NCBI GenBank assembly: GCA_015206785.1
Contig: JADEZQ010000011.1
Span: 543 to 64,542, forward strand
Length of the DNA stretch: 64,000 nucleotides
Reading direction: 5' to 3'
Source of the DNA: Quinella sp. 2Q5
GTDB lineage: Bacteria; Bacillota; Negativicutes; Selenomonadales; Selenomonadaceae
Part shown: positions 1 to 64,000 of the stretch, one piece after another
Position numbering within the stretch: the first letter of the stretch is position 1
How the letters are laid out: each line of letters begins with the position of its first letter
The notes under the pieces: model-generated
The model's input: the letters and a program-made list of their open reading frames with translations, nothing else
The model's database searches: none
What the model was told of the DNA's origin: nothing
Made by a program: the position numbers and the translations under genes

Positions 1-850
1 CGACGTTCCACGGTCGATTGGCGTTGGCGATGTCGCGGCGCAGAAAAAATTCTTGCGCGGACTGCAGACCGGTCTTGAGGGCGTCGAGTTCGGCGAACTG
101 CGTGTTGAGGGCGACGAAGTGAGCTGCGCCGTAATCGAACGAGTAGAAGTAGCCGCGGAAATTTTTTGCGCCGTTATCGGGCAGAGCGAACTGCTCAAGG
201 TAGCCCGTCGGCAGAGCATTGAACCAATCGACGCCGTAGCATTCGTGGTTGCCCATCACCGGCGCGAACGTCCGCCCCGACAAAATTTTTGTCGCCGCAA
301 GATGCCACGCACGCCATTGATAATCCGCCTGCCCGTTGTCGACCAAATCACCGATGACGGTCACGAGCTCGGCTTCGGGAAAAATTTCGGCGGCAATGTC
401 AGCGGTGCGTTGCCAGACCTCGTAGCGTTCGCATTGGCTGTCGGCGAAGATGAGCATTTGGAACGCGCCGTCGCCCGCCGTCAACAGCTTCTGCCACGAC
501 GTCGCGCGTGTGCCCGCCGTGATTCGGAACCTGTAGAGACTTGCGGGCTTTAGATTCGTCAGCGTGCACGAGCAGATTGAATTGCGTTGAGTGACCGCCG
601 CGAAGTGAGCTGACTCTTCGCCGACGAGTTGCCATTCCACTTGCGAAGGCTCTTCCGACGACCACATCAGCGTTCGCGAAGTGCGGCTGTCGCGCGTGAT
701 GACCTGCCGCAAAAATTTCACCGACGTGAGCGGCTGATAACCGTCCTGCGGCGTGTGCAGTTCGTCGAGCCTTGACGCTTCGGCTAAACTTGGGAAGTAG
801 GCACCGAGCCCCAGCGCGAGCAAAATTTTTATGAACCAGCGTCGATTCAT
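1..850 (-). CDS. Secreted metallophosphoesterase (calcineurin-like), 3' end runs off the window
   Basis: Absent from the ORF track because it is open at the window edge. My minus-strand translation from ATG 850-848 gives MNRRWFIKILLALGLGAYFPSLA (signal peptide), then LIFADSQ, VIGDLVDNG and GNHE (metallophosphatase motifs). I checked 241-850 codon by codon and found no stop; 1-240 was read by eye only. Listed ORFs 53-553(+) and 399-911(-) are other frames of the same DNA. Confidence 0.7.
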   Translation of the reverse strand, partial: MNRRWFIKILLALGLGAYFPSLAEASRLDELHTPQDGYQPLTSVKFLRQVITRDSRTSRTLMWSSEEPSQVEWQLVGEESAHFAAVTQRNSICSCTLTNLKPASLYRFRITAGTRATSWQKLLTAGDGAFQMLIFADSQCERYEVWQRTADIAAEIFPEAELVTVIGDLVDNGQADYQWRAWHLAATKILSGRTFAPVMGNHECYGVDWFNALPTGYLEQFALPDNGAKNFRGYFYSFDYGAAHFVALNTQFAELDALKTGLQSAQEFFLRRDIANANRPWNV

Positions 851-1251
851 CAGCCGAGACCTTTGACGAGCCGCGCGAAAAATTTTTCGGGCAGACGACA
901 GATTTTCCCATCGCGAGTGAAGACGTTGGTCGACGAGCCGTCCGCCAAAATTTTTTCGTCGCCGCGCTTGCGAATGACGTAGCGGAACTTCATCTTGGCG
1001 CGCGTGAGAGCTTCGGCGGTCGTTTCGATTTCGATTTCGTCGTCGAACTTGGCGGGCGCATGAAATTTCGCACCGATCTCGACAATCGGGAAGACAATGC
1101 CGTCGTCCATCATCTCGGTGAGCGTCAGATTCAACGCCCGCAAAAATTCCACGCGACCCGTCTCGAACCAGCGGATATAGTTGGCGTGATGCACGACGCC
1201 CATCGTGTCCGTGTCGAAAAATTTTACGCGGTGCAAAGTCGTCACTGTCAT
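850..1251 (-). CDS. Acyl-CoA thioesterase, 4HBT/YbgC family
   Basis: 133 aa. VKFFDTDTMGVVHHANYIRWFETGRVEFL is the hot-dog thioesterase N-terminal signature. Its stop overlaps the next gene's ATG by 1 nt (TGATG). Confidence 0.8.
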   Translation of the reverse strand: MTVTTLHRVKFFDTDTMGVVHHANYIRWFETGRVEFLRALNLTLTEMMDDGIVFPIVEIGAKFHAPAKFDDEIEIETTAEALTRAKMKFRYVIRKRGDEKILADGSSTNVFTRDGKICRLPEKFFARLVKGLG

Positions 1252-1336
1252 CGCGTCACCTCCTCAACAAAACTATATCACAAACGCCGCCGCCTGTGCT
1301 ATAATTGCGCGGACAAAATTTTTGGGGGTGACGGGC

Positions 1337-2155
1337 GTGCTGTATCTGGTCGCCACGCCGATTGGCAACTTGGAAGACATGACCTTTCGCGCGATTCGTG
1401 TCCTGCGCGAAGCCGATTTGATTGCCGCCGAAGACACGCGCCGCACGCGAAAACTTTTGACGCACTTCGACATTCACACGCCGCTGATTCGTTTCGACGA
1501 GAACTGCTCCGCCGCCGTTGCCGAAAAAATTTTGCCGCGGCTCATCGCCGGCGAGACCGTTGCCGTCGTCAGCGACGCGGGGCTGCCCGCCATCAGCGAC
1601 CCCGGCGCGGATTTGGTTCGCGTGGCAATCGACGCGGGCGTCGCCGTCTGTCCGGTGCCCGGTGCCAACGCCGCCTTGAGCGCGCTGATTTGTTCGGGGC
1701 TTGATACATCGCGCTTCATGTTCGCCGGATTCTTGCCGCGTGCAAAAAAAAATCGCCGTGACCTTCTGCAACGACTCTCAACCATCACCGCGACCATCAT
1801 CTTCTACGAGGCACCGCATCGCCTGAAAAATTTTTTGGCGGAACTGGTTGACGCCTTCGGTGACAGACGCGCCGTCCTTGCCCGCGAACTCACCAAGCTC
1901 CACGAAGAATTTCTGCGCGGCACGTTGAGCGAGCTTGCCGAAAAAATTTCCGAGCCCCGCGGCGAATTCGTCATCGTCGTTGAAGGCGCAACGTCCATCA
2001 AAATTTCCGAGCCGACCGAAGACATCGCCACCGTCGTCGAAAAATTCATCGCGGACGGTCTCGACAAGAAGTCTGCCATGCGCGAGGCGGCAAAACTTTT
2101 CAACGTGAGCCGCCGCGAAATTTATAACGCACTAATCAGGGAGGAGACCCAATGA
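1337..2155 (+). CDS. rsmI: 16S rRNA (cytidine1402-2'-O)-methyltransferase
   Basis: LYLVATPIGNLEDMTFRAIRVL and tetrapyrrole-methylase-like fold motifs. GTG at 1337 follows GGGGGTGA. The listed ORF begins at 1205, but the upstream part looks non-coding (a TATAAT at about 1300). The stop overlaps the metG ATG (ATGA). Confidence 0.85.
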   Translation: MLYLVATPIGNLEDMTFRAIRVLREADLIAAEDTRRTRKLLTHFDIHTPLIRFDENCSAAVAEKILPRLIAGETVAVVSDAGLPAISDPGADLVRVAIDAGVAVCPVPGANAALSALICSGLDTSRFMFAGFLPRAKKNRRDLLQRLSTITATIIFYEAPHRLKNFLAELVDAFGDRRAVLARELTKLHEEFLRGTLSELAEKISEPRGEFVIVVEGATSIKISEPTEDIATVVEKFIADGLDKKSAMREAAKLFNVSRREIYNALIREETQ

Positions 2156-3672
2156 AAACTTTTTACATCACCACACCGATTTACTACCCCAGCGCGAACT
2201 TGCACATCGGGCACGCTTACTGCACGACGATTGCCGACGCCATCGCCCGCTACAAACGCCTTGACGGCTTCGACGTGTTCTTCCTGACCGGTTCCGACGA
2301 GCACGGTCAAAAGATTCAGCGCAGTGCTCAAGCTCAAGGCAAGTCGCCGCTTGAATACGTTGACCCCATCGTCGAGAGCTTCAAGGACCTGTGGACGAAG
2401 TTCCACATCAGCAACGACGACTTCATCCGCACGAGCGAGCCGCGTCACGAGAAAGTTGTCCAAGAAATTTTCCGCCGCATTCAAGCCAATGGCGACATCT
2501 ACAAGGGCGAATACACCGGTCTTTATTGCACGCCGTGCGAATCGTATTGGACGGAGCTTCAGCTCGACGAGAACGGCTGTTGCCCCGACTGCCACCGCCC
2601 CGTGGAAAAAGTTTCCGAGGAAGCATATTTCTTCCGCCTGAGCAAATACGCCGACAAACTCTTGCAACACATTGAGGAGCACCCTGAATTCATCGTGCCG
2701 ACCTCGCGGCGCAACGAAATGATCAACTTCATTCGCCGCGGGCTGGAAGATTTGTGTATCTCGCGTACGTCGTTTGATTGGGGCATTCCCGTGCCCGACG
2801 ACCCGCGCCACGTCATCTACGTTTGGTTCGACGCCGTCATCAATTACATCACGCCGCTCATTCACAACGAGGACATGAAACGCTTCTGGCCGGCGGACAT
2901 TCATCTCGTCGGCAAGGAAATTGTCCGCTTCCACACAATCATCTGGCCGGCAATGCTCATGGCGGCGGGTCTGCCGCTTCCCAAACAGATTTACGGTCAC
3001 GGTTGGCTCGTCACCGACACGGGCAAGATGAGCAAGTCCGTCGGCAACGTCGTCGACCCCGTGCTGCTCGTCGAAGAGTTTGGCGCGGACGCAATTCGCT
3101 ACTTCCTGTTGCGCGAGATAACGCTCGGCTTGGACGGCAACTTTAGCCGCGACGCTCTGATTGCCCGAATCAACGCCGACCTCGCCAACGACCTGGGCAA
3201 CCTCTTGCACCGCACGCTAAACATGATCGGAAAGTTTCAGCAGGGGACGCTCTTGCCCGCGACCGACGGCACCGAACTCGACCAATCTTTCCGCGCTCAA
3301 GCTCTCGACACCGTTCGCGAATATCGCCGATTGATGGACGACGTGCAGCTCTCCGACGCCGTCAAAGTCGTCTGGAAATTCATCGGCCGCGCGAACAAAT
3401 ACATCGACGAAACCATGCCGTGGAAGCTCGCCAAAGATCCGGCGCAACGTCAACAGCTGGCGAACGTGCTGTACAACCTGGCAGAGTCCCTGCGAATCGT
3501 CAGCGTGCTGATTGAACCGTTCATGCCCGACACGGCGCAAAAGATTCGCGCTCAACTCAACGTCACGTCCAAACCCAAACTCGACGACGCGCAAACCTTC
3601 GGGCTGCTCGAAGCCAATCACGTCGTCGGCAAACCCGAACAGCTCTTCCCGCGCATACTCACCGACAAATGA
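2152..3672 (+). CDS. metG: Methionine--tRNA ligase (short form, no C-terminal tRNA-binding domain)
   Basis: HIGH motif (ANLHIGHAY), KMSKS motif, and zinc knuckles CTPCESYW and CPDCHRPV. Confidence 0.95.
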   Translation: MKTFYITTPIYYPSANLHIGHAYCTTIADAIARYKRLDGFDVFFLTGSDEHGQKIQRSAQAQGKSPLEYVDPIVESFKDLWTKFHISNDDFIRTSEPRHEKVVQEIFRRIQANGDIYKGEYTGLYCTPCESYWTELQLDENGCCPDCHRPVEKVSEEAYFFRLSKYADKLLQHIEEHPEFIVPTSRRNEMINFIRRGLEDLCISRTSFDWGIPVPDDPRHVIYVWFDAVINYITPLIHNEDMKRFWPADIHLVGKEIVRFHTIIWPAMLMAAGLPLPKQIYGHGWLVTDTGKMSKSVGNVVDPVLLVEEFGADAIRYFLLREITLGLDGNFSRDALIARINADLANDLGNLLHRTLNMIGKFQQGTLLPATDGTELDQSFRAQALDTVREYRRLMDDVQLSDAVKVVWKFIGRANKYIDETMPWKLAKDPAQRQQLANVLYNLAESLRIVSVLIEPFMPDTAQKIRAQLNVTSKPKLDDAQTFGLLEANHVVGKPEQLFPRILTDK

Positions 3673-3685
3673 ACGACACCTGCGC

Positions 3686-3726
3686 AAAAAAAAATCCCGC
3701 CGCTCCAAACGAGTGACGGGATTTTT
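3686..3726. terminator. Bidirectional intrinsic terminator between convergent metG and ispG
   Basis: AAAAAAAAATCCCG, a 17-nt loop, then CGGGATTTTT. The stem is short and has A/T runs on both sides. Confidence 0.5.
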
Positions 3727-3729
3727 GAT

Positions 3730-4794
3730 TTACGTTTCGCTGATGATGGCGTCTATCTCCTTGAAGAGTTCGTCGACCAATTCAGATTCGGGCACCTTGC
3801 GGACGATGACGCCCTTGCGGAAGATTATGCCCATGCCGTCCGCGCCGGCGATGCCAACGTCTGCCGTTCGAGCTTCGCCGGGACCATTGACGATGCAACC
3901 CATCACCGCGACCGTCAACGGCTGCCTGATGTCGGAAAGTTTTTCTTCGACGCGAGCGGCAATCGTCGGCAAATCGATTCGCGTGCGTCCACAGGTTGGA
4001 CAGGCAATGAGCGTGACGCCGCCCTCGCGAAGACCGAGTGACTTCAAAATTTCTGCTGCGACCTTGACTTCGACGAGTGGATCGCCCGTCAATGAAACGC
4101 GGATGGTGTCGCCGATGCCTTCAGCCAACAGTGCGCCGATGCCGACCGCCGACTTGATGACGCCGCTGTTGACGGTGCCCGCCTCGGTTATGCCGACATG
4201 CAACGGATAATTTTTCCGCGCGCTCATCAATCGGTAGGCGGCAAGCGTCAGCGGCACGTCGTGAGCCTTGAGCGATATCTTGATGTCGAAGAAGTCTTCC
4301 GCCTCCAGAATCGCGACGTGCTCAAGCGCGGACTCAACGAGAGCTTCGGGCGTGGCACCGCCGAATTTTTGCAGGAGCTTGCGGCTGAGTGAGCCGGCAT
4401 TGACGCCGATGCGGATCGGAATTTTTTCAGCCCGCGCAGCTTTGACGACTTGGCGGACGTGAGCCGCGCCGCCGATGTTGCCGGGATTGAGCCGAAGAGC
4501 CGCGACGCCCTGAGCTATGGCTTCGAGCGCGAGCTTGTAATCGAAGTGAATATCCGCGACGATTGGCACGTTCGAGGCTGCGACGATTGCGCCCAAAGTT
4601 TTTGCGGCGTTCATGTCGGGCACGGCAACGCGAACGATATCACAGCCCGCCCGCGCCAGCCGATTGACCTGTTCGATGGTGGCGGGCGCGTCGTGAGTTT
4701 TGGTGTTGGTCATGGATTGAATGCTGATTGGTGCGCCGCCGCCGATTTTGACGGAGCCGACGCTGATGGGGCGTGTCTGCTTGCGGTTGAACAT
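3730..4794 (-). CDS. ispG: 4-hydroxy-3-methylbut-2-en-1-yl diphosphate synthase
   Basis: 354 aa. Typical IspG N-terminus (RKQTRPISVGSVKIGGGAPISIQSMTNT) and C-terminal 4Fe-4S cysteines (ACPTCGR, MGCIVNGPGE). Confidence 0.95.
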   Translation of the reverse strand: MFNRKQTRPISVGSVKIGGGAPISIQSMTNTKTHDAPATIEQVNRLARAGCDIVRVAVPDMNAAKTLGAIVAASNVPIVADIHFDYKLALEAIAQGVAALRLNPGNIGGAAHVRQVVKAARAEKIPIRIGVNAGSLSRKLLQKFGGATPEALVESALEHVAILEAEDFFDIKISLKAHDVPLTLAAYRLMSARKNYPLHVGITEAGTVNSGVIKSAVGIGALLAEGIGDTIRVSLTGDPLVEVKVAAEILKSLGLREGGVTLIACPTCGRTRIDLPTIAARVEEKLSDIRQPLTVAVMGCIVNGPGEARTADVGIAGADGMGIIFRKGVIVRKVPESELVDELFKEIDAIISET

Positions 4795-4798
4795 TTCA

Positions 4799-5638
4799 TC
4801 ACCTGTCGAGATTCATTGCCCGACGATAAGCCGCCGCCGCTTGCCGTTGATGTTCGTGCTTGCGGATTTGAACGGCAACTTCGTCGGCGAGCCGGTCGGG
4901 AAGATTTTTGTATGCATCGGAATTCGTGAAGTGTGACCATTCGTCTTCGAGCGCGCGAATCGTCCAGATGAACTTCTCCAAGACGTCTTCGCGGCTGAAA
5001 TTTTTGTCGTCGGAATTTTTTTGCGCGGGGTCGTTGAAATTTGTCGGGTCGGTTTGACTGACGGGCGCGGCGTTGACTTCGGGAGTCGACATTGACGCTG
5101 ACGCCGGGACTTCGCCGCCGATATTGACGTTGCCGCCGATGTTGACGTTGCCGCCGACGTTGACGTTGCCGCCGATATTGACGTTGCCGGCGTTGCCGCC
5201 CGCGCCGAGTGCACCGATCTCCGCCATAGCCGACGCCGAAGCCTTGACCTGAGCCCGCGACAAAATTTCTTGAGCCTCCGCCTTAGACTTGGCGCGTTTG
5301 AGTTCGGACTTGAGTTCCTCACGCGCGTCGTCGGCAGCCTTAGCCTTCTTGTAGGTCTTCGGGTCGTTGACGCGCAGGAAGCCCATCTCCTCGTCGGAAA
5401 GTTTCTGACCGTCCTTGAGCTTGCGTTTGATCCGCGCAAGTTTCTGAGCCTTCGCCTGCGTATTGGAAGCTTGAGCCGCCTCGCGCAGTTTGTCGAACGT
5501 CGAAACCGCGTTGGTCGATGTCCAATTGCCGTGCGCGTCGGTGAGCGTCTGCCCCGTGCGTATCTTGTGGCGGGCGGCAAAGTTCAGGTTGCGCTGCTTG
5601 ACGTAAGAGCTGACCGTTCCGATAAGTGCAAAATCCAT
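4799..5638 (-). CDS. Hypothetical coiled-coil protein with NVN(I/V)GG hexapeptide repeats
   Basis: ATG at 5638 is preceded by AAGGAGG; the listed ORF start at 5707 lies upstream of the RBS. The protein is Lys/Ala/Glu-rich and helical, with four perfect 18-bp repeats at 5114-5185. The stop lies 4 nt before the ispG ATG. Confidence 0.6.
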   Translation of the reverse strand: MDFALIGTVSSYVKQRNLNFAARHKIRTGQTLTDAHGNWTSTNAVSTFDKLREAAQASNTQAKAQKLARIKRKLKDGQKLSDEEMGFLRVNDPKTYKKAKAADDAREELKSELKRAKSKAEAQEILSRAQVKASASAMAEIGALGAGGNAGNVNIGGNVNVGGNVNIGGNVNIGGEVPASASMSTPEVNAAPVSQTDPTNFNDPAQKNSDDKNFSREDVLEKFIWTIRALEDEWSHFTNSDAYKNLPDRLADEVAVQIRKHEHQRQAAAAYRRAMNLDR

Positions 5639-5678
5639 TTTGATCGCCTCCTTGGCAATACGTTGACTTCCTGCCGAC

Positions 5679-5707
5679 ATTCTACCCGACGACGTACTCG
5701 TTGGCAA
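5679..5707 (-). promoter_or_regulatory. Sigma-70-type promoter for the 4799-5638/ispG unit
   Basis: Minus strand reads TTGCCA, 17 nt, TAGAAT, about 35 nt upstream of the AAGGAGG RBS. Confidence 0.5.
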
Positions 5708-5775
5708 CCAAATGTTTGCCGCGCTTGACGCAAAAAATTTTCCCCGACACTCATCACGAGCGGCGGGGAATTTTT

Positions 5776-6642
5776 TTATGCGTTGACTATGCGGAAGGTG
5801 TCGCCGAACTTTTCTATGCGCCGCTGACGGAAGAGATGCCCAACCGCTCGCTTGAAGGCAGCCTTGCTGATTTTGAACGCGGCGAAAATTTTTTCGGGCG
5901 AGCTGTCGTCGTTGAGGCGGAGAATGCCGCCGTTGGACTGCATTGCCGCAAAAATTTTCTTGGCGTCGCGGGTGAGGGCGTTCTCTTTTATCTCGCGCAG
6001 TGAGCCGTTCAATCGTCCGTCGTCGCGCAGGAAAGTTATCCGCACGCTGACGATTTCTCCGGCGCGAAGCCTGCGCGGGATTTCCTGCTGCGGAACGAAG
6101 ACGATGTGTCGTTCGCGGCTGAAGATGAACGCGCCCGCCTCGGTGATGTTGTAGATTGCGCCGATTAGATAGTCGCCGCGTTTGACGTTGACGGCGGGCA
6201 GTGAGGCGCGGCGAATCTCGTCGGCAACCTTCATGGACACGGCAAGCCGACCGGACTTATCGACGTAGAGTTTCGCCCAGACGACGTCGTCGACCTTGGG
6301 ACGCCCGATCATTTCCGCGAACGGCATAAAAATTCCGCGCTCGGCTCCCACGTCCGCGAAGGCACCGTCCTCGGTCACGTTGATGATTTTCAGGCGGGAT
6401 ATCTGCCCCACGCGCATATTCGGCACGCGCATGCTGGCGGTCAATCGTCCTTTCGGGTCAAGATACAGGAAGACCTTGACGACGTCGCCGACATTGACGG
6501 GCGCAGTCTGTTGCAGCTTGTGCAAAAGGATATCGTCAGACGTGTTGCCCGTGCCGGCGTCAAGGAAGGCTCCCGCCTCGCTCAGGCGAACGACCTTCAA
6601 CGCGACGACGGTCATCGGTTTAAGTTTGCGTTCACTCTTCAT
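5776..6642 (-). CDS. S1 RNA-binding domain protein, CvfB/YitL family
   Basis: Repeated S1-like modules (GAFLDAG, GAFADVG, GAFIFS) and a C-terminal winged-helix-like tail. The start is ambiguous: ATG 6642 overlaps the rsfS end, and ATG 6615 is the alternative. Confidence 0.7.
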   Translation of the reverse strand: MKSERKLKPMTVVALKVVRLSEAGAFLDAGTGNTSDDILLHKLQQTAPVNVGDVVKVFLYLDPKGRLTASMRVPNMRVGQISRLKIINVTEDGAFADVGAERGIFMPFAEMIGRPKVDDVVWAKLYVDKSGRLAVSMKVADEIRRASLPAVNVKRGDYLIGAIYNITEAGAFIFSRERHIVFVPQQEIPRRLRAGEIVSVRITFLRDDGRLNGSLREIKENALTRDAKKIFAAMQSNGGILRLNDDSSPEKIFAAFKISKAAFKRAVGHLFRQRRIEKFGDTFRIVNA

Positions 6643-6991
6643 AGAACTTAATCTTCGCCTCGCTCCAGAGTTGTTCAAGCGCGTAATACTGGCGGTTCTC
6701 CTCCTTGAAGATGTGCGCAACCACGTCGCCATAATCGAGCAGAATCCATTCGCCCTCGTGATAGCCCTCGCGGTGGCTGAAGTGAATGCCTTCCTTGCCG
6801 AGCTCTTCGTCTATGTTGTCGGCAATGGCACGCACCTGCGTTGCCGTCTGCGCTGAACACACGACGAAATAATCCGTCGAGAACATCACGCCGCGCATGT
6901 CCATCGTGATGACTTCGCTCGCCTTCTTGTCGGCGGCCGCTTTGCAAATCTTCCAAGCCAAACTGTTAGTCTTCAAGTTGCATTCCTCCAA
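6632..6991 (-). CDS. rsfS: Ribosome silencing factor
   Basis: 119 aa. The RsfS/iojap signature includes DYFVVCSAQTATQVRAIADNI and GEWILLDYGDVVAHIF. The true start may be the TTG 15 nt downstream of the listed ATG, which has better spacing from GGAGG. Confidence 0.9.
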   Translation of the reverse strand: MEECNLKTNSLAWKICKAAADKKASEVITMDMRGVMFSTDYFVVCSAQTATQVRAIADNIDEELGKEGIHFSHREGYHEGEWILLDYGDVVAHIFKEENRQYYALEQLWSEAKIKFYEE

Positions 6992-6997
6992 AAAATT

Positions 6998-8038
6998 TTA
7001 TTCGTCGGTGGGCGTGCCGATGGGTTCGCTGTCTGCGTCGCCCATGTCGGATTGTCGGATATCCTGTTGCGGAAAGAGTTCGCTGAGTCGCGCTTCCATT
7101 TCGGGGCGGTTGACTATCCACGCGCCGTCGTCGTTCTCTGCGCCCGGCAACATCAGCGTCGTCGGCGGGTCAGAGCTCATCTTGCGCAGGACGTTCGCCA
7201 GGTGTGCCGAGTCAAAAATTTCCGCGCTGGTCTCCATTTTGTTGCGGAAGATGTCAGCGATTGCCGGCAGCTTCGGGATTGTGTCGAGCTGAAGGACTTT
7301 GGTGTAAAGAGCCTTGATGAATTTCTGTTGACGTTGCACGCGCCCGACGTCGCCCAATTTCTCGCCGCGGTAACGAAGATACTTCTGCACGTCCTCGCCC
7401 GAAAGATGCTGATAGCCCTGCCCGATGTGAATGGACAGCCCGCCTTCCTCGTCGATGTAATCCATGTTCTCTTCCACGTAGATATCAACGCCGCCGAGCA
7501 CGTCAATCAGTTCCGCGAACGTCGACATATCGATAACGATGTACTGATGAATCGAAATGCCCAGCAGCTTAGAAACTTCGCGCACCATAGTCTTTGCGCC
7601 GCCCCAGCCGTAAAAAGTTCCCAGCCGACCGGAATTGCTGTAGGTGTTTATCCACGTGTCTCGCGGAATGGAAATGATTCGGCTCTTGCCCGTCTCGTTG
7701 GAAAAGCTCAGCAGCAGGATGGTATCGGCGTTTTGACGTTCGTTGTTGTCCACGCCGAGAATCAGGATGTTTGTGTAGCCGTCGAACTTCGGATCTGCCT
7801 GCCCCATACGCGCCGTGCGTCTGTCTGTGTAGCCCTGGTACATGTCGGCAAACTCGCTGTAGACACGAAGCCCCGCGTTGTACACGCTGAAGCCGATGAA
7901 GACTATCGCGGAACCTATCAAGCACAAAACCACCAACGCAAATATCAGGCGGAAGGCTTTGATCCTGCGCCTGCGATTCATGGATTTGCGTTTCTTCTCT
8001 ATGTTGTCTTTGGTTGTGTTAGACATAGTTCCGCTCAC
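6998..8038 (-). CDS. LytR-CpsA-Psr (LCP) family cell-wall glycopolymer transferase
   Basis: N-terminal TM helix followed by NILILGVDN, ADTILLLSF and ISIPRDT, which are LCP core motifs. Confidence 0.85.
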   Translation of the reverse strand: MSGTMSNTTKDNIEKKRKSMNRRRRIKAFRLIFALVVLCLIGSAIVFIGFSVYNAGLRVYSEFADMYQGYTDRRTARMGQADPKFDGYTNILILGVDNNERQNADTILLLSFSNETGKSRIISIPRDTWINTYSNSGRLGTFYGWGGAKTMVREVSKLLGISIHQYIVIDMSTFAELIDVLGGVDIYVEENMDYIDEEGGLSIHIGQGYQHLSGEDVQKYLRYRGEKLGDVGRVQRQQKFIKALYTKVLQLDTIPKLPAIADIFRNKMETSAEIFDSAHLANVLRKMSSDPPTTLMLPGAENDDGAWIVNRPEMEARLSELFPQQDIRQSDMGDADSEPIGTPTDE

Positions 8039-8041
8039 TTG

Positions 8042-8608
8042 TCAGCTGTTCAACAGCAAAAAATTTCTGGCGGCGACGGTTGAGGGGTGCACGAGCGACT
8101 TCTTCTGCACGACGAATATTATCGATTCGCTCAAGGCGGTCAGCAGAATTTCGTCGAGCGTCGCGGTCTTGACCATGCCGCGCAGTTTGTTCACGCCGGG
8201 ATAATTTCGGTGCGGCTCAATCATGTCGGCGAAGTAGATGATTTTGTCGAGCGTCGTCATATCCGCCGCACCCACCGTGTGCCGCCAAATCGCTTGCAAA
8301 ATTTCCGCGTCGTCCACGCCGTAGACTTGTCGAGCCATTTGCGCACCGATGTAGGCGTGCAACAAAAGCGGCATTGCCCGTTCCATGTCGCCGATTGGAA
8401 TGCCGTAAGCCGCAGCCTGCGCGGGGAGTTCGTCGTTTTCAAATTGGCGTGCGCAATCATGCAACAGCCCCGCCACGTAAGCTTTGGTTTCGTCCGCGCC
8501 GAAACGTCGGGCAAGTTTGACGGCAGTGTTCGCCACGCCCACCGAGTGCACGAACCGCGAACGCTTGAGCCGCCGCCGAAGGTCGCGAGCCATTTGGTCA
8601 ATCGTCAT
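8042..8608 (-). CDS. yqeK: HD-domain bis(5'-nucleosyl)-tetraphosphatase, YqeK family
   Basis: RFVHSVGV and LLHDCAR HD motifs, plus the conserved nadD-yqeK-rsfS gene order. Confidence 0.85.
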   Translation of the reverse strand: MTIDQMARDLRRRLKRSRFVHSVGVANTAVKLARRFGADETKAYVAGLLHDCARQFENDELPAQAAAYGIPIGDMERAMPLLLHAYIGAQMARQVYGVDDAEILQAIWRHTVGAADMTTLDKIIYFADMIEPHRNYPGVNKLRGMVKTATLDEILLTALSESIIFVVQKKSLVHPSTVAARNFLLLNS

Positions 8609-8708
8609 AAATTTTCTCCTCAGTTCAAGTTCACTCCGTAAGCCTCCAACAAATCCGTGCGCTGCCTCAAGCCGTCAATGAAGCCGCCGTAAGGGTAATC
8701 GAGATTGG

Positions 8709-9308
8709 TCACAGGTAAAGTCCCTCCCGTCGGATATAATCTTCAACGGCGTCAGGCACGAGGTACTTGATTGAGCGGCGACGACGAACTTTGTCGCGGA
8801 TGTCGGTCGAAGAAATTTCCAAACCCGGCGTCGTGGTCAGGTGGATGTGTTCGGTAGCAGGTGCTCCGAAAAATTTTTCCACAGCCGAAAAGTTCACGTC
8901 GACACCGGGACGCGTGGTCGCGATGAAGTGAGATTTGGTTACCAGTTCGCGGGCGGCGTGCCACTTCGACAGGTCGGCAAGAGAATCCGCGCCGATGATG
9001 AAGAACAAATCCGTCGTCGCGCCGAAAGTTGCGTGCAGTTCGTTCATGGTGTCGAGAGTGTAGGATAAACCCGTTCGCTTGAGTTCGATGTCCGAGACGC
9101 GGAAGAATCTGTTGGATTGCGTTGCCAGCGTCGTCATTGCCAAGCGGTGTCGGGAGTCGGTGACGGGTTTGGCGGATTTGTGCGGCGGGCGTGCGGCGGG
9201 AATGAACAGAATTTCGTCGAGCACAAAAATTTCGCGGACAGCCTCCGCCGTCGCCAGGTGCCCCAGGTGAATCGGGTCGAACGTCCCGCCCATGATTCCG
9301 ATTTTCAC
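8709..9308 (-). CDS. nadD: Nicotinate-nucleotide adenylyltransferase
   Basis: GIMGGTFDPIHLGHL (HxGH) and ISSTDIR motifs. GTG 9308 lies 8 nt after GGAGG; the listed start at 9317 sits on the RBS. Confidence 0.9.
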   Translation of the reverse strand: MKIGIMGGTFDPIHLGHLATAEAVREIFVLDEILFIPAARPPHKSAKPVTDSRHRLAMTTLATQSNRFFRVSDIELKRTGLSYTLDTMNELHATFGATTDLFFIIGADSLADLSKWHAARELVTKSHFIATTRPGVDVNFSAVEKFFGAPATEHIHLTTTPGLEISSTDIRDKVRRRRSIKYLVPDAVEDYIRREGLYL

Positions 9309-9448
9309 GCCACCCACCTCCGAAGGATTAGCGTTATGATTGCGGTCGCGGTCAAGATAATTGCCGCGGCTCGTGCGAAGTCTTTCAGGTCGTGGAAATT
9401 TTTCGGGTCGCGCAAAAAATTTTTCAGCGTGCGGAGATAGGCGAACAT
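9305..9448 (-). CDS. Possible 47-aa single-TM small protein, coupled between proA and nadD
   Basis: Not in the ORF track (under 60 aa). Sequence is MFAYLRTLKNFLRDPKNFHDLKDFARAAAIILTATAIITLILRRWVA. Its ATG shares 1 nt with the proA stop (TGATG) and its stop overlaps the nadD GTG (GTGA). No homology evidence is available. Confidence 0.35.
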   Translation of the reverse strand: MFAYLRTLKNFLRDPKNFHDLKDFARAAAIILTATAIITLILRRWVA

Positions 9449-10701
9449 CAGCGGATTTGTCCGTCGCCGTCGATGAGATATTTTGTCGTGGTCAGAGCCT
9501 CAAGACCCATTGGACCGCGCGCATGGAGTTTCTGCGTGCTGATGCCGATTTCCGCGCCGAAGCCGAATTCGAAGCCGTCGGTGAAGCGCGTGGACGCGTT
9601 GACGTAGACGTCCGCCGAATCAACGAGCTGCTTAAACTTCGTGGCGGAGTCGGCGTCGCGGGTGATGATTGCGTCGGAATGGGCGGAGCCGTAGCGGTTG
9701 ATGTGGTCGATTGCGGCGTCCACGTCGTCAACGATACCGACAGTCAGAATCAAGTCGTTGTACTCGGTCGCCCAATCGTCGTCGGTCGCCTCGTTCATGT
9801 CGGGGAAAATTTTTCGTGACTCTTCGTCGCCGCGCAGTTCCACGCCCGCATCAATCATTGCCCGCGAAATTTTCGGCAGGAAGTCGGCGGCGATGTCGCG
9901 GTGAATCAAAAGCGTTTCCATTGCGTTGCAGACGGACGGCCGCGAAGTTTTTGCGTTAAGGCAGACTTTGATGGCGAGGTCGAAGTCTGCGGTCTTGTCG
10001 ATGAACGTGTGGCAGACGCCCGTGCCGGTCTCGATGACGGGAACGGTCGAATGCTCAACGACGCGGGCAATGAGCCCTGCGCCGCCGCGGGGAATGATGA
10101 CGTCGACGAGCTTGCGCAGTCTGCACATGACGACGACAGCGTCGCGGTCGAGTATGCCGATGAATTCAATCGCCGTGGACGGAATGCCGTTGGCAGCCGC
10201 CGCTTCCTTGAGGATATCGACAATCTTCTTGTTGGTGCGCACTGCCTCCGAACCGCCGCGCAGAAGACAGGCGTTGCCGGACTTTATGCACAGGGCGACG
10301 GCGTCCGCGGTGACGTTGGGTCGCGCCTCGTAGATGATGCCGACGACGCCGAAGGGCACGCGTTGCCGACGAATCTGCAAACCGTTCGGGCGGGTGACGA
10401 CGAAATCCGCCTTGCCAATCGGGTCGGGCAACTCAACGATCTGTCGAATGCCCTGAGCCATTGCCGCGATCCTCTGCGGCGTCAAAATCAGTCGGTCAAT
10501 CATATTCTTGCGAGTGCCTCGTTCGCGGGCGGCGGCAACTTCCTTGGTGTTGATTTCGATGATTTCATCTTGATGGGCTTCCAGAGCATCAGCCATTGCC
10601 TTGAGCGCGCCATTGCGAACTTCCACGGGCAGCCACGCTAATTGCCGCGACGCTTCCTTTGCGCGGCGTGCTTGTTTGGTTACGTGATCTTTCATGAACA
10701 T
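9448..10701 (-). CDS. proA: Gamma-glutamyl phosphate reductase
   Basis: About 417 aa with aldehyde-dehydrogenase-like ProA motifs, including the catalytic Cys (SRPSVCNAMETLLIH). ATG 10701 lies 6 nt after GAGGGGG. Confidence 0.95.
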   Translation of the reverse strand: MFMKDHVTKQARRAKEASRQLAWLPVEVRNGALKAMADALEAHQDEIIEINTKEVAAARERGTRKNMIDRLILTPQRIAAMAQGIRQIVELPDPIGKADFVVTRPNGLQIRRQRVPFGVVGIIYEARPNVTADAVALCIKSGNACLLRGGSEAVRTNKKIVDILKEAAAANGIPSTAIEFIGILDRDAVVVMCRLRKLVDVIIPRGGAGLIARVVEHSTVPVIETGTGVCHTFIDKTADFDLAIKVCLNAKTSRPSVCNAMETLLIHRDIAADFLPKISRAMIDAGVELRGDEESRKIFPDMNEATDDDWATEYNDLILTVGIVDDVDAAIDHINRYGSAHSDAIITRDADSATKFKQLVDSADVYVNASTRFTDGFEFGFGAEIGISTQKLHARGPMGLEALTTTKYLIDGDGQIR

Positions 10702-10716
10702 GAGAATCCCCCTCAA

Positions 10717-12048
10717 TCAAAAGTTCCCGACGCTGGTCAATCGGTCAATCATCTCAACCTTGTTGGCGTCCATGAAGTGCAAATCGCTGACGATAACTTT
10801 GCGGACGTAGTGCTTGGCGGTCTGCCCGTTGTTGAAGGTGAAGTAGCTGCTCAAGGCGTGAATGACGAGCGGCTCACCGTTGTTGTCGGTGCCGAGGTAA
10901 AGCATCACGTGCGCCGGAGCAAACAGCAACGAGCCGGGCTTGGACTTCTTTAGAATACTCAGGCGTTGGTCGCGGTTCATGCCCTTGAGGGAAATTGAAC
11001 GCGCCATAGCTTTTTCCTGCCGAATGGTGTCGCGGGGAAGTTCAATGCCCACGGAGCGATAGACGTCCTGCACGAAGGCGGAGCAGTCAACGTTGCGTTC
11101 GAGCCCGCCCCAGCCGTAGCCTTCGCCGATGAAACGGAACGCCTGGCGAATCAAATTGTTTTCGCTGCAGGCAAGCGCACTTTTGACGACGGCGTGATCG
11201 TTGGGAATATTGAAGCCCTGTTCGACGATTGTGCCGTTTGCGTCAACATTGGGAACGTAAATCGCCCAAGAGCCGTCCTTCTGCAGGTCAGCGGCACGCA
11301 AGAGAACTCGTCCGCCCATTTGATAGAACGCCTTGCCCGAGGGGATGGTCTTCCTGCTGGCGATGACTGTCAGATAATTTTGCGGGTCGGCATACTTGAG
11401 CCACGTGGCGCGGTCGGTGAAGGCAAGCGTCGCGGGCTTAACCCAACCGGCATATGCGCGGGACTCGATGAAGACAAACTCGTTGTCCGCGCTGTTGATG
11501 AGGACGACGACCGGTTCGCTCGGATCAAGAGCCGTTGCCTGCAACTGATCGAAGTGCGTGTCGTTGGCACTCTCAAACCAGCCGTCGGCTTCGGGCAGCA
11601 GTCTGATGTTCGTGCGGTCAGTAGTCAATGCGTAACGAATCTCGCAAACCGTCGGCACGTCGTCCACGCGGGAATTTTTTTTCGCCTGCGTGTAACTGAA
11701 TTCCGTCAACGCAGCACCCTTCTTGAAGAGCTTTGGCACCTGAGCCTGGTCGAAGTGACCGATTGCCATTGTCGCGGTGATTTTATTCTTCATCCACTGC
11801 GTGTAAACCTTTTCGGGATACTTCGGCAGGTCGACGAGAGTGTTTGCGCTCTTCTGGCGTATCTGCAGGTTGAGCATGTCCAGCTCCTGCGTCGAGACGA
11901 AGACCGCCTCGCCCGATTTGTTTCTGCCCGCCCAATAATCTGCCGTCGCTCGGTTGTCTTGAATTGCCAACGCCGCTTGAGCCGAGGCCGTCGACAAGAG
12001 CAACAGCACCGTCAGCATCATCGCAAAAAATTTTTTAGTCATGGTCAA
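10717..12048 (-). CDS. Secreted SH3b/NlpC-P60 (C40) cell-wall peptidase
   Basis: Signal peptide MTMTKKFFAMMLTVLLLLSTASAQA. C-terminal catalytic motifs DCSAFVQDVY and HVMLYLG. Confidence 0.8.
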   Translation of the reverse strand: MTMTKKFFAMMLTVLLLLSTASAQAALAIQDNRATADYWAGRNKSGEAVFVSTQELDMLNLQIRQKSANTLVDLPKYPEKVYTQWMKNKITATMAIGHFDQAQVPKLFKKGAALTEFSYTQAKKNSRVDDVPTVCEIRYALTTDRTNIRLLPEADGWFESANDTHFDQLQATALDPSEPVVVLINSADNEFVFIESRAYAGWVKPATLAFTDRATWLKYADPQNYLTVIASRKTIPSGKAFYQMGGRVLLRAADLQKDGSWAIYVPNVDANGTIVEQGFNIPNDHAVVKSALACSENNLIRQAFRFIGEGYGWGGLERNVDCSAFVQDVYRSVGIELPRDTIRQEKAMARSISLKGMNRDQRLSILKKSKPGSLLFAPAHVMLYLGTDNNGEPLVIHALSSYFTFNNGQTAKHYVRKVIVSDLHFMDANKVEMIDRLTSVGNF

Positions 12049-12854
12049 TCCCTCCTTGGAAAAATTGTTCCGACTGCCTCACCGTTCAAGGTCCGCCGCA
12101 AATTACCGGCGACGCCGCCGTTGACGATGAGCATGGTCACGCCGTTTGCCGTCGCCAACTTCGCCGCCTGAATCTTGGTGAACATGCCGCCCGTGCCGAG
12201 CTTGGTGCCCGCGCCCCCGGCAATCCGTTCGATGTCCGCGTCGATTGCGGGAACGGTGTCGATTAGCCGCACGGAGCCGTCGATCTTTGGGTTGCCGTCA
12301 TAAAGCCCGTCGATGTCGCTCAAGATGATAAGCACCTGCGCACCGATGAGAGCCGCCACGATTGCCGAGAGATTGTCGTTGTCGCCGATTCGGATTTCGT
12401 CCACGGCGACGGCGTCGTTCTCGTTGATGACGGGAATGGCTCCCATGTCGAGTATCGCTCGCAAAGAGTTGCGGGAATTTTCGCGGGCGTGCTCATCAGC
12501 GGCGTTCTCCTTAGTCAACAGCACCTGCCCGATGGTCTGCCCGTATTCGGCGAAAAATTTTTCGTAGATGTGCATCAACACGCCCTGACCAATCGCCGCC
12601 AACGCCTGGTTTTCGGGGATGGTCTGCGGCTTGAGTCTCACGCCAAGTTTGTTCATGCCCGCCGCTATCGCCCCGGAGCTCACGAAAATAATTTCCTTGC
12701 CCGCGTTGTGCAGGTCGGCTATCTCACGAACGAGATGTTCGATTCGGTACAGATTCAGCTTGCCGGTTGAGGCGTGTGCCAGCGTGCTCGTGCCCACCTT
12801 GATGACGATTCGCCGCGCAGATTTCAACGTCTCACGTGCATTACCCAAGGTCAT
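12045..12854 (-). CDS. proB: Glutamate 5-kinase (no PUA domain)
   Basis: Amino-acid-kinase motifs KVGTSTL, FVSSGAIAAG and GDNDNLSA. Overlaps the next gene by 4 nt. Confidence 0.9.
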   Translation of the reverse strand: MTLGNARETLKSARRIVIKVGTSTLAHASTGKLNLYRIEHLVREIADLHNAGKEIIFVSSGAIAAGMNKLGVRLKPQTIPENQALAAIGQGVLMHIYEKFFAEYGQTIGQVLLTKENAADEHARENSRNSLRAILDMGAIPVINENDAVAVDEIRIGDNDNLSAIVAALIGAQVLIILSDIDGLYDGNPKIDGSVRLIDTVPAIDADIERIAGGAGTKLGTGGMFTKIQAAKLATANGVTMLIVNGGVAGNLRRTLNGEAVGTIFPRRD

Positions 12855-12871
12855 CACTTCCTTCCGTTTTC

Positions 12872-12900
12872 ATTATAAATTCACTTCGCCGTTTGCGCAA
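12872..12900 (-). promoter_or_regulatory. Sigma-70-type promoter for proB
   Basis: Minus strand reads TTGCGC, 17 nt, TATAAT, followed by GGAAGG and the ATG. Confidence 0.5.
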
Positions 12901-12963
12901 GGAAATTTCGCGCTTTATTTTTCGGGCGGCGCGTTGTATGCTTGACGGCAAGGAGGAAAGTTC

Positions 12964-13833
12964 ATGGCGGAAAAAAATTTTTGTCTGCGACCAAAATATC
13001 TCGACGGCTTCAAATGCGACGGCGCGGCGTGCGGGGCTTTGTGCTGTCGGAATGCGTGGAGAATCGCCGTGGACGCGGCAACCTACCAAAAATATTTGCG
13101 GCTCGGTCACGAAGTCACGCGGCACCTGCGCGCTGATGAGTCGGGCGAAAAATATTTCATCGTGCATTCCGACGCTTGCCCCTTCCTGACGGCGGACAAC
13201 ATGTGCGGCTTGCAACGGGCTCACGGCGAAGATTATCTGTCGCCCGTGTGCGACGGCTATCCGCGAATCGTCACGCGCTTCGAAAATTTTTTGGAGGTCG
13301 CGCTCTCGTTGACGTGCCCAATCGCCGCCCGCCTCGTGCTGTTGCAGACCGAGCCGCTCGTGTTCGAGCTGACGGAGCCATCGGAAAAAATTTTGCGCCG
13401 CGAAGCCAACACCACCTTGCAGGGCGTGCCGCGCGACCTGGCGCCGACAATGGTCGAGGTTCAGCTGGCAATGGTCGAAATTCTGCAGACGCGGCGGCTG
13501 ACACTCCACGAACGATTCGCACGGCTGAAAGACTTTTTGGCACCCGACGCCCCGTTGACGACCGAGAGTCTGCCGAAAAAATCATTGCCCGCCGAATTCG
13601 CGACGGTCGCCGAAAATTTTCTGGTCAACGAAATCTTCCTGAACGTGTGGCCATTCCGACTGGACGCCACTGTCGCAGAAAACTTCCGAGCGTTCGCGGC
13701 AGCGTACAAAATTTTCGAGCGTCAAACACTCACCGCGCGGACAGTCGACGAGCTGTTGACGGCGGCGGGCAAAGTCAGCCGCCTAATCGATCACGACGAA
13801 GACTATCTGCAACGACAACTCGTCACCCGTTGA
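12964..13833 (+). CDS. Cysteine-cluster protein, FliB (flagellin lysine-N-methylase)/YkgJ-like
   Basis: N-terminal FKCDGAACGALCCRNAWRIAVD and a later ACPFL, NMCGL pattern typical of the CxxCxxCC zinc/iron-chelating family. The last 7 codons and the stop lie inside the interspersed repeat. Confidence 0.55.
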   Translation: MAEKNFCLRPKYLDGFKCDGAACGALCCRNAWRIAVDAATYQKYLRLGHEVTRHLRADESGEKYFIVHSDACPFLTADNMCGLQRAHGEDYLSPVCDGYPRIVTRFENFLEVALSLTCPIAARLVLLQTEPLVFELTEPSEKILRREANTTLQGVPRDLAPTMVEVQLAMVEILQTRRLTLHERFARLKDFLAPDAPLTTESLPKKSLPAEFATVAENFLVNEIFLNVWPFRLDATVAENFRAFAAAYKIFERQTLTARTVDELLTAAGKVSRLIDHDEDYLQRQLVTR

Positions 13834-14017
13834 AGTGAGCGACAACTCGTCACCCGTTTCGGGTAGCGATAACACGGTCGCCCATGGATGGGCGACCGCC
13901 GGCATACGACGACGTGATGCGTCGTTGCCGGCTCGGAGGTCCTTTCTTTTTGCTACTTTTTCTTTGGACCAGCAAAGAAAAAGTAGATCCTAATCGCAAA
14001 GAAAAAGTAGATTCTAA
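13813..14017 (+). repeat. Interspersed structured repeat, copy 1 (with internal partial duplications)
   Basis: Shares GGYCGCCCA-NGGA-TGGGCGRCC, CCGGCATACGACGACGTGATGCGTCGTTGCCGG and CTCGGAGGTCC plus a T/C-rich hairpin with copies at about 57645-57795 (reverse) and 61835-61985. Also carries a 19-nt direct repeat at 13813-13831 and 13840-13858, and a duplicated 3' arm at 13972-14017. Confidence 0.85.
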
Positions 14018-14056
14018 ACATAAACTCAATTGAAACTCTCGAAAGGAGAAATCGCA

Positions 14057-14575
14057 ATGGACGACAGACGCGGACTAATCATCGTGCACACGGGCGACGG
14101 CAAGGGCAAGACCACCGCGGCACTCGGCTTGGCAATTCGTGCACACGGCGCGGGGCTCAACGTCCTCGTGCTGCAGTTCATCAAAGGCTTGCGGCGTTCG
14201 GGCGAGCTGAATGCTTTGGACGCGCTGGGCATCGAAGTCCGTCAACTCGGCTTGGGCTTCACGTCCGCGGGCGACATCAACGAACATCGCGCGGCGGCTC
14301 GTCTGGCACTCGACACGGCACGCGCAGAAATTTCCTCAGGCGCGTGGGATTTGATCGTCCTGGACGAAATCAACTACGCCGTCAAGTTCAACCTGCTAAC
14401 CGCCGCCGACATCACCGCGCTGTTGACAATTCGCCCGCCGCAAGTTCATCTCGTCTTCACCGGTCGCGACGCACCCCCGCAACTCATCGACGCCGCAGAT
14501 CTCGTCACCGAAATGAAACTCGTCAAACATCCCTTCCAACGCGGCATCGAAGCTCAAGCCGGCATTGAATTCTGA
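14057..14575 (+). CDS. cobO: Cob(I)yrinic acid a,c-diamide adenosyltransferase (CobA/CobO/BtuR type)
   Basis: GLIIVHTGDGKGKTTAALG P-loop and LVLQFIKG motif. ATG 14057 lies 9 nt after AGGAG. Confidence 0.85.
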   Translation: MDDRRGLIIVHTGDGKGKTTAALGLAIRAHGAGLNVLVLQFIKGLRRSGELNALDALGIEVRQLGLGFTSAGDINEHRAAARLALDTARAEISSGAWDLIVLDEINYAVKFNLLTAADITALLTIRPPQVHLVFTGRDAPPQLIDAADLVTEMKLVKHPFQRGIEAQAGIEF

Positions 14576-14604
14576 TTGAAAAAATTTTCGCTGCGTGATA
14601 CAAT
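14576..14604 (+). promoter_or_regulatory. Sigma-70-type promoter for the polyol-phosphate glycopolymer locus
   Basis: TTGAAA, 17 nt, TACAAT, with TG at the extended -10 position. The A/T palindrome AAAAAATTTT overlaps the -35 and the spacer. Confidence 0.55.
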
Positions 14605-14634
14605 TTGCCGCAGATTTTTAACGGAGGTTCCGCA

Positions 14635-17049
14635 ATGCCAAAAGCTAAAGCCGTTCTCGTCTCGCTCAACAGAAAATTTCTCGTCAACGCCCTGACAACT
14701 CTCAATCACGATAAAGTTTCGCTCTATGCCGCGTTCGCCGAAGATGGCGACGGAAAATCTTTCACCGTCGGTAAAATCAAAGTGCAAGTCCTGCCCTTCT
14801 CGTTGCTAAGTCAAGTCGTCGAGGTCGGGCAGAATTTTTTGTGGCTGATTTGCGGCCGCACCAATGACGTCGACGACGTCGCCCGCATGAAGTCGTTCCT
14901 GGTCGAAAGCGGCGTTCCCGAAGACAGCGTCGTCAACTTCACCTTCGCCGACAAGATAAGCCCCGCTCGGCTCGGCAATCTTCGCGCGGCGGAAGAAGGT
15001 TTGGTCGACAGCTTTGCCACGGGCGACGAATCCGCAATGTACGGGCTCGACTTCAAGCGTATCCCCGAAATCGTCGGCGCAAATCTGTCCACGCCCGGTC
15101 AAGACCTGCGCCAAAGTTTCCGCATCGCCCGCCACGTTTTCGACAACGTCCCGCGCGGCAAAATTAAGTTCGTCTTCATCGGGCTCACGCCGTACTCGTT
15201 GCTCGTTGACAGCCGCAAAAATTTTTCCACCTGCACCGACGACTTGCGTTACGCGCTGGCTCTGAATGAAACTTTCCGCGCGACGACCGCTCACGATAAA
15301 TTTCTCGCCGCGTTGACATCGAACGTGACGCGGGGATTTTTCGCGAACATCACAAGCGCGAAGTCCGACTTGAATTACGACAGGTTGCGCACGGCTCACG
15401 ACGAAAAAATTTCCGTCGGCGACGTGACGGGCTGGCAAACGGAGCTCGCGCGGCTCACGAAACCTTTTGACGCGGCGACCGTTGAAGAAAATCTGCGCGT
15501 GCTGGAAGATTACGTTCGCCTTTGCATTGAGCACGGTGCCAAACCCGTCGGCGTCATCTTCCCGTTCGCGCCCATCATCAGCAAAAATTATCCGCGCGAA
15601 AGTCTGTTGCTCCTGCGCAGCGAATTGCGTCGGCTGGAAGGTCACGGCTTCAGCTTCGTCGATATGTTCGACGCGGCGACCGATTACACCGACTTCAGCG
15701 ACATGACGACCCTGAATCTGCGCGGCGCAGTGACGGCTTCGCGGGCGATTGATTTTCATCTGCGCGGGAAAGATTTTCTGCCGCACGACAAAATTTCTCG
15801 GCTCAACTACGCGCAAATCTTTGCCGTGTCGAATTTCTTGCCCGCCGAAGACTTCAACGCTTGCCTCGAACGTCACTTCGCTGCCGTCGTCAAAAATCTG
15901 CGCGGCAAGAAAAAAATTCGCGTCGGCTTTGTGTCGGACGATCCGTCCATGTGGTGCGGCGACAAGCTGTTTAATCTCTTCGCGCACAACAAACACTGCG
16001 AGACGACGTTCTTCCTGTGCCTGCAAAAAAGTTTCCGTGGGCAACAGACGATGTTGAAAGATTTTCGTCACGGCTTCGACGACTTCAAGGCACGCGGCAT
16101 AAACGTCGTCGCCGTCACTGACGACGAGCAGACGGCTCCCGCGCAGGACGTGCTGATCTTCCTGAGACCGTACTTCCATTACCTGCCCAAGGCGTTTGCG
16201 CTGTCGTCAATCAGTGCGCAGACTTTGATGGCGTACATACCCTACGGCTTCAATATGACGAACTGGAATATCTACGACACGCCGATATATCATCTCGGCT
16301 GGAAACTTTTCTTCGACACGCGCGAACACATCAAACTTTTGCAACGCGAATGCCGAACGGGTATGCCGCGCGGACTCTACAGCGGCTACACAAAGTTGGA
16401 CGTCTTCTTCGAGAAGGGCTCCGACCTCACGTTTGATTGGAAGACCACCCGCCCCGACTCAAAGAAAATTATTTGGGCACCGCACTGGTCAATATCGAGC
16501 GGCATTCGTTACGCAACGTTCGCCTGGAATTATCGGTTCATGTACGAATTCGCCAAAGCCCATCCGGAAATCTCTTGGGTGCTCAAGCCCCACCCGATGC
16601 TCCTGGCGTCGGCTGTCGGGCACGGCGTCTTCCCCTCAACCGAGACATTCGAAGCTTATCTGCAAGCCTGGAACGACCTTCCCAACGCCAAAGTCTTCAC
16701 CGGACCATACTACCAGGGGCTCTTCGCCACCAGCGACGGCATGATTATGGACTGCGGCTCATGGATCGGCGAATATCAATACACGCACAAGCCAATGATA
16801 TTTTTGACGCGCGACACTCAAGAGTTCAACGAGCTGGGCAACGCGCTGATGAAAATTCTTTATCGCGTGGACGGCAAAAATCTGCAGGGGATAGCCAAGC
16901 TCATGCAGAAAGTCTTCATCGACGGCAACGACGACATGTTCAGCGCACGCATGAAATTTTTCGACGAGCACATGAACTACGTCAAAGCCAACGGTGTCAC
17001 CGCCGCGCAATTCATCTTCAAGACGCTGGCAAAGGAGCTGCGGCTCTAA
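14635..17049 (+). CDS. Two-domain protein: uncharacterised N-terminal half plus C-terminal CDP-glycerol glycerophosphotransferase (TagB/TagF family)
   Basis: 804 aa from ATG 14635 (GGAGG RBS). The C-terminal half carries TagF-type motifs (IIWAPHW, VLKPHPML). The N-terminal roughly 400 aa has no motif I can name. Confidence 0.7.
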   Translation: MPKAKAVLVSLNRKFLVNALTTLNHDKVSLYAAFAEDGDGKSFTVGKIKVQVLPFSLLSQVVEVGQNFLWLICGRTNDVDDVARMKSFLVESGVPEDSVVNFTFADKISPARLGNLRAAEEGLVDSFATGDESAMYGLDFKRIPEIVGANLSTPGQDLRQSFRIARHVFDNVPRGKIKFVFIGLTPYSLLVDSRKNFSTCTDDLRYALALNETFRATTAHDKFLAALTSNVTRGFFANITSAKSDLNYDRLRTAHDEKISVGDVTGWQTELARLTKPFDAATVEENLRVLEDYVRLCIEHGAKPVGVIFPFAPIISKNYPRESLLLLRSELRRLEGHGFSFVDMFDAATDYTDFSDMTTLNLRGAVTASRAIDFHLRGKDFLPHDKISRLNYAQIFAVSNFLPAEDFNACLERHFAAVVKNLRGKKKIRVGFVSDDPSMWCGDKLFNLFAHNKHCETTFFLCLQKSFRGQQTMLKDFRHGFDDFKARGINVVAVTDDEQTAPAQDVLIFLRPYFHYLPKAFALSSISAQTLMAYIPYGFNMTNWNIYDTPIYHLGWKLFFDTREHIKLLQRECRTGMPRGLYSGYTKLDVFFEKGSDLTFDWKTTRPDSKKIIWAPHWSISSGIRYATFAWNYRFMYEFAKAHPEISWVLKPHPMLLASAVGHGVFPSTETFEAYLQAWNDLPNAKVFTGPYYQGLFATSDGMIMDCGSWIGEYQYTHKPMIFLTRDTQEFNELGNALMKILYRVDGKNLQGIAKLMQKVFIDGNDDMFSARMKFFDEHMNYVKANGVTAAQFIFKTLAKELRL

Positions 17050-17071
17050 AAAGTTTTTCAGGAGGTTTTTC

Positions 17072-18238
17072 ATGGGTAAAGGTGCAAGCAGACTCGAAAT
17101 CATCGCTCAACAGAACGAGTTGCTAAAGGAACAAAACAGTCTACTGCGCGAACAAAACGAACTCTTGCGGAATTCACCATCACACACAACGGACGGGCGC
17201 GAAGTCTTCGTTGACAACATCGACCGCGACGAAATGCGTTGCGGCGTTCTGGTCACCACGCACAGGAAAAAATTGTGGAACGTGCAAATCGGTCTGATTC
17301 AAGAATTCGCCCGCATCTGCAAGAAGTATAACCTGCGCTGGTTCGCGTTTTCCGGCACGTTGCTCGGCGCGGCGCGGCATAAAGGTTTCATTCCCTGGGA
17401 CGACGACGTCGATGTTTTCATGATGCGCCCCGACTACGAGAAGTTCAAACGGATTGCCTTGCAGGAGGTCAGACCTCCGTATTTTCTGGATGCGTGGTTC
17501 AACTACAAACTGGAAAGCGAAGAAAATCCCGACGCCCCCTCCAACAACAATCTGCAGCTCGTCACCCGCAATCAGGAGGAAAACAACCCAACCTGGTGGT
17601 ATCCCTTCTGGCCGATGCTCAAGCTGCGCGACAGCCGCACCTCGATGATTCAGTGGATGGATCGCCCGCACATCAATCAAGGCGTGTGGATTGATATCTT
17701 TGCCTTTGACCCCGCCCCGCCGTTCAGCGAAAGGCAACAGCGAATCAATTGGCAGATGGCTCGTGAAATGATGCTGTCAATCGCCTTCCCTAACGAAATG
17801 AAAAACGCTATAGCTTCGGGCAAACGTTTTGTCTTCTCGCACAAAGCCCTGCAAAATTATTTCGGATTCACTCACAGGCGTCGTGCGCTGTCATTCGAAA
17901 ACTTCATGTCGAAAAACTACTTCGATTCGAGTCGTATCGTTGACTTCAGGGATTACGTAGTGGCTCGGCGCGGCATCACCTACGAGACAAAAGACTTCGC
18001 CGAGGTGGTCTATTTGCCGTTCGAGAAGATTGAAGTGCCCGCGCCCGTCGGCTACGAAAATATTTTGGCTGCACGGTACGGCGACTGGCGCAAATTGATT
18101 TACACGCCTTCCCACGCCAAGGAATACAGCGTAGACATGGACTACAAAGAATATTTCGCGGCTCTGGCAAAGAGAACGCCGATTATAGAGGACGAGCGGA
18201 TTACCGGCTATGAAATCGATAATTCGCGCGATTCGTGA
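17072..18238 (+). CDS. LicD-family phosphotransferase (paralog 1)
   Basis: GTLLGAARHKGFIPWDDDVDVFM is the LicD DxD-type core. The N-terminus has a QNELL-type repeat. ATG follows CAGGAGG. Confidence 0.8.
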   Translation: MGKGASRLEIIAQQNELLKEQNSLLREQNELLRNSPSHTTDGREVFVDNIDRDEMRCGVLVTTHRKKLWNVQIGLIQEFARICKKYNLRWFAFSGTLLGAARHKGFIPWDDDVDVFMMRPDYEKFKRIALQEVRPPYFLDAWFNYKLESEENPDAPSNNNLQLVTRNQEENNPTWWYPFWPMLKLRDSRTSMIQWMDRPHINQGVWIDIFAFDPAPPFSERQQRINWQMAREMMLSIAFPNEMKNAIASGKRFVFSHKALQNYFGFTHRRRALSFENFMSKNYFDSSRIVDFRDYVVARRGITYETKDFAEVVYLPFEKIEVPAPVGYENILAARYGDWRKLIYTPSHAKEYSVDMDYKEYFAALAKRTPIIEDERITGYEIDNSRDS

Positions 18239-18292
18239 CTGCCATCACAGGAGGTGACAAGCGGCAGAAATTTTTTCTTGCCGCGAATTTTT

Positions 18293-19012
18293 ATGAGTAC
18301 CTATGCATTGTTGCTGGCTTCGGGCAAGGGTCAACGCACCCGTCAGGACATTCCCAAGCAGTTCATCAACGTTTACGACAAACCGATAATCATTTACACG
18401 CTGGAAAATTTTCAGCGGCACCCGGAAATCGACGGCATCGTCGTCATCTGTTTGGACGGCTGGCAGGATATTTTGCGCGCCTATTCCCGCCAATACAACA
18501 TCACCAAGCTCAAAGCCATCGTCAACGGCGGCGCGACCGTTCAAGAATCCACGCGCAACGGCGTCTTTGCGCTCAAAGATTTTTGCGTGGACGATGACAT
18601 TGTCGTCTTGCACGACGGCATTCGCCCAATGGTGGACGAGGAAGTTTTGTCCGACGTCATAGCCACGTGCCGTCAGCATGGAAACGGCGTGACCAGCTTG
18701 CCCTACAACGAACAGATTTTCAGGAAGGCCGACGACTTCACCACGCACGAATACATCGTCCGCGAGACCCTGCGCCGCGTGCAAACCCCCCAAGCGTATA
18801 AATTCGGCAAAATGCTTTGGGCGTATGAAAAAGCTTTCGCGGAGAACATCGGCATTCAAGGTTCCTCCTACGCCAACACGATGATGGTTGACCTGGGCGA
18901 AACGCTCTACTTTGCCAGCGGCTCCGACCGCAACATCAAAATCACCACCGTGGACGATATTGAGCTGTTCAAAGCACTCCTTGCCGCGAAAAAAACTGCC
19001 TGGTTCAAATGA
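18293..19012 (+). CDS. IspD/TarI-family sugar-alcohol-phosphate cytidylyltransferase (CDP-ribitol synthase-like)
   Basis: ALLLASGKGQRT P-loop-like motif and VLHDGIRP. The family-typical N-terminus starts at ATG 18293; the listed ORF starts at 18254. Confidence 0.8.
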   Translation: MSTYALLLASGKGQRTRQDIPKQFINVYDKPIIIYTLENFQRHPEIDGIVVICLDGWQDILRAYSRQYNITKLKAIVNGGATVQESTRNGVFALKDFCVDDDIVVLHDGIRPMVDEEVLSDVIATCRQHGNGVTSLPYNEQIFRKADDFTTHEYIVRETLRRVQTPQAYKFGKMLWAYEKAFAENIGIQGSSYANTMMVDLGETLYFASGSDRNIKITTVDDIELFKALLAAKKTAWFK

Positions 19013-19021
19013 GGTGATGAC

Positions 19022-20074
19022 GTGTACATCAAACATGAACTCTATGCCGCGGACATAGCTTCCATTGCCGACGAGGCTCTGCCGTGGGAAAAGCTGTCGG
19101 GCAAAAGTTTGCTCTTGACCGGCTCGACGGGCTTGATCGGCACGGTTATCGTTGATGCGCTGATGTTGAAAAACCGCCGCGACAATCTCAACGTCCGAGT
19201 CTTGGCGGCGGGCCGCAACGAGAAAATTGCCGCCCAACGTTTCGCTGACTACGCGGGCTATAAAAATTTTTCGTTCGTCCGCGTTGACGTCAACAATCCG
19301 ATTGAAATCGCCAAGCCCGTCGACGTCATCATTCACGCCGCGAGCAACACGCACCCCATGCTTTATGCGACCGAGCCCGTCAGCACCATGACGACGAACA
19401 TCATCGGCACACACAATCTGCTTGAGCTTGGGCTTCGGAAAAAAATTTCGCGCTTCGTCTTCGTGTCGACCGTCGAAATCTACGGCAAGGCTCTCAACGA
19501 CGAGGACGTCTTCGACGAAAAATATTGCGGCTACATCGACTGCAACAGCGTGCGCGCGGGCTATCCCGAATCCAAACGCGCGGGCGAAGCTCTCTGCCAG
19601 GCGTACATCAGCCAACACGGGCTCGACATCGTCATTCCGAGGCTGTGCAGGATCTACGGCGCGACCATGAGGCTCAACGATTCAAAGGCAATGAGCGAAT
19701 TTATCATGAACGGCGTGCGCGGCGAGGACATCGTCCTAAAGAGCAAGGGGTTGCCGAGATTTTCTTACTGCTGTGCAACCGACGCGGCTAACGGAATTCT
19801 TTACTGTCTGCTCCGCGGCGAATGCGGCGAAGCGTACAACGTCGCCGACTCCAGCGAGATCATGTCCCTGCGCGAAATCGCCGAGTACATCAGCTCCATC
19901 GCGGGGCGCAAAGTCGTCTTCGAGTTGCCGAGCGAGACGCAGGCGAAAGGTTTTTCCAAGGCAGTCAACGCCATCTTGACCAACGACAAGCTGCGCGGCT
20001 TAGGTTGGGCTCCAAAAGACGACACGCGCTCCGGCGTGCGCAAGACCGTGGAAATTTTGAAGTCGCTCGTTTGA
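19022..20074 (+). CDS. NAD(P)-dependent SDR epimerase/reductase (possible ribulose-5-P reductase partner of the cytidylyltransferase)
   Basis: Rossmann motif LLTGSTGLIGT and catalytic YPESK. The functional pairing is inferred from adjacency, by analogy with Bcs1/TarIJ systems. Confidence 0.75.
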   Translation: MYIKHELYAADIASIADEALPWEKLSGKSLLLTGSTGLIGTVIVDALMLKNRRDNLNVRVLAAGRNEKIAAQRFADYAGYKNFSFVRVDVNNPIEIAKPVDVIIHAASNTHPMLYATEPVSTMTTNIIGTHNLLELGLRKKISRFVFVSTVEIYGKALNDEDVFDEKYCGYIDCNSVRAGYPESKRAGEALCQAYISQHGLDIVIPRLCRIYGATMRLNDSKAMSEFIMNGVRGEDIVLKSKGLPRFSYCCATDAANGILYCLLRGECGEAYNVADSSEIMSLREIAEYISSIAGRKVVFELPSETQAKGFSKAVNAILTNDKLRGLGWAPKDDTRSGVRKTVEILKSLV

Positions 20075-20086
20075 GGAGTTGTCGGC

Positions 20087-21214
20087 GTGAAAGACACGAT
20101 TGAACACACGATTGACCGCATGCTCCTCCGGCAGAACGAACTGCTTCAAACCCAGAACGAGTTGCTTCAACAGCTCATCGCGCAAAAAAATTCCGCGCCC
20201 GAAAAAAATTTGCTGCCCGACGAAAAAATTTTTGTCGACGATCTTTGGCGCGACGAGATTCGCGGCGGCTACGTCGTCACCGCGCAGAGAAAGCGGCTCT
20301 GGAATATTCAGCTCAACCTCATCGCCGAAGTCGAACGCATCTGCACCAAGCACAATATCCGCTGGTTTGCTTATGGCGGAACTCTGCTCGGCGCGGCTCG
20401 GCACAAAGGCTTTATCCCCTGGGACGACGACGTCGATATCTCAATGTTGCGCCCCGACTACGAGAAGTTTAAGCGCGTCATCGTCGAGGAGATTAAGCCG
20501 CCGTATTTCGTTGACGCCTGGTACGATTACCGTTTGGAAGACGAAGAGCCCGCCGTCGACAAAAACTTTCAGCAATTCGTCAAGCACGACCAACGCACTA
20601 AGCACCCGACGTGGTGGCCGTTCTGGCCGATAATCAAGCTCAAAGATTCGCGCACGACCTTCGTCCAATATCTCGACCGCCCGCATGTCCATCAGGGCAT
20701 TTGGATTGACATCTTCCCGTTCGACCCCGTGCCGCCATTCGCAACCCGCAATCAAGCAAAGATATTTGAAGTGGAACGGGAGATGATGCACGCAATGGCT
20801 CGCCCCGACACGATACGCAAGGCGTTGGCGGAAAACAAACCGTTGCTCGTCAATCGCGACGACCTGAAGAAATTCCTGGCTCTGCCGCACAGAACGAAGG
20901 CGCGGGTAATTGACGACTACTTCGCGAAGAATTTCCACCCCGACACCGTCAACGTCGGGCAGGTGCGCGGGCACACGCTGGCTAAGCACCCGCAGTATTA
21001 CGCGCTGAAAAATTTTTCGCAGACCGTTTATCTGCCGTTCGAGCTGATGAAAATTCCCGCGCCCGTCGGTTGGGAAGATTGCCTCAAGTCGCAATACGGC
21101 AATTGGCGCAAACCCGTCTTCGCCAAGCCGCACGCCAAGGTTTTTAGCGCGGACTTCTCCTATCGAGATTTTTTCAGCAAGGCGGACATCGGCAAGATCG
21201 ACAAGTTCCAATGA
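20087..21214 (+). CDS. LicD-family phosphotransferase (paralog 2)
   Basis: GTLLGAARHKGFIPWDDDVDISM. Clearly paralogous to 17072-18238 along the full length, including the QNELL N-terminal repeat. Confidence 0.8.
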   Translation: MKDTIEHTIDRMLLRQNELLQTQNELLQQLIAQKNSAPEKNLLPDEKIFVDDLWRDEIRGGYVVTAQRKRLWNIQLNLIAEVERICTKHNIRWFAYGGTLLGAARHKGFIPWDDDVDISMLRPDYEKFKRVIVEEIKPPYFVDAWYDYRLEDEEPAVDKNFQQFVKHDQRTKHPTWWPFWPIIKLKDSRTTFVQYLDRPHVHQGIWIDIFPFDPVPPFATRNQAKIFEVEREMMHAMARPDTIRKALAENKPLLVNRDDLKKFLALPHRTKARVIDDYFAKNFHPDTVNVGQVRGHTLAKHPQYYALKNFSQTVYLPFELMKIPAPVGWEDCLKSQYGNWRKPVFAKPHAKVFSADFSYRDFFSKADIGKIDKFQ

Positions 21215-21221
21215 GGAGGGT

Positions 21222-21647
21222 TTGCTGTTGGTCATCGGTTACACGACGGGCGTCTACGATCTGTTTCACATCGGGCACCTGAATCTGCTAAAGAACGCTA
21301 AAGGTCTTTGCGACAAGCTCATCGTCGGCGTGACTGTGGACGAGCTGGTCAAGTACAAACACAAGCGCGCCATCATTCCCTTCGAGGACAGGCTGGAAAT
21401 CGTTCGTTCCATCAAATACGTCGACGCCGCCATCCCGCAAGAAGACATCGACAAGTTTTCCGCCTGGGAGAAGCTCAAGTTCGACATCCTCTTTGTCGGC
21501 GACGATTGGTACCAATCCGAACGTTGGCGCGATATGGAAGCGAAGTTCGCGGCGGTCGGCGTCAAGGTCATCTACTTCCCCTACACCAAAGGCGTCAGCT
21601 CCACCGTCATCAGTCAGGCTTTGGGCTTAATGAGGGAGATTGATTGA
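21222..21647 (+). CDS. tagD: Glycerol-3-phosphate cytidylyltransferase
   Basis: GYTTGVYDLFHIGHLNLL (HxGH) and RTKGVSST-like (YTKGVSST) motifs. Confidence 0.85.
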   Translation: MLLVIGYTTGVYDLFHIGHLNLLKNAKGLCDKLIVGVTVDELVKYKHKRAIIPFEDRLEIVRSIKYVDAAIPQEDIDKFSAWEKLKFDILFVGDDWYQSERWRDMEAKFAAVGVKVIYFPYTKGVSSTVISQALGLMREID

Positions 21648-22690
21648 ACATGGTCGACAAAAATTTTTGCATGAGTTCCTATCTTGCCTTCCGATACATC
21701 GAACGCGACGGCATGGATTTTTTTGAAGGGTTGCACCATCAAAACATCAAGCCCGTCACCGACACCGTCAAGGTCACAACGGCCGACGACATCGACGCCG
21801 CTCTTGCCGACAACTTCGCCAAGCTGCGCGGCAAACGTTTGGGACTGATGCTTTCGGGCGGCATGGACTCGGCAATTTTGGCGGCGTACATGCGCGGCAG
21901 CGACGCTTACACCTTCCGCTTCACGGGCGGCAATCTTTACGACGCGGAAATCGCGCGGGCGAAGTATTACGCCGAAACCTACAACCTGCGCCTGCATTAT
22001 GTCGACATCGATTGGCAGACGATTGAGCCACATATCGATTCGCTCATGCGTGCCAAGAGTGCTCCCGTCCACTCCATCGAACCGCAAATTGTCGTCGCGG
22101 CACTGCAAGCAAAATCCGACGGCGTGAACATGATGATCGTCGGCGAAAGCTCAGACTTGATCTTCGGCGGCATGGATCAGCTTTTGGCGCGGGATTGGAA
22201 ATTCGACGACTTCAAAGCCCGCTACATCTTCACCGACCCCGCAGATGTTTTGGTTGAGCCGACCGACGTGAGCTATCTGTTCGAGCGTTATCGTCGCGGC
22301 GACAAGATTGACTTCCTGAAGTTTATGGACGACGTCTTTGCGATTGAAAGTTCAAGCTCCTACATGAACGCGTTTGCCGTGGCGGGGATTGATTACGCTG
22401 ACCCTTATGCCAACCTGCGCATGGGCGAGCCGCTCGACCTGCACCGCGTGCGAAACGGCGAGCCCAAGTATCTGATTCGTGAGCTGTTCGCGAAAAAATA
22501 TCCCGCCTTCCCCGTGCCCAACAAGGTGCCAATGCCGCGTCCGGTCGATTCGTATTTCGCCAACTGGCGCGGACCTGTGCGCAACGAGTTCAAGCCGCAG
22601 CTCGACATGAAAAATTTCACGGGCAACCAACGCTGGCAACTCTATTGCATGGAAAGATTTTTGAATTTGTTCGACGAGAGAGGCGTTTGA
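21644..22690 (+). CDS. Asparagine-synthetase-domain PP-loop ATP pyrophosphatase without a glutaminase domain
   Basis: LGLMLSGGMDSAILAAYM (SGGxDS PP-loop). At 348 aa it has no N-terminal Ntn glutaminase domain. Confidence 0.7.
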   Translation: MNMVDKNFCMSSYLAFRYIERDGMDFFEGLHHQNIKPVTDTVKVTTADDIDAALADNFAKLRGKRLGLMLSGGMDSAILAAYMRGSDAYTFRFTGGNLYDAEIARAKYYAETYNLRLHYVDIDWQTIEPHIDSLMRAKSAPVHSIEPQIVVAALQAKSDGVNMMIVGESSDLIFGGMDQLLARDWKFDDFKARYIFTDPADVLVEPTDVSYLFERYRRGDKIDFLKFMDDVFAIESSSSYMNAFAVAGIDYADPYANLRMGEPLDLHRVRNGEPKYLIRELFAKKYPAFPVPNKVPMPRPVDSYFANWRGPVRNEFKPQLDMKNFTGNQRWQLYCMERFLNLFDERGV

Positions 22691-23152
22691 ATGTTTGTCT
22701 ATCGCAAGCCGACGTTCGCGGATGTCGACGAGATTTACGAGCTAATCGCGCTTTACGCGGCGCAGGGCTTGATGTTGCCCAAACCACACAGCGTGCTGTA
22801 TGAGACGTTGCGCGAGTTCGTTGTCGCTGAAGAAGTCGCGTCGAAAAAAATCGTCGGCGTCGGAGCACTGCACCTGACATGGAACGAGCTGGCGGAGGTT
22901 CGTTCAATGGCGGTCGACGAAAATTTTTCGCGACAGGGAATCGGCTCTGCCATCGTCAAAAAACTTTTGGCGGAAGGTCGCGCGGTCGGCGTCAAAGAAT
23001 TTTTCACGCTGACCTATCGGCCGGACTTCTTCGCGTCGCTGGGCTTCGAAGTCACAACGAAAGAATCTCTGCCGCACAAAATCTGGAAGGAATGCATCGA
23101 CTGCCCGAAGTTCTCCAACTGCGACGAAATTGCCATGACACTCGGCGGCTGA
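22691..23152 (+). CDS. GNAT N-acetyltransferase (short ArgA-like amino-acid acetyltransferase type)
   Basis: Acetyl-CoA site RQGIGSAIVKKL and a C-terminal KIWKECIDCPKFSNCDE cysteine motif. Confidence 0.7.
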   Translation: MFVYRKPTFADVDEIYELIALYAAQGLMLPKPHSVLYETLREFVVAEEVASKKIVGVGALHLTWNELAEVRSMAVDENFSRQGIGSAIVKKLLAEGRAVGVKEFFTLTYRPDFFASLGFEVTTKESLPHKIWKECIDCPKFSNCDEIAMTLGG

Positions 23153-23163
23153 AAAAAATTTTT

Positions 23164-23194
23164 CCCCTCGGCTTCGGCAGGGGGGAATTTTTTT
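23164..23194 (+). terminator. Intrinsic terminator after the glycopolymer locus
   Basis: CCCCTCGGCTTCGGCAGGGGGG hairpin followed by AATTTTTTT. Confidence 0.55.
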
Positions 23195-23239
23195 GCGTGG
23201 AACTGTACGCTTGAGAATTTTTTACACGGAGGAATCTCT

Positions 23240-23890
23240 ATGGAACAACGCACCATTCACATCACGGGCGTCGGGCACGTGACGCAGGCTCCCGATACCG
23301 TCGTCGTGTCGCTGAGGCTGACCGCGAGCAATCCCGAATACGCCGCCGCCGTGACCATAGGCAACCAGCAAATCGAGATGTTGCGCGAGGCGATTGTTGA
23401 GGCGGGCTTTGATGCCGACGACCTGAAGACGACGAGCTTCGACGTTCGCGCGGTCTATGAGGACGAGGAATATCGCGAAGGCAATTCCAAACGCTACCGC
23501 CGGAATCTCACGGGCTTCGAATGCGTTCACGACCTCAAGCTCACGTTCGACATCGACAACGCCAAGCTCAACGCCGCCATCGACACGATTGCCGTCTGCC
23601 TGAGCGAGCCAAAGCTTTCCGTCGCGTTCACCGTCAAGGACACCGACGCCCTTGCCGACAAAATTTTGGAGGCCGCCGCCCGCGACGCCCTTCGCAAGGC
23701 AAAAATTCTCTGCGCGGCAGCTGACGTCAAACTCGGCAGGCTGATCCGTGTCGATTATCCGCGCGACGAACTGACCGTTCACGACGCACCGCAAGCCGTG
23801 CTCGCCGCCTCGACCGACAGCGCGTTTGACTTCCAACCCGACGACGTGACCGCGACCGACAGCGTCAAGTTCATCTGGGAGATTGACTGA
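23240..23890 (+). CDS. SIMPL-domain (DUF541) protein
   Basis: IHITGVGHVTQAPDTVVVSLRL start and overall SIMPL pattern. No signal peptide seen. Confidence 0.7.
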   Translation: MEQRTIHITGVGHVTQAPDTVVVSLRLTASNPEYAAAVTIGNQQIEMLREAIVEAGFDADDLKTTSFDVRAVYEDEEYREGNSKRYRRNLTGFECVHDLKLTFDIDNAKLNAAIDTIAVCLSEPKLSVAFTVKDTDALADKILEAAARDALRKAKILCAAADVKLGRLIRVDYPRDELTVHDAPQAVLAASTDSAFDFQPDDVTATDSVKFIWEID

Positions 23891-24867
23891 TGACGCGGCG
23901 GCTGAAGTTCTCAATCGGCGACAATCAGCGCGGCTACAAATCGGTTGAGCTGACCATTGACGGCGGGCAGGTCTCGCGAAAAATTTTGCGCGGCGGTCTG
24001 TCGGCTGTCGGCAAAAAAATTTTCCCCGCCGAAGAAATTTCCGACGAACATCTTGCGAAGTTGGATGCGCTGGAAATTTTTGCGTGGGAAAAAAATTATT
24101 CTTCGGCGACGCGTGGCGTGCAGTGGCAACTGACTTTCAGCGACGGCGACGAAATTTATCGCGGGCGCGGCGACGGAGCCTTCCCCGAAAATTTTGAGCG
24201 GCTCGCGGATTGGCTCGACGAATTTTTTCCTGAGCTTGAGTTCATCGACAGGCAAAGGCTTGAGCGCGTGACGATTGATTACATCGGCGAGAGGCTGACC
24301 GTTGACCGCCGCGACAAGACGTTGACGCTCGACAAGCCCAAATCCAATCACGTTTACGGCATTGACGACGACAAAAAAATTTTCATCGCCGCGCAGAAAT
24401 TGTTCGACGCCGTGGACATCGCGGACGCCGTGGAATTTTCTTGCATGTGCGCAACGTTTGAACTGGTTCGCCACGACGGGACGGTTGACGCCTTCGCCGC
24501 GCCGTACACCGAAAATTTTTTGCCGGGGCTGACGAAATTCCTTGAAGCCGTTCGCACGTTCATAGACGACTTGACCGCCGACATCCTCGCGCCGCCGCAG
24601 TCTGCCGAAATTTCTGCGCGACGCGGTCGGCTCATTCTGTGCAAGGTGCAATTCCCCGGCAGCTACAAGCACTACACTTACAGCACCGACGACGAGACCT
24701 TGAGCGCGGGCGACATCGTGGACGTTCCCGTCGGCCGCAACAACGACGTGACCTGGGCGCGGCTGGTCGAGATCGGTTACTTCGACGAGTACGACACGCC
24801 CATTCCACGCGACAAGATAAAAAAAATCATCGGCAAGCACGTCGCCGACGAATGGGAAAACGTTTGA
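23890..24867 (+). CDS. Hypothetical protein, 325 aa
   Basis: ATG overlaps the SIMPL stop (TGATG). The C-terminal roughly 70 aa (YKHYTYSTDDETLSAGDIVDVPVGRNNDVTWARLVEI) looks like a small beta-barrel module. I recognise no family. Confidence 0.5.
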   Translation: MTRRLKFSIGDNQRGYKSVELTIDGGQVSRKILRGGLSAVGKKIFPAEEISDEHLAKLDALEIFAWEKNYSSATRGVQWQLTFSDGDEIYRGRGDGAFPENFERLADWLDEFFPELEFIDRQRLERVTIDYIGERLTVDRRDKTLTLDKPKSNHVYGIDDDKKIFIAAQKLFDAVDIADAVEFSCMCATFELVRHDGTVDAFAAPYTENFLPGLTKFLEAVRTFIDDLTADILAPPQSAEISARRGRLILCKVQFPGSYKHYTYSTDDETLSAGDIVDVPVGRNNDVTWARLVEIGYFDEYDTPIPRDKIKKIIGKHVADEWENV

Positions 24868-25635
24868 TCATTTGATTGCGCCAAGCTTCTGCAGAGCCGC
24901 GCGGGCAGCCTCTTGCTCGGCGGCTTGTTTGCTTTTGCCGACGCCGCGCCCGAAAATTTTTCGGTCAATCATTGCCGCGGCCTCGAACGTCGGCATGTGC
25001 GGCGGACCGCTCGAACTGATGATGGAGTAGGTGAGCTTCTGCGGCGGTCGTTGCTGAATGATTTCCTGCAGCTTGCTCTTGTAGTCCTTCGGAATGCCGG
25101 TAACCCTGACGTGCTCGAACTCGGCAGCGAACTTGTCGAAGACGAAATCGCGGGCAACTTCCCAGCCGTGCTCCAGATAGATGACGCCGATAAGAGATTC
25201 CATTGCGTCTTCAAGATTGGAAGCCATGCCGCGCGTGGAAGAGAATTCGGTCGGTCCAACCTGCAACAGTTCGTCCAAGCCGAGTTCCTTTGCCAGCCGC
25301 GTCAATGTCGATTGGCGCACGACGCTCGAACGCATTTTGGTCAGCTCGCCCTCAGTGAAGGTCGGGAAGTGTTCGAACATGTATGTTGCCGACGCCAGCC
25401 CAAGCACCGCGTCGCCCAAAAATTCCGGTCGCTCGTTGTACTTGAGCATCGGTTCGAATTCTTTGGCGTAGGACTTGTGAGTCAGTGCCTGGTTCAAAAG
25501 TTCCAGCCGCGAAAATTTCAGCCCAAGCCGCGCCGAAAATTTCTCCAGCAGTTTGCGCCGCTTGTCGGACAAAACTTCTTCGACGGTGACGCCTTCGCCT
25601 TCGGGCATCTCAAAAATTTTCTCGTCAATCGTCAA
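24868..25635 (-). CDS. rnc: Ribonuclease III
   Basis: ERPEFLGDAVLGL catalytic signature and a C-terminal dsRBD (GPPHMPTF, GVGKSKQAAEQEAARAAL). TTG start at 25635 lies 8 nt after GGAGGTG. Confidence 0.9.
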   Translation of the reverse strand: MTIDEKIFEMPEGEGVTVEEVLSDKRRKLLEKFSARLGLKFSRLELLNQALTHKSYAKEFEPMLKYNERPEFLGDAVLGLASATYMFEHFPTFTEGELTKMRSSVVRQSTLTRLAKELGLDELLQVGPTEFSSTRGMASNLEDAMESLIGVIYLEHGWEVARDFVFDKFAAEFEHVRVTGIPKDYKSKLQEIIQQRPPQKLTYSIISSSGPPHMPTFEAAAMIDRKIFGRGVGKSKQAAEQEAARAALQKLGAIK

Positions 25636-25870
25636 AAATAGTCACCTCCGCAAAATTTATGTGAGCTTCGGTCGCGGCGATTGGCTTCGGCTGTCGTCAC
25701 GTCATTCGCGAAATTGGATGCAACGTCACGTTGCTTCTCGTCAATCGTCAAAAATAGTCACCCCCGCAAAATTCATGTGAGCTTCGGTCGCGGCGATTGG
25801 CTTCGGCTGTCGTAACGTCATTCGCGAAATTGGATGCAACGTCACGTTGCTTTTCGTCAATCGCCAAATC
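25623..25870 (-). repeat. Tandem direct repeat, 116-bp unit in about 2.1 copies, duplicating the rnc RBS, start codon and first 6 codons
   Basis: CGTCAATCG recurs at 25623, 25739 and 25855. The units are near-identical and each contains the palindrome GCAACGTCACGTTGC. Confidence 0.9.
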
Positions 25871-25872
25871 GT

Positions 25873-27075
25873 TCACCTCGTGTCAGATTTCATGAGCCCT
25901 TCCGCCGCAATCATCGTTCCCGCAAGCAACCAGAACTCGCGCATGATGGGCACCTGGTTCATGTTCGTGTCGGTCAGCCCCTCGAACTGCAGAGCCGCCA
26001 ACATCAGAAACGCCGTGATTCCCGCGCCGAATGCATTGCGTTCGCGACGCCACTGCAAGAAAAATTCGCGGAAGAAATACACATACAGCCCCACGAACGA
26101 CAGCAGCCCAATCAAGCCGCCTTCGCTCGCTCGGTGCAGGAAGTTGTTGTGCGGATGAGTGTGACCGCGCATGTCTTCACCCGGGCGTTCCTGCGCGTCG
26201 GGGGAGATGTATTCTTCGTTGTAAGCGCGGAAGAACATCTTCTGCCCCACGCCCGTCAACGGATAGTCGCGAAAAATTTCTGCCGCAGACTGCCACATCA
26301 GCACGCGTTCGGAATTGCTCTGGAAGTTCGCGTCGGTCAAGGTTATCAATCGATCCTGAAGCCGCGGCGAGAATATCGTCACCAGCAAGAAGATGATTGC
26401 CAGCCCCGCGAAAATTTTTGCCGTCACGCGCAGATATCGCCGCTCCATCAGCACGAAGACCAGAGCCGTGGCAACCAGAGCCAACCACGCGCCGCGCGTC
26501 ATGCTCAGCACCAAACAGACCAGGCTCAACGCCGCGCCGAAGACTGCCAGCCGTTTCCACAGCATCGGCAAAATTTCCGACCGCGCCATAAAAATCATTA
26601 TCGGCAACTGCATGAGCATGAACGAGCCGTAGAACGTTGGCGTGTGGTTGAAGCCGTAAGCGCGTGGCTTGCCGTTGATGACTTGCCAAATGCCCGCCGC
26701 GTCGTTGATGAGGAAGGCAACCAGCGACACGATTAGCACGCTGCAAAGTTGTTCGCGCCGCTTGATGAAGGTCATTGCGAACAGCAACGGGAAGAAGCGA
26801 TGAACTTCGCCGAGGACTTCGCGCAGGCTCGTTAGCACCTCCCAACTGGTCAGCGCGGTTATGACTTGGCAGACCAGATACAGCGCGAGGACTTCCAAAA
26901 TTTTTGCGTCGAAGGTCGGTAGCTTGCGCTTGCGTGCAAAGTTCACGGCGATGAACAGCACGCCCAATCCGACTGCGATACTTGCGGCGGCGGTCGACAG
27001 CGGCACGGCGAACGCCATCAACAGCACGACGACGAACATTGCCGCGTCCAATGAAAATTTTTTCGGCATGGTCAC
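25873..27075 (-). CDS. O-antigen ligase (WaaL/Wzy_C) family membrane protein
   Basis: About 10-12 TM helices, with SMTRGAWLAL and HPHNNFL motifs in the large external loop. Confidence 0.8.
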   Translation of the reverse strand: MTMPKKFSLDAAMFVVVLLMAFAVPLSTAAASIAVGLGVLFIAVNFARKRKLPTFDAKILEVLALYLVCQVITALTSWEVLTSLREVLGEVHRFFPLLFAMTFIKRREQLCSVLIVSLVAFLINDAAGIWQVINGKPRAYGFNHTPTFYGSFMLMQLPIMIFMARSEILPMLWKRLAVFGAALSLVCLVLSMTRGAWLALVATALVFVLMERRYLRVTAKIFAGLAIIFLLVTIFSPRLQDRLITLTDANFQSNSERVLMWQSAAEIFRDYPLTGVGQKMFFRAYNEEYISPDAQERPGEDMRGHTHPHNNFLHRASEGGLIGLLSFVGLYVYFFREFFLQWRRERNAFGAGITAFLMLAALQFEGLTDTNMNQVPIMREFWLLAGTMIAAEGLMKSDTR

Positions 27076-27090
27076 CTCTCCTTGGCAGTG

Positions 27091-27891
27091 TCAATCTTTG
27101 AAGGCGAATTTGATTCGTTGTGAGGCGGGCGACAGTTTGACGTCCAGCGCGTGCGCCAAAACATTGGTCATGGTGCAATCTATTTGAACGAATTCCTGCG
27201 GCGAAATCTGGCTGTAGAACTGCGGCGTCCACGAATTGTGCAACAACAGCATATCGGCGCGAATGTCCTGCGCGGGGCGGCTCTGCATGAAATAATATTG
27301 CACGTAAGCCAAATGATGATCCGTCGTGTCGGAAATAAGTTCTTTCTCCGGCATGGTCAAGCTGGCGTCGATGATATTTAGCTCGTCAGGAAAATTCGGC
27401 GCGTAGCTGTCGAGGAATTCATTGCCGAGAAAATCCCAGGCAATTGATTCGTAGCGACCGATGTTCCAAATCCGTTCGCGAATAAACTCGCGCCAAAGAC
27501 TCATGCACATGGAATTGGGCGGCGTGTTTATGAAGGCGGCGTGCACCGTTTGAGCCTTGGGGTCGCCGAAGAGAACGGTGCGGTGTTTTTCGTCGGGCAG
27601 GAAATATTTTTGCGCATTCGGGCTCAAGATTATCGTGTCGACGTCTAACCAAACTCCGCCGTACTTTGCCAACAGCGCGGCTCTTATGGCGTCGGCGACG
27701 TGCATCAGTCTAAATCGTCCGTCGGAAAAGAGATTGAGCCCCAGCTCGCGCACGTCGAGGAACTCGCCGATGTTTTTGTAGTCGAGGACGATGATTGTGG
27801 CGTCGGGCAAAAATTTTTTCCACGTCTCCATACACAGCCGCAGATAGAACGGCATGTTCTCGCGCGGTTCCCAAAATGTGTAGACGAACAT
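27091..27891 (-). CDS. Glycosyltransferase, capsular-polysaccharide-synthesis (Caps_synth/GT32-like) family
   Basis: YTFWEPRENMP and ADAIRAALLAKYGGVWLDVDT motifs. ATG 27891 follows GGAGGTGG. Confidence 0.7.
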   Translation of the reverse strand: MFVYTFWEPRENMPFYLRLCMETWKKFLPDATIIVLDYKNIGEFLDVRELGLNLFSDGRFRLMHVADAIRAALLAKYGGVWLDVDTIILSPNAQKYFLPDEKHRTVLFGDPKAQTVHAAFINTPPNSMCMSLWREFIRERIWNIGRYESIAWDFLGNEFLDSYAPNFPDELNIIDASLTMPEKELISDTTDHHLAYVQYYFMQSRPAQDIRADMLLLHNSWTPQFYSQISPQEFVQIDCTMTNVLAHALDVKLSPASQRIKFAFKD

Positions 27892-27942
27892 TGAAACCAC
27901 CTCCACGAAAAATTTTAGCACGGACGCCGCAACGGGTCAAAC

Positions 27943-28647
27943 TCACTTCGTCAGCGCGAGGAAGGTCTCTTCCAACGAATGTCCCGCGCAAAGGTTTGCC
28001 GTGGTGTCCAGTGCGACGAGCCTGCCGCGGTTGAGGATGGCCACGCGGTCGCAGAGGAACTGCGCCTCTTCGATGTAATGCGTTGTCAGGACGATGGTTA
28101 TGCCCCGCCGCTTGAGTTCGCCGATTAGCTCCCAAATTTTTCGGCGGACTTGCGGATCGAGCGCGACGGTCGGTTCGTCAAGCAACAGAATCTGCGGACG
28201 ATGGATCAGTGCGCGAATGATGAGCAGACGACGTTTCATGCCGCCCGACAGCTCCGCCACGTTCGCCGCCCGCACACGTTCAAGTTCCACGAATTTCAAC
28301 AGCTCGTCGATTCGTTCGCGTCGTTCATTCGGCGGCAGATGATGTAGCCGCGCGTGCAGCTCCAGGTTCTCCTCGACGGTCAAGTCGCGGTCAAAATTCA
28401 AATGTTGCGGCACGAGACCGAGCAGGCTTTTGACGCGCAGTTCGTTGCCACGGATTGGCAGCCCGTCAAAAAAAATTTCGCCCGACGTCGGTTGCAGTTG
28501 CAGCGTCAGCATTTTGATGGACGTCGTCTTGCCCGCGCCGTTCTTGCCGAGCAGCCCGAAGACCTCGCCGCGGTTTATGACAAAACTCACGCCGTCAACC
28601 GCGCGCGTCGTGCCGAAAGTCCTTTCCACGTCACGAAATTCAATCAT
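27943..28647 (-). CDS. ABC transporter ATP-binding protein (ABC-2/DrrA-like)
   Basis: Walker A GKNGAGKTT, signature LSGGMKRRL and Walker B LLLDEPT. Confidence 0.85.
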   Translation of the reverse strand: MIEFRDVERTFGTTRAVDGVSFVINRGEVFGLLGKNGAGKTTSIKMLTLQLQPTSGEIFFDGLPIRGNELRVKSLLGLVPQHLNFDRDLTVEENLELHARLHHLPPNERRERIDELLKFVELERVRAANVAELSGGMKRRLLIIRALIHRPQILLLDEPTVALDPQVRRKIWELIGELKRRGITIVLTTHYIEEAQFLCDRVAILNRGRLVALDTTANLCAGHSLEETFLALTK

Positions 28648-28675
28648 ATCTGTCACTCTCCGCACAAAATTTTAA

Positions 28676-28704
28676 TTGCAAGCTAAATCGCTACGGTGTA
28701 GAAT
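28676..28704 (+). promoter_or_regulatory. Sigma-70-type promoter for the LysR gene
   Basis: TTGCAA, 17 nt, TAGAAT. Confidence 0.5.
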
Positions 28705-28759
28705 ATAAACTGCAGTTATCGTAAAATCTTCGACACCACGAGCAAAGGAAGTGATTGGC

Positions 28760-29629
28760 ATGGAACTGAGACAGCTGGAATATTTCCAGATGGCTAGCCG
28801 CCTCAAGAACATCACCCGCGCCGCGCAAAGACTCCGAGTTTCGCAACCGAACATCACCGTGGCAATCAAGAAGTTGGAAGCTGAGCTGGGCGTGCAACTC
28901 TTTGACCGCAGCCAAAAACAGCTGACGTTGACGCCCGAAGGCAAGGTCTTCCTCAAGCGAATCGAATTGGCACTGCGCAATATCGACGACGCCGTTCTGG
29001 AAGTCAACGACTACAAACAGCTGCAGAAGGGCACAATCAAAATCGGTATCCCGCCGATGATGGGTGCCTATCTCTTCCCGAAAGTTTTTTCCGGCTTCCG
29101 CCACCTGCACCCGAATCTGGACGTGTTGCTTTATGAGGAAGGCTCCCTGACCATACGCGAGAAGCTGGAGAGCGACGAATTAGACTTCGGCATAATCGTT
29201 GTGCCTGAAACCGCGCCGAACCTCAACGTGCTGAAGATGAGCCGCAATCAGCTGATGGTTTGCGTGGCGCAACAGAGCCCGCTCGCCGGCAAAGAAGAGA
29301 TCACTCCCAAGGACATTGCCGAAGCCGATTTGATCATGATGAAGGAAGGCTCGTATCTGCGCAAGATTGTCCAGGGGAAATTGTCCGCGCTGAAAATTTC
29401 GCCGCGCACCGTGCTCGAATCTGGGCAAATCGTCACGATCAAAGGTCTCGTCGCTCATCAAGTGGGCATAGCCTTCCTGCTCGACTTCATCTGCGAAAAC
29501 TCGCACGACATCCGCGCAATCCCGTTCTATGAGCCAATCTTCGTGGATATCGGTTTGGCATGGAAGCGCGACAAATACGTCTCGAAGGCGGCGCAGGCGT
29601 TCATAGATTTTTGCAAGAACCCGCTGTAA
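28760..29629 (+). CDS. LysR-family transcriptional regulator
   Basis: N-terminal wHTH (LRQLEYFQMASRLKNITRAAQRLRVSQPNITVAIKKLE) and a substrate-binding domain. Confidence 0.85.
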   Translation: MELRQLEYFQMASRLKNITRAAQRLRVSQPNITVAIKKLEAELGVQLFDRSQKQLTLTPEGKVFLKRIELALRNIDDAVLEVNDYKQLQKGTIKIGIPPMMGAYLFPKVFSGFRHLHPNLDVLLYEEGSLTIREKLESDELDFGIIVVPETAPNLNVLKMSRNQLMVCVAQQSPLAGKEEITPKDIAEADLIMMKEGSYLRKIVQGKLSALKISPRTVLESGQIVTIKGLVAHQVGIAFLLDFICENSHDIRAIPFYEPIFVDIGLAWKRDKYVSKAAQAFIDFCKNPL

Positions 29630-29647
29630 AAAATATTCTTGACCGAA

Positions 29648-29692
29648 ATAAGAGCTCGACTCCGAAACCGAAGCCGAGCTTTTATTTTGCGG
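29648..29692. terminator. Bidirectional terminator between the LysR gene and trpB
   Basis: AGAGCTCG, loop, CGAGCT followed by TTTTATTTT. On the other strand it is followed by a weaker, interrupted T-rich stretch (CTTATTTC). Confidence 0.55.
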
Positions 29693-29698
29693 TTGATG

Positions 29699-31567
29699 TC
29701 AATCGCTGATGTCTTCGCCGCGATATCTGGCGACGGACGCGCAATCTTTGTCGCCGCGGCCGCTGAGTGTGATGACGATGATTTTGTCGCGGCTCATGGT
29801 CGGGGCAAGCTTGAGGACGTGTGCGACGGCGTGTGCGGATTCAATCGCGGGGATAATGCCTTCGGTGCGCGAGAGGTATTCAAATGCGTCGACAGCCTCG
29901 GCGTCGGTGACGGGGACGTATTCGGCGCGACCGATGTCGTGCAGGTGAGCGTGTTCGGGACCGATGCCGGGATAGTCCAACCCCGCGCTGATGGAATAGA
30001 CCGGCGCGATTTGACCGTAGGCGTCTTGGCAGAAGTAAGACTTCATGCCGTGAAAAATTCCCGTGCGCCCCGTGGCAATCGTCGCGGCAGTCTCGAAGGT
30101 ATCAACGCCACGCCCCGCCGCCTCGCAACCGATTAGTCGAACGCTTTTGTCGCCGATGAAGTCGTAGAACGTGCCGATTGAGTTTGAGCCGCCGCCCACG
30201 CAAGCCGTCACCACATCCGGCAGACGGCCTTCCACCTCGCGCAGCTGACGTTTGATTTCGCGCCCGATGACGGCTTGGAAGTCGCGAACAATCGTCGGGA
30301 AGGGGTGCGGTCCCATCACCGAGCCCAGGCAGTAATGCGTGTCGGCAATGCGGTTGGTCCATTCGCGGAAGGTTTCGCTCACGGCGTCTTTGAGGGTGCC
30401 CGTTCCGCTGTCGACGGGGACGACCTTTGCGCCGAGGAGTTTCATGCGGTAAACGTTCAATGCTTGGCGACGCGTGTCCTCCACGCCCATGAAGACGACG
30501 CATTCCATGCCCAGCAGAGCGGCGGCAGTCGCGGTTGCCACGCCGTGCTGACCCGCGCCCGTCTCGGCAATTAGCCGACGCTTGCCCATCTTCTTGGCGA
30601 GCAGTGCCTGACCGAGGACGTTGTTGATTTTGTGCGAGCCCGTGTGATTCAAATCTTCGCGCTTGAGATAAATTTTCGCGCCGCCCAAATCGTCAGTCAT
30701 CTTTCGCGCGAAATACAACAGCGACGGACGACCCGCGTAATTCGTGAACAGCTCATCAAGTTCGCGCTTGAAGGCGTCGTCGTCTTTGAAGCGGTTGTAA
30801 GCGTCTTCAAGCTCAAGCACCGCGTTCATCAGCGTTTCGGGAATGTATTGCCCGCCGTAAATGCCGAAGCGTCCGTTTCGATTCGTCATAAAACTTTCCT
30901 CGCTTACTTCGTGTTTAGGATCTACTCTTTCTTTGCCGGCAATGCGCGGTCGTGTTGACGGCTCAGGCGACGGGTGACGAACGGCTTCGGCGAAGGCTGT
31001 CATTCTGTCAAAATTTTTGCGCCCGTCGACTTCGATGCCGGAGCTCACGTCCACGGCGAACGGTTGAAGCTGTTCAATCGCGTTGCGGACGTTGTCGACC
31101 GTCAAGCCGCCCGCCAGAAAATATTTCCGCGGAAAATTTTTCAGCAACCGCCAATCGAACGTGAGCCCGTCGCCGGCACCCGCATCCAACAGCACGCAAT
31201 CGGCACTGCTGCGAGCCGCCGCCGCCACGTCGTCAATCGTCTGCACCCTGAACGCTTGGATTATTGGCTTGCTCGTCAAAGCGCGAAGACTTTCGATATA
31301 CGCCGCGTCCTCGGAGCCGTGAAGCTGTGCGATGTCGATTGTGCCGAAGTTCAGAAGCTTGCCGACCGCCGCGACGTCAGCATTGACGAAGACTCCGACC
31401 GCGCGAATTTTTTTCGACAATGCGCCGCGAAGTTTGTCCGCCGTGTCGAAGGTGATGCGGCGTCGACTGTTGGGCGCGAAGACGAAACCGACGTACTCAG
31501 GAAAAATTTCGTTGGCGGCAAGGACGTCGTCGAGCGTGCGCAGTCCGCAGAATTTTATCGCCGTCAT
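29699..31567 (-). CDS. trpB: In-frame trpF~trpB ORF: phosphoribosylanthranilate isomerase (N-terminal, about 200 aa), a 28-aa linker, and tryptophan synthase beta
   Basis: Continuous 622-aa ORF. The TrpF part runs MTAIKFCGL to FAEAVRH. The TrpB part starts at [13 protein letters not shown] and has the PLP lysine motif HTGSHKINN. TrpB also keeps its own GAGGAAAG RBS and ATG at 30889. Confidence 0.85.
30911..30945 (-). repeat. Degenerate remnant of the interspersed repeat, forming the trpF-trpB linker
   Basis: Minus strand reads TTGCCGG followed by CAAAGAAAGAGTAGATCCTAAAC. This matches the end of the 12-bp stem-loop plus the 3' arm of copy 1 (1 mismatch), with the middle of the element deleted. 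Confidence 0.6.
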
Positions 31568-32346
31568 GCGACACCTCGCAGTTCGTTGAGCTTGGCTTTC
31601 TTGTCAGCGGCACGCATCAAAGTTTCGCCAATCAACACGGCGTCGGCACCGAGCGCGCGAATTTTCCTGACGTCGTCGACAGTCCGCACGCCGCTTTCCG
31701 AAACGAACAGCACATCCGGCGGCACGAGCTCACGCAAACGTTTGGCGTTGTCGGTGTCGATGGTGAAGTCGCGCAGGTTTCGGTTGTTGACGCCGATTAT
31801 CCGCGCACCGCAATTCACAGCGAGCTTGACCTCGTGAGCGTCGTGAGCCTCAACCAAAGCCGACAGACCGAGTTGGTCGCACGTCGCCAAAAATTTTTTC
31901 AGCCGCGCCTCGTCGAGCAGTGAACATATCAACAGCACCGCCGCCGCACCGAGAGTCTTCGCCTGATGGAGCATGTACTCGTCCACGACGAAATCTTTGC
32001 GCAGGCACGGGATTGATACCGCCGCCGCGATGTCCGACAGGAATTCGTCCGCGCCGAGGAAGAATTCGGGTTCAGTGAGCACCGAGATGGCGTCCGCGCC
32101 GGCCGCCTCGTATTCGCGGGCGATGTCGATGTGCGGGAAGTTTTCGGCGATGAGACCCTTTGACGGCGACGCCTTCTTGCATTCGCAGATGAAAGCCAGC
32201 CCGTCACCTGCAAGCGCGGTTTCAAATTCGAAGGTGCCACGCGGCAAACTCAACGCACGCTCACGCATCAGGTCGGCGGAAATTTTTTCACGGTCACGGG
32301 CGACGCGCAACTTCGTCCGCTCGGCAATGGTGTCGAGTATCGTCAT
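31564..32346 (-). CDS. trpC: Indole-3-glycerol phosphate synthase
   Basis: [12 protein letters not shown] and other IGPS TIM-barrel motifs. Has 4-nt overlaps with trpD and trpF. Confidence 0.9.
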
Positions 32347-33359
32347 GAGTTCGACACCTCAACGAACCTGTTCAACGTCGCGGAAGCTTTGCCGCCGTCA
32401 ATCAACGTCGCCGCCAGCTCCACGCCCGCCGCGAAGCTTTGCGCTTTGCCGCCGATATAAAGAGCCGCGCCCGCGTTCATGAGGACAGCGTTGCGTTTGT
32501 GACCGCCCTCGCCGTTGAGAATCGCGCGAGTGATCGCCGCGTTGTCGGAGGGGTCGCCGCCGCGCAGGTCGTCGCGTGTGCAACGGTCGAAGCCAAAATC
32601 TTCGGGCTTGACGACATAATTTTTGATCCAGCCGTCGTTAATCTCGCAAATGGACGTCGGTGCGCTCAATGAAATTTCGTCGAGCTTATCGAGCCCGTAG
32701 ACGACCATGCCGCGCTTGACGCCGAGGCTGACGAGAACTTGAGCCAGCGGCGCAACGAGATACTCCGCATAGACGCCGAGGATTTGCCGCGAAGGTTTGC
32801 CGGGATTCGTCAACGGACCGAGGATGTTGAACACTGTGCGAAAGCCCAGTTCCCGACGAATGGCACCGACGTATTTCATCGACGCGTGATACTTCTGCGC
32901 GAAGAAGAAGCATATGCCGACCGTGTTGAGAAGTTCGCGGCATTTGTCGGGCGATTGGTTGATGTTGACGCCGAGAGCCTCCAGACAGTCCGCGGCACCA
33001 CACTTCGACGAGGCAGCGCGGTTGCCGTGCTTAGCGACCTTGACGCCGCCCGCCGCCGCAATCAGAGCCGCCGTCGTCGAGATGTTGAAGCTGTTGGAAT
33101 TGTCCCCGCCCGTGCCGACAATCTCGAAGACGTCGAGCCCCGTGTCGACCGTCGTGGCATGAGCACGCATCGCCGCCGCGCAGCCTGCAATCTCGTCGGT
33201 AGTCTCTGCGCCCGCGCTCTTCGTCGACAACGCCGACAGAAACGCCGCGTTCTGCGTCGGAGTCGTCTGCCCGCTCATGATCTCGTTCATCACGGCAAAC
33301 GCCTCGTCGTAGCTGAGATCCTCCTTGTTCACGATTTTAACGATGGCCTCTTTAATCAT
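32343..33359 (-). CDS. trpD: Anthranilate phosphoribosyltransferase
   Basis: [10 protein letters not shown] start after AAAGGAG, plus GTGGD and KHGNRA motifs. The listed ORF start at 33650 is an upstream read-through of non-coding DNA. Confidence 0.9.
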
Positions 33360-33401
33360 GGTTGAAACTCCTTTGAAACTTGATGGGGGTAGACCGCGCG
33401 T

Positions 33402-33430
33402 ACTATAACACAGCGCACGCCCCCTTGCAA
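33402..33430 (-). promoter_or_regulatory. Sigma-70-type promoter for trpDCF~B
   Basis: Minus strand reads TTGCAA, 17 nt, TATAGT. The leader is only about 40 nt. Confidence 0.5.
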
Positions 33431-33551
33431 GATTCGTCAATGTCACGCCCGCGCCTAAGCACGCCGTAAAAATTTCTAACCGTAAATTCATGCGCAACGG
33501 CACGATTCGCGTTATAATCTCCTCAGCAACTACGGAAGGCGGCGGATTTTT

Positions 33552-34784
33552 TTGTTTAGGGAAGTCACGAAGATTTTGCTCGGCGTCGCGCTTTTGTCGG
33601 TGATGTCGACGGCGGCGGCGAAAAGTTTGCCCGAAGTCGTCTGGTCGCACGACGTCTACACAATGACCATTGCCGACGATTACGTTTATGCCGACAAACG
33701 CCGCGGCTATCAGCTGCTAAACAGCGGCACGCCCGACGAGCAACAGTTCAACCGCGAAAAAATTTCCCGCGCCATCGACGCCAAGCTCAAGGCTCAAGCA
33801 AAATCTCTGCCGTTCAAATTGAAGACGACCTTCGACGCCAACGACATTGGCGAACGCAACTTCGACTTCAACGACCAAACTGTCGGCGGCGGCGTCATTG
33901 CCCTCGTGCCAATCGTCGTCATTGATTACGCCATAGAAACCGGCTACGTCATCGGCGGGCGCACCTATCACAAGTATCTGCTCGTCTCGGCGTTGGATAT
34001 CGCCTTTTGCAGCGAGGACAGCGACGGCGCGTTGACAATCGTCGGCAACATCCCATTGCACTTCTACGAAACGATTCCGCTGTCGAATTCTCTGGAGGCA
34101 ATGACCGAACGGGACCGCAGTGAACTTGCGCGGCTGTGGACGAATTTCACGGCGCAGATGATTGCAAAGCATCTGGACTTCACCAAGGCACGCAAGGTTC
34201 TGCGCGGCATAGAGACCAAACAGTTCGGCGAGACCTGGCGCGTGGAGAGCGTCGACTACACGTCGCGGACGGCGCGGGAACTTTTGGGCACGAATCGACG
34301 CGGCGAGCCCGTCAAGCTCATGCAACGTATCGCGGGAAATATTTTCACGGCGGACTTTGCCGCGCACACCGGCAACGTCGTCTACCCGATGATTCTTGAC
34401 GGCGACACGTCGAGCTGGACGACCGACGCCGCGCGAGATTTTTACGTCGCCAAGATGACAACGACGCATTCGAACGAGAGGATCATACGCATGCCAACCA
34501 AGGTCGATCACAAAATTTTTCTGGACGTGACGGGCGCGGGCAGCCGCGAGATTGAGACGAAGTACCGCTCCAACATCAACGGCTTCAAGATGTATCGGCT
34601 GTGGATGCGCAGCAAGATTGACGGCAAATCGATTGAGGTCACCAACGACATCATGGAAGAATTTTTTCGCAGCGGCTCTGCGGACAAAATCATCAAGGAC
34701 GACGCGGAAATCTTCGGCGGGCTGATGATTGGTGCCGCCATTAAATCCGCCGCGGCTCAAGCCGGAAAGAGGGTGCCGAAATGA
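33552..34784 (+). CDS. Secreted hypothetical protein A (410 aa)
   Basis: TTG start after GGAAGGCGGCGG. Sec signal peptide [17 protein letters not shown]|KS. No motif recognised. The C-terminus has a weakly hydrophobic segment plus a KRVPK tail. Confidence 0.55.
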
Positions 34785-35923
34785 AAACGTTGCTGAAAAT
34801 TTTTTTGCTGACGTTGACGCTGATGTTGACGTCGTCGGCTCAAGCGCAGGTCGTCACGGGATACGCGCCAATCGTCAACGGCAACATCGACGGCGCACGA
34901 CGCGACGCCCGCAATCGTGCTCTGCGTGAGGCCGTGGAATCGGCGGTCGGTGTCAAAATCCAAAGCACAACCGAGGTCGCGAACATGCTGGTCGTCAAGG
35001 ACGAGATCATCGCGAAGAGCGAAGGCTTCGTCACGATTGACCGCGTTCTGCGCGAAGAAGTTCGCGGCGAAATTTTTTTCATTGAACTCGACGTCACTGC
35101 CTCGGCGGACAGAATCAGAACCTTCGCCCGTGATCTGCGCAGTCAGCTGGAGGCAAACGTCAACGATTCGAATTCGCGCGGCGGCATAATGGTCGCGGTC
35201 GTTCGCAGAAATTCCGACGGCACCTGCAGCTACGACGCGGCGATTGGCGACTACATCAACGACAAGCTCAAGGCAATCGGGCTCAAGCCGTACGTCAACG
35301 ACAGCGTCAACGCCTACATCGCCCGCCACGCCGACGACCCCGACGTTCGCGTCCACGCCCGCACCATCGCCCGCGACAACCGCGAAGCTGAGAACGCTCT
35401 TCTGCGCGGCGTCACCGGCGTCGAGTCCGTGCGCAAGGTTGCCGGTCTGTACGAGGCGACGGTCAACGTGTCGTTCGAGCTGATCGGTCTGGATTCAAGC
35501 GACGTGGACGTTTACACCCGCACCGCTGTCGGCGTCGGCTCTACACGTCAAGCCGCCATCGACAGCGCGAAGGAAGTTGCCGTGCGCGAGGCGATTGACT
35601 CTTTGGCGCGGCAAGCTCTGGAAACTGTTCAGGACGAAACCCGCGGCGGTTACACCAACATCAAGACGACCGTCATCGTCGAGGGCGTCACCGATTACGA
35701 CGCGCAACTGCCGCTGATTCAGTCCGCCTTCGACGCCGCAGGTTGCACCGTCATCCGCATGACAAGACCCGCCGCAACTCGGCTGGCGTTCTTCGTGTCG
35801 AGCATCGACTTCGCCACAGTCAACGACCTGCAAGTCGCGCTGTTGAATTCAATCCCGCACATCAAACTCGGCATCACTCCCGCGGGCGAACACGGCTCCA
35901 CGAAAATCCATCTGACCTTTTGA
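34781..35923 (+). CDS. Secreted protein B with FlgT-N/LPP20-like modules (380 aa)
   Basis: ATGA overlap with A. Signal peptide ends SSAQA|QV. GYAPIVNGNIDGARRDARNRALREAVESAVGVKIQS resembles the FlgT N-terminal/LPP20 fold signature, and a second similar module occurs near GVGSTRQAAIDSAKEVAVREAIDSLARQA. Ends KIHLTF, with alternating hydrophobics and a terminal Phe. Confidence 0.55.
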   Translation: MKTLLKIFLLTLTLMLTSSAQAQVVTGYAPIVNGNIDGARRDARNRALREAVESAVGVKIQSTTEVANMLVVKDEIIAKSEGFVTIDRVLREEVRGEIFFIELDVTASADRIRTFARDLRSQLEANVNDSNSRGGIMVAVVRRNSDGTCSYDAAIGDYINDKLKAIGLKPYVNDSVNAYIARHADDPDVRVHARTIARDNREAENALLRGVTGVESVRKVAGLYEATVNVSFELIGLDSSDVDVYTRTAVGVGSTRQAAIDSAKEVAVREAIDSLARQALETVQDETRGGYTNIKTTVIVEGVTDYDAQLPLIQSAFDAAGCTVIRMTRPAATRLAFFVSSIDFATVNDLQVALLNSIPHIKLGITPAGEHGSTKIHLTF

Positions 35924-35932
35924 GGCGACACC

Positions 35933-36775
35933 ATGAAAAAATTTTTTCTGCTGACGATTATGCTGGCGGTGCTGACGTTGACGGCTCACGTTGCCGCGCA
36001 GGGCATCGCTTCCGGCGGCAGAGGCTCAACCGAAGTCGCCGCGGTCGAAGACATGAAGCTCACCGCCATCAAACGCGCACTGGCTCACCTGACTGCACGC
36101 AACGACGATCCCGCTTCGCCCTATCAACAGTTGCTGGCGGGCTACAGGAATTTCGTCGGCTCCGTCAAAATTTCCAAGCGCGGCAAAAATTCTCGCGGCG
36201 TCGTCGTCACCGGCACCGTCGAGATCAAATACGACGAGCTGCGTGCTCAATTCGGTCGGCTCATCAAAAATTCTCACGGCTCCGACATCACCCGCGAGGT
36301 CTACGTTTTCGTTCGCGTCGTCGGCGACATCACCGAGGCTCAACGTCGCGCGGCGGAAGAAATCATTCTGCAACGATATATGACGCGGCTGACGGAAAAT
36401 CGTTTCGTCGTGGCTGATGCGGACGAAGTCATCGGCGAACTTAGTCAGACGCGTGCAATGACCTTCGACGAGTTCGTCGCGTTCGTCGGGCGCAAAACCA
36501 TCGAGAACCCCGCCATCTGCACGGCAATCGTCGGCGAGCTGAAGCTCTCGCCCGTTGCCGCGGACGCCGACGGATTCACCGCCGCCTGCACCATGACGAT
36601 TCGCGCGGTGGATTGTCTGCGCGGCTTCATGACGATTGACGCGAGCGACGGCAGCGAAGTCCTGCGCATGAAAACTTTCGAGCGCATAGAAAATTTCCTC
36701 TGCGAGAAGGCGGCGGTTGCCTCCTCCAAGACCGTGACCGACAGCCTCGTTCGTCATTGGGCGGGGCAAATTTAG
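35933..36775 (+). CDS. Secreted hypothetical protein C (280 aa), weakly LPP20-like
   Basis: Signal peptide MKKFFLLTIMLAVLTLTAHVAA|QG. The mature N-terminus GRGSTEVAAVEDMKLTAIKRALAHL resembles the same module as protein B. Confidence 0.5.
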   Translation: MKKFFLLTIMLAVLTLTAHVAAQGIASGGRGSTEVAAVEDMKLTAIKRALAHLTARNDDPASPYQQLLAGYRNFVGSVKISKRGKNSRGVVVTGTVEIKYDELRAQFGRLIKNSHGSDITREVYVFVRVVGDITEAQRRAAEEIILQRYMTRLTENRFVVADADEVIGELSQTRAMTFDEFVAFVGRKTIENPAICTAIVGELKLSPVAADADGFTAACTMTIRAVDCLRGFMTIDASDGSEVLRMKTFERIENFLCEKAAVASSKTVTDSLVRHWAGQI

Positions 36776-36784
36776 GAGGCGAGC

Positions 36785-37498
36785 TTGATGAAAAATTTTC
36801 CCAAACGATTCGCGACGTGGCTGGTCGTGCTGACGGTGGCGTTCGGAATTTCTGCCGAGCCGCGTGCCGAAGCCTTGAGCCTGAGCGATTGGGCGAACAT
36901 CTTCGGCGTGGGCGGCCGCGATATCGAAAAGTCCAAGCAGCGCATGATGAAGAACTTCAACTACTCGACGGCTCTGCTTGCCGCCGCATACGAAAACGTT
37001 CGCATTGCCACCGACGACACCATCGCCAACAAAGAACTCATCACGCAGGAACAGGCGACGCGCGCCGCGTTGAGAACTTCCGACGGCGGCACGAAGCTCA
37101 AGAACGGTGCCGAACAAAATCGCCGCGACGCCGAGAACATCCGCCGATATCTTTCCGCGGCAATGACCGAGGGCGACGAGGAGAAGCTCAAACGAATCGA
37201 CGCCTTCATCGAGACCGCAAACAGCCAGCGCAATCTTTCGGACTTCATGGCGGGCATCGCCTACGCGCAGATCGGGTTGATAACCGTCAACAAGTTCACC
37301 AACGTTTTTTCGGGCAACTTCAGCGACCTCGACGACCTCATCGCCACCACGCAGGAAGTCGACGGCATGTTGAAGGTTCGCGGAGAACTCAGTGACCTGC
37401 TCAAGACTGCGACGGCGGAATATCGTCTCAACCGCGGCATCAAAGATCCCAGCCGTGAGGAACAGCAACGTACCGCCGACCAAATCGAAAAGGGCTGA
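36785..37498 (+). CDS. Secreted helical hypothetical protein D (237 aa)
   Basis: GGAGG RBS and a signal peptide (FATWLVVLTVAFGISAEPRAEA). The rest is predicted all-helical and charged. Confidence 0.5.
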   Translation: MMKNFPKRFATWLVVLTVAFGISAEPRAEALSLSDWANIFGVGGRDIEKSKQRMMKNFNYSTALLAAAYENVRIATDDTIANKELITQEQATRAALRTSDGGTKLKNGAEQNRRDAENIRRYLSAAMTEGDEEKLKRIDAFIETANSQRNLSDFMAGIAYAQIGLITVNKFTNVFSGNFSDLDDLIATTQEVDGMLKVRGELSDLLKTATAEYRLNRGIKDPSREEQQRTADQIEKG

Positions 37499-37506
37499 CC
37501 GCAATC

Positions 37507-37547
37507 AAAAAGCGCATCTCCGAATTGGGGACGCGCTAATTTTTTTG
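37507..37547. terminator. Bidirectional intrinsic terminator
   Basis: GCGCATCTCC-GAATT-GGGGACGCGC hairpin flanked by AAAAA upstream and TAATTTTTTT downstream. It ends both the four-gene operon (+) and the methylmalonyl-CoA operon (-). Confidence 0.7.
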
Positions 37548-37558
37548 CGGATGATATA

Positions 37559-37951
37559 TCAGCCGAGGATGACCATCGATTCGTGAGCCTTGACGGACTG
37601 CCCCGCCGCGACGTTGAATTTCTTGACGGTGCCGTCGGCGTCGGCGGTGATCTCGTTCTGCATCTTCATAGCTTCGAGAATCAGCAGGACATCGCCCGCT
37701 TTGACAGCCTGACCTTCAGCCGCGACGAGCTTAACGACTTTGCCGGGCATGGGCGCATCGATTGAGTGTTCGCCCGCGCCGGCCGCAACTTTGGGAGCAG
37801 CAGCCGGAGCCGCCTTCGGTGCGGGGGCAGGAGCAGCTTTCGGTGCGGGAGCGGGAGCCGCCTTCGGTGCCGAGCCGGCAGCTTTGACTTCCTCGACTTC
37901 AACTTCGTAGGTCGTGCCGTTCACGGTGACGTTAAATTTTTTAGTTGCCAT
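37559..37951 (-). CDS. Biotin carboxyl carrier subunit (methylmalonyl-CoA decarboxylase gamma / transcarboxylase 1.3S type)
   Basis: C-terminal biotinyl domain with EAMKMQNEI and an Ala-Pro-Lys-rich linker. Confidence 0.85.
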
Positions 37952-37972
37952 TGAATGAATACCTCCGATATA

Positions 37973-38110
37973 TCAGCGATTGATTTTGGACGCGAGAGCC
38001 CAGTTGTCGTTGCGTTTGACGGTGACGGCGACGATCTTTGCCGCGCCGCCGCAGACGGACTGAATGGCAGCGGTTATTGCCGCGACGATTTCGGGTGTAA
38101 CTTTAGCCAC
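37973..38110 (-). CDS. Possible 45-aa small subunit of the carboxyltransferase complex
   Basis: Not in the ORF track. GTG follows TAAGGAGGAATCACC. Sequence is MAKVTPEIVAAITAAIQSVCGGAAKIVAVTVKRNDNWALASKINR. The position and the EIVAAITAAI motif resemble the small subunits of the biotin decarboxylase/transcarboxylase family. Confidence 0.5.
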   Translation of the reverse strand: MAKVTPEIVAAITAAIQSVCGGAAKIVAVTVKRNDNWALASKINR

Positions 38111-38122
38111 GGTGATTCCTCC

Positions 38123-39652
38123 TTAGAGCGGGATGTTGCCGTGCTTTTTGGCGGGACCGACTTCGCGTTTGCTTGCCAGAGCGTTGAGGGCGGTGATGAT
38201 GAGCGGACGAGTTTCCTTCGGCTCGATGACCATGTCGGCATAACCGCGCTCGGCGGCTTTGTAGGGAGTGGCAAACTCTTCGACGTATTCGGCGGTCTTC
38301 TGCTCCTTGTCGGGGTCTTTGCGGAAGATGATGTTCGCCGCGCCCGCCGGACCCATAACGGCGATTTCAGCGGACGGCCACGCCATAACCTGATCGGCAC
38401 CGAGTTCGCGGCAGCACATTGCGATATACGAACCGCCGTAAGCTTTGCGGGTGATGACGGTGACTTTCGGGACGGTCGCCTCGCTGTAGGCGTACAACAT
38501 CTTCGCGCCGTGGCGAATGATGCCGTTGTATTCTTGGTCGACGCCGGGCAGGAAGCCTGGCACGTCAACCAAATTCACGAGCGGCAGATTGAAGGCGTCG
38601 CAGAACCTGATGAACCGCGCGGATTTGTCGGAAGCGTCAACGTCCAAGCAACCCGCCATAACCGCCGGCTGATTGGCGATGATACCGACGGAGCGTCCGC
38701 CGAAGCGCGCGAAGCAGGTGATGATGTTCGTTGCGAAATGCTGATGAACTTCGTAGAACTCGCCGTCGTCGACAATCATGCGGATGACGTCTTTCATGTC
38801 GTAAGGCGCGTTGGGGTTGTCGGGGATAATCGTGTTCAGCTCTTCGTCCTGACGGTCGGGGTCGTCGTCGGTTTCAACGAGCGGCGCGTCTTCCAGATTA
38901 TTCGACGGCAGGAAGCTGAGCAGGTAACGAATCTGCTTGATGCAATCTTCCTCGTCTTCCGCCGCGAAATGAGCGACGCCGCTGCGAGTGTTATGCGTCA
39001 TTGCGCCGCCGAGCTCTTCAGCGGTGACTTCTTCGGCAGTGACGGATTTGATGACGGCAGGACCTGTGATGAACATCTGGCTGGTTTTCTTGACCATGTA
39101 GATGAAGTCGGTGATGGCGGGGGAATAAACTGCACCGCCCGCGCAGGGTCCCATGATGACGGAGATTTGCGGAATGACGCCACTGGCGGCGGTGTTGCGG
39201 AAGAAAATGCCCGCGTAGCCGCTGAGCGCGTCGACTGCCTCTTGAATGCGTGCGCCGCCGGAATCGTTAATGCCGATGAGCGGTGCGCCCATCTTCATTG
39301 CGAGATCCATGACCTTCCAAATTTTGTGCGCGTGCTTTTCGCCCAGGGAGCCGCCTTCGACGGTGAAATCCTGCGCGAAAGCATAGACCAGCCGCCCGTC
39401 GACGGTGCCGTAACCGGTGACGACGCCTTCGCCGGGAAGTTCCTTCTTGTCCTGACCGAAATTGGTGCAACGATGTTTAACGAACATGTCCAGCTCGGTG
39501 AAGGTGCCCTCGTCAAAGAACATGTTGATGCGTTCGCGGGCAGTCATCTTGCCCTTTTCGTGCTGCTTATCGATTCTTGCCTGTCCGCCGCCTTGAAGAA
39601 TCTTGTCCTTCTTGGCGTGCATCAAGGCGATTTTCTCTTGAACTGTAGCCAT
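38123..39652 (-). CDS. Methylmalonyl-CoA carboxyltransferase (decarboxylase alpha / 12S-type subunit)
   Basis: 509 aa with full-length similarity in motif pattern to acyl-CoA carboxyltransferase beta-type proteins (GGARIQE, MGPCAGGAVYSPA, ITRKAYGG). Confidence 0.9.
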   Translation of the reverse strand: MATVQEKIALMHAKKDKILQGGGQARIDKQHEKGKMTARERINMFFDEGTFTELDMFVKHRCTNFGQDKKELPGEGVVTGYGTVDGRLVYAFAQDFTVEGGSLGEKHAHKIWKVMDLAMKMGAPLIGINDSGGARIQEAVDALSGYAGIFFRNTAASGVIPQISVIMGPCAGGAVYSPAITDFIYMVKKTSQMFITGPAVIKSVTAEEVTAEELGGAMTHNTRSGVAHFAAEDEEDCIKQIRYLLSFLPSNNLEDAPLVETDDDPDRQDEELNTIIPDNPNAPYDMKDVIRMIVDDGEFYEVHQHFATNIITCFARFGGRSVGIIANQPAVMAGCLDVDASDKSARFIRFCDAFNLPLVNLVDVPGFLPGVDQEYNGIIRHGAKMLYAYSEATVPKVTVITRKAYGGSYIAMCCRELGADQVMAWPSAEIAVMGPAGAANIIFRKDPDKEQKTAEYVEEFATPYKAAERGYADMVIEPKETRPLIITALNALASKREVGPAKKHGNIPL

Positions 39653-39682
39653 CTAATCGCTCCTTTGTATGGTCGGTCGTGC

Positions 39683-40099
39683 TCACTTAATCGGTTGGCA
39701 AAGTTCGAGCAAGACGCCGTGGGTTGCTTTCGGGTGAATGAAGGCGATCATCTTGTTGCCGGCACCCTTGCGCGGTTTCTCGTCGATGAGCTTGACGCCC
39801 TTTTCCTTGAGGTCAGCCAACGCCGCTTCCAAATCGTCCACGAGCAGGGCGATGTGCTGAATGCCGCCGCGCCCGCCGTTCTTCTCGATGAACTTGGCAA
39901 TCGGGCTGCTCTCTTCTGTGGCGACGAGGAGCTCAATCTCGCTGCCGTTGGGTGTGGGATAAAAGCCCGTGGTGACTTTCTGGTCGGCAACGGTTTCTTC
40001 GCCGACGGACGCCAAGCCGAGCGTCTCCCAGAACGCGCCGACTTCTTTGAGGTCTTTGACGGCAATGCCGATGTGATCTACGCCGAGAACTTTAAACAT
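39683..40099 (-). CDS. Methylmalonyl-CoA epimerase (VOC family)
   Basis: MFKVLGVDHIGIAVKDL, GGIQHIAL and HGVLLEL motifs. ATG 40099 follows GGGAGGG. Confidence 0.85.
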   Translation of the reverse strand: MFKVLGVDHIGIAVKDLKEVGAFWETLGLASVGEETVADQKVTTGFYPTPNGSEIELLVATEESSPIAKFIEKNGGRGGIQHIALLVDDLEAALADLKEKGVKLIDEKPRKGAGNKMIAFIHPKATHGVLLELCQPIK

Positions 40100-40125
40100 T
40101 GAAAACCCTCCCAAAATGTTGTCGC

Positions 40126-40728
40126 TCAAACTTCGCGGAAAACTTTTACGCGCACGCCCGTCGGCACTTTCTCAATCGGTTGCGGTTCTTCGAGCTTTTC
40201 ACCGAAGACCATCTGCGCGACGAGATCCCAGCTGTCTGGCAGGGCAAAGATTTGCTTGATGGGTTCGTCGATGAGCGGGTTGTAATGTTGCAGGTTGACG
40301 CCGAGCCCCATTTCCTCCAGTGCCGTCCAGATGGCGAACTGCAACATGCCGTTGGCTTGCATTGCCCACGTCGGCATATTGGCGGCGTATTCGGATATCT
40401 GCTCTTGCATGGCTTGAATCATGTTGCTGGACTCGAAGAACAGAATCGTGCCGTAAGCCTTCTCGAAGCCTTCGATTTTCTTTTCGAGAACGGCGAATCT
40501 GTCTGCGGGCAAAATTTTCTTGAGTTCGCCCTTGGTGATGTGCCAAACGTTTTCGTGGTGGTCGAGCATGGTCACGACGACGCGAGCCGATTGCATGTTG
40601 AACGGCGAAGGCGCGTCTTTGGTCATGCGTTCGACGGCGGCGATGATTTGCGACTGAAGCACGGGGATATTTCTGCCGAGCTTGTAGACGGAGCGGCGTG
40701 CCGTCACTGCCTCTTGAAATGTTTTCAT
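40126..40728 (-). CDS. Nitroreductase-family protein
   Basis: AVTARRSVYKL, APSPFNMQSARVVV and other nitroreductase motifs. Confidence 0.75.
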   Translation of the reverse strand: MKTFQEAVTARRSVYKLGRNIPVLQSQIIAAVERMTKDAPSPFNMQSARVVVTMLDHHENVWHITKGELKKILPADRFAVLEKKIEGFEKAYGTILFFESSNMIQAMQEQISEYAANMPTWAMQANGMLQFAIWTALEEMGLGVNLQHYNPLIDEPIKQIFALPDSWDLVAQMVFGEKLEEPQPIEKVPTGVRVKVFREV

Positions 40729-42230
40729 TTGCGCATGTCTCCTGTCTCAATGAAGCGCGTATGGAAGCTCAACGCCTCGTTCAGAAGGTGCGGAGTGGCA
40801 GCCTTCTTCGTGGCGGCAAGAGCGCGTTCATAATAATCCAAAAGCAACGGGCGATAGTCGGGGTGAGCGCATTTGTTGATGACTTCCAAAGCACGGCGAC
40901 GAGGTTCAAGCCCGCGCAGGTCGGCGATGCCGTATTCGCTGATGATGACGTCGACGTCGTGTTCGGTGTGGTCGATATGCGAGCACATGGGAACGACGGA
41001 ACTGATCTTGCCGCCCTTGGCTGTGGAGGGCGTGTAGAAAATCGTCAGGTAAGCGTTGCGCGCGAAGTCTCCGCTGCCGCCGATGCCGTTCATCATTTTG
41101 GTGCCGGTGACGTGTGTGGAATTGATGTTGCCGTAGATGTCGACTTCAAGGGCGGTGTTCATTGCGATGACGCCGAGGCGATGGACGACTTCGGGCGAGT
41201 TGGAAATTTCTTCGGGGCGAAGCAGGATATACTTGCGGTACTTGTCGATGCCCGCGTAGAAACGATCCATGCCTGCGGGCGACGGGCTGAACGCCGTGCC
41301 GCTTGCGAACTTGAGCTTGCCCGCGTCGATGAGGTCGAGCATTGCGTCCTGAATGACTTCGGTGTAAACGATGAGGTCACTCATATCGCCTTCGACGAAA
41401 CCTTCGAGCACCGCGTTAGCGACATTGCCAACGCCCGATTGCAGAGGCAACAGTCCCTTGGGCATGCGACCGGCTTTGATTTCCGCCTGAAGGAATTCGA
41501 GCGTGAACTGCGCCATTTTCTTGGAGTTCTCGTCAATGGGCGAGAGGTCTCGCGTGTGGTCTTTGATGTCGCAGGGGACGATGAACTTGATCTTGTCGGG
41601 CGTGCAGGGGATGTACGTCGTGCCGATGCGGTCGTCGGCGTGGACGATGGGAATTGGCAGACGGTTGGGCGGGTCAAGCGGGACGTAAACGTCGTGCATG
41701 CCTTCGAGTTCCAAAGGCTGAGTGGTGTTGACTTCGACGACGACGGTATCAGCGTTCTGCACGTAGCTTGCCGCGTTGCCCAATGAAGTCGTCGGAATGA
41801 GATTGCCCTCTTCGGTGATGGCGCACGCCTCAACCAGCGCGAAGTTCAGCGTCTTCTTGATGAAGCCCGTGCGCGCGAGCTGAGCCGATTCGCTCAGGTG
41901 CAGGTCGAGGTAGTTGACGGTGCCGTCGTTGATTTCGGGGCGAAGCTTGCTGTCGGTCTGATACGGCAGACGCTGTTTGATGCCGCGGACTTCGGCAAGT
42001 GCGCCGTCAAGTTCGGGTCCGGTTGATGCGCCCGTCCAAATGTTTACCTGGAACGGATCTTTCTTCATGCGTTCTGCCAAAGCGAGCGGCACTGCCTTCG
42101 GGTATGCCGACGCCGTGAACCCGCTGCAAGCAATCGTCCAGTCAGGCTCAATCCAATTGGCAACTTCCTCCGCGCTGACGATTTTGCCGAGCAAATCTTT
42201 GTTGCGCACTCTGTCGGTGATATCGATCAT
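40725..42230 (-). CDS. Succinate/propionyl-CoA CoA-transferase (acetyl-CoA hydrolase/transferase family)
   Basis: About 500 aa with family motifs (CSGFTASAYPKAVP, GGSGDF). ATG 42230 follows AAAGGAGG. Confidence 0.85.
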   Translation of the reverse strand: MIDITDRVRNKDLLGKIVSAEEVANWIEPDWTIACSGFTASAYPKAVPLALAERMKKDPFQVNIWTGASTGPELDGALAEVRGIKQRLPYQTDSKLRPEINDGTVNYLDLHLSESAQLARTGFIKKTLNFALVEACAITEEGNLIPTTSLGNAASYVQNADTVVVEVNTTQPLELEGMHDVYVPLDPPNRLPIPIVHADDRIGTTYIPCTPDKIKFIVPCDIKDHTRDLSPIDENSKKMAQFTLEFLQAEIKAGRMPKGLLPLQSGVGNVANAVLEGFVEGDMSDLIVYTEVIQDAMLDLIDAGKLKFASGTAFSPSPAGMDRFYAGIDKYRKYILLRPEEISNSPEVVHRLGVIAMNTALEVDIYGNINSTHVTGTKMMNGIGGSGDFARNAYLTIFYTPSTAKGGKISSVVPMCSHIDHTEHDVDVIISEYGIADLRGLEPRRRALEVINKCAHPDYRPLLLDYYERALAATKKAATPHLLNEALSFHTRFIETGDMRK

Positions 42231-42286
42231 TGAAATCCTCCTTTGCATAATCGGCGGTTATTGTTGAGCGTAAATCGATTTATTCA

Positions 42287-42315
42287 ATCTTAACACGCAG
42301 TCATTGCAAAATCAA
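42287..42315 (-). promoter_or_regulatory. Sigma-70-type promoter for the propionate operon
   Basis: Minus strand reads TTGATT, 17 nt, TAAGAT. Confidence 0.4.
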
Positions 42316-42355
42316 CCGCCGCCAAAAAAAATCCCGCCGCCGTCGACGGGTGATG

Positions 42356-43009
42356 TCAGCCGCGGCAAATGCGGTCAAGGGCGTCAATCTCTGCGGCGAG
42401 CGCGGAAAATTTTTCTGACGAACGGGCGCAGGAGCTTCGGCTCATTTCGTCGCGGACACGCTCAAGTTTTTTCAGCCGCCGCAAAAAAAATTCCCGCCGC
42501 AACGGAGATGACTCCCGCTTGAAAATTTTTGGCGCAGTCGGAACTTTGACGGCACTGATGATTTCGTAGATGATGCCCGCGGCTTCGGCAATGTCTTCGT
42601 CGTCAATCGCCCAGCCCATAGTCCGAAGATGGTCGCGCGTTTCATTGACGGCGTTCATCGGCTGAAGGATCAGTTGCCGCGCAGATTGCAAGACGTCCGG
42701 CGCGGCGTCGAGTATCCGACAGATGAGCGCGCCGCCCATGCCCGCAATGCAAATCGTGTCGACTTCGCCCGCCTTCAAGACCTGCAAGCCGTCGCCGAGC
42801 CTAACGTCAATCGCGCCGTCCAAACCCGCCGCCGAAATATTTGAGCGCAACGCGTCGAATGGTCCGCGATTTTTTTCCGTGGCGATGACTTTGGTCGCGC
42901 GTCCGCCGTCAATCAGCGCAATGGACAGTTGCCCGTGGTCGGCACCGATATCGGCGACGCGTTCGAACATCACAAAGCTCATCACCGATTGAATCCGCCC
43001 GTCAAGCAT
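42356..43009 (-). CDS. trmK: tRNA (adenine22-N1)-methyltransferase
   Basis: VADIGADHGQLSIAL and ICIAGMGG motifs. The start MLDGRIQ overlaps the scfB stop by 8 nt. A T8 run downstream at about 42325-42352 probably terminates the operon. Confidence 0.8.
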   Translation of the reverse strand: MLDGRIQSVMSFVMFERVADIGADHGQLSIALIDGGRATKVIATEKNRGPFDALRSNISAAGLDGAIDVRLGDGLQVLKAGEVDTICIAGMGGALICRILDAAPDVLQSARQLILQPMNAVNETRDHLRTMGWAIDDEDIAEAAGIIYEIISAVKVPTAPKIFKRESSPLRREFFLRRLKKLERVRDEMSRSSCARSSEKFSALAAEIDALDRICRG

Positions 43010-44390
43010 CGGTCTCGTCCGCCAGCTTCGCTTGAACGTAGATGGCGCATTCCAACCGCTTGCGCTGAATCTCACAGCCGAGGTCGTACGGCTCGCGAAT
43101 GTCGGCGTTGAACAGGTCAGCGTTTGCATGACAGCCGCCACTGCAAAAAAATTTCGCCCAACAGTCGCGACACTTCGGCTTGTTGAGGACGTGAGACTCG
43201 CGAAAATATTTCAGCCAATGCCGCGCACCTTCGTCCACGCCGTCAAAAATATTTCCCAGCCGATATCGTTCGCGCCCAACGAATTGATGGCACGGGTAGA
43301 GGTCGCCGTTCTCAGCCACAGCAAAATATTCATGACCGGCACCGCAGCCGCTCAACCTTTTGGCAACGCACGGGCCGTTGTTCAGGTCGACGTTGAAGTG
43401 GAAGAAGTTGAAGCCGCGTCCTTCGCGTCGACGAGCCAGATACGCGTCGGTCAGGCGGTCGTATTCGGCGCGGATAGTCGGCAGGTCGTCGTATGTCAGA
43501 GCAAGCGGCGAATTCTTCAGCACGACGGGTTCGGTCGAGAGGATATCGAAGCCGGCATCGTGTGCGCTAAGGACGTCGGCGGTGAAGTCGAGATTGCGCC
43601 GCGTGTACGTGCCGCGCAGATAATAATTTTCCCCGCCGCGGGATTCGACAGTGCGCCGAAAATTTTTCACCACGCGATCATACGAGCCGCGCCCGCTGAT
43701 GTCGGGTCTCATGGCGTCGTGAATTTCCTTGCGCCCGTCCAAACTCAGCACCAGCGAAATATTGTTGGCGTTTAGCCAGGCAGTCGCCTTCTCGTCGAGG
43801 AGCAGACCGTTTGTCGTGAGCGTGAGCTTGAAAATTTTTCCCGTGTCAGCTTCGCGGCGACGGACGTACTCGGTGACGGCTTTGACGGTGCGGAAGTTGA
43901 CGAGCGGTTCGCCGCCGAAGAAATCAATCTCGCAATGACGACGCAGCCCCGAATTCTTGATGATGAAGTCAACCGCCGCGCAGCCCACGTCCGCCGACAT
44001 AACCGCGCGATGACCGTAGGTGCCGCCGTCGCCGAAGCAGTACTTGCAACGGAGATTGCAGTCTTGCGCAACCATCAGGCACAGGCTCTTGACGACGCCG
44101 CGGCTCGCGAAAGTCGGCGGCACGTCGATATCGGGCGCAAACAGTTCGCCCGCGTCGATGAGCTGATGAAGTTCGTCGAGCACCTCGGAAATTTCTGCGG
44201 CGGGATATTTCCCCGACAGCCTGCCGATGACGTGAGCGTCGTTCGTCCCGTCGAAGTCGTCGAGCACCTCGAATGTCAGCGCGTCAATCATATGCACCGC
44301 GCCGCTGTTGACGTCGAGCAGAATGAAATCGTCGCCCTGTTGGAATTTGTGTATGCCGTTAAAAATTTTAAGTCCTCCTCTAGTTCGCAT
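43002..44390 (-). CDS. scfB: SCIFF-type radical SAM/SPASM thioether-forming peptide maturase
   Basis: IHKFQQGDDFILLDVNSGAVHMID N-terminus, radical SAM cluster CNLRCKYC, GPCVAKRLSGCGAGHEYFAV and SPASM cysteines CRDCWAKFFCSGGC. These match the pattern I recall for CteB-like SCIFF maturases. The start is uncertain: ATG 44390 overlaps the HD gene, and a strong GAGGAGG lies just downstream of it. Confidence 0.8.
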   Translation of the reverse strand: MRTRGGLKIFNGIHKFQQGDDFILLDVNSGAVHMIDALTFEVLDDFDGTNDAHVIGRLSGKYPAAEISEVLDELHQLIDAGELFAPDIDVPPTFASRGVVKSLCLMVAQDCNLRCKYCFGDGGTYGHRAVMSADVGCAAVDFIIKNSGLRRHCEIDFFGGEPLVNFRTVKAVTEYVRRREADTGKIFKLTLTTNGLLLDEKATAWLNANNISLVLSLDGRKEIHDAMRPDISGRGSYDRVVKNFRRTVESRGGENYYLRGTYTRRNLDFTADVLSAHDAGFDILSTEPVVLKNSPLALTYDDLPTIRAEYDRLTDAYLARRREGRGFNFFHFNVDLNNGPCVAKRLSGCGAGHEYFAVAENGDLYPCHQFVGRERYRLGNIFDGVDEGARHWLKYFRESHVLNKPKCRDCWAKFFCSGGCHANADLFNADIREPYDLGCEIQRKRLECAIYVQAKLADETDA

Positions 44391-44889
44391 TGTCCGCCAG
44401 CCGCAACAGCTTGAGCTCAATCTGGTCGTCGGGCTTCGGCGGCGAATGGTGGCGGGCAATGATCTTTGCTTCTTTGAAGAGCCCAATCTGCTGAAGTTTT
44501 CGTGCGCCAATCTCGGCGTGATGATGATAGACGTAGAGCGCGCGGTTGCCGTTGATTTCCAGACGCTCGGCGAATTTCGGAGCGAACGTCGTCACCAGCA
44601 CAGCGAAGACTTTCCCCGCAATCGACAAGTCGCCGGCGCGTCTGCCGACGTCGTGCAAGAGCGCACAACGAATCAGAAATTCTCGGTCGACGCCGCGCTT
44701 GTCCTCGATGATGAGCCGTTCGACAGTGTAGGCGGTGTGCAAGCTGTGAACTTGGTCGGGCACGCTCATTGCGAAAAAAATTTTCTGCTCGTCGGCGGAC
44801 AGGTGGGCGGAGATGTACTTGCCGTCGTCGACGGTCACGCGAGCCGTAAGCGCACGCACGAACTGAATGATTCTTCCGACGAAGCTCAT
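44380..44889 (-). CDS. HD-domain phosphohydrolase (169 aa)
   Basis: LLHDVGR and HHAEIG motifs. Its ATG overlaps the hisZ stop (ATGA). Confidence 0.7.
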   Translation of the reverse strand: MSFVGRIIQFVRALTARVTVDDGKYISAHLSADEQKIFFAMSVPDQVHSLHTAYTVERLIIEDKRGVDREFLIRCALLHDVGRRAGDLSIAGKVFAVLVTTFAPKFAERLEINGNRALYVYHHHAEIGARKLQQIGLFKEAKIIARHHSPPKPDDQIELKLLRLADNAN

Positions 44890-46031
44890 GCCACGTAGAC
44901 CAAGTCCGTGCAAAATTTTTCCGCGCGAGACTTCTCGGCTTCCGCTTGAGTTTGCGGCGTCAATGAAAGCTCGACGACGTTGCCGGCCGCGCGAAGTTCG
45001 CCCGCCCGTTCGATGGCACAGACTTCGCGACCGACAGCGTATCCGACGAAAATTTTTTTGGTAGACGCAGTGGAGTCGGCGTGCTGAAATTTTCGCGCGT
45101 CCAAAATCCGTTCGATGCCCAGAGCAAAACCCGTGGCACTTCGCGCCGCGCCGAAGTCCGCCAACATGTTGTCATAGCGGCCGCCGCCCGCCAGAGAGTA
45201 TCCAACGCCTGGCGCGTACGCCTCGAAGACCATGCCCGTGTAGTATTCGAAGTCGCGAATCAAACCGAGGTCGAAGGTGATTTTGTCAGCGACGCCATAA
45301 ACTTCCAGCAGCCGATAAATTTCCGACAGGTCGTCCAATGCGCGGCGGGAGCTGTCGTTGTCGGCGAGGGCTTGCGCGTCGGTGAGCAGGTCACGTCCGC
45401 CTTGGAGCGCGGGAATTTTTTTCAGCGCGTCGGGTATCGGCAACGAGTTCAACGCAACGATGTCGTGGCGTTCGATGGCGGTCTTAATCTGCGTCTGAAG
45501 GTCGTGCGGCAGATTTTGCATCAGCCCCGCGGCAAAGTCCACGTGCCCCAGCGAAATTCTGAAGTCCACCAGCCCCGCGACACTCAACGCCTGCGCGGCG
45601 AGGGCAACGATCTCGGCGTCGGCGAAGGCGTTTGAAGTTCCGATAAGCTCGACGCCAGCCTGATGGAATTCGCATTGACGGCCTGGCTGATTGGTGCGGA
45701 AGCGGAAGACGTTCGACAGATACGACAGCTTGAGCGGCAACGGCGCGTCGTTCAGCCGCGCAGAAACCAGCCGCGCAATCGGCGTGGTCATCTCGTGGCG
45801 CAGGGCAAGCGTGTGGTTGTTGCGGTCAAACATCTTGAACAGGTGCGGCTCAATGACACGCCCGCCGGAAGTCGTGAGCGTCTCCAAGTATTCCATCGTC
45901 GGGGTGACGACCTCATCATAGCCGAAGGCGGCGAACAGTTTAATCAGCCGCTGTTCAACGGCGCGTTTGGTAGCGGCCTCCGCGGGCAGAAAGTCCCGCG
46001 TGCCATAGGGCGTCTCCAAAAGTCCTGTCAT
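44886..46031 (-). CDS. hisZ: ATP phosphoribosyltransferase regulatory subunit (HisS paralog)
   Basis: GTRDFLP start and a class-II aaRS-like core without an anticodon-binding domain (381 aa). Confidence 0.8.
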   Translation of the reverse strand: MTGLLETPYGTRDFLPAEAATKRAVEQRLIKLFAAFGYDEVVTPTMEYLETLTTSGGRVIEPHLFKMFDRNNHTLALRHEMTTPIARLVSARLNDAPLPLKLSYLSNVFRFRTNQPGRQCEFHQAGVELIGTSNAFADAEIVALAAQALSVAGLVDFRISLGHVDFAAGLMQNLPHDLQTQIKTAIERHDIVALNSLPIPDALKKIPALQGGRDLLTDAQALADNDSSRRALDDLSEIYRLLEVYGVADKITFDLGLIRDFEYYTGMVFEAYAPGVGYSLAGGGRYDNMLADFGAARSATGFALGIERILDARKFQHADSTASTKKIFVGYAVGREVCAIERAGELRAAGNVVELSLTPQTQAEAEKSRAEKFCTDLVYVA

Positions 46032-46043
46032 CCAAAAACCTCC

Positions 46044-47648
46044 TCATGTGCCGAAGGAAATGTCGGCCTCGAACATGCGATTCCACGGGAAGCTCACGCG
46101 CAGACGGTCGTTGCCGGTGAAGGCGGGCAAGTTCCCCTGCGCGAAGTATTCCAGTAGTTCGGCGCAAGTAGCGGCGGCGGCAGCGCGTTTGCCGTCCAAA
46201 ACCTCGTAGCGTCCGTCGCCGTCAATCCAATTCAACTGCGCGGCACCAATCTGCCTGACGTTCGCCTGATAAGCCCAGTCGTCCAGATATCGGCGCAACA
46301 GCAGTTCGTTTATGCGGTTGTCGTTCATGCGTGCGGTCAATATTCCCGCCGCCAGCGCAAAGCCCGAAGAGTTCGTCGGCGTATTCCAGCCCGCGTAGGC
46401 ACTCAGCTTGAAGAGCAAACCGCGTTGGCGAAGCTGAATCATCAGCGCGTTGTCGGAGCCGTTTGCGAAGGCGATATCCGCCACGATAACTTTGCGGCCG
46501 TCGGCGACGTGATTCTGAACGATATCGGCGAAGGCGAAGGTTCCGCCGCGCGGCGTGCCGTTGTTGAGGGCGTCGTCCGCCTCGAAGGTCATGCCGTCGG
46601 GGTTGGTGTTGACGGTCAGCACAAAGTCCGCGTCCGTCGCCTTGTCGGTTGAAGTCGCGCCCGTCGCATTGATTGCCGCACGAATCGATTCGTCAATCGT
46701 CTCGTCGGAATAGGAGGGAATGGTCTCGCCGCCGCGCCCCCAATTATATTCGACGAAAACTTTCGGGCTCCGGTTGGTGTTGATGTTGACTGCCCGCGCC
46801 AAAAGCACCAGCCCCGCCTCGTCAATGCCGGCCGTCGTCAGATATCGATTGGCACCGATGCCGCGCCCGTATTCCAGGAGCTTGCGACCCTCGTTGTGCG
46901 TCTGTGAATATGGTGCGTTGTCGTCGCGGCCGATAAGAAGATAATCAAACGTCTTGTCGCGGGCATAGTCGATGAGTTTTTTGTTGGCGTCGAAATTTTT
47001 TTCGCGCCGCCCCATCCAGTCGGCAATCGCCCGTTCGGGAATGAGCCGTTGCAGAAAGTTGAACTCCTTAATCTCGCGCGGGCTCAGACCGACGAGTTCT
47101 TGCTTGTCCATCAGCTCCGTCAGGCGGAAGATATTCGTGCCGTAGTAGCGATAATAATCCGGTTCCTCGTAGCCCGAAGCCAGACCCGTGCGCGGCGTGC
47201 GCATCACCGAGCCGAAGACATACAGCGGAAGTTTTTTGTGGCGGCGGCGAAATTCGTTGAACAAATCTGCGCGGGCAAGGACGGTGTCGCCGTCATAATC
47301 GTGTTTGCGCGAGCCGATGAGACTTCCGTACAGCAGGGCGTCCGACGAGATAACCGCGGCGGTCAAATCTTTGGTGGCGTTCTTGTTCAGCCAGTCCCAA
47401 AGCAAATCGGGATCGCCGCTGTCTTGGCGGTTGCCCAAAAGATTTTCGGGCGGGGCAACGATTTCAACGCCCGCCTTCTCTAAAATCTCGATGGTCTGCT
47501 TGTTGACGACGGGTCGGCTGTCGTGGGGAATGTACAAAATTTTTTCGCGGACGATCTTCTTGCGTGCCGAGCAGTTGCCCGTTAGCACGAGCAGAACTGT
47601 CAGCACGCAGACCGTCACGCGCAACATCAATTGCGTAATCAAAATCAT
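46044..47648 (-). CDS. DUF4127-like secreted/membrane-anchored protein
   Basis: N-terminal hydrophobic segment, then KILYIPHDSRPV, which I associate with DUF4127. The family assignment is from memory only. Confidence 0.55.
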   Translation of the reverse strand: MILITQLMLRVTVCVLTVLLVLTGNCSARKKIVREKILYIPHDSRPVVNKQTIEILEKAGVEIVAPPENLLGNRQDSGDPDLLWDWLNKNATKDLTAAVISSDALLYGSLIGSRKHDYDGDTVLARADLFNEFRRRHKKLPLYVFGSVMRTPRTGLASGYEEPDYYRYYGTNIFRLTELMDKQELVGLSPREIKEFNFLQRLIPERAIADWMGRREKNFDANKKLIDYARDKTFDYLLIGRDDNAPYSQTHNEGRKLLEYGRGIGANRYLTTAGIDEAGLVLLARAVNINTNRSPKVFVEYNWGRGGETIPSYSDETIDESIRAAINATGATSTDKATDADFVLTVNTNPDGMTFEADDALNNGTPRGGTFAFADIVQNHVADGRKVIVADIAFANGSDNALMIQLRQRGLLFKLSAYAGWNTPTNSSGFALAAGILTARMNDNRINELLLRRYLDDWAYQANVRQIGAAQLNWIDGDGRYEVLDGKRAAAAATCAELLEYFAQGNLPAFTGNDRLRVSFPWNRMFEADISFGT

Positions 47649-48328
47649 CTCCTCTTCTTGGCGGCGCGAATGTCACCCCAAAGGTCGCGTGCCTTGTCGA
47701 AAATCCGCGGTTCTCGTTCACGGACAGACTGGTCGCCAATCAGCCGCGAAAGATAGCTTGTGGTCTTCTGCATGTCACCGAGCCGATAGTAAATCGCCGC
47801 GACGAGATAGACCACGGCGTTGTCGGTCAGCTCACCGATGGGGAAGTGTTCCTTGGCAAGAGCCGCCTCGTAAAATTCAGCCGCCTTCGCAAGAAATTCG
47901 TTCTCTTGGTTGACGTCGCCTGCCTCGCGATAGATCCACGCCAATTGGTGCGCATACTTCGCCTTCTTGGACGCCTTGCCGTTGATGATGTCCAAAAACT
48001 TCAACGCCAGACGGAATGCGGTGGAAGCGTTGCCGAGCGTTCTCTCCTCGGCGAAGGGGATTTTGATGTTCTTGCCGATGAGTGCGCCGCGAAGAATCGC
48101 CAGGTGTCGGTCGGGGATCTTGGTGGTGAAGGTCGTCTCGTCCGCCGCAAAGCCGCAGTGTTCGCAGACCCAAACGGTGTACAGATACGGGCAGAAATCT
48201 TTGTAATGGGTGCAGGCGTCCTCGTCGCGGCTGACGACGGGAATGCGCGAACGAACCTTGACCACGCGCGTCATTTGTTCGCAGATGGGGCAGGGTTTCT
48301 CGACGACGAATGTGTTATCAACTGCCAT
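47645..48328 (-). CDS. DUF2225-like zinc-ribbon/TPR-like protein
   Basis: CPICEQ followed by CEHCGF as a zinc ribbon, then a helical repeat region. Has a 4-nt overlap with the downstream gene. Confidence 0.6.
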   Translation of the reverse strand: MAVDNTFVVEKPCPICEQMTRVVKVRSRIPVVSRDEDACTHYKDFCPYLYTVWVCEHCGFAADETTFTTKIPDRHLAILRGALIGKNIKIPFAEERTLGNASTAFRLALKFLDIINGKASKKAKYAHQLAWIYREAGDVNQENEFLAKAAEFYEAALAKEHFPIGELTDNAVVYLVAAIYYRLGDMQKTTSYLSRLIGDQSVREREPRIFDKARDLWGDIRAAKKRR

Positions 48329-48332
48329 AACG

Positions 48333-51300
48333 TCACCGCAGATATTTGTTGCACAGAGCCTTGAGCTGTGGAGCCGCCGCCTCGGAAAGATAATCCGCCT
48401 TGAGCCGCCAGCCCCAGTTCGTGCCGACGGTGCCAGGCGTGTTCATGCGGTTGCGACTGTCCAGCTTGAGGATGTCTTGCATAGGCACGATGGCAAAGCG
48501 CGAATTCGATGCGTAAGCAAACTCGATGAGCTTCTTGCAAACGTCGTCGGGTCTGCGAACATCAGCACCGATTAGCGCGGCAATGGTCGGCTTGCTGTCG
48601 TTGTCGACGTCTTCCATGAACCAGCCGACGGTCGTGTTGTTGTCGTGCGTGCCGGTGTATGTGATGGAGTTTTCGGGCGGGACAAAGCCGATGCGTCCGT
48701 GTTCGTTGAAGTGCAGCTCGAAGTGCAGAACCTTCATGCCCGGGAAGCCGCAATCTTCGCGAAGGGCGTCCACGGCGTCGGTGATGATGCCCAGGTCTTC
48801 GGCAACAATCTGCGCGTCGCCAATCTCCTTGCGAATCTCGTTGAAGAACTTGAGTCCGGGACCTTTGAGCCATTCGCCGTGAACGGCAGTCTTCGCGTCG
48901 CCGTCAATCGACCAATACGACTCGAACGCACGGAAATGATCCACGCGCACGATGTCCACCTGCTCATAAATCCGCTTGAAACGCAACTTCCACCACTTGA
49001 ACTTCGTCGCGGTCATCTCGTCCCAATCGTATTGCGGGTTGCCCCAGAGCTGACCGGTCGCGCTGAAATAATCGGGCGGAACCCCCGCAACTTTCTTCGG
49101 GCTGCCGTCAACGTTCAGCATGAACTCCTGCTGATTCGCCCAGACGTCCGCGCTGTCGGCACTGACGAAGATCGGCATGTCGCCCATGATTTGAATGCCG
49201 CGTTCCAAAGCATAACGATGAAGCTTCTGCCATTGCCGCTCGAAGATGAACTGTTCAAACTCGGCGAAGAGAATTTCGTCGGCAAGCTCACGTTTCCACG
49301 CGGCGAGAACTTTTTTGTCGCGCTTCTTAAGTTGGTCGTCCCACTCAATCCAATACGTGCCGCCGTGCTTGGATTTGATGGCGTCGAACAGCGCGTAATC
49401 GTCCAGCCAATATTTTTGCGCCGCGCAAAAAGTTTTGAAGTCCTCGGCGAGCTTGGTGTCGGTCTTGAGCCGTGACTTGAAGTTCTCGAACGCCTTCAGC
49501 AATGCCGCGTGCTTGAGCTTGTCGACGGTCTCGAACTCGACGAGACGTGCCTTGGCGAGCCTGGCGGGAACTTTGACGTCCGCCTCGTTAAGCAAGCCGT
49601 CCTCAATCAGCGCGTCGATGGAAATCATCATTGGGTTGCCCGCGAAAGCCGACGGCGATTGATACGGCGAGTAACCGTAGCCGACGGGATTGAGCGGCAG
49701 GATTTGCCAGATGGATTGCCCCGCGGCTTTGAGGTAATCGACGAACGCGAACGCCTCCTCGGAACCGATATCGCCGATGCCGTATTTCGACGGCAGGCTC
49801 GTCGGGTGCAAGAGAATTCCTGCGCGGCGGTCGTAATTCTGTTGTTGCGGCACGTGGTGAAGCAGAAGTCCTTCCAGAGGCTCCAGCTTGAAGTTCACAC
49901 GTCCACGGGTCACTGGGAATTTTTTATTCGGGTCGGTCTCGTCGAAGGCGTCGACGAACGCGCCGTTGGCAAAGTCGCTCACGTCGAAGGAAACTTCTTT
50001 GGAACGGTTGCGCGAACGATTGAACGCGACGAGATAAACGTCGTTGTCAGCCTCGTGCCCGAAGACGTCGTGTCCGTTGCGAATGACGCGGGCATAAGCG
50101 ACGATGTCACCCTTCGACGGCAAAGGAAGCAGTTCGCCGGTCTGCAGAACAAGTTTGTCGTTGCGCAGCTTGATGAATTTTTTGTACGTCGCGAGAAGTT
50201 CTTGATCGCCGCCGCCCCAAGGATATGGTCTGCGGTTCGTCGGGTCTTTGAAGCCCTGCATGCCCACTTCGTCGCCGTAATAAATGCACGGCACGCCGGG
50301 ATATGTCATCTGCCAAAGAGCCGCCATCTTCAGCCGCGCCTTGCCGAGTTTCTCAGCCGCCGCATCCAGACGGAACCTCGACTGCTCAACCGCGGGCATT
50401 TGATCATAGTATGGAGCCTCGCCGAAAATCGTCACGGGTCTCATGATGTCGTGGCTGGCAATCAAGTTCATCATCGCATAGAAATTTTCTTTCGGGTAGT
50501 TCTCGCGCAAGCTCTCCATCCGCCGCATGCACAGCTCGCCATCAATCGCGCCGAGTATGAAGTCGAAGATGTGCGCGCGCAACGGATAGTTCATCGCCGA
50601 ATCCATCTCGTAGCCGCAAAGATATTGTCGCTGAACGCCGTAAGCTATCTTGTTGGACGCGTCTTCCCAAACCTCGCCAATCATCACGGCTTCGGGGTCA
50701 ATCTTCTTCAGCTCGGCGAAGAACAATCGGCTAAACTCGGCGGGCAGCTCGTCAATCACGTCCAACCGCCAGCCGCTGATACCTTCGCGCATCCAATGTT
50801 TGAGGACGCTGTCTTTGCCGCGAATGATGAAGTCCATGTAGCTCGGCGTGGTCTCGCGGACATTGGGCAGCGTGTCGAAGTTCCACCAGCTGTCGTAATC
50901 GGTCGGGTAGTTGCGGAAGTCGTACCACTCGTAGTAAGGCGAATCTTTCGACTGGAACGCACCAACGGTATCGTACGCGCCCTTGCGGTTGAAATAGCGG
51001 CTGTTGCTGCCCGTGTGGCTGAAGACGCCGTCAATGATGATGCGTATGCCTTTGGACTTGGCAACGTCGATGAGATGTTTGAAGTCGTCGTTCGTGCCGA
51101 GTATGGGATCAATCTTGTGATAGTCGCCCGTGTCGTAATGATGGTTGCTTTCGGACTCGAAGATGGGGTTGAAGTAAATCGCGCTTATGCCCAGCTCCTT
51201 AAGGTAGTCAAGCTTCTTCTCCACGCCGCGCAGGTTGCCGCCGAAGAAATCATACGCAACGATCTCTTTGGTGTCGACGTCCTTGAAGTAGACGGGGTCG

Positions 51301-51809
51301 TCGTTCCAGCTTGCATGAAAGACCGCGCCGGTTTTCTCGACGATCTCGTTGCCGTCGCGATAAAATCTGTCGGGGAAGATTTGATACATCACCGCGTGCT
51401 TGAACCAGTCTGGAGTCTTTGCGCCGCGCTGATAGACTGTGATTTGGAAGGCGGGCGGCTGATGGTCATAGAGTTCGCCGACGCCGCCGAGGAGTTCGGG
51501 GTTGTTGCCGTAGTAGTAAGTTCTTCCGCCCGTGACGATGATGAAGTAATACCAGAGCAATCCGCCGCGGTCAGGCATCTTCACGGCGAGCGAGAAAAAT
51601 TTTTCGGCGGACTTGTCGTCGCGCGTTGTGAGCGTCGACCACTTTTCGCCCGCGCCTTCAACCCACGTATGCAACAGCACCTGCTTAATCACGGCTTCGG
51701 TCTTAATGCGAATGCCCAGCCGAACGGTTGAGCCGGCCTCTGCCGCGCCGACAGTCGAGCGGTAGTAAATGTTCTGCGAGTTGTGCAGGACGTCTTTCTT
51801 GTCAATCAT
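48333..51809 (-). CDS. Fusion of a GH13 alpha-amylase-family enzyme with a GH77 4-alpha-glucanotransferase (MalQ)
   Basis: N-terminal roughly 640 aa carries GH13 regions DGVFSHT, GWRLDVIDE, EVWE and LIASHD. C-terminal roughly 500 aa starts RRAGILLHPTSLPSKYGIGD with YSPYQSPSAF (MalQ). Confidence 0.85.
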   Translation of the reverse strand: MIDKKDVLHNSQNIYYRSTVGAAEAGSTVRLGIRIKTEAVIKQVLLHTWVEGAGEKWSTLTTRDDKSAEKFFSLAVKMPDRGGLLWYYFIIVTGGRTYYYGNNPELLGGVGELYDHQPPAFQITVYQRGAKTPDWFKHAVMYQIFPDRFYRDGNEIVEKTGAVFHASWNDDPVYFKDVDTKEIVAYDFFGGNLRGVEKKLDYLKELGISAIYFNPIFESESNHHYDTGDYHKIDPILGTNDDFKHLIDVAKSKGIRIIIDGVFSHTGSNSRYFNRKGAYDTVGAFQSKDSPYYEWYDFRNYPTDYDSWWNFDTLPNVRETTPSYMDFIIRGKDSVLKHWMREGISGWRLDVIDELPAEFSRLFFAELKKIDPEAVMIGEVWEDASNKIAYGVQRQYLCGYEMDSAMNYPLRAHIFDFILGAIDGELCMRRMESLRENYPKENFYAMMNLIASHDIMRPVTIFGEAPYYDQMPAVEQSRFRLDAAAEKLGKARLKMAALWQMTYPGVPCIYYGDEVGMQGFKDPTNRRPYPWGGGDQELLATYKKFIKLRNDKLVLQTGELLPLPSKGDIVAYARVIRNGHDVFGHEADNDVYLVAFNRSRNRSKEVSFDVSDFANGAFVDAFDETDPNKKFPVTRGRVNFKLEPLEGLLLHHVPQQQNYDRRAGILLHPTSLPSKYGIGDIGSEEAFAFVDYLKAAGQSIWQILPLNPVGYGYSPYQSPSAFAGNPMMISIDALIEDGLLNEADVKVPARLAKARLVEFETVDKLKHAALLKAFENFKSRLKTDTKLAEDFKTFCAAQKYWLDDYALFDAIKSKHGGTYWIEWDDQLKKRDKKVLAAWKRELADEILFAEFEQFIFERQWQKLHRYALERGIQIMGDMPIFVSADSADVWANQQEFMLNVDGSPKKVAGVPPDYFSATGQLWGNPQYDWDEMTATKFKWWKLRFKRIYEQVDIVRVDHFRAFESYWSIDGDAKTAVHGEWLKGPGLKFFNEIRKEIGDAQIVAEDLGIITDAVDALREDCGFPGMKVLHFELHFNEHGRIGFVPPENSITYTGTHDNNTTVGWFMEDVDNDSKPTIAALIGADVRRPDDVCKKLIEFAYASNSRFAIVPMQDILKLDSRNRMNTPGTVGTNWGWRLKADYLSEAAAPQLKALCNKYLR

Positions 51810-53069
51810 CTAATCATCTCCGTTTCCTATCGTGGCTCTGAACGACGCCAGCAGCTCAAAATAATTCTCCGTCTCCACGAAACGATCCCAACGCGCCGCG
51901 CGTCGATAGTCGCTGATGAGTTGGCGCACGAAGTTCATGCAGTTCCGGTGGATATTGCTGACGACGGGATAGGGCAGCACGAGAATCTGCGGCAGGGCGC
52001 GGAGCATCATCATAATTTCCGCGAAGGTCATGCGCGTGAAGTGCGTGCGGTTGATTGCGCGAAGGGCGGCCTCCTCCATAAAGGAACCGCGGCTGTCTTT
52101 CGGGAAGCTCCGTCGCAGAATCCCCGCCAGAGCTCGGCACGTGAGCAACGTCTCCAGCTTGCCCGCGAAAAAATCTTCGGGGGTATCGGCACGGGCGGCG
52201 GGCAACAAAAATTTTTCCAGCAGACGGAAATAATCTTCGCGGTCAAAACTTTTCGGCGGCGTGTAGTTTCCGACGCGCAGCTTGCGATAGCTCAGGATAC
52301 CCGCGTCGAAGACGTCGTTGCGGTCGTTTGTGGCGAAGGCTTCAGCGTCGTCGGTGGCGGACAGAAATTCTGCGCGGCTCTTGACGTAGCGATTGACGAC
52401 GATTTTGTCGGCGAGGACGGGCTCGTTGCCCCAATGCGTCACGCGTTGACCGTTGCTGTTGACGGCGAAGCGACCATCGAAGTAGTAGGCGAAGTGCGGG
52501 TTGATGATGGCGCGGACGAACCGCGGGTTGGCAATCGTCTTGACGTGAATGTTGCCGACGGGAAGGGCGTCGTCCTTCGGCGGAATGAACCAATCGTCGG
52601 GTGCGCGGCGAGTGAATCTTTCCAGAACGCCGCGGCTGAAGTCGGCATTGACCTGACCATTCGAACCGAACGTTTGACGATTAATCGCAAGCGCGGCAGC
52701 TCGTTCGTCCTGCGACAAAATTTCGTCGACGACCTCAGCAATGGAACCGCCCGCCTTGGGAAAGATGAATTCGTCCGTATCGATGAACGCCATCAATCTG
52801 CAGGCGAACTTGAACTTGAGAACGGCGTCGTTGTAAACGGGAATCGTCATGTCGTCGCCTTTGACGGCAAAACAATCGACCAGCCGCGCCGAAAGATACG
52901 GCTTGAGAACTTCGCGAACGTCCTCGCCGCCGTCTGTGTCGTACAGGAAAAAATGTTCGACGCCCGCCGCCAAATGATAGTCGAGCCACTCGCGCAGATA
53001 GTGACTGACGCCGCGCGGCAGAAGCGACGTGACTGCCAGGTCGTACAGGAAAAACTGCTTGTCGACCAT
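51810..53069 (-). CDS. Glycosyltransferase (GT2/GT92-like Glyco_tranf_2_4 fold) with a C-terminal helical domain, paralog 1
   Basis: REWLDYHLAAGVEHFFLYDTDGGED and FIDTDEF (DxD) motifs. Confidence 0.65.
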   Translation of the reverse strand: MVDKQFFLYDLAVTSLLPRGVSHYLREWLDYHLAAGVEHFFLYDTDGGEDVREVLKPYLSARLVDCFAVKGDDMTIPVYNDAVLKFKFACRLMAFIDTDEFIFPKAGGSIAEVVDEILSQDERAAALAINRQTFGSNGQVNADFSRGVLERFTRRAPDDWFIPPKDDALPVGNIHVKTIANPRFVRAIINPHFAYYFDGRFAVNSNGQRVTHWGNEPVLADKIVVNRYVKSRAEFLSATDDAEAFATNDRNDVFDAGILSYRKLRVGNYTPPKSFDREDYFRLLEKFLLPAARADTPEDFFAGKLETLLTCRALAGILRRSFPKDSRGSFMEEAALRAINRTHFTRMTFAEIMMMLRALPQILVLPYPVVSNIHRNCMNFVRQLISDYRRAARWDRFVETENYFELLASFRATIGNGDD

Positions 53070-53084
53070 CGAACCACCTCCGAA

Positions 53085-54344
53085 TTATTTTATCAGCCGC
53101 AAAAATTTTTGTAGCTGAAGCATTTCCATCCGCGCCCGCCAATCGTGTGAGACTTTGTGCGCCGCGCAGAACCTTGGGATTAGAACTTCTTGCGTTAGAT
53201 GATTGAGCTTGCGGGTTATCGGCGAGGGTCGCGCCAAAATTTCCGGCAGGGCACGCGTGAACTGTCGAACCTCCGCCGTCGTGATAGATTTGGCGCGAAG
53301 CAACGTTTGAGCTATCCAGACGAGCGCGAACTCTTCCGCCGAGCGCGAACCGATTTGCGTGCCGAACACTTCAGCCAACGCCCGACACGTTAGGAAAGTT
53401 TCCAGCTTGCCCGTGAAAAAATCCGGCGGGGCGTCGAACGGCGAAGTCTGCGTTAAAATCTGCGTCAAGACCTCTTGCACGCGGCGAACTCTTTCGGCTT
53501 CGGGCTCGATGAAAAAATTTTTTGCACGCGCCGCGCGATAGCTGATGATTCCGTCGTCGAAGACCTCGTTGCGGTCGAAGCGGGCGAACATTTCCATGCG
53601 CCTGGGGTTGCTGGCGAAGAACGCGTCGTTGCGGCTGACCTTGGCGGCGAATTCTGCGCGGCTCTTAGTGTAGTAGTGATTGAGGACGATTTTGTCCGTG
53701 GCGATGTTGAGATTGCCCGCGCGGGAGATTTCGTTGCCGCGGCTGTCGACGGACTTCATGTCGCCGAAATAAACAGCGTAGTGCGGTCCGAAGAAGTAAT
53801 CGACGCGGCGGGGATTGACGATGGATTTGATGTAGACGTTGCCGCTCGTGATACCCTTGTCGCTAATGAAAGTCCAATCGTCGGGTGCGCGGCGGGTGAA
53901 GCGTTCCAAAACGCCGCGGCTCAAATCCGCTTCGACCTGACCGTTGGAGCCGAAGTATTGCATGTTGATTCCGACTGCGGCAATCGTCTCGTCGCGGGAA
54001 AAAATTTCGTCGACGGTCTCAAAGATACTCGCGCCCGTCTTCGGGAAGATGAACTCGTCGAGATCGATGAAGGCGATGTATTTGCATTCGAAGCGGTGGT
54101 TGGCAACGGCGTCGTCATAGGCGGGGTTTTGCATAAGTTTGCCTTGCCAGTCGGTGACGGTGACGAGACCTGCATACGGCGCGAGCACCTCGGCGAAGTT
54201 GTCGGTGCTGCCGTTGTCGTAAAGGTAGAAGTGTTCGACGCCCGCCGCCAGATGATAATCGAGCCATTCGCCCAGATACGCCGCCTCGTCCTTGAAGATC
54301 GCCGCGACCGCCAGCTTATACGGGAAAACTTCGACAGCCATCAA
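53085..54344 (-). CDS. Glycosyltransferase (GT2/GT92-like) with a C-terminal helical domain, paralog 2
   Basis: GEWLDYHLAAGVEHFYLYDNGSTDN and FIDLDEF. Same 419-aa length as the neighbour and collinear with it. Confidence 0.65.
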   Translation of the reverse strand: MMAVEVFPYKLAVAAIFKDEAAYLGEWLDYHLAAGVEHFYLYDNGSTDNFAEVLAPYAGLVTVTDWQGKLMQNPAYDDAVANHRFECKYIAFIDLDEFIFPKTGASIFETVDEIFSRDETIAAVGINMQYFGSNGQVEADLSRGVLERFTRRAPDDWTFISDKGITSGNVYIKSIVNPRRVDYFFGPHYAVYFGDMKSVDSRGNEISRAGNLNIATDKIVLNHYYTKSRAEFAAKVSRNDAFFASNPRRMEMFARFDRNEVFDDGIISYRAARAKNFFIEPEAERVRRVQEVLTQILTQTSPFDAPPDFFTGKLETFLTCRALAEVFGTQIGSRSAEEFALVWIAQTLLRAKSITTAEVRQFTRALPEILARPSPITRKLNHLTQEVLIPRFCAAHKVSHDWRARMEMLQLQKFLRLIK

Positions 54345-54429
54345 ATCACCTCCGCGGAAAATATTTCGGGGGATATTTCCCCAACTTTGCCGTCAAACCT
54401 TTCACGCGGCGAAAAAATTTTTCGGCGGC

Positions 54430-54458
54430 TTGATTCCGCGTGCACCGTGCGCTATAGT
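54430..54458 (+). promoter_or_regulatory. Sigma-70-type promoter for the deacetylase/hisK unit
   Basis: TTGATT, 17 nt, TATAGT. Confidence 0.5.
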
Positions 54459-54503
54459 TGGCTGCAAGTTCCCCAAAATTTTTCATACGACGAGGAGCAT
54501 ATC

Positions 54504-55433
54504 ATGAGAAAAATTTTTTTCACCGTGCTGATTCTGTTGACGGCGTGTGTCTTCGGTTGCGGGCAAAAAAAATCCGCCACCGATGTCAACGAAATTCCGA
54601 CCGAAGTGGCGACCGGCACCGTTGCCGAAAAAAAATCCGACGCGCCGCCGATTGAACAGCCCGCGCCCGTTGCCGTTGAAGGCGTCGATTACGTCGTTGC
54701 GGCGGACGATTTGTCCAACCTGCAGCTGACCGACCCGACCATTCCCGTCTACGACAAGCACAATCTTTGGGAGCGGCAAGAAGCCGGCTTGCCCGTTGTC
54801 CTGCCCATGCTTGAACCCTATGACGCGGCGTCGACGGTTTATCTCACGTTTGACGACGGACCCGACGACAAAATCACTCCGCAGATTCTCGACATCCTCA
54901 AGGCGGAAGGAGTTAAGGCGACCTTCTACGTCTGCGGCAACATGGTCGACACTTATCCCGACGTCCTCAAGCGCATCTTCAACGAAGGGCACGCCATCGG
55001 CAACCACAGCTACAATCACCGCTACAACGAGCTGTACGCCAGCCCGTGGAGCTTCATGGAGCAAATCATTCAGACCGACAACGCCATTCGCAACGTTATC
55101 GGCGTGCGCCCGTTCATCATTCGTGCACCCGGCGGCGCGAGCGGAATGTTCAGCGCGAACTATTGGGCAATGGTCGACGATTGCGGCTACGTTGAGCACG
55201 ATTGGAACGCCCTGACCGAAGACGCCACGCCTTCCAAGCCAAATGCCTCCACGCAGGTTAACAACGTCCTTCGCAACCTGGGCGAGCACCCGCCGCGTTC
55301 GGTCATCATACTCATGCATTCGATGGGCGACAAAACCGAGACCGTTAAGGCTCTGCCCGAACTGATTCACTTCCTGCGCGATTGGGGCTATCAATTCGGC
55401 GTCGTCACTCCAATGACGCCGCAACCTTGGTGA
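54504..55433 (+). CDS. Polysaccharide deacetylase (NodB/CE4) lipoprotein
   Basis: Lipobox-type signal peptide (ILLTAC / VFGC) and NodB motifs TFDDGP and GNHSYNH. The listed ORF 53475-55433 is extended upstream artefactually. Confidence 0.85.
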   Translation: MRKIFFTVLILLTACVFGCGQKKSATDVNEIPTEVATGTVAEKKSDAPPIEQPAPVAVEGVDYVVAADDLSNLQLTDPTIPVYDKHNLWERQEAGLPVVLPMLEPYDAASTVYLTFDDGPDDKITPQILDILKAEGVKATFYVCGNMVDTYPDVLKRIFNEGHAIGNHSYNHRYNELYASPWSFMEQIIQTDNAIRNVIGVRPFIIRAPGGASGMFSANYWAMVDDCGYVEHDWNALTEDATPSKPNASTQVNNVLRNLGEHPPRSVIILMHSMGDKTETVKALPELIHFLRDWGYQFGVVTPMTPQPW

Positions 55434-55444
55434 GGAGGCTCGAT

Positions 55445-56212
55445 ATGCTGTTCGATTCACACATGCACACGCAAGTTTCCGCCGATTCCGACATGTCGGC
55501 AACTGATGCTCTGGCGCGGGCGGCGGCTCTGAATTTGGGCGTCGTCTTCACGGAGCATTTCGATTACGGCTTCGCCAACGAGGATGGAGAATTTTCCTTC
55601 GACCCCGCGGCGTACATGAGCGGCTACAAAAATTTCCGCGGCTCAAGTTGTCGGCTCGGCGTCGAAGTCGGTCTGCGACCTTGCGCACGAGATGCCAACG
55701 AAAATTTTTTGCGGCAGGCTGATTTCGATTTCGTCATCGGCTCAATTCATCTCGTCGACGGCGTGGATATTTACCTGCCCGAATTTTTTGCCGGCAAAGA
55801 CAAACCCACCGCCTGGCGAAAATATTTTCAGCAGATGGCGGACGAAGCTGCCGTTGCCGATTTCGACGCGCTCGGTCACATCGATTACATCTGCCGCACC
55901 GCGCCATACGTCGACCCCGAAATCGATTACGCCGCCTTCGCCGACGAGATTGATGCCGTGCTGAAAATCGTCGTCGAACGCGGAAAAGTTCTTGAGCTAA
56001 ACACGCGCCGCTTCGTCGACGAGAAGGCCGTCCTTGAGCTGGTGCCCGTCTACGAGAAGTATCGCGCGCTCGGCGGACGCTTCGTCACGCTCGGTTCCGA
56101 CGCCCACACCGTTGCCGCCGTCGGAAAATTTTTTGACCGCGCCGTTGAATTCACCCGCGAACTGAACTTGACGCCCGTCACCTTCTGCGAACGGAGCATG
56201 AAGATTTTTTGA
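55445..56212 (+). CDS. hisK: Histidinol-phosphatase, PHP (HisJ/HisK) family
   Basis: MLFDSHMHTQVSADS start after GAGGAGG, and PHP metal-binding His/Asp pattern (GSDAH). Confidence 0.8.
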   Translation: MLFDSHMHTQVSADSDMSATDALARAAALNLGVVFTEHFDYGFANEDGEFSFDPAAYMSGYKNFRGSSCRLGVEVGLRPCARDANENFLRQADFDFVIGSIHLVDGVDIYLPEFFAGKDKPTAWRKYFQQMADEAAVADFDALGHIDYICRTAPYVDPEIDYAAFADEIDAVLKIVVERGKVLELNTRRFVDEKAVLELVPVYEKYRALGGRFVTLGSDAHTVAAVGKFFDRAVEFTRELNLTPVTFCERSMKIF

Positions 56213-56237
56213 CGGCGAAAAATTTTTCGTGTACAAT
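56209..56237 (+). promoter_or_regulatory. Sigma-70-type promoter for the purine permease
   Basis: TTGACG, 17 nt, TACAAT. The spacer contains GAAAAATTTTTC. Confidence 0.55.
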
Positions 56238-56274
56238 TTCTGCCGCAGGTCAAACCTTTTCTCGGAGGCAGGCT

Positions 56275-57636
56275 ATGGAAAAATTTTTTGAACTCAGTCA
56301 ACGCGGCACCGACGTCAAGACCGAAGTTATGGCGGGCATCACGACCTTCATGACGATGGCGTACATCCTGGCGGTCAACCCGATTATCTTGGGTGCGGCG
56401 GGCATGGACGCGGGCGCGGTTTTCACCGCCACCGCCTTGGCAAGCGCGTTCGCTACGTTTATGATGGCATTCCTCGCGAACATGCCGTTCGTGCTCAGTG
56501 CGGGCATGGGGCTAAACGCCTACTTCGCCTACACAGTGGTCATCGGCATGGGCTACACCTGGCAACAGGCTCTGGCGGCAATCTTCGTCGAGGGTGTCAT
56601 TTTTATTTTGCTGTCGCTGGTCAATATCCGCGAGGCAATCTTCAACGCGATACCGCCGTCGCTGAAAATCGCCGTGTCCGTCGGCATAGGACTTTTCATC
56701 AGCTTCATCGGTCTGCAGAACGCGCACATCGTCGTTTCCGGTCCCACGCTCGTGACGCTCTACTCGTTCAAAGGCTCGGTGGAAAGCGGCACGTTCCATT
56801 CCGAAGGCATAACGGTATTGCTGGCGTTGATCGGTCTGCTGATAACGGCGTTCCTGCTGATTAAGAACGTCAAGGGCTCGGTGTTGTTCGGCATCATCGC
56901 GACTTGGGGCTTGGGAATGATTTGCCAATCGGTTGGGCTGTACGTGCCCGACCCGTCGAAAGGTTTCTTCAGCCTGGTTCCCAACGGGATAATGTCAATG
57001 CCCGCCTCGCTCAGTCCGACGCTTATGCAGGTGGACTTCAGCTCGGTGCTGTCGTTTGAATTTTTCACGGTGCTGATGGCGTTCCTGTTCGTCGATCTGT
57101 TCGACACGATTGGCACGGTCATAGGTTGCGCGTCTAAGGCAGACCTGCTCGACAAAGACGACAGGCTCCCCAAAGTCAAACAAGTTCTGCTCACCGACGC
57201 AATCGGCACGACTGCCGGCTCGCTTATGGGCACGTCAACAATCACAACGTTCGTCGAATCGTCCGCGGGCATAGCCGAAGGCGGCAAGACCGGTCTGACG
57301 GCTCTGACGGCGGGCTGTTTGTTTTTGACGGCACTGTTCTTCTCGCCGATATTCCTGGCAATCCCCGCGTTTGCCACGGCTCCCGCGCTGATTATCGTCG
57401 GCTTCCTGATGATGCAACAGGTCGCAAAGATTCATTGGACGGACGACGTGTTGACCGCCGTGCCAGCTTACATCACAATCTTCTCGATGGCGTTTATGTA
57501 TTCGATATCGGAAGGCATTTGCTTCGGCGTCATCAGCTACACGCTCCTTCACGTCGGCATGGGCAAGGGCAAGGACGTCACGCCGCTGATGTACATACTC
57601 ACGGTGCTGTTTATCCTGAAGTATGCGTTCCTTTGA
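56275..57636 (+). CDS. NCS2-family purine (adenine/guanine/hypoxanthine) permease, AzgA/PbuG type
   Basis: MEKFFELSQRGTDVKTEVMAGITTFMTMAYILAVNP is the family-typical N-terminus. Multi-TM throughout. Confidence 0.85.
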   Translation: MEKFFELSQRGTDVKTEVMAGITTFMTMAYILAVNPIILGAAGMDAGAVFTATALASAFATFMMAFLANMPFVLSAGMGLNAYFAYTVVIGMGYTWQQALAAIFVEGVIFILLSLVNIREAIFNAIPPSLKIAVSVGIGLFISFIGLQNAHIVVSGPTLVTLYSFKGSVESGTFHSEGITVLLALIGLLITAFLLIKNVKGSVLFGIIATWGLGMICQSVGLYVPDPSKGFFSLVPNGIMSMPASLSPTLMQVDFSSVLSFEFFTVLMAFLFVDLFDTIGTVIGCASKADLLDKDDRLPKVKQVLLTDAIGTTAGSLMGTSTITTFVESSAGIAEGGKTGLTALTAGCLFLTALFFSPIFLAIPAFATAPALIIVGFLMMQQVAKIHWTDDVLTAVPAYITIFSMAFMYSISEGICFGVISYTLLHVGMGKGKDVTPLMYILTVLFILKYAFL

Positions 57637-57644
57637 CCGCAACG

Positions 57645-57795
57645 CGGTCGGGTCTTCCTTTTCTTTTGCCGGTCCAAAAGAAAAGTAAGCAAAAGAAAAG
57701 GACCTCCGAGCCGGCAACGACGCATCACGTCGTCGTATGCCGGCGGCCGCCCGTCCATGGGCGGCCTCGTTGTCGACTGATTCAACGGGTGCGGT
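57645..57795 (-). repeat. Interspersed structured repeat, copy 2 (reverse orientation)
   Basis: Its reverse complement aligns with copies 1 and 3 across all three stem-loops. Confidence 0.85.
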
Positions 57796-57817
57796 GATAG
57801 TTTTAAGGAGATCAATT

Positions 57818-59554
57818 ATGACGAAAGATGAGCTGAAAGTTTTGATTGACACGGCGGCCGGCAGACGAGAGGCTGACCTGGTGATTCGCAACTGCCGAAT
57901 CGTCAACGTCTTGAGCGGCGAAATCTGCGAGGGCTCGGTTGCTGTGGCCGGCGGGCGAATCGTCGGCATGGGCGCGGAAGATTATGACGGCGCGGAAATT
58001 TTTGACGCCGACGGAAAGTTTCTCGTGCCTGGTTTCATTGACGCGCACGTTCACATCGAATCAGCCTTCCTCAGCCCCGAACAGCTCGGCAGGATTATTG
58101 TGCCCTGCGGCACCACGACCATCCTTGCCGACCCGCACGAGATTGCAAACGTCTGCGGGCTGGCGGGGATTCGCTACATGAGGGACGCCGCCTCACGGAC
58201 GAGACTGCGCGTGATTGAGTCGATGCCGAGCTGCGTGCCTGCCACAGAATTTGAAGACGCGGGTGCTGTCATTGAAGCGGCGGACATGGAAGAACTCCTT
58301 GCCGACGAAAATTTTTTTGGACTCGGAGAATTCATGAACGCCCCAGCCATCATCAACGCCGACTCCAACGCGCTCGACAAGGTTGAACTCGCCGCTCGGC
58401 TCGGCAAACTGATTGACGGTCACGCGCCCTCCGTCACCGGCAAAAATCTCAACGCCTACATGTGCGCGGGGATTGTCGGCGACCACGAATGCCGCACCGT
58501 CGACGAGATGAACGAACGCATTGCCAAGGGAATGTACGTGCTGATTCGCGAAGGCTCCGCTTGCCACGACTTGCGCCCACTTATTCGCGGCGTGACCAAT
58601 GCCAACAGCCGACGCTGTCTGCTGTGCTCCGACGACCGCCAGCCCAAAACGATTCTGGATTTGGGCGACATGGACAGCAACTTGAGGCTCTGCGTCGAAG
58701 AGGGGCTCGACCCCATCACCGCGATTCAAATGGCGACCGTCAACGTTGCCGAGGCTTTCCGTCTGCACGACCGCGGCGCAATCAAAATCGGTGCTCTGGC
58801 GGATTTGGTTCTGCTGAATAATTTGCGAGACTTCGGCGTCGAGAGCGTGTGGATCGGCGGCGAACTCGTTGCCCGCGACGGAAAGTATCTGCCGCCAATT
58901 GTTCCGGCCGACAGCTCAGCCGTGCGCAACAGTGTCCACGTCAAAGACTTCTCCGCCGACAAGCTCAAGCTCCATCTGTCGGGCAACCGCGCTCACGTCA
59001 TCGGCATAACCGGCGGCGGCGTCGTCACAAAAAAAATTACCGCCACCGTCACCGTGGACGAGGCGGGCGATTTTGTTTTCGACGCGGCTCACGACATCTG
59101 CAAGGTCGCTGTGATTGAACGCCACCGCATGACCGGCAAGGTCGGCGTCGGACTTTTGGGAGGCTTCGGTCTCAAACGCGGGGCTGTCGCCGTGAGCGTC
59201 GCGCACGATTCGCACAACATCATCGCCGCCGGCGCGAGCAACGACGAAATTTTTGCCGCAGTCAACGCCATCATCGACATGCAAGGCGGCATGGTCTTGG
59301 TCAACGGCTCACAGGTCATCGCGTCCATTGCGTTGCCGATTGCCGGCTTGATGAGCGATTTGAGCGGCGAAGAACTCAAGGTTAAGCTCGACGACTTCCA
59401 CGCCAAAGCGCACGCTCAACTCGGCATCAGCCCCGACGTCGAACCGGTTATGACGCTGGCGTTCATGAGCCTGCCCGTTATCCCCGAAGTCAAGCTGACG
59501 GCGCGCGGGCTGTTCGATTACGCCGCGTTCGACTTCATCAGCGTGGAAGCTTGA
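57818..59554 (+). CDS. ade: Adenine deaminase
   Basis: FIDAHVHIES metal site and full-length amidohydrolase pattern. ATG follows AAGGAG. Confidence 0.9.
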   Translation: MTKDELKVLIDTAAGRREADLVIRNCRIVNVLSGEICEGSVAVAGGRIVGMGAEDYDGAEIFDADGKFLVPGFIDAHVHIESAFLSPEQLGRIIVPCGTTTILADPHEIANVCGLAGIRYMRDAASRTRLRVIESMPSCVPATEFEDAGAVIEAADMEELLADENFFGLGEFMNAPAIINADSNALDKVELAARLGKLIDGHAPSVTGKNLNAYMCAGIVGDHECRTVDEMNERIAKGMYVLIREGSACHDLRPLIRGVTNANSRRCLLCSDDRQPKTILDLGDMDSNLRLCVEEGLDPITAIQMATVNVAEAFRLHDRGAIKIGALADLVLLNNLRDFGVESVWIGGELVARDGKYLPPIVPADSSAVRNSVHVKDFSADKLKLHLSGNRAHVIGITGGGVVTKKITATVTVDEAGDFVFDAAHDICKVAVIERHRMTGKVGVGLLGGFGLKRGAVAVSVAHDSHNIIAAGASNDEIFAAVNAIIDMQGGMVLVNGSQVIASIALPIAGLMSDLSGEELKVKLDDFHAKAHAQLGISPDVEPVMTLAFMSLPVIPEVKLTARGLFDYAAFDFISVEA

Positions 59555-59570
59555 AAAATTTTTGCGCCAA

Positions 59571-59617
59571 CGAAAAAACCTGCCGCGTCCGAACTTTTGC
59601 GGCAGGTTAATTTTATT
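59571..59617. terminator. Bidirectional intrinsic terminator between ade and rseP
   Basis: AACCTGCCGC, a 12-nt loop, then GCGGCAGGTT, flanked by AAAAAA and TAATTTTATTT. Confidence 0.7.
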
Positions 59618-60653
59618 TCAGGAAGACGCGTACGATGTCGTTCTTGGTGGCGAAGAGCATGAGCATAAGCAGCAGGGCAATGCCGACGCGTTGGGTGTAA
59701 GCGACTGCCTTTGCGCCGAGTGGCTTGCCGCGCACCGCCTCGATTAACAGATTGACGAAGTGTCCGCCGTCCAGCACGGGCACGGGCAACAAGTTCACAA
59801 TGCCGAGGTTGAGCGACAGCAACGCCGCGAAGTTGAGCAGGTGCAGGAAGCCGCGTTCAGCGACTTGTCCCGACATTTGGATTATGCCAATCGGTCCGGC
59901 AAGATTTTCACGCTGAGCGGGTTTCTTGAACAGGTCGGCGATGGCGTCGAGCATGCTTATGGTGAGCTCCTTCGTGTGAGTGACCGCCAGCGCGAACGAT
60001 TCGGGCAGGCTCTTGTGCTCGTAGACGACGTTGCTGTGCACGCCGACGAGCGAACGCTTGGTATCCTCGTCGTATTTGGGAGTGACGGTGACGGTTTGAA
60101 TGCTGTCGCCGCGTTTGTATTGAAGCTCAACGTTGCGTCCGGGTTCCACGTTGCGGATTTTGGCGGTGAAGTCGTTCCACGTGGTAACGGCTTGCCCGTC
60201 CACGCTAAGGATCAAATCGCCCGCCTTGATTCCCGCTTGCTCAGCCGACATTCCCTCCATAACGTCGCCGATAATCGGTTCGTCAGCGGGTCTGCCCACG
60301 CCCAGCGTCAGGTAGATTATCGTGAACAGAATTATCGGCAGGACAAAGTTCATCGTCGAGCCCGCAAGGATAACAATCATTCGGCTCAGCACGGGCTTGG
60401 CGCAGAAGCCTCGTTCGCCGGCGGTGTTGTTGTCGGGGTCCATGCCGGCAATGTCGTTGAAGCCGCCAAGTGGCACCGCGCGCACGGAATAAACCGTTTC
60501 GCCGTGTTTGCGGCTGATGATTTTGGGACCGAAGCCGATTGCGAATTCGTCGACGCGCATGCCCGTCATCTTCGCGGTGATGAAGTGCCCGAACTCGTGG
60601 ACGAGCACCAACAATGCGAAGACGAAGATTGCCGCCGCTATCGTCAGAATCAA
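59613..60653 (-). CDS. rseP: RIP metalloprotease RseP (M50 site-2 protease)
   Basis: HEFGHF zinc motif, a PDZ domain and a C-terminal TM region. TTG 60653 lies 7 nt after GAGGAGG and overlaps the dxr stop. Confidence 0.85.
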   Translation of the reverse strand: MILTIAAAIFVFALLVLVHEFGHFITAKMTGMRVDEFAIGFGPKIISRKHGETVYSVRAVPLGGFNDIAGMDPDNNTAGERGFCAKPVLSRMIVILAGSTMNFVLPIILFTIIYLTLGVGRPADEPIIGDVMEGMSAEQAGIKAGDLILSVDGQAVTTWNDFTAKIRNVEPGRNVELQYKRGDSIQTVTVTPKYDEDTKRSLVGVHSNVVYEHKSLPESFALAVTHTKELTISMLDAIADLFKKPAQRENLAGPIGIIQMSGQVAERGFLHLLNFAALLSLNLGIVNLLPVPVLDGGHFVNLLIEAVRGKPLGAKAVAYTQRVGIALLLMLMLFATKNDIVRVFLK

Positions 60654-61807
60654 ATTATTTCCTCCTCGATAAATTTTTCTGACAGCCGCCGCGTCTCCGA
60701 ATCCTCCGCGATTAAATCTTCCAGCGTCGGATTTTGCGTGACGGGTCGCCGCCACATTGCGTTATCGATTACGTCATAGATGTCCAGGAATTTTATTCGG
60801 CCGCGCAAAAATTCTCGGACTGCCACTTCGTTCGCCGCGTTGAATGTGCAGGGCAACGTTCCGCCCGCTTTACCCGCCTCGTAAGCGAATTTCAGCCCGC
60901 GGAAAGTTTCGACGTCGGGCGGCTCGAATGTCAGCGAATTCAGTTGCCAGAAGTCCAGACGTTTGACCGGCGAAGGCAGCCGTCGCGGATAAGTCAGCGC
61001 GTATTGAATCGGCAGACGCATGTCCGTTGACGCGAGCTGCGCGATAACTGACCCGTCGACGAACTCAACCATCGAATGAACGATGCTCTGCGGGTGCACG
61101 ACGACTTGAATTTGATCGTAGTCGACGCCGTACAAAAATTTCGCCTCGATAACTTCAAGCCCCTTGTTGACGAGCGACGCGCTGTCGACAGTGATCTTCC
61201 TGCCCATGTTCCACGTGGGGTGGGCAAGAACTTCTTTGACGGTGGCGTTTCGCAGGTCGTCGAAAGTTTTTCCGCGGAAGGGGCCGCCGGACGCCGTGAG
61301 CAAAAGTTTTTCGATGGCGCGAGGATTTTCACCCTGCAGACATTGGAAGAAGGCTCCATGCTCCGAGTCGACGGGCAGAATCTTCACGCCGCGAGCTTCG
61401 GCAGATTTTGTGACGAGTTCGCCGGCGACAACGAGCGTCTCCTTGTTGGCGAGGGCGATGTTCTTGCCGCAAGCTATAGCCTTGAGCGTCGGCTCCAAGC
61501 CCGCAAACCCACTCATGCCCGTGAGCACCAGCTCCACGCCGTCAACTGTTGCCGCGTCGACGAAAGCTTGACGACCGCCGGCAAGTTCGACGCCCGAAAA
61601 TTTTTTTTGGCGCAGAACTTTGAACGCCGCCTCGTCAGCCAAAACTGCCAGCCGCGGACGGAACTCCTCCACCTGCGCGGCAAAGGTCTCGACGTTGGAA
61701 TTGGCAGCGAGCACCTCCACGGAAAATTCTTCAGGCAAGTTGCGCACCACGTCCAAAGCCTGCGTACCGATTGAGCCCGTCGATCCGAGTATCGCAATTT
61801 TTTTCAT
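60650..61807 (-). CDS. dxr: 1-deoxy-D-xylulose 5-phosphate reductoisomerase
   Basis: MKKIAILGSTGSIGTQALDV and other DXR motifs. The listed start at 61894 reads into the repeat element. Confidence 0.95.
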   Translation of the reverse strand: MKKIAILGSTGSIGTQALDVVRNLPEEFSVEVLAANSNVETFAAQVEEFRPRLAVLADEAAFKVLRQKKFSGVELAGGRQAFVDAATVDGVELVLTGMSGFAGLEPTLKAIACGKNIALANKETLVVAGELVTKSAEARGVKILPVDSEHGAFFQCLQGENPRAIEKLLLTASGGPFRGKTFDDLRNATVKEVLAHPTWNMGRKITVDSASLVNKGLEVIEAKFLYGVDYDQIQVVVHPQSIVHSMVEFVDGSVIAQLASTDMRLPIQYALTYPRRLPSPVKRLDFWQLNSLTFEPPDVETFRGLKFAYEAGKAGGTLPCTFNAANEVAVREFLRGRIKFLDIYDVIDNAMWRRPVTQNPTLEDLIAEDSETRRLSEKFIEEEII

Positions 61808-61834
61808 GAGCAGTCTCCAAAAACCAAACGATTC

Positions 61835-61985
61835 ACCGTCACCCGTTTCGGGTAGCGACAACGAGGCCGCCCAAGGATGGGCGGCCGCCGGCATACGACG
61901 ACGTGATGCGTCGTTGCCGGCTCGGAGGTCCTTTCTTTTGCTACTTTTCTTTGGACCAGCAAAGAAAAGTAGATCCTAAACGCAA
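61835..61985 (+). repeat. Interspersed structured repeat, copy 3
   Basis: Lies between cdsA and dxr. Sequence: GTCACCCGTTTCGGGTAGCGACAAC, GGCCGCCCAAGGATGGGCGGCC, CCGGCATACGACGACGTGATGCGTCGTTGCCGG, then CTACTTTTCTTTGGACCAGCAAAGAAAAGTAG. Confidence 0.85.
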
Positions 61986-62032
61986 ACGCAGTGGAAAATA
62001 CCGACGGTAGACATCTGCCGGCAAAAGAACAA

Positions 62033-62977
62033 TCACGCTATCCCCGAAAGCACCACGAAATAATAAAACGCGGGCGCGGTAAAGAAGATGCTGTCGAACC
62101 TGTCGAGAACGCCGCCGTGCCCGGGCAGGAAGATGCCCGAATCTTTGACGTTGGCGAAACGTTTCAGCACCGACTCAACCAAATCGCCGAGCGTCGCGGC
62201 AATCGCCAAGATGAAACCCGCAACCGCCATCTTCACCAGCGGCAGACCGAAGACAATCGTGCCGACGACAACCGCCGTGAAAATCGTTCCGACGACGGAA
62301 CCGAGGAAGCCTTCGACAGTTTTGCCGGGGCTGATGGACGAGGCTAGCTTGTGCGAACCGAAAGCCGTGCCCACGAAGTATGCGAAGGTGTCGCTTGCCC
62401 ACGTGCAGGCAAACAGCACCCATACCAGCGCACAGCCCGCGTCCACGTTCACGTTCAGGCTAAGGTCAATCGTCGGCAGGAAGCTGAGCAACCCGCCCAA
62501 GTCCAGCTTGTCCAGGAGCGTGGCGTTGTTCGTGGCAATCTCTTTGACGGTGGTGACTGCCTCGCCAGGCTGCGGCTCGTCCGCTAAGAACCGCAGGAAA
62601 ATCAGATGCGCGAACGGCAACCCGATGTACATTATCCCCGCCACGGAAACGCAAGCGTCGGTCGGTCGAGTTGACCCGCGCAGGACAACCGTCAACAGGA
62701 AGATCATCATCATGCTGAGCGTCAACACCGCCAACAGCTCTTCCACGTTGCCCAGCCACGCGCAACATTCAAGCAGTATCAGAGCCAGCGCGCCGAAGAT
62801 GTAAGTCGTCATCACGCCCGCCCGACGAAAGACGCCGGAGTATTCGTGCCAGGCTAACAGCGACAAAAATATCGCCACGCCCGCGAACGGCGCACCGCCG
62901 TATTGAATCACGAACGCGGCAATGGCAATGCCTATAATCCCCGTGATAATTCTAAGAGCCAAAACGTCACTCTCCAT
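62033..62977 (-). CDS. cdsA: Phosphatidate cytidylyltransferase
   Basis: Multi-TM protein with C-terminal PGHGGVLDRFDS signature. The start may be the TTG 15 nt downstream of the listed ATG. Confidence 0.85.
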   Translation of the reverse strand: MESDVLALRIITGIIGIAIAAFVIQYGGAPFAGVAIFLSLLAWHEYSGVFRRAGVMTTYIFGALALILLECCAWLGNVEELLAVLTLSMMMIFLLTVVLRGSTRPTDACVSVAGIMYIGLPFAHLIFLRFLADEPQPGEAVTTVKEIATNNATLLDKLDLGGLLSFLPTIDLSLNVNVDAGCALVWVLFACTWASDTFAYFVGTAFGSHKLASSISPGKTVEGFLGSVVGTIFTAVVVGTIVFGLPLVKMAVAGFILAIAATLGDLVESVLKRFANVKDSGIFLPGHGGVLDRFDSIFFTAPAFYYFVVLSGIA

Positions 62978-63986
62978 TCGGTCGCTGATTCGCGACGAAA
63001 ATTTTCTGTTGAGCTATCAGATCCGTCAGCAACCACGAAATCAACACGCCCTGCCCGTCCGAAGACTTGCCGAAGGTTTCATTGACCGCCGTGTAAATTT
63101 CGTGCAACGGAAGCTGAAGGCTACTGCCGTAGACGCGAGCCATCTTGGTGTGCGCGAAGAATTCCAACACCGCGCAACGATACTGCACGTTTCGGCGGAA
63201 GAACTCAAGCCCACCCATGAAGTCGTCTAAAATTTTTATGCCGCGCACCAGAGGATCAAGCCACAGCGTCAAGGTCTGTCGCGGCGTACGTTCGGTGCGT
63301 AGCGAGGAATTTTCGCTCAGACGCCAGACGTAGACGACGTTGGGCACGCGCAGGAGCCGTCGCGCATGAAAGATCAACGCATAAGTCCAGATGTCGTCTT
63401 CGGAAACTTTGACGTGCGGGAAAAAAATTTCGCGGTCGATGAGCAGGTCGCGGCGGACAAATTTGCTCCAGGTCGCCAAAGTGAATCTCTCCGCAATCAG
63501 CGCACGCACACGTTCGGAAAGGTCGTCGCTCTCCAATGTCGGGGCGGTGACCAAATTTTTATGGGGCGGTGCCGCGATGTAAATCTCGCTCAAATCGGCG
63601 CAGGCCTCGAAGTGTCGTTCGATGTAGACGACGTCGGCGTCGAAATTTTTTGCGGGCGCGTACAGCTCCTCAAGCGCGGTGGGCGTGATCAAATCGTCGG
63701 CGTCCACGAAGAAAACGTATTCGCCGCGGGAAAGTTTGATGCCCTTGTTGCGCGGCAGACCGCCGTTGCCGCTGTTGGTCGGCATGGAAAAAATTTTCAG
63801 CCGCCCGCCAAAACGTTCGCGGTAGCTTTCGACGACGGCGACGGAGTTGTCGGTTGAGCAGTCGTCCACGACGATGACTTCGAAATTTTTCAGCGACTGT
63901 GCCAACAAACTTTCGAGGGCGTCGGCGACGTAACGAGCGGCGTTGTACAGCGGGATAATCACGGAAACTGCGGGAGGGGTCGACAT
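62967..63986 (-). CDS. Family 2 glycosyltransferase
   Basis: VSVIIPLYNAARYVADALESLLAQSLKNFEVIVVDDCSTDNS and DADD motifs. Confidence 0.8.
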   Translation of the reverse strand: MSTPPAVSVIIPLYNAARYVADALESLLAQSLKNFEVIVVDDCSTDNSVAVVESYRERFGGRLKIFSMPTNSGNGGLPRNKGIKLSRGEYVFFVDADDLITPTALEELYAPAKNFDADVVYIERHFEACADLSEIYIAAPPHKNLVTAPTLESDDLSERVRALIAERFTLATWSKFVRRDLLIDREIFFPHVKVSEDDIWTYALIFHARRLLRVPNVVYVWRLSENSSLRTERTPRQTLTLWLDPLVRGIKILDDFMGGLEFFRRNVQYRCAVLEFFAHTKMARVYGSSLQLPLHEIYTAVNETFGKSSDGQGVLISWLLTDLIAQQKIFVANQRPNGE

Positions 63987-64000
63987 GTGAACACCTCAAT

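Follow-up and report, generated by a model that had tools for sequence, protein, structure and literature searches.

A 19.45-bp wave of A-then-T tracts in Quinella DNA points to a probable architecture signal

The window analysed here, a stretch of 64,000 nucleotides (64 kb), comes from one contig of a metagenome-assembled genome, Quinella sp. 2Q5, of a giant, uncultured rumen bacterium. Its genes and intergenic DNA are studded with tracts in which a run of A passes directly into a run of T, against a GC content of 57%. Tracts were collected as AnTm with arms of at least 3 and a total of at least 8 (116 tracts in the window), or more loosely with arms of at least 2 and a total of at least 6 (219 tracts). 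The main features are the following.

1..64000, no strand: AT/GC wave with a period of 19.4-19.5 bp and the tracts as its crests (periodogram, autocorrelation)
1524..1533, + strand: A6T4 tract in rsmI (GAA AAA ATT TTG), position kept in relatives' loci L081, L084 and L087
1826..1836, + strand: A5T6 tract in rsmI (CTG AAA AAT TTT TTG), kept in L081, L084, L087 and L001; L082 carries AAAACGTTTTT at the equivalent position
14576..14604, + strand: promoter-like TTGAAA, 17 nt, TACAAT with a TG extension (from sequence); an A6T4 tract overlaps the first hexamer and the spacer
20184..20233, no strand: three-tract array, A7T2, A7T3 and A6T5, with A/T junctions 18 and 20 bp apart, in the segment of strongest local periodicity of the window (20013-20246)
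23970..24203, no strand: phased array within a single gene (23890-24867), power 58 at 19.45 bp, tracts at 23979, 24013, 24035, 24074, 24089, 24152 and 24188
25489..25722, no strand: phased array over the 5′ end of the RNase III gene and upstream DNA (local periodic power)
35936..35947, + strand: A6T6 tract coding the N-terminus M-K-K-F-F, an example from a gene 5′ end
42331..42564, no strand: phased array with tracts at 42406, 42467-42492 and 42522 (local periodic power)
46993..47002, no strand: A3T7 tract in a DUF4127 gene; among 10 relatives compared, 9 keep an AnTm tract here
51595..51604, no strand: A5T5 tract in the start region of a GlgX/MalQ-like gene; A3-4T5 in 6 of 6 relatives compared
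56209..56237, + strand: promoter-like TTGACG, 17 nt, TACAAT, with an A5T5 tract in the spacer (from sequence)

The top-ranked octamer of the window is AAAATTTT. An earlier sequence-only reading had estimated about 75-80 copies and no TTTTAAAA; the exact counts on the + strand are 79 (1.23 per kb) and 0. The reading put the chance expectation at about 0.2; base composition gives 0.3 per strand, and first- and third-order Markov models expect about 2.8 and 8.8 copies. On the same strand AAATTT occurs 156 times versus once for TTTAAA, and AATT 370 times versus 44 for TTAA. Similar abundance of other A/T octamers, which the reading had named as evidence against its claim, is not seen; pure AnTm words account for 329 of the 508 occurrences of A/T-only octamers in the window, from which 179 of the 256 possible A/T-only octamers are absent. 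The G/C flanks it described are present, with G or C preceding 110 and following 106 of the 116 tracts, and its three examples lie in place: GACAAAATTTTTGTC at 279..293, GCGAAAAATTTTTCGG at 875..890 and GGAAAAAAATTTTTGT at 12969..12984, the last coding M-A-E-K-N-F downstream of a ribosome-binding-site-like AAGGAGG. Its two promoters are matched by promoter-like sites at exactly 14576-14604 and 56209-56237, each with a tract in the spacer.

The tracts form a class of variable members. Arms range over A3-8 and T3-8, and total length has a hump at 8-10 bp (n=17, 23, 28, 35, 32, 14 and 7 for lengths 6, 7, 8, 9, 10, 11 and 12). An A-run is followed by T with a probability that climbs from 0.33 for a run of 1 to 0.62 for 4 and 0.89 for 6. 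Across the whole clade TpA is scarce (relative abundance 0.35-0.55) and CpG is frequent (1.5-1.8), but TpA avoidance alone is insufficient, because the A-then-T polarity is kept across a G/C interruption: AAA[G/C]TTT occurs 36 times versus 3 for TTT[G/C]AAA, and the ratio is 16 to 2 when the interruption is two G/C bases long. On both strands together, AAAATTTT occurs 158 times and its heptamers predict 152.3, a maximal-order Markov ratio of 1.04; formally, then, its frequency does not exceed the heptamer prediction, the outcome that the sequence-only reading had set against itself. The excess is thus a property of the AnTm class rather than of an octamer word. It accrues gradually across k=4-7, not at a single word length, maximal-order ratios drop below 1 above 10 bp, and neither GAAAATTTTC nor CGAAAATTTTCG is in excess.

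These counts bear directly on the iterated palindromic word, of the DUS or HIP1 type, that the earlier reading had proposed. A DNA uptake sequence, or a HIP1-like palindrome with a methyltransferase or short-patch repair acting at an AATT-containing site, would account for a lineage-restricted palindrome at about 1.2 per kb, but there is no fixed word to recognize, and the flanks of the window tracts yielded neither conserved nor complementary sequence. About 88% of the tracts lie in coding DNA, not in terminator pairs. With the phasing described next, and a wave that persists without the tracts, we regard this alternative as highly improbable; the word as originally proposed is not supported.

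The phasing of the tracts is a new finding, not part of the sequence-only reading. Periodogram and autocorrelation of the 64-kb window show a sharp peak at 19.2-19.6 bp, 5.9 times the mean for an AAA/TTT indicator and 3.3 times for an AT-versus-GC indicator, and no 10-11 bp peak was found in the window spectra. The best-fit period is 19.40-19.45 bp, and phase holds to about 450 bp; the wave is coherent over about 300-450 bp, some 15-20 repeats. Around 115 tract junctions A/T content swings between 0.50 and 0.37, still doing so past 100 bp; the autocorrelation is negative at lag 10, placing a G/C trough 10 bp from each crest, and in neighbouring crests A precedes T by about 3 bp. The peak is present in each third of the window, and 39 of 49 genes have more power on the peak than off it, whereas only about 24% of 234-bp windows rise above the off-peak 95th percentile, coherence being limited to a few hundred base pairs. 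Peak power is 7.0 versus 3.5±0.33 in synonymous shuffles. With all tracts of at least 5 bp masked it is still 6.1 against a baseline of 3.5, so the wave survives the removal of the words themselves. It also remains when tandem repeats are masked, which rules them out as its cause. For 19.45-bp phasing an uptake signal supplies no reason.

The constraint acts on the DNA duplex and is dyad-symmetric. Coding tests, which rest on gene calls from a crude caller, found 68 AAAATTTT in coding sequence versus 10.4±3.0 in 200 synonymous shuffles of the window, a 6.5-fold excess. Codon pairs are coupled: for KF, AAA-TTT occurs 30 times versus 8 for AAG-TTT, and for KN, AAA-AAT 34 times versus 5 for AAA-AAC, with KK as AAA-AAG and FK as TTT-AAA near absent (1 each). 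The earlier reading had argued from the use of three reading frames that the constraint lies on DNA rather than on a peptide; the frames hold 23, 50 and 29 tracts, and the codon-pair coupling and synonymous-shuffle excess uphold the argument. Shuffling leaves 10.4 AAAATTTT versus 0.2 TTTTAAAA, so part of the signal resides in amino-acid order. As 19.45 bp is 6.5 codons, the wave reaches the proteins, where an indicator of K/N/I/F/Y/M residues peaks at 6.5-6.6 residues. Its value is 1.75 for the proteins of the window, 1.2-1.3 for those of the clade and 1.0 for other Selenomonadaceae. Orthologous families in other Selenomonadaceae lack the 6.5-residue period; the protein pattern therefore derives from the DNA pattern, and the constraint is strong enough to set synonymous codons, a protein period and how neighbouring amino acids are ordered. 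Neither this imprint nor the preferred total tract length was part of the sequence-only reading.

Could the tracts nonetheless be a by-product of coding or translation, with AT-rich starts, M-K-K-F-type N-termini, a preference for AAA/TTT/AAT/ATT and codon-pair bias generating AAAATTTT? Gene starts do collect them: where the earlier reading saw about a dozen, 14 tracts fall at -5..+36 nt from a called start codon versus 4.1 expected, a 3.4-fold enrichment over the first ~12 codons, and the first gene-length decile holds 20 versus about 9 in each other. The residue left after shuffling also agrees with such an origin. The 6.5-fold synonymous excess does not, nor do the three frames with near-equal mean sense-strand arms (4.8 A, 4.6 T), the higher density of intergenic than coding DNA (3.97 versus 1.69 per kb) or the lack of the residue period in orthologous families elsewhere. 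We consider it very unlikely.

The feature belongs to the Quinella clade, in line with the lineage-specificity that the earlier reading had suggested, and other Selenomonadaceae of the same GC lack it. Confinement of the enrichment to the window, an outcome that the reading had named as counting against it, is not seen; 270 kb of independent, pooled Quinella-clade loci carry it, and their spectrum peaks at 19.5 bp. In Quinella sp. 1Q7 (L081) there are 29 A4T4 and 0 T4A4, and the peak again lies at 19.5 bp. L085 has tracts with only a weak peak at 19.5-20 bp, and L082, L083 and L102 show a 10.25-bp peak in place of 19.5 bp. The signal is missing from 2.2 Mb of other Selenomonadaceae and Firmicutes of equal GC, where two control sets (0.87 Mb and 1.39 Mb) gave flat spectra and about 0 A4T4. 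The constraint is kept at orthologous sites: relatives with 70-80% nucleotide identity retain 50%-70% of the tracts, and in-tract synonymous third positions are kept in 176 of 206 cases (85%) where the same codons outside tracts predict 65%, a comparison that is pseudo-replicated over ~12 related genomes and may be confounded by local protein conservation.

A non-functional mutational footprint, in which tracts accumulate and nothing reads them, is the strongest of the alternatives. Under strong G/C pressure and extreme TpA loss, neighbour-dependent mutation or repair would spare A/T inside existing A- or T-runs. The gradual excess over k=4-7, the clade-wide dinucleotide bias and the roughly similar tract density (0.2-2.9 per kb) in relatives of 42%-57% GC all fit, and long tracts are depleted in genes with stronger codon bias (Spearman -0.55), which fits either weak selection or mutational pressure opposed by protein constraint. 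Yet context-dependent mutation alone gives no 19.45-bp line coherent over 15-20 repeats, and it leaves unexplained the 8-10 bp hump, a polarity across G/C interruptions in which no TpA is involved, and the better in-tract synonymous retention; long coding homopolymer runs are, moreover, frameshift-prone and normally selected against. The footprint could be periodic if a periodically bound protein shielded the DNA. The repair footprint among the roles first suggested, like a mutational one, would need a template with a 19.45-bp repeat; the shielded version requires a protein with that repeat and so merges with the architectural explanation. Overall we think a footprint improbable.

The wave points to an undescribed DNA-architecture signal, not an uptake word. 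At about even confidence, we propose that Quinella DNA carries a lineage-specific structural or architectural code, with the AAAATTTT sites as its crests; among the three roles first suggested, a nucleoid-protein or architecture site is favoured by the 19.45-bp phasing and dyad polarity. A-then-T blocks of ~8-10 bp alternate with G/C-rich blocks and repeat every 19.4-19.5 bp. A-tracts without a TpA step are rigid, with a narrow minor groove and an A4T4-type bend, properties that the tract blocks should share. The wave may be the lattice on which an abundant nucleoid protein prefers to bind, a symmetric (dimeric) one that reads the minor groove and would cover about two helical turns with each unit, singly or as a filament; alternatively, the DNA itself may be selected for its intrinsic shape, a gently superhelical path. 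Since 19.45 bp is 1.85 turns of 10.5-bp B-DNA, successive bends rotate by about -53 degrees, and as the number of turns is not integral, a one-face array or classical in-phase curvature is not a direct consequence. No binding protein was identified within the 64 kb or the relatives' loci.

Several known systems share part of this description. Plasmid iterons are local, sequence-specific direct repeats spaced ~21-22 bp; like other sites spaced by two turns, they set ~20-bp units in register, the natural footprint of a two-turn protein, whereas the Quinella signal is a genome-wide compositional wave whose units lack sequence identity. DUS, the DNA uptake sequence of Neisseria, USS of Pasteurellaceae and HIP1, the cyanobacterial GCGATCGC palindrome, are also lineage-specific, at ~1 per kb and within genes in several frames, but they are fixed words exceeding their own sub-words, unlike a variable phased tract class with a maximal-order ratio of ~1. 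Phased An/Tn runs across hundreds of base pairs recall the PATCs in germline genes of Caenorhabditis elegans and the WW/SS nucleosome code. Those are eukaryotic, intronic or nucleosomal, with a 10-bp period, and a DNA-wrapping protein reads them or has evolved along with them. Quinella is a bacterium with its 19.45-bp signal mostly in coding DNA, and we know of no histone-like reader for it. In Hagerman-type DNA, A4T4 is bent in comparison with T4A4, and macroscopic curvature requires ~10-bp repeats. The preference for AnTn, the virtual absence of TnAn and the lack of a TpA step are shared, but Quinella has a G/C trough at 10 bp and a repeat of 1.85 helical turns.

Our search of the genome-periodicity literature found no report of a ~20 bp period. 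Helically phased A-tracts at 10-11 bp are described in prokaryotes by Herzel, Trifonov, Mrazek and Tolstorukov (for example PMC3431218, PMC3372288, PMC7537859). As in Quinella, short A/T runs are spaced genome-wide and in coding DNA, in a lineage-dependent manner, over at least 100 bp, and are read as a structural or packaging signal. In contrast, the Quinella period is 19.4-19.5 bp, in a window with no 10-11 bp line; its crests are dyad AnTm blocks of one helical turn in 57% GC DNA, and its amplitude reshapes codon pairs and protein sequence.

The octamer AAAATTTT occurs 79 times on the plus strand of the window (1.23/kb), at a G+C content of 56.6%, and its counterpart of opposite polarity, TTTTAAAA, occurs 0 times, which bears out the over-representation that a sequence-only reading had picked up by manual scan. 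It is the top-ranking octamer of all in the window, against expectations per strand of 0.3 from base composition, ~2.8 from a first-order Markov model and ~8.8 from a third-order one. Shorter words on the same strand have the same polarity (AAATTT 156 versus TTTAAA 1, AATT 370 versus TTAA 44). Pure AnTm words, in which a run of A passes directly into a run of T, make up 329 of the 508 A/T-only octamer occurrences, and 179 of the 256 possible A/T-only octamers are absent from the window. The sites cited in the sequence-only reading are present where it placed them, the promoter-like ones lying exactly at 14576–14604 and 56209–56237, and its description of their context holds as well: among 116 tracts with arms of at least 3 and a total length of at least 8, a G or C flanks 110 on the 5′ side and 106 on the 3′ side (mostly G on the 5′ side and C on the 3′ side, with ‘CG’ typical of both), all three reading frames are used, and 14 tracts fall within the first ~12 codons of called genes, versus 4.1 expected. 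A by-product of coding or translation would account for this 5′-end enrichment but leaves everything beyond it unexplained, and we consider that origin very improbable. No tRNA or tmRNA genes and no Rfam families were found in the window, so RNA genes do not account for the tracts.

The excess belongs to the AnTm tract class and not to the octamer as a word. Counted on both strands, AAAATTTT occurs 158 times where its own heptamers predict 152.3, so the idea of an iterated octamer in excess of its constituents does not survive. Maximal-order Markov ratios are modest (AAAA 1.27, AATT 1.14, AAATT 1.48, AAATTT 1.21, AAAATTT 1.09, AAAATTTT 1.04) and fall below 1 past 10 bp; the ratio is 0.86 for A5T5 and 0.69 for GAAAATTTTC. 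Since the octamer is predicted by its heptamers, the unit is A(n)T(m) with variable arms, which range from A3–8 to T3–8. Total length, for arms of at least 3, is humped rather than declining, with 17, 23, 28, 35, 32, 14 and 7 tracts at 6–12 bp; the correlation between these arms is only −0.08, with no arm compensation, so a constrained total length is read from the histogram and not from the arms. The chance that an A-run passes into T grows with its length, from 0.33 at one A to 0.62 at A4, 0.89 at A6 and 1.0 at A8, and homopolymer runs of at least 6 are scarce (4 of pure A and 6 of pure T, versus 201 AnTm). The relative abundance of TpA in the window is 0.39, but the A-then-T polarity goes beyond TpA avoidance: it is seen across one interrupting G/C base (AAA-S-TTT 36 versus TTT-S-AAA 3) and across two (16 versus 2). 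No conserved or mutually complementary flank sequence was found among the tracts, and an extended palindrome or cruciform was discarded on the lack of complementarity in the flanks (z ≤0.1 at all 8 positions). Identity with the CodY box (AATTTTCWGAAAATT, 15-bp consensus) was also dropped, with 0 matches in the window at up to 2 mismatches.

Coding tests were made on 59 genes from a simple codon-usage caller, covering 94.6% of the window. Inside coding DNA lie 102 of the 116 tracts, at a density of 1.69/kb, versus 3.97/kb in intergenic DNA. Synonymous codon shuffles within genes leave 10.4±3.0 AAAATTTT versus 68 observed, in agreement with the earlier proposal that the constraint lies on the DNA rather than on a peptide motif. 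Phe is encoded by TTT in 30 of 48 cases following AAA and in only 8 of 33 following AAG, Lys-Asn is written AAA-AAT 34 times versus AAA-AAC 5 times, and the codon pairs AAA-AAG and TTT-AAA each occur once in the genes of the window. Amino-acid order is also affected, because the shuffles keep the polarity (10.4 AAAATTTT versus 0.2 TTTTAAAA) and the dipeptides KF, KI and NF are about twice as frequent as FK, IK and FN.

The autocorrelation of AAA/TTT peaks at lags of ~19, 38, 58, 77 and 97 bp and beyond. A periodogram averaged over segments shows a single sharp peak at 19.5 bp (19.2–19.6 on fine mapping); relative to the mean, its height is 5.9-fold with the AAA/TTT indicator and 3.3-fold with an AT-versus-GC one. 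The phase is most stable at 19.40–19.45 bp, with an envelope that has lost about two thirds of its height at 450 bp. The window spectrum has its sole peak at 19.25–19.5 bp and none at 10–11.5 bp (0.76 times the median), and neither a 39-bp (13-codon) sub-harmonic nor a 9.7-bp harmonic is present in it. Peak power is 7.0 versus 3.5±0.33 (maximum 4.9) over 100 synonymous shuffles, and the peak is found in every third of the window and in 39 of 49 genes. Tandem repeats were rejected as its source, as they form only tiny arrays whose masking leaves the peak intact. Around 115 tract junctions, the A/T content is 0.50 at 18, 37, 58, 78, 97 and 116 bp and 0.37 between these positions. At the neighbouring crests, the A/T-rich phases of this wave, A runs ahead of T by ~3 bp, and the whole is therefore a dyad-symmetric lattice at the DNA level, with a period of 19.45 bp. 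The tracts are not the sole source of the peak: with all AnTm tracts of at least 5 bp masked it stands at 6.1 versus a baseline of 3.5 (8.7 unmasked), so an AT/GC wave lies beneath the tracts, which mark its crests. The troughs are CpG-rich, and the crests are TpA-free A-then-T blocks of about one helical turn. A-tracts of this kind are known to be rigid, with a narrow minor groove, and to bend in the manner of A4T4, which T4A4 does not. In the encoded proteins, an indicator built on K, N, I, F, Y and M, whose codons are A/T-rich, has its peak at 6.5–6.6 residues; the value is 1.75 for the window, 1.2–1.3 for the clade and 1.0 for other Selenomonadaceae.

The MetG encoded in the window is 100% identical to that of Quinella sp. 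2Q5, a metagenome-assembled genome; Quinella is the uncultured ‘Quin’s oval’ of the rumen. A locus of Quinella sp. 1Q7 (L081, 52% GC; GCA_015206805.1) carries 29 A4T4 and 0 T4A4 with a peak at 19.5 bp, loci L087, L086, L084, L091, L094, L099 and L100 are similar to it, and Quinella sp. 3Q1 (L085; GCA_015206825.1) has the same pattern, weakly. Independent clade DNA totalling 270 kb gives, when pooled, a 19.5-bp peak (3.15 versus a baseline of ~2.0), whereas the spectra of other Selenomonadaceae (0.87 Mb) and of other Firmicutes (1.39 Mb) are flat. The density of AAAATTTT is 0.2–2.9/kb in clade loci and zero in other Selenomonadaceae of the same GC (for example, L112–L118, 59–60% GC). A control set comprises 80 loci from a scan of a genome collection with MetG, with no Quinella genome among the matches listed. 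As the Quinella-clade loci are positive and the controls negative, the trait is clade-specific; the enrichment, which the sequence-only reading suggested could be lineage-specific, is replicated in independent clade genomes beyond the window.

Loci L082 (1–21524), L083 (1–12127) and L102 (1–8407), with a GC of 44–45% and MetG 83% identical, have AnTm tracts with a 10.25-bp peak (2.4–3.5 times the median) and no 19.5-bp peak, which suggests that the period differs between sublineages. CpG is strongly over-represented clade-wide (1.51 in the window, 1.4–1.8 in the relatives L081, L082 and L084–L087) and TpA is strongly depleted across the clade (relative abundance 0.35–0.78); CC/GG and AG/CT have a relative abundance of ~0.72, and the commonest tetramer is CGCG. 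A sheep-rumen contig, Ga0310697_10024876 (L088, 1–5465), is 99.07% identical to positions 45373–50837 of the window, with 51 substitutions, 47 of which swap A/T with G/C, and 0 indels; it probably represents a second strain of the window’s species.

In orthologues at 70–80% nucleotide identity, 50–70% of the window tracts are still AnTm. Inside tracts, the third codon position is kept, with the amino acid unchanged, in 176 of 206 cases (85%), where the same codons (AAA, AAT, ATT, GAA, TTT) off tracts predict 65% retention; the comparison is pseudo-replicated over ~12 related genomes, and the conservation evidence is therefore supportive, not decisive. This synonymous conservation is left unexplained if the tracts are a purely mutational footprint, as are the phasing, the length hump and the polarity across G/C interruptions. 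A mutational origin does account for an excess that grows gradually as words lengthen and for the extreme dinucleotide biases, but overall we judge it unlikely, and a version in which a shielding protein templates the mutations merges into the main, architectural hypothesis.

Long tracts become scarcer as the codon bias of genes increases (Spearman −0.55, p = 4e-5), examples being the propionate-pathway genes (37.5–42.2 kb) and a GlgX/MalQ-like gene. These and other features of the window are as follows.

37559–42230, minus strand: propionate-pathway cluster with very few long AnTm tracts; biotin carrier, carboxyltransferase subunit (Carboxyl_trans, E = 2e-200), nitroreductase, succinate CoA-transferase and a glyoxalase-fold protein that is likely methylmalonyl-CoA epimerase
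48333–51809, minus strand: GlgX/MalQ-like fusion of 1158 residues, N-terminal alpha-amylase/GlgX-like, C-terminal 4-alpha-glucanotransferase (MalQ)
29699–31567, minus strand: TrpF–TrpB fusion of 622 residues
14635–17049, plus strand: 804-residue ORF, coding score 252 (strong)
17072–28647: cell-surface polysaccharide locus with two LicD, epimerase, Asn-synthase-like, Wzy_C, Caps_synth glycosyltransferase and ABC ATPase
25619–25868: intergenic 116-bp repeat, 2.2 copies, 96% identity

The promoter-like site at 14576–14604 lies directly upstream of the 804-residue ORF, which has no Pfam or NCBIfam match and is strongly periodic at 19.45 bp (ratio of on- to off-peak power 2.55). The polysaccharide locus has the densest tracts of the window (13 in 24–28 kb) and a slightly lower GC of 53–55%. 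The 116-bp repeat sits between an RNase III gene (24868–25635, minus strand) and a Wzy_C/O-antigen-ligase-like gene (25873–27075, minus strand).

Whether the wave is an architectural signal of Quinella DNA is, in our estimate, an even call; among the roles put forward in the sequence-only reading, architecture is favoured and an uptake signal finds no support. The lattice may be selected through an abundant symmetric protein or filament that would bind with a unit at about every second turn of the helix, although no such protein was found in the window or in the loci of relatives; or selection may instead act on the DNA path itself. At 10.5 bp per turn, the 19.45-bp spacing amounts to 1.85 turns, so that successive bends rotate by about −53°, and such rotations would trace a left-handed superhelix of ~130 bp per turn. 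The protein-based reading can be put more specifically, if only tentatively: Quinella and its closest relatives may pack the chromosome with an undescribed, abundant dyad-symmetric nucleoid protein or filament on a 19.45-bp lattice, with which the genome would have co-evolved a positioning code of one-turn AnTm and CpG-rich blocks, overriding synonymous choice and imposing a 6.5-residue periodicity on the proteome. If true, this would be a bacterial counterpart of the nucleosome-positioning code, with another geometry.

For a GC-rich genome to carry a sharp, clade-specific 19.45-bp line on AnTm blocks of one helical turn is unusual, and codon pairs and amino-acid order are visibly rewritten, an unusually strong case of selection for DNA structure over coding sequence. 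We consider the signal to be of high interest because it is sharp, replicated in independent genomes, clade-restricted and shapes protein sequences. The prediction that follows for this iconic, uncultured bacterium of the rumen is that its DNA has an unusual intrinsic shape or else is bound by a nucleoid protein whose lattice spans two turns, and specific fragments (for example, 23970–24203 and 20013–20246) and clade boundaries make it testable. The signature offers a cheap binning marker for Quinella-clade contigs in rumen metagenomes and calls for caution with codon-usage and gene-prediction models on these genomes.

The density of ~1/kb recalls DNA uptake sequences (DUS/USS), but these have frequent inverted terminator pairs and no helical phasing, whereas the tracts here are mostly coding and phased. 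A fixed word that exceeds its own sub-words defines both uptake sequences and HIP1-like palindromes, and both readings, floated earlier, fail on it: the arms vary around no fixed 9–12-bp core word, and the octamer has no large excess over the maximal-order Markov expectation. The RecA filament has a pitch of ~18.6 bp per turn; it was rejected, as the measured period is 19.40–19.45 bp and the filament gives no rationale for an AT/GC pattern. We know of no Fis-, IHF/HU- or Lrp-type site geometry with a 10-bp AnTm centre and 19.45-bp spacing. The Quinella genome paper (PMC9585023) mentions neither motif, periodicity nor codon usage, and a non-exhaustive literature search returned no report of a genome-wide ~20-bp period or of AnTn over-representation in Selenomonadaceae. 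With A4T4-type curved DNA the tracts share the AnTn polarity and the virtual exclusion of TnAn, but the macroscopic curvature and anomalous gel mobility of such DNA need in-phase repeats at ~10 bp, and here the G/C trough 10 bp from each crest excludes classical in-phase curvature. Accounts of periodicity in bacterial sequences have until now placed it at the helical repeat of 10–11 bp, and its function is under debate. A-tracts phased at 10–11 bp are a familiar feature of prokaryotic genomes (PMC3431218, PMC3372288, PMC7537859). The Quinella lattice resembles that periodicity in a spacing of A/T runs that extends over at least 100 bp, here out to ~450 bp, but differs in its period, which in the window is 19.45 bp and not the helical repeat.

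Follow-up and report, generated by a model that had tools for sequence, protein, structure and literature searches.

A conserved cluster of four exported-protein genes in Quinella sp. 2Q5: a candidate periplasmic scaffold with a FlgP-type module

The 64,000-nucleotide stretch of DNA from the rumen bacterium Quinella sp. 2Q5 analysed here (the window) contains four adjacent genes, A to D. We propose that they encode the conserved central part of a periplasmic scaffold of ring or disk type that lies under the outer membrane of diderm Firmicutes (Negativicutes) and is built from non-enzymatic proteins exported by the Sec pathway. We give this reading a probability of about 0.45, i.e. a little below even. 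It draws on the gene structure, on export signals detected by a heuristic, on domain assignments and predicted folds, on paralogy and on the conserved co-occurrence of the genes. The features of the region are:

33360-33551, no strand: intergenic region separating the divergent trpD and gene A (scan and direct sequence reading)
33430-33402, minus strand: sigma-70-like site for the trp genes (promoter scan)
33513-33518, plus strand: -10-like TATAAT with no good -35 (direct sequence reading)
33534-33539, plus strand: GGAAGG ribosome-binding site before gene A (direct sequence reading)
33552-34784, plus strand: gene A, ORF of 410 aa with TTG start
34781-35923, plus strand: gene B, ORF of 380 aa
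34853-35095, plus strand: FlgT_N/FlgP-like module of B (residues 25-105; Pfam and profile matches)
34949-35029, plus strand: conserved segment in the first module of B (residues about 57-83), aligning with the ring-forming insert of FlgP
35933-36775, plus strand: gene C, ORF of 280 aa
36785-37498, plus strand: gene D, ORF of 237 aa with TTG start (236 aa if ATG 36788 is used)
37511-37546, both strands: bidirectional intrinsic terminator common to D and the convergent biotin-carrier gene (folding)
37559-37951, minus strand: biotin-carrier gene, convergent with D

The A/B junction is an ATGA overlap and the B/C and C/D gaps measure 9 nt each, with a purine-rich ribosome-binding site before each start codon at the operon junctions; the true start of D may be one codon later, at ATG 36788. 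The sizes, common orientation and spacing of the four ORFs are exactly those given in a previous sequence-only reading, and its view that they form a translationally coupled operon whose products are exported and apparently non-enzymatic is supported. The strong bidirectional terminator it had placed after D was recovered by folding of 37499-37550, where the hairpin reaches -23.7 kcal/mol on the plus and -24.6 kcal/mol on the minus strand (z -4.4 and -5.2, respectively; 0 of 200 shuffles as good) and has a U-run behind it on each strand; a simple terminator scan left this site unflagged. Upstream, the cluster diverges from the trp genes as described, with trpD starting at 33359 and its sigma-70-like site on the opposite strand. 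For A itself the scan called no plus-strand promoter within 33360-33551, and TATAAT at 33513-33518 is a putative, not an established, promoter; in orthologous loci mostly clear sigma-70-type hexamers precede A. Among the neighbours checked (trpD, trpC and trpF-trpB upstream; biotin carrier, carboxyltransferase, epimerase and CoA-transferase downstream) there is no flagellar, secretion or CsgG gene, in line with the same reading. Long spurious antisense ORFs occur in the A-D region, and ORF length alone is therefore weak evidence in this genome.

Many other genomes have conserved members of all four families, which stay clustered there. Wherever a locus is long enough to hold A, B, C and D, all four are present (about 15 distinct contexts); the carriers are one Acidaminococcales MAG and otherwise uncultured Selenomonadaceae. 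These clusters have differing or unrelated flanks, three gene orders are found, and the proteins are conserved down to 21-40 % identity. Judged from the sequences, this conservation and clustering is more than chance. No profile search assigns the four-gene set to a characterised system, and Pfam, NCBIfam, PADLOC and PHROGs give no match of A-D to an enzyme, defence or phage family. It could be argued that the four have no joint function, being either unrelated exported proteins that lie side by side by chance or ORFs wrongly called in GC-rich DNA, and the antisense ORFs mentioned above would favour such a view. We regard it as extremely improbable, since the families keep their clustering through three gene orders and two Negativicutes orders at the divergence just given, and since translational coupling and the paralogy of B and C (see below) speak against it; the synteny data effectively refute it.

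In most relatives the cluster has a fifth member, gene E, which encodes an LPP20/FlgP-like protein, and in many there is also a sixth, the TPR gene F. The LPP20 domain of E matches the first module of B with 95.9 % probability (hhalign), and the E profile finds 9hmf_C at 4.4e-19 and Vibrio FlgP at 4.3e-9 in the PDB. E is absent from the A-D locus and from the entire 64-kb window; it was either lost from this locus or is kept elsewhere in the genome. Since E is the most FlgP-like part and belongs to the ancient E-B pair, the copy in the window may be a reduced or differently organised version of the system. The E-B pair, with or without CsgG, is found in a Bacillota MAG, in Ca. Kuenenia and on a metagenome contig, and it is this pair, not A-D, that is common to other phyla. 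A CsgG-family gene adjoins it in two loci (L026 and L032), the CsgG-like neighbours in other phyla match FlgT_M or FlgT_C, and in one Selenomonas lineage (L033) the array that contains the cluster also includes a FlgT_N+CsgG gene. With E in most relatives, F in many, this FlgT_N+CsgG gene and a cross-phylum part that consists of E-B, the earlier idea of a self-contained four-gene module has to be given up. An exported Peptidase_C11 recurs beside the cluster in three loci.

Export signals were evaluated with a heuristic (not a dedicated signal peptide predictor). All 19 proteins considered, i.e. A-D plus 15 orthologous or associated (E, F) ones, show a positive n-region, a hydrophobic h-region (Kyte-Doolittle above 2.1 over 10 residues) and small residues at -3/-1, and by the same heuristic a lipobox and a second TM-like helix are missing in 19 of 19; for A-D the signals and the lack of a lipobox agree with what had been noticed before. 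Lack of a lipobox in these proteins fits the reported absence of LolA and LolB from Negativicutes (PMC5007114).

B is the only one of the four with a curated family match. Its residues 25-105 match Pfam FlgT_N (PF16548) with E 1.2e-7 and 32.5 bits (gathering score 28.8), and a PDB search with its profile yields Vibrio FlgP (0.0096) and, at 1.9e-7, a scaffold chain of C. jejuni (9hmf_C) that is most likely FlgP. Flagellar disk FlgP proteins are the only proteins of solved structure that the module of B and E matches in sequence. The alignment to residues 74-167 of 9hmf_C contains small gaps only and none across the insert. By these matches the first module of B is a FlgT_N/LPP20/FlgP-type SHS2 module, so the suspected module is real. 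The segment around residues 57-83 is highly conserved among orthologues (G57, V58, S62, E65, V72, D74, G82 and Y83) and the monomer model gives it a pLDDT below 50; the FlgP-type insert is the most conserved and at the same time the least confidently modelled part of this module. A hairpin conformation of the insert in B is therefore putative. The AlphaFold2 monomer of B (pLDDT 78.6) comprises four soluble alpha/beta modules, and its Foldseek matches include GNA1162, the CsgG pre-pore, LptE, PqiC, CT253 and Lpp20. The mature N-terminus and the KIHLTF end of B are as quoted previously, but interpretation of the latter as a beta-signal fails: the model contains no barrel, and strand 375-379 closes a ferredoxin-like module of beta-alpha-beta-beta-alpha-beta order. 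The terminal aromatic residue is not conserved either, several orthologues ending in FKGGA, FNGGA or FVGGASG, or with L or Y in last position. B as a beta-barrel was rejected on the basis of the model. The similar module said to recur later in B yielded a weak, helix-only sequence match (E 0.003).

In every sufficiently long locus C adjoins B. Its residues 30-228 align with residues 32-239 of B (hhalign probability 91.9 %, E 6.9e-7), which bears out the weaker B-type module proposed for C. By this alignment C is a remote paralogue of B that spans the first three B modules and is truncated relative to it; C has no Pfam or PDB sequence match. D, likewise without Pfam or PDB match, is Gly-rich after the signal peptide, then charged and rich in helix-forming residues, and its composition suggests a helical character. 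The D-family HMM matches in five further loci (L020, L023, L024, L025 and L028) at differing cluster positions, and no relatives of D were found outside these clusters.

Among characterised proteins, only flagellar disk or ring components match the shared module significantly (Pfam FlgT_N, 9hmf_C and Vibrio FlgP). Since its only experimentally characterised sequence relatives are flagellar, this favours a reading in which A-D, together with E and F, surround the flagellar LP-rings of Quinella-type Selenomonadaceae with a periplasmic scaffold resembling a basal disk or H-ring. By analogy with FlgP/FlgQ/PflA/PflB of Campylobacter and FlgT/FlgP/FlgO/MotX of Vibrio, the stator ring would be stabilised or widened for swimming in viscous rumen fluid. 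The TPR protein F of the fuller system would correspond to known motor scaffolds, PflA, PflB and MotX being TPR proteins, and the motor accessory genes of Campylobacter are likewise not known to lie in flagellar operons. Quinella bins do encode nearly complete flagella (PMC9585023), and the profile alignments of B and E to FlgP include the insert, from the helix to strand 2, that builds the FlgP rings (PMC12222027). On the other hand, no flagellar gene occurs in any locus context examined, none recurs among 105 neighbouring genes, and the Pfam lists of 12 loci with precomputed annotation contain no flagellar family. Promoters upstream of A in orthologous loci are of the sigma-70 type, with no conserved sigma-28 motif. 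A pattern scan of about 185,000 species genomes, which gives a lower bound, found the family in at least 14, none of them a cultured flagellated Selenomonas. Moreover, B lacks FlgT_M and FlgT_C, the FlgT structure 3W1E is not among its structural or sequence matches, MotX and MotY are reported absent from Quinella bins (PMC9585023), and deletion of the LPP20-fold protein HP1456 (Lpp20) of H. pylori leaves flagella and motility normal (PMC11756786). A flagellar role of A-D finds no support in gene context, and we judge this reading somewhat unlikely.

A has no Pfam or NCBIfam match, and none of the 44 clusters of its homologues carries a Pfam domain; on these searches A is a new protein family, known as far as the searches found from a narrow set of Negativicutes only. 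At sequence level it has no homology with B, C and E, nor with the CsgG-like proteins. Its confident AlphaFold2 monomer (pLDDT 81.8, pTM 0.82) consists of two halves, each a beta-sheet-plus-helix unit of the LptE/CsgG/PqiC/HpaA fold class. Foldseek matches of A are LptE (4nhr), Cj1090c (7rxu), HpaA (8t8d), PqiC and CsgG with TM of about 0.4-0.48 on the target; the best are LptE proteins, and even these are weak (TM 0.44-0.48 on the target, rmsd 6-7 Å, 8-11 % identity). Taken together, the models of A and B match only the class of LptE, CsgG, PqiC, GNA1162, HpaA, Lpp20 and PelC, in weak, domain-level matches (probability up to 1.0, TM about 0.4-0.5 on the target, rmsd 6-8 Å).

These folds raise the question whether A, together with B/C, could sit as plugs, caps or adaptors on the periplasmic side of an outer-membrane channel for transport or secretion, for example one of the CsgG family, serving polymer export or lipid/LPS handling rather than a purely structural body. 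The best structural matches of A (LptE, Cj1090c, PqiC) and those of B to the CsgG pre-pore and PqiC would agree with this, as would the CsgG-family genes beside E-B (L026, L032) or in the same array (L033), and the recurrent Peptidase_C11 could point to processing of a substrate or subunit. Nevertheless such a role appears distinctly unlikely. The fold matches to transport proteins are weak, A has no sequence relationship to CsgG-like proteins, and in hhalign comparisons of A, B, C and D with the CsgG-like neighbours of L026 and L032 the probability does not exceed 1.2 %. The operon in the window and its checked neighbours contain no CsgG-family, beta-barrel, ABC or MCE gene; curli or other substrate or accessory genes are found neither in this neighbourhood nor in the 105-gene census, which also lacks a conserved candidate substrate gene such as an amyloid subunit or polysaccharide synthase nearby.

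Returning to the periplasmic scaffold, we infer oligomerisation, outer-membrane location and a structural role of A-D as follows. The subunits would be soluble arrays of small alpha/beta folds that elsewhere make rings, plugs and disks at the inner face of the outer membrane, namely the FlgP/LPP20/FlgT_N SHS2 module in B and C and LptE/CsgG/PqiC-like modules in A. Through the FlgP-type insert in its first module, B would assemble into an arc, a ring or a sheet, as would the FlgP-like E in most relatives; ring formation by B and E is extrapolated from FlgP. C, the truncated B paralogue, and A would add further layers, and D, plus the TPR protein F where present, may act as linkers. The outcome would be a stand-alone scaffold of ring, disk or lattice type under the outer membrane that may descend from the cross-phylum E-B(-CsgG) module, its gene context showing no flagellar tie. 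Going further, E-B(-CsgG) with the Negativicutes additions A, C, D and F might represent a previously unrecognised, flagellum-independent periplasmic ring or disk organelle with FlgP-type polymerisation that crosses phyla, a proposal we regard as speculative and rather doubtful. If it were true, flagellar basal disks and H-rings would be one co-opted branch, and the Lol-less Negativicutes would assemble such an organelle wholly from soluble subunits by means of three new families.

Among known systems, CsgG, LptE, PqiC, GNA1162 (DUF799) and PelC are outer-membrane lipoproteins on the periplasmic face that tend to form rings or plugs. The models of A and B resemble them at fold level, and the location we propose is the same, but a sequence-level relationship of A and B to them is missing, A-D have no lipobox, and neither the neighbourhood nor the 105-gene census contains cognate LptD, CsgA/B/E/F, PqiAB or Pel genes. 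None of A-D matches the CsgG domain (PF03783) of curli-type secretion channels in Pfam. LptE, the plug of the LPS translocon, is a single-domain lipoprotein with LptD as partner and is near-universal in LPS diderms, whereas A is a two-module protein of 410 aa, without lipobox and with a narrow range within Negativicutes.

FlgT is the H-ring protein of Vibrio, composed of FlgT_N, FlgT_M and FlgT_C (PDB 3W1E), and acts in the flagellar motor with MotX/MotY and FlgO/FlgP. B shares with it an N-terminal FlgT_N above the gathering score and a multi-domain periplasmic architecture, and the gene array of the Selenomonas relative also encodes a protein with FlgT_N and CsgG domains. In contrast, B has no FlgT_M or FlgT_C match at E up to 1, 3W1E is found neither among its best 50 Foldseek matches nor among its PDB profile matches, and MotX and MotY are reported to be missing from Quinella bins (PMC9585023).

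FlgP belongs to the LPP20 family (Pfam PF02169); it builds the basal disk in Campylobacter, with concentric rings that encircle the flagellar LP-rings, and is H-ring-associated in Vibrio. The first module of B and, more strongly, the N-terminal domain of E are its sequence homologues, the match of B covers the helix-to-strand-2 insert of the SHS2-like LPP20 domain, and B and E (by heuristic signal) share periplasmic export with FlgP. They differ in that FlgP is a single-domain lipoprotein of about 140-170 aa and B has 380 aa, four modules and no lipobox; B passes the gathering score of FlgT_N with no LPP20 match reported, and the A-D clusters lack a flagellar gene context. Lpp20 (HP1456) of H. 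pylori is encoded in an operon of small exported proteins or lipoproteins. It differs from the present system in operon content and protein sizes, and the B and E profiles do not match 5OK8, but B shares its SHS2-type fold class (Foldseek 5ok8, probability 0.98), and Lpp20 offers a precedent for a non-flagellar member of this family (PMC11756786).

The operon under study comprises four plus-strand genes for exported proteins (33552-37498), termed A to D, from Quinella sp. 2Q5, a rumen bacterium of the family Selenomonadaceae that has not been cultured. The NCBI entry 'SR2Q5_05320' has the same sequence as protein B (100 % identity). The reading frames that had been delimited from the DNA alone were recovered with exactly the same coordinates and lengths:

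33552-34784, plus strand: gene A, 410 aa, start codon TTG
34781-35923, plus strand: gene B, 380 aa, start codon ATG
35933-36775, plus strand: gene C, 280 aa, start codon ATG
36785-37498, plus strand: gene D, 237 aa, start codon TTG, with an ATG next at 36788

The tight packing of these genes is equally evident: A and B overlap by ATGA, 9 nt separate B from C as well as C from D, and each start is preceded by a purine-rich ribosome-binding site. The operon end was left unflagged by a simple terminator scan; the bidirectional terminator postulated after D nevertheless stands, since the segment 37499-37550 folds on both strands into a strong hairpin followed by a U-run (dG -23.7 and -24.6 kcal/mol, z -4.4 and -5.2, no shuffle equal). 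Upstream of A the genes trpD (start 33359), trpC and a fused trpF-trpB diverge, and the presumed trp promoter is represented by a sigma-70-like site on the minus strand (33430-33402). No promoter is established for gene A, since the TATAAT readable at 33513-33518 lacks a convincing -35 element. Rfam gave no RNA match over 33000-38000. The divergent trpD-trpC-trpF/B operon includes one ORF of 622 aa (29699-31567, minus strand) that fuses TrpF (PRAI, residues 5-194) with TrpB (PALP, residues 280-603). Downstream of D a convergent cluster (37559-42248, minus strand) encodes a biotin carrier, a carboxyltransferase, a glyoxalase-type epimerase and an acetyl-CoA hydrolase/transferase, a set consistent with the methylmalonyl-CoA/propionate pathway, which is the metabolism proposed for Quinella (PMC9585023). 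Antisense ORFs of 347 and 492 aa (33717-34760 and 36026-37504, both minus strand), overlapping A and C-D respectively, are probably artefactual, a result of the 58 % GC content.

Signal peptides without a lipobox had been read in all four proteins and were seen again with a heuristic export-signal test (not SignalP). In A-D and in 15 orthologous or associated proteins taken from three further loci, a positive n-region is followed by a strongly hydrophobic h-region, with small residues at -3/-1; a lipobox or a second TM-like helix occurs in none of these 19 proteins. The missing lipid anchors of A-D fit the absence of LolA and LolB homologues from every Negativicutes genome analyzed (PMC5007114). 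The cluster offers a concrete case in which folds that elsewhere belong to outer-membrane lipoproteins are used without lipid anchors in a lineage without Lol.

Protein B is the sole member of the four that matches a curated family. Pfam FlgT_N covers its residues 25-105 with 32.5 bits versus a gathering score of 28.8, in agreement with the FlgT N-terminal module suggested by the sequence-only reading. Searches in NCBIfam, PADLOC and PHROGs gave no match; a reading as defence system or phage genes was rejected on the latter two results together with core-genome flanks and even GC content. The model of B, folded with 22 family members (pLDDT 78.6), consists of four alpha/beta modules (roughly residues 20-130, 135-200, 204-285 and 294-380). 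Its Foldseek matches in the PDB are weak and at domain level, and all belong to one fold class (GNA1162/DUF799, XCC0632/PqiC, CsgG pre-pore, CT253, LptE and Lpp20); Vibrio FlgT (3W1E) is missing from the first 50. A later repeat of the first module within B is marginal: modules 1 and 3 can be aligned with hhalign at E 0.003, and the match is confined to the helix. The idea that the terminal KIHLTF represents an outer-membrane beta-signal has to be abandoned: the model contains no barrel, the strand 375-379 is part of a ferredoxin-like module, and several orthologues continue past the motif with KGGA or VGGASG, or have L or Y as their last residue.

Protein C is distantly paralogous to B: hhalign aligns C 30-228 collinearly with B 32-239 (probability 91.9 %, E 6.9e-7), which confirms the weaker version of the module already noticed in it. 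The A family comprises 44 homologue clusters, none with a Pfam domain. Its confident model (pLDDT 81.8, pTM 0.82) shows two halves with three long strands plus helices apiece, and Foldseek retrieves LptE, Cj1090c, HpaA, PqiC, CsgG and PelC with a TM of about 0.4-0.48 on target. With hhalign no sequence relationship was found between A and B, C, CsgG-like proteins or E (an LPP20/FlgP-like protein of related clusters), nor between the N-half of A and its own C-half. PDB sequence-profile searches with A, C and D yielded nothing significant, and scanning the A and D families member by member against Pfam revealed no consistent weak family. In D 49 % of the residues are helix-forming; this composition and the hydrophobic periodicity only hint at helices, as the periodicity test calibrated poorly on the modelled secondary structure of B (63 % vs 54 %). 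Relatives of D are not detectable beyond these clusters. A, C and D are undescribed families with neither a Pfam nor an NCBIfam model.

Further relationships emerge from profile searches with the first module of B and with the LPP20 domain of E.

Profile matches of B and E in the PDB
B module 1: PDB 9hmf_C, E 1.9e-7
B module 1: Vibrio FlgP, E 0.0096
E LPP20 domain: PDB 9hmf_C, E 4.4e-19
E LPP20 domain: Vibrio FlgP, E 4.3e-9

H. pylori Lpp20 and Vibrio FlgT were matched by neither profile. The entry 9HMF is a model of the C. jejuni periplasmic motor scaffold, and its description includes a FlgP trimer (PMC12222027). Its chain C, a 171-aa protein named 'Lipoprotein, putative', occurs in three copies; we infer that it is FlgP, as the copy number fits the trimer. 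FlgP, Lpp20 and FlgT share an SHS2-like fold; in FlgP the continuous sheet of each disk ring is built from an insert that separates the helix from the second strand, and ring formation in the family tracks this insert (PMC12222027). The alignment of B with FlgP crosses the insert segment without gaps there. The corresponding residues of B (about 57-83) belong to the best conserved stretches in the family and show the lowest confidence within module 1 of the monomer model, which is what would be expected of an interface element. Because the segment combines these three features, B may be predicted to oligomerize through it. To our knowledge, polymerization into large periplasmic rings is the sole known job of FlgP/FlgT-type modules.

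Scanning one genome per species (about 185,000) with conserved peptides of B revealed at least 14 loci, a lower bound because exact pattern matches are required, all of them from uncultured ruminant-gut Selenomonadaceae or Selenomonadales. In these and in other fetched loci A-B-C is found wherever the contig extends far enough, with D alongside. Most loci go on with two further genes for exported proteins, namely E (about 290 aa), which has an LPP20 domain (PF02169, 32.5 bits vs 25.9) and an extra C-terminal domain, and F with about seven TPR repeats; homologues of E and F are absent from the window (tblastn). A metagenome scan yielded only four short loci. An exhaustive B-family HMM search over 1.84 billion representatives gave 4,294 matches at E up to 0.001, 578 up to 1e-10 and 52 up to 1e-30, and about 40 distinct 50 %-identity clusters match over nearly the full length. 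This shows that the B family is much larger than at first seen. Members with names come from Selenomonadaceae or Selenomonas MAGs and from one Acidaminococcales MAG. Gene orders are given below, with genes of distant loci assigned by family HMMs.

Gene orders of the cluster
Window, L001, L005, L008-L013 and similar (Quinella-like clade): A-B-C-D(-E-F)
L023 (Acidaminococcales MAG): E-D-E'-A-B-C, where C carries a fused RCC1 beta-propeller
L024: D'-D-A-B-C-E-E-C', followed by genes for Peptidase_C11 and a Sel1 protein
L025: Peptidase_C11, then D-A-B-C
L020 (Selenomonas sp. MAG): D-A-B-C-E
L028: D-A-B-C-E-F
L033 (abundant Selenomonas sp. MAG): (FlgT_N+CsgG protein)-276-202-418-CAP-268-A-B-C-E

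All four families are present in every locus that is long enough, with one partial exception (L033), where the 268-aa gene at the D position fell below the D-profile threshold. The cluster is flanked by unrelated housekeeping genes, which vary between loci. Co-occurrence of the four genes is thus clearly not restricted to this genome, and a set of unrelated neighbours is excluded by the synteny.

Several loci carry additional features. The Acidaminococcales fusion of a C-family protein with RCC1 repeats (L023 11190-13103, 637 aa) suggests that C can carry a binding domain. An exported Peptidase_C11 of the clostripain family adjoins the cluster in three loci (including L024 10495-12372 and L025 2316-4226) and may be a maturation protease. 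In L033 (355-5736) six co-oriented genes precede A-B-C-E, encoding the FlgT_N+CsgG protein, unknowns of 276, 202 and 418 aa, a CAP-domain protein and the 268-aa protein; a CAP gene adjoins the cluster in L028 as well. In L018 (3752-5582) the region upstream of A contains a second F'-E' pair, which is divergent (37-39 % identical to F and E), and the same MAG also has E-F after D on another contig (L016). One lineage (L021, L022) has lysine/ornithine decarboxylase and spermidine synthase directly upstream of the cluster (L021 7572-9890). In Selenomonas cadaverine on the peptidoglycan anchors the outer membrane, but a link to this tethering was rejected as probably coincidence because the arrangement occurs in one lineage only.

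Beyond Negativicutes a B-like protein of about 390 aa was found in three loci, each time directly preceded by an E-like protein that matches both E domains. It is followed by a CsgG-family gene in a metagenome contig (L026) and by a gene with CsgG, LpoB and FlgT_C matches in a Bacillota MAG (L032), where a DUF4384+PEGA gene lies at a distance of about 3 kb. In Ca. Kuenenia (L031) no CsgG gene adjoins the pair; a TPR+DUF4384 gene is near, and exported unknowns, ExbB/ExbD genes and a TPR lipoprotein precede it (1497-13454). DUF4384-domain genes are close to E-B in both Ca. Kuenenia and the Bacillota MAG (L032 13116-13952), and in the literature collection searched no paper names DUF4384 and CsgG together. 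As the A, C and D families are undetectable in these three loci, E-B(-CsgG) looks like an ancient core to which A, C and D would have been added as an elaboration of Negativicutes. The C-terminal domain of E (e.g. L001 10903-11781, residues about 185-290), kept in the E-like proteins of other phyla, matches PDB 5jir_B (E 7e-4), deposited as 'OOP family OmpA-OmpF porin'. The CsgG neighbours, together with the LptE/PqiC-like folds and the recurrent Peptidase_C11, would also suit an accessory of a channel or transport system, which we regard as an unlikely function of the cluster.

We favour a stand-alone periplasmic ring or disk scaffold, at a probability of roughly 0.45. A role as flagellar accessory is possible but less probable. 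All characterized sequence relatives are flagellar disk proteins, a TPR protein belongs to the fuller system as it does to known motor scaffolds, and Quinella bins with nearly complete flagella and MotA/MotB are described (PMC9585023). However, a Pfam census covering 105 neighbouring genes at 19 loci showed no recurrent flagellar family, and none appears in the Pfam lists of 12 loci with precomputed annotation. The hexamers upstream of A are of sigma-70 type, and a conserved sigma-28/SigD motif was not found in 15 loci, the one weak match being common to two copies of the same contig. The pattern scan with B peptides, itself a lower bound, found no cluster in cultured flagellated Selenomonads. 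Moreover, neither flagella nor motility require HP1456, a protein of LPP20 fold (PMC11756786), Quinella has neither MotX nor MotY (PMC9585023), and B is devoid of FlgT_M and FlgT_C.

The cluster bears on envelope evolution in diderm Firmicutes, which are central to the debate over the origin and loss of the outer membrane and whose periplasmic architecture is little known. It ties three undescribed families (A, C and D) to FlgP/FlgT-type modules. Should it prove flagellar, Negativicutes would have their first described elaboration of a motor scaffold, and such scaffolds would have been reached by a third independent route. Should it not be flagellar, the FlgP/FlgT/CsgG toolkit would be seen to build self-contained envelope structures across phyla, which would shed light on the origins of flagellar disks. 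The module itself is genuine, conserved and clearly delimited, and the function proposed here is putative; it occurs in rumen bacteria that have yet to be cultured, so that at present it offers a well-defined target and not a result.

Compared with known systems, the cluster misses at least one defining feature of each named family. FlgT has the domains FlgT_M and FlgT_C, which B does not, and acts with the partners MotX/MotY, which Quinella lacks. FlgP is a small single-domain lipoprotein and B is neither. With CsgG and LptE there is no sequence relationship, and on the side of the cluster there is no lipobox and no cognate partner. In its mode of action it would come closest to the FlgP/FlgT/CsgG class, whose members form rings near the outer membrane.
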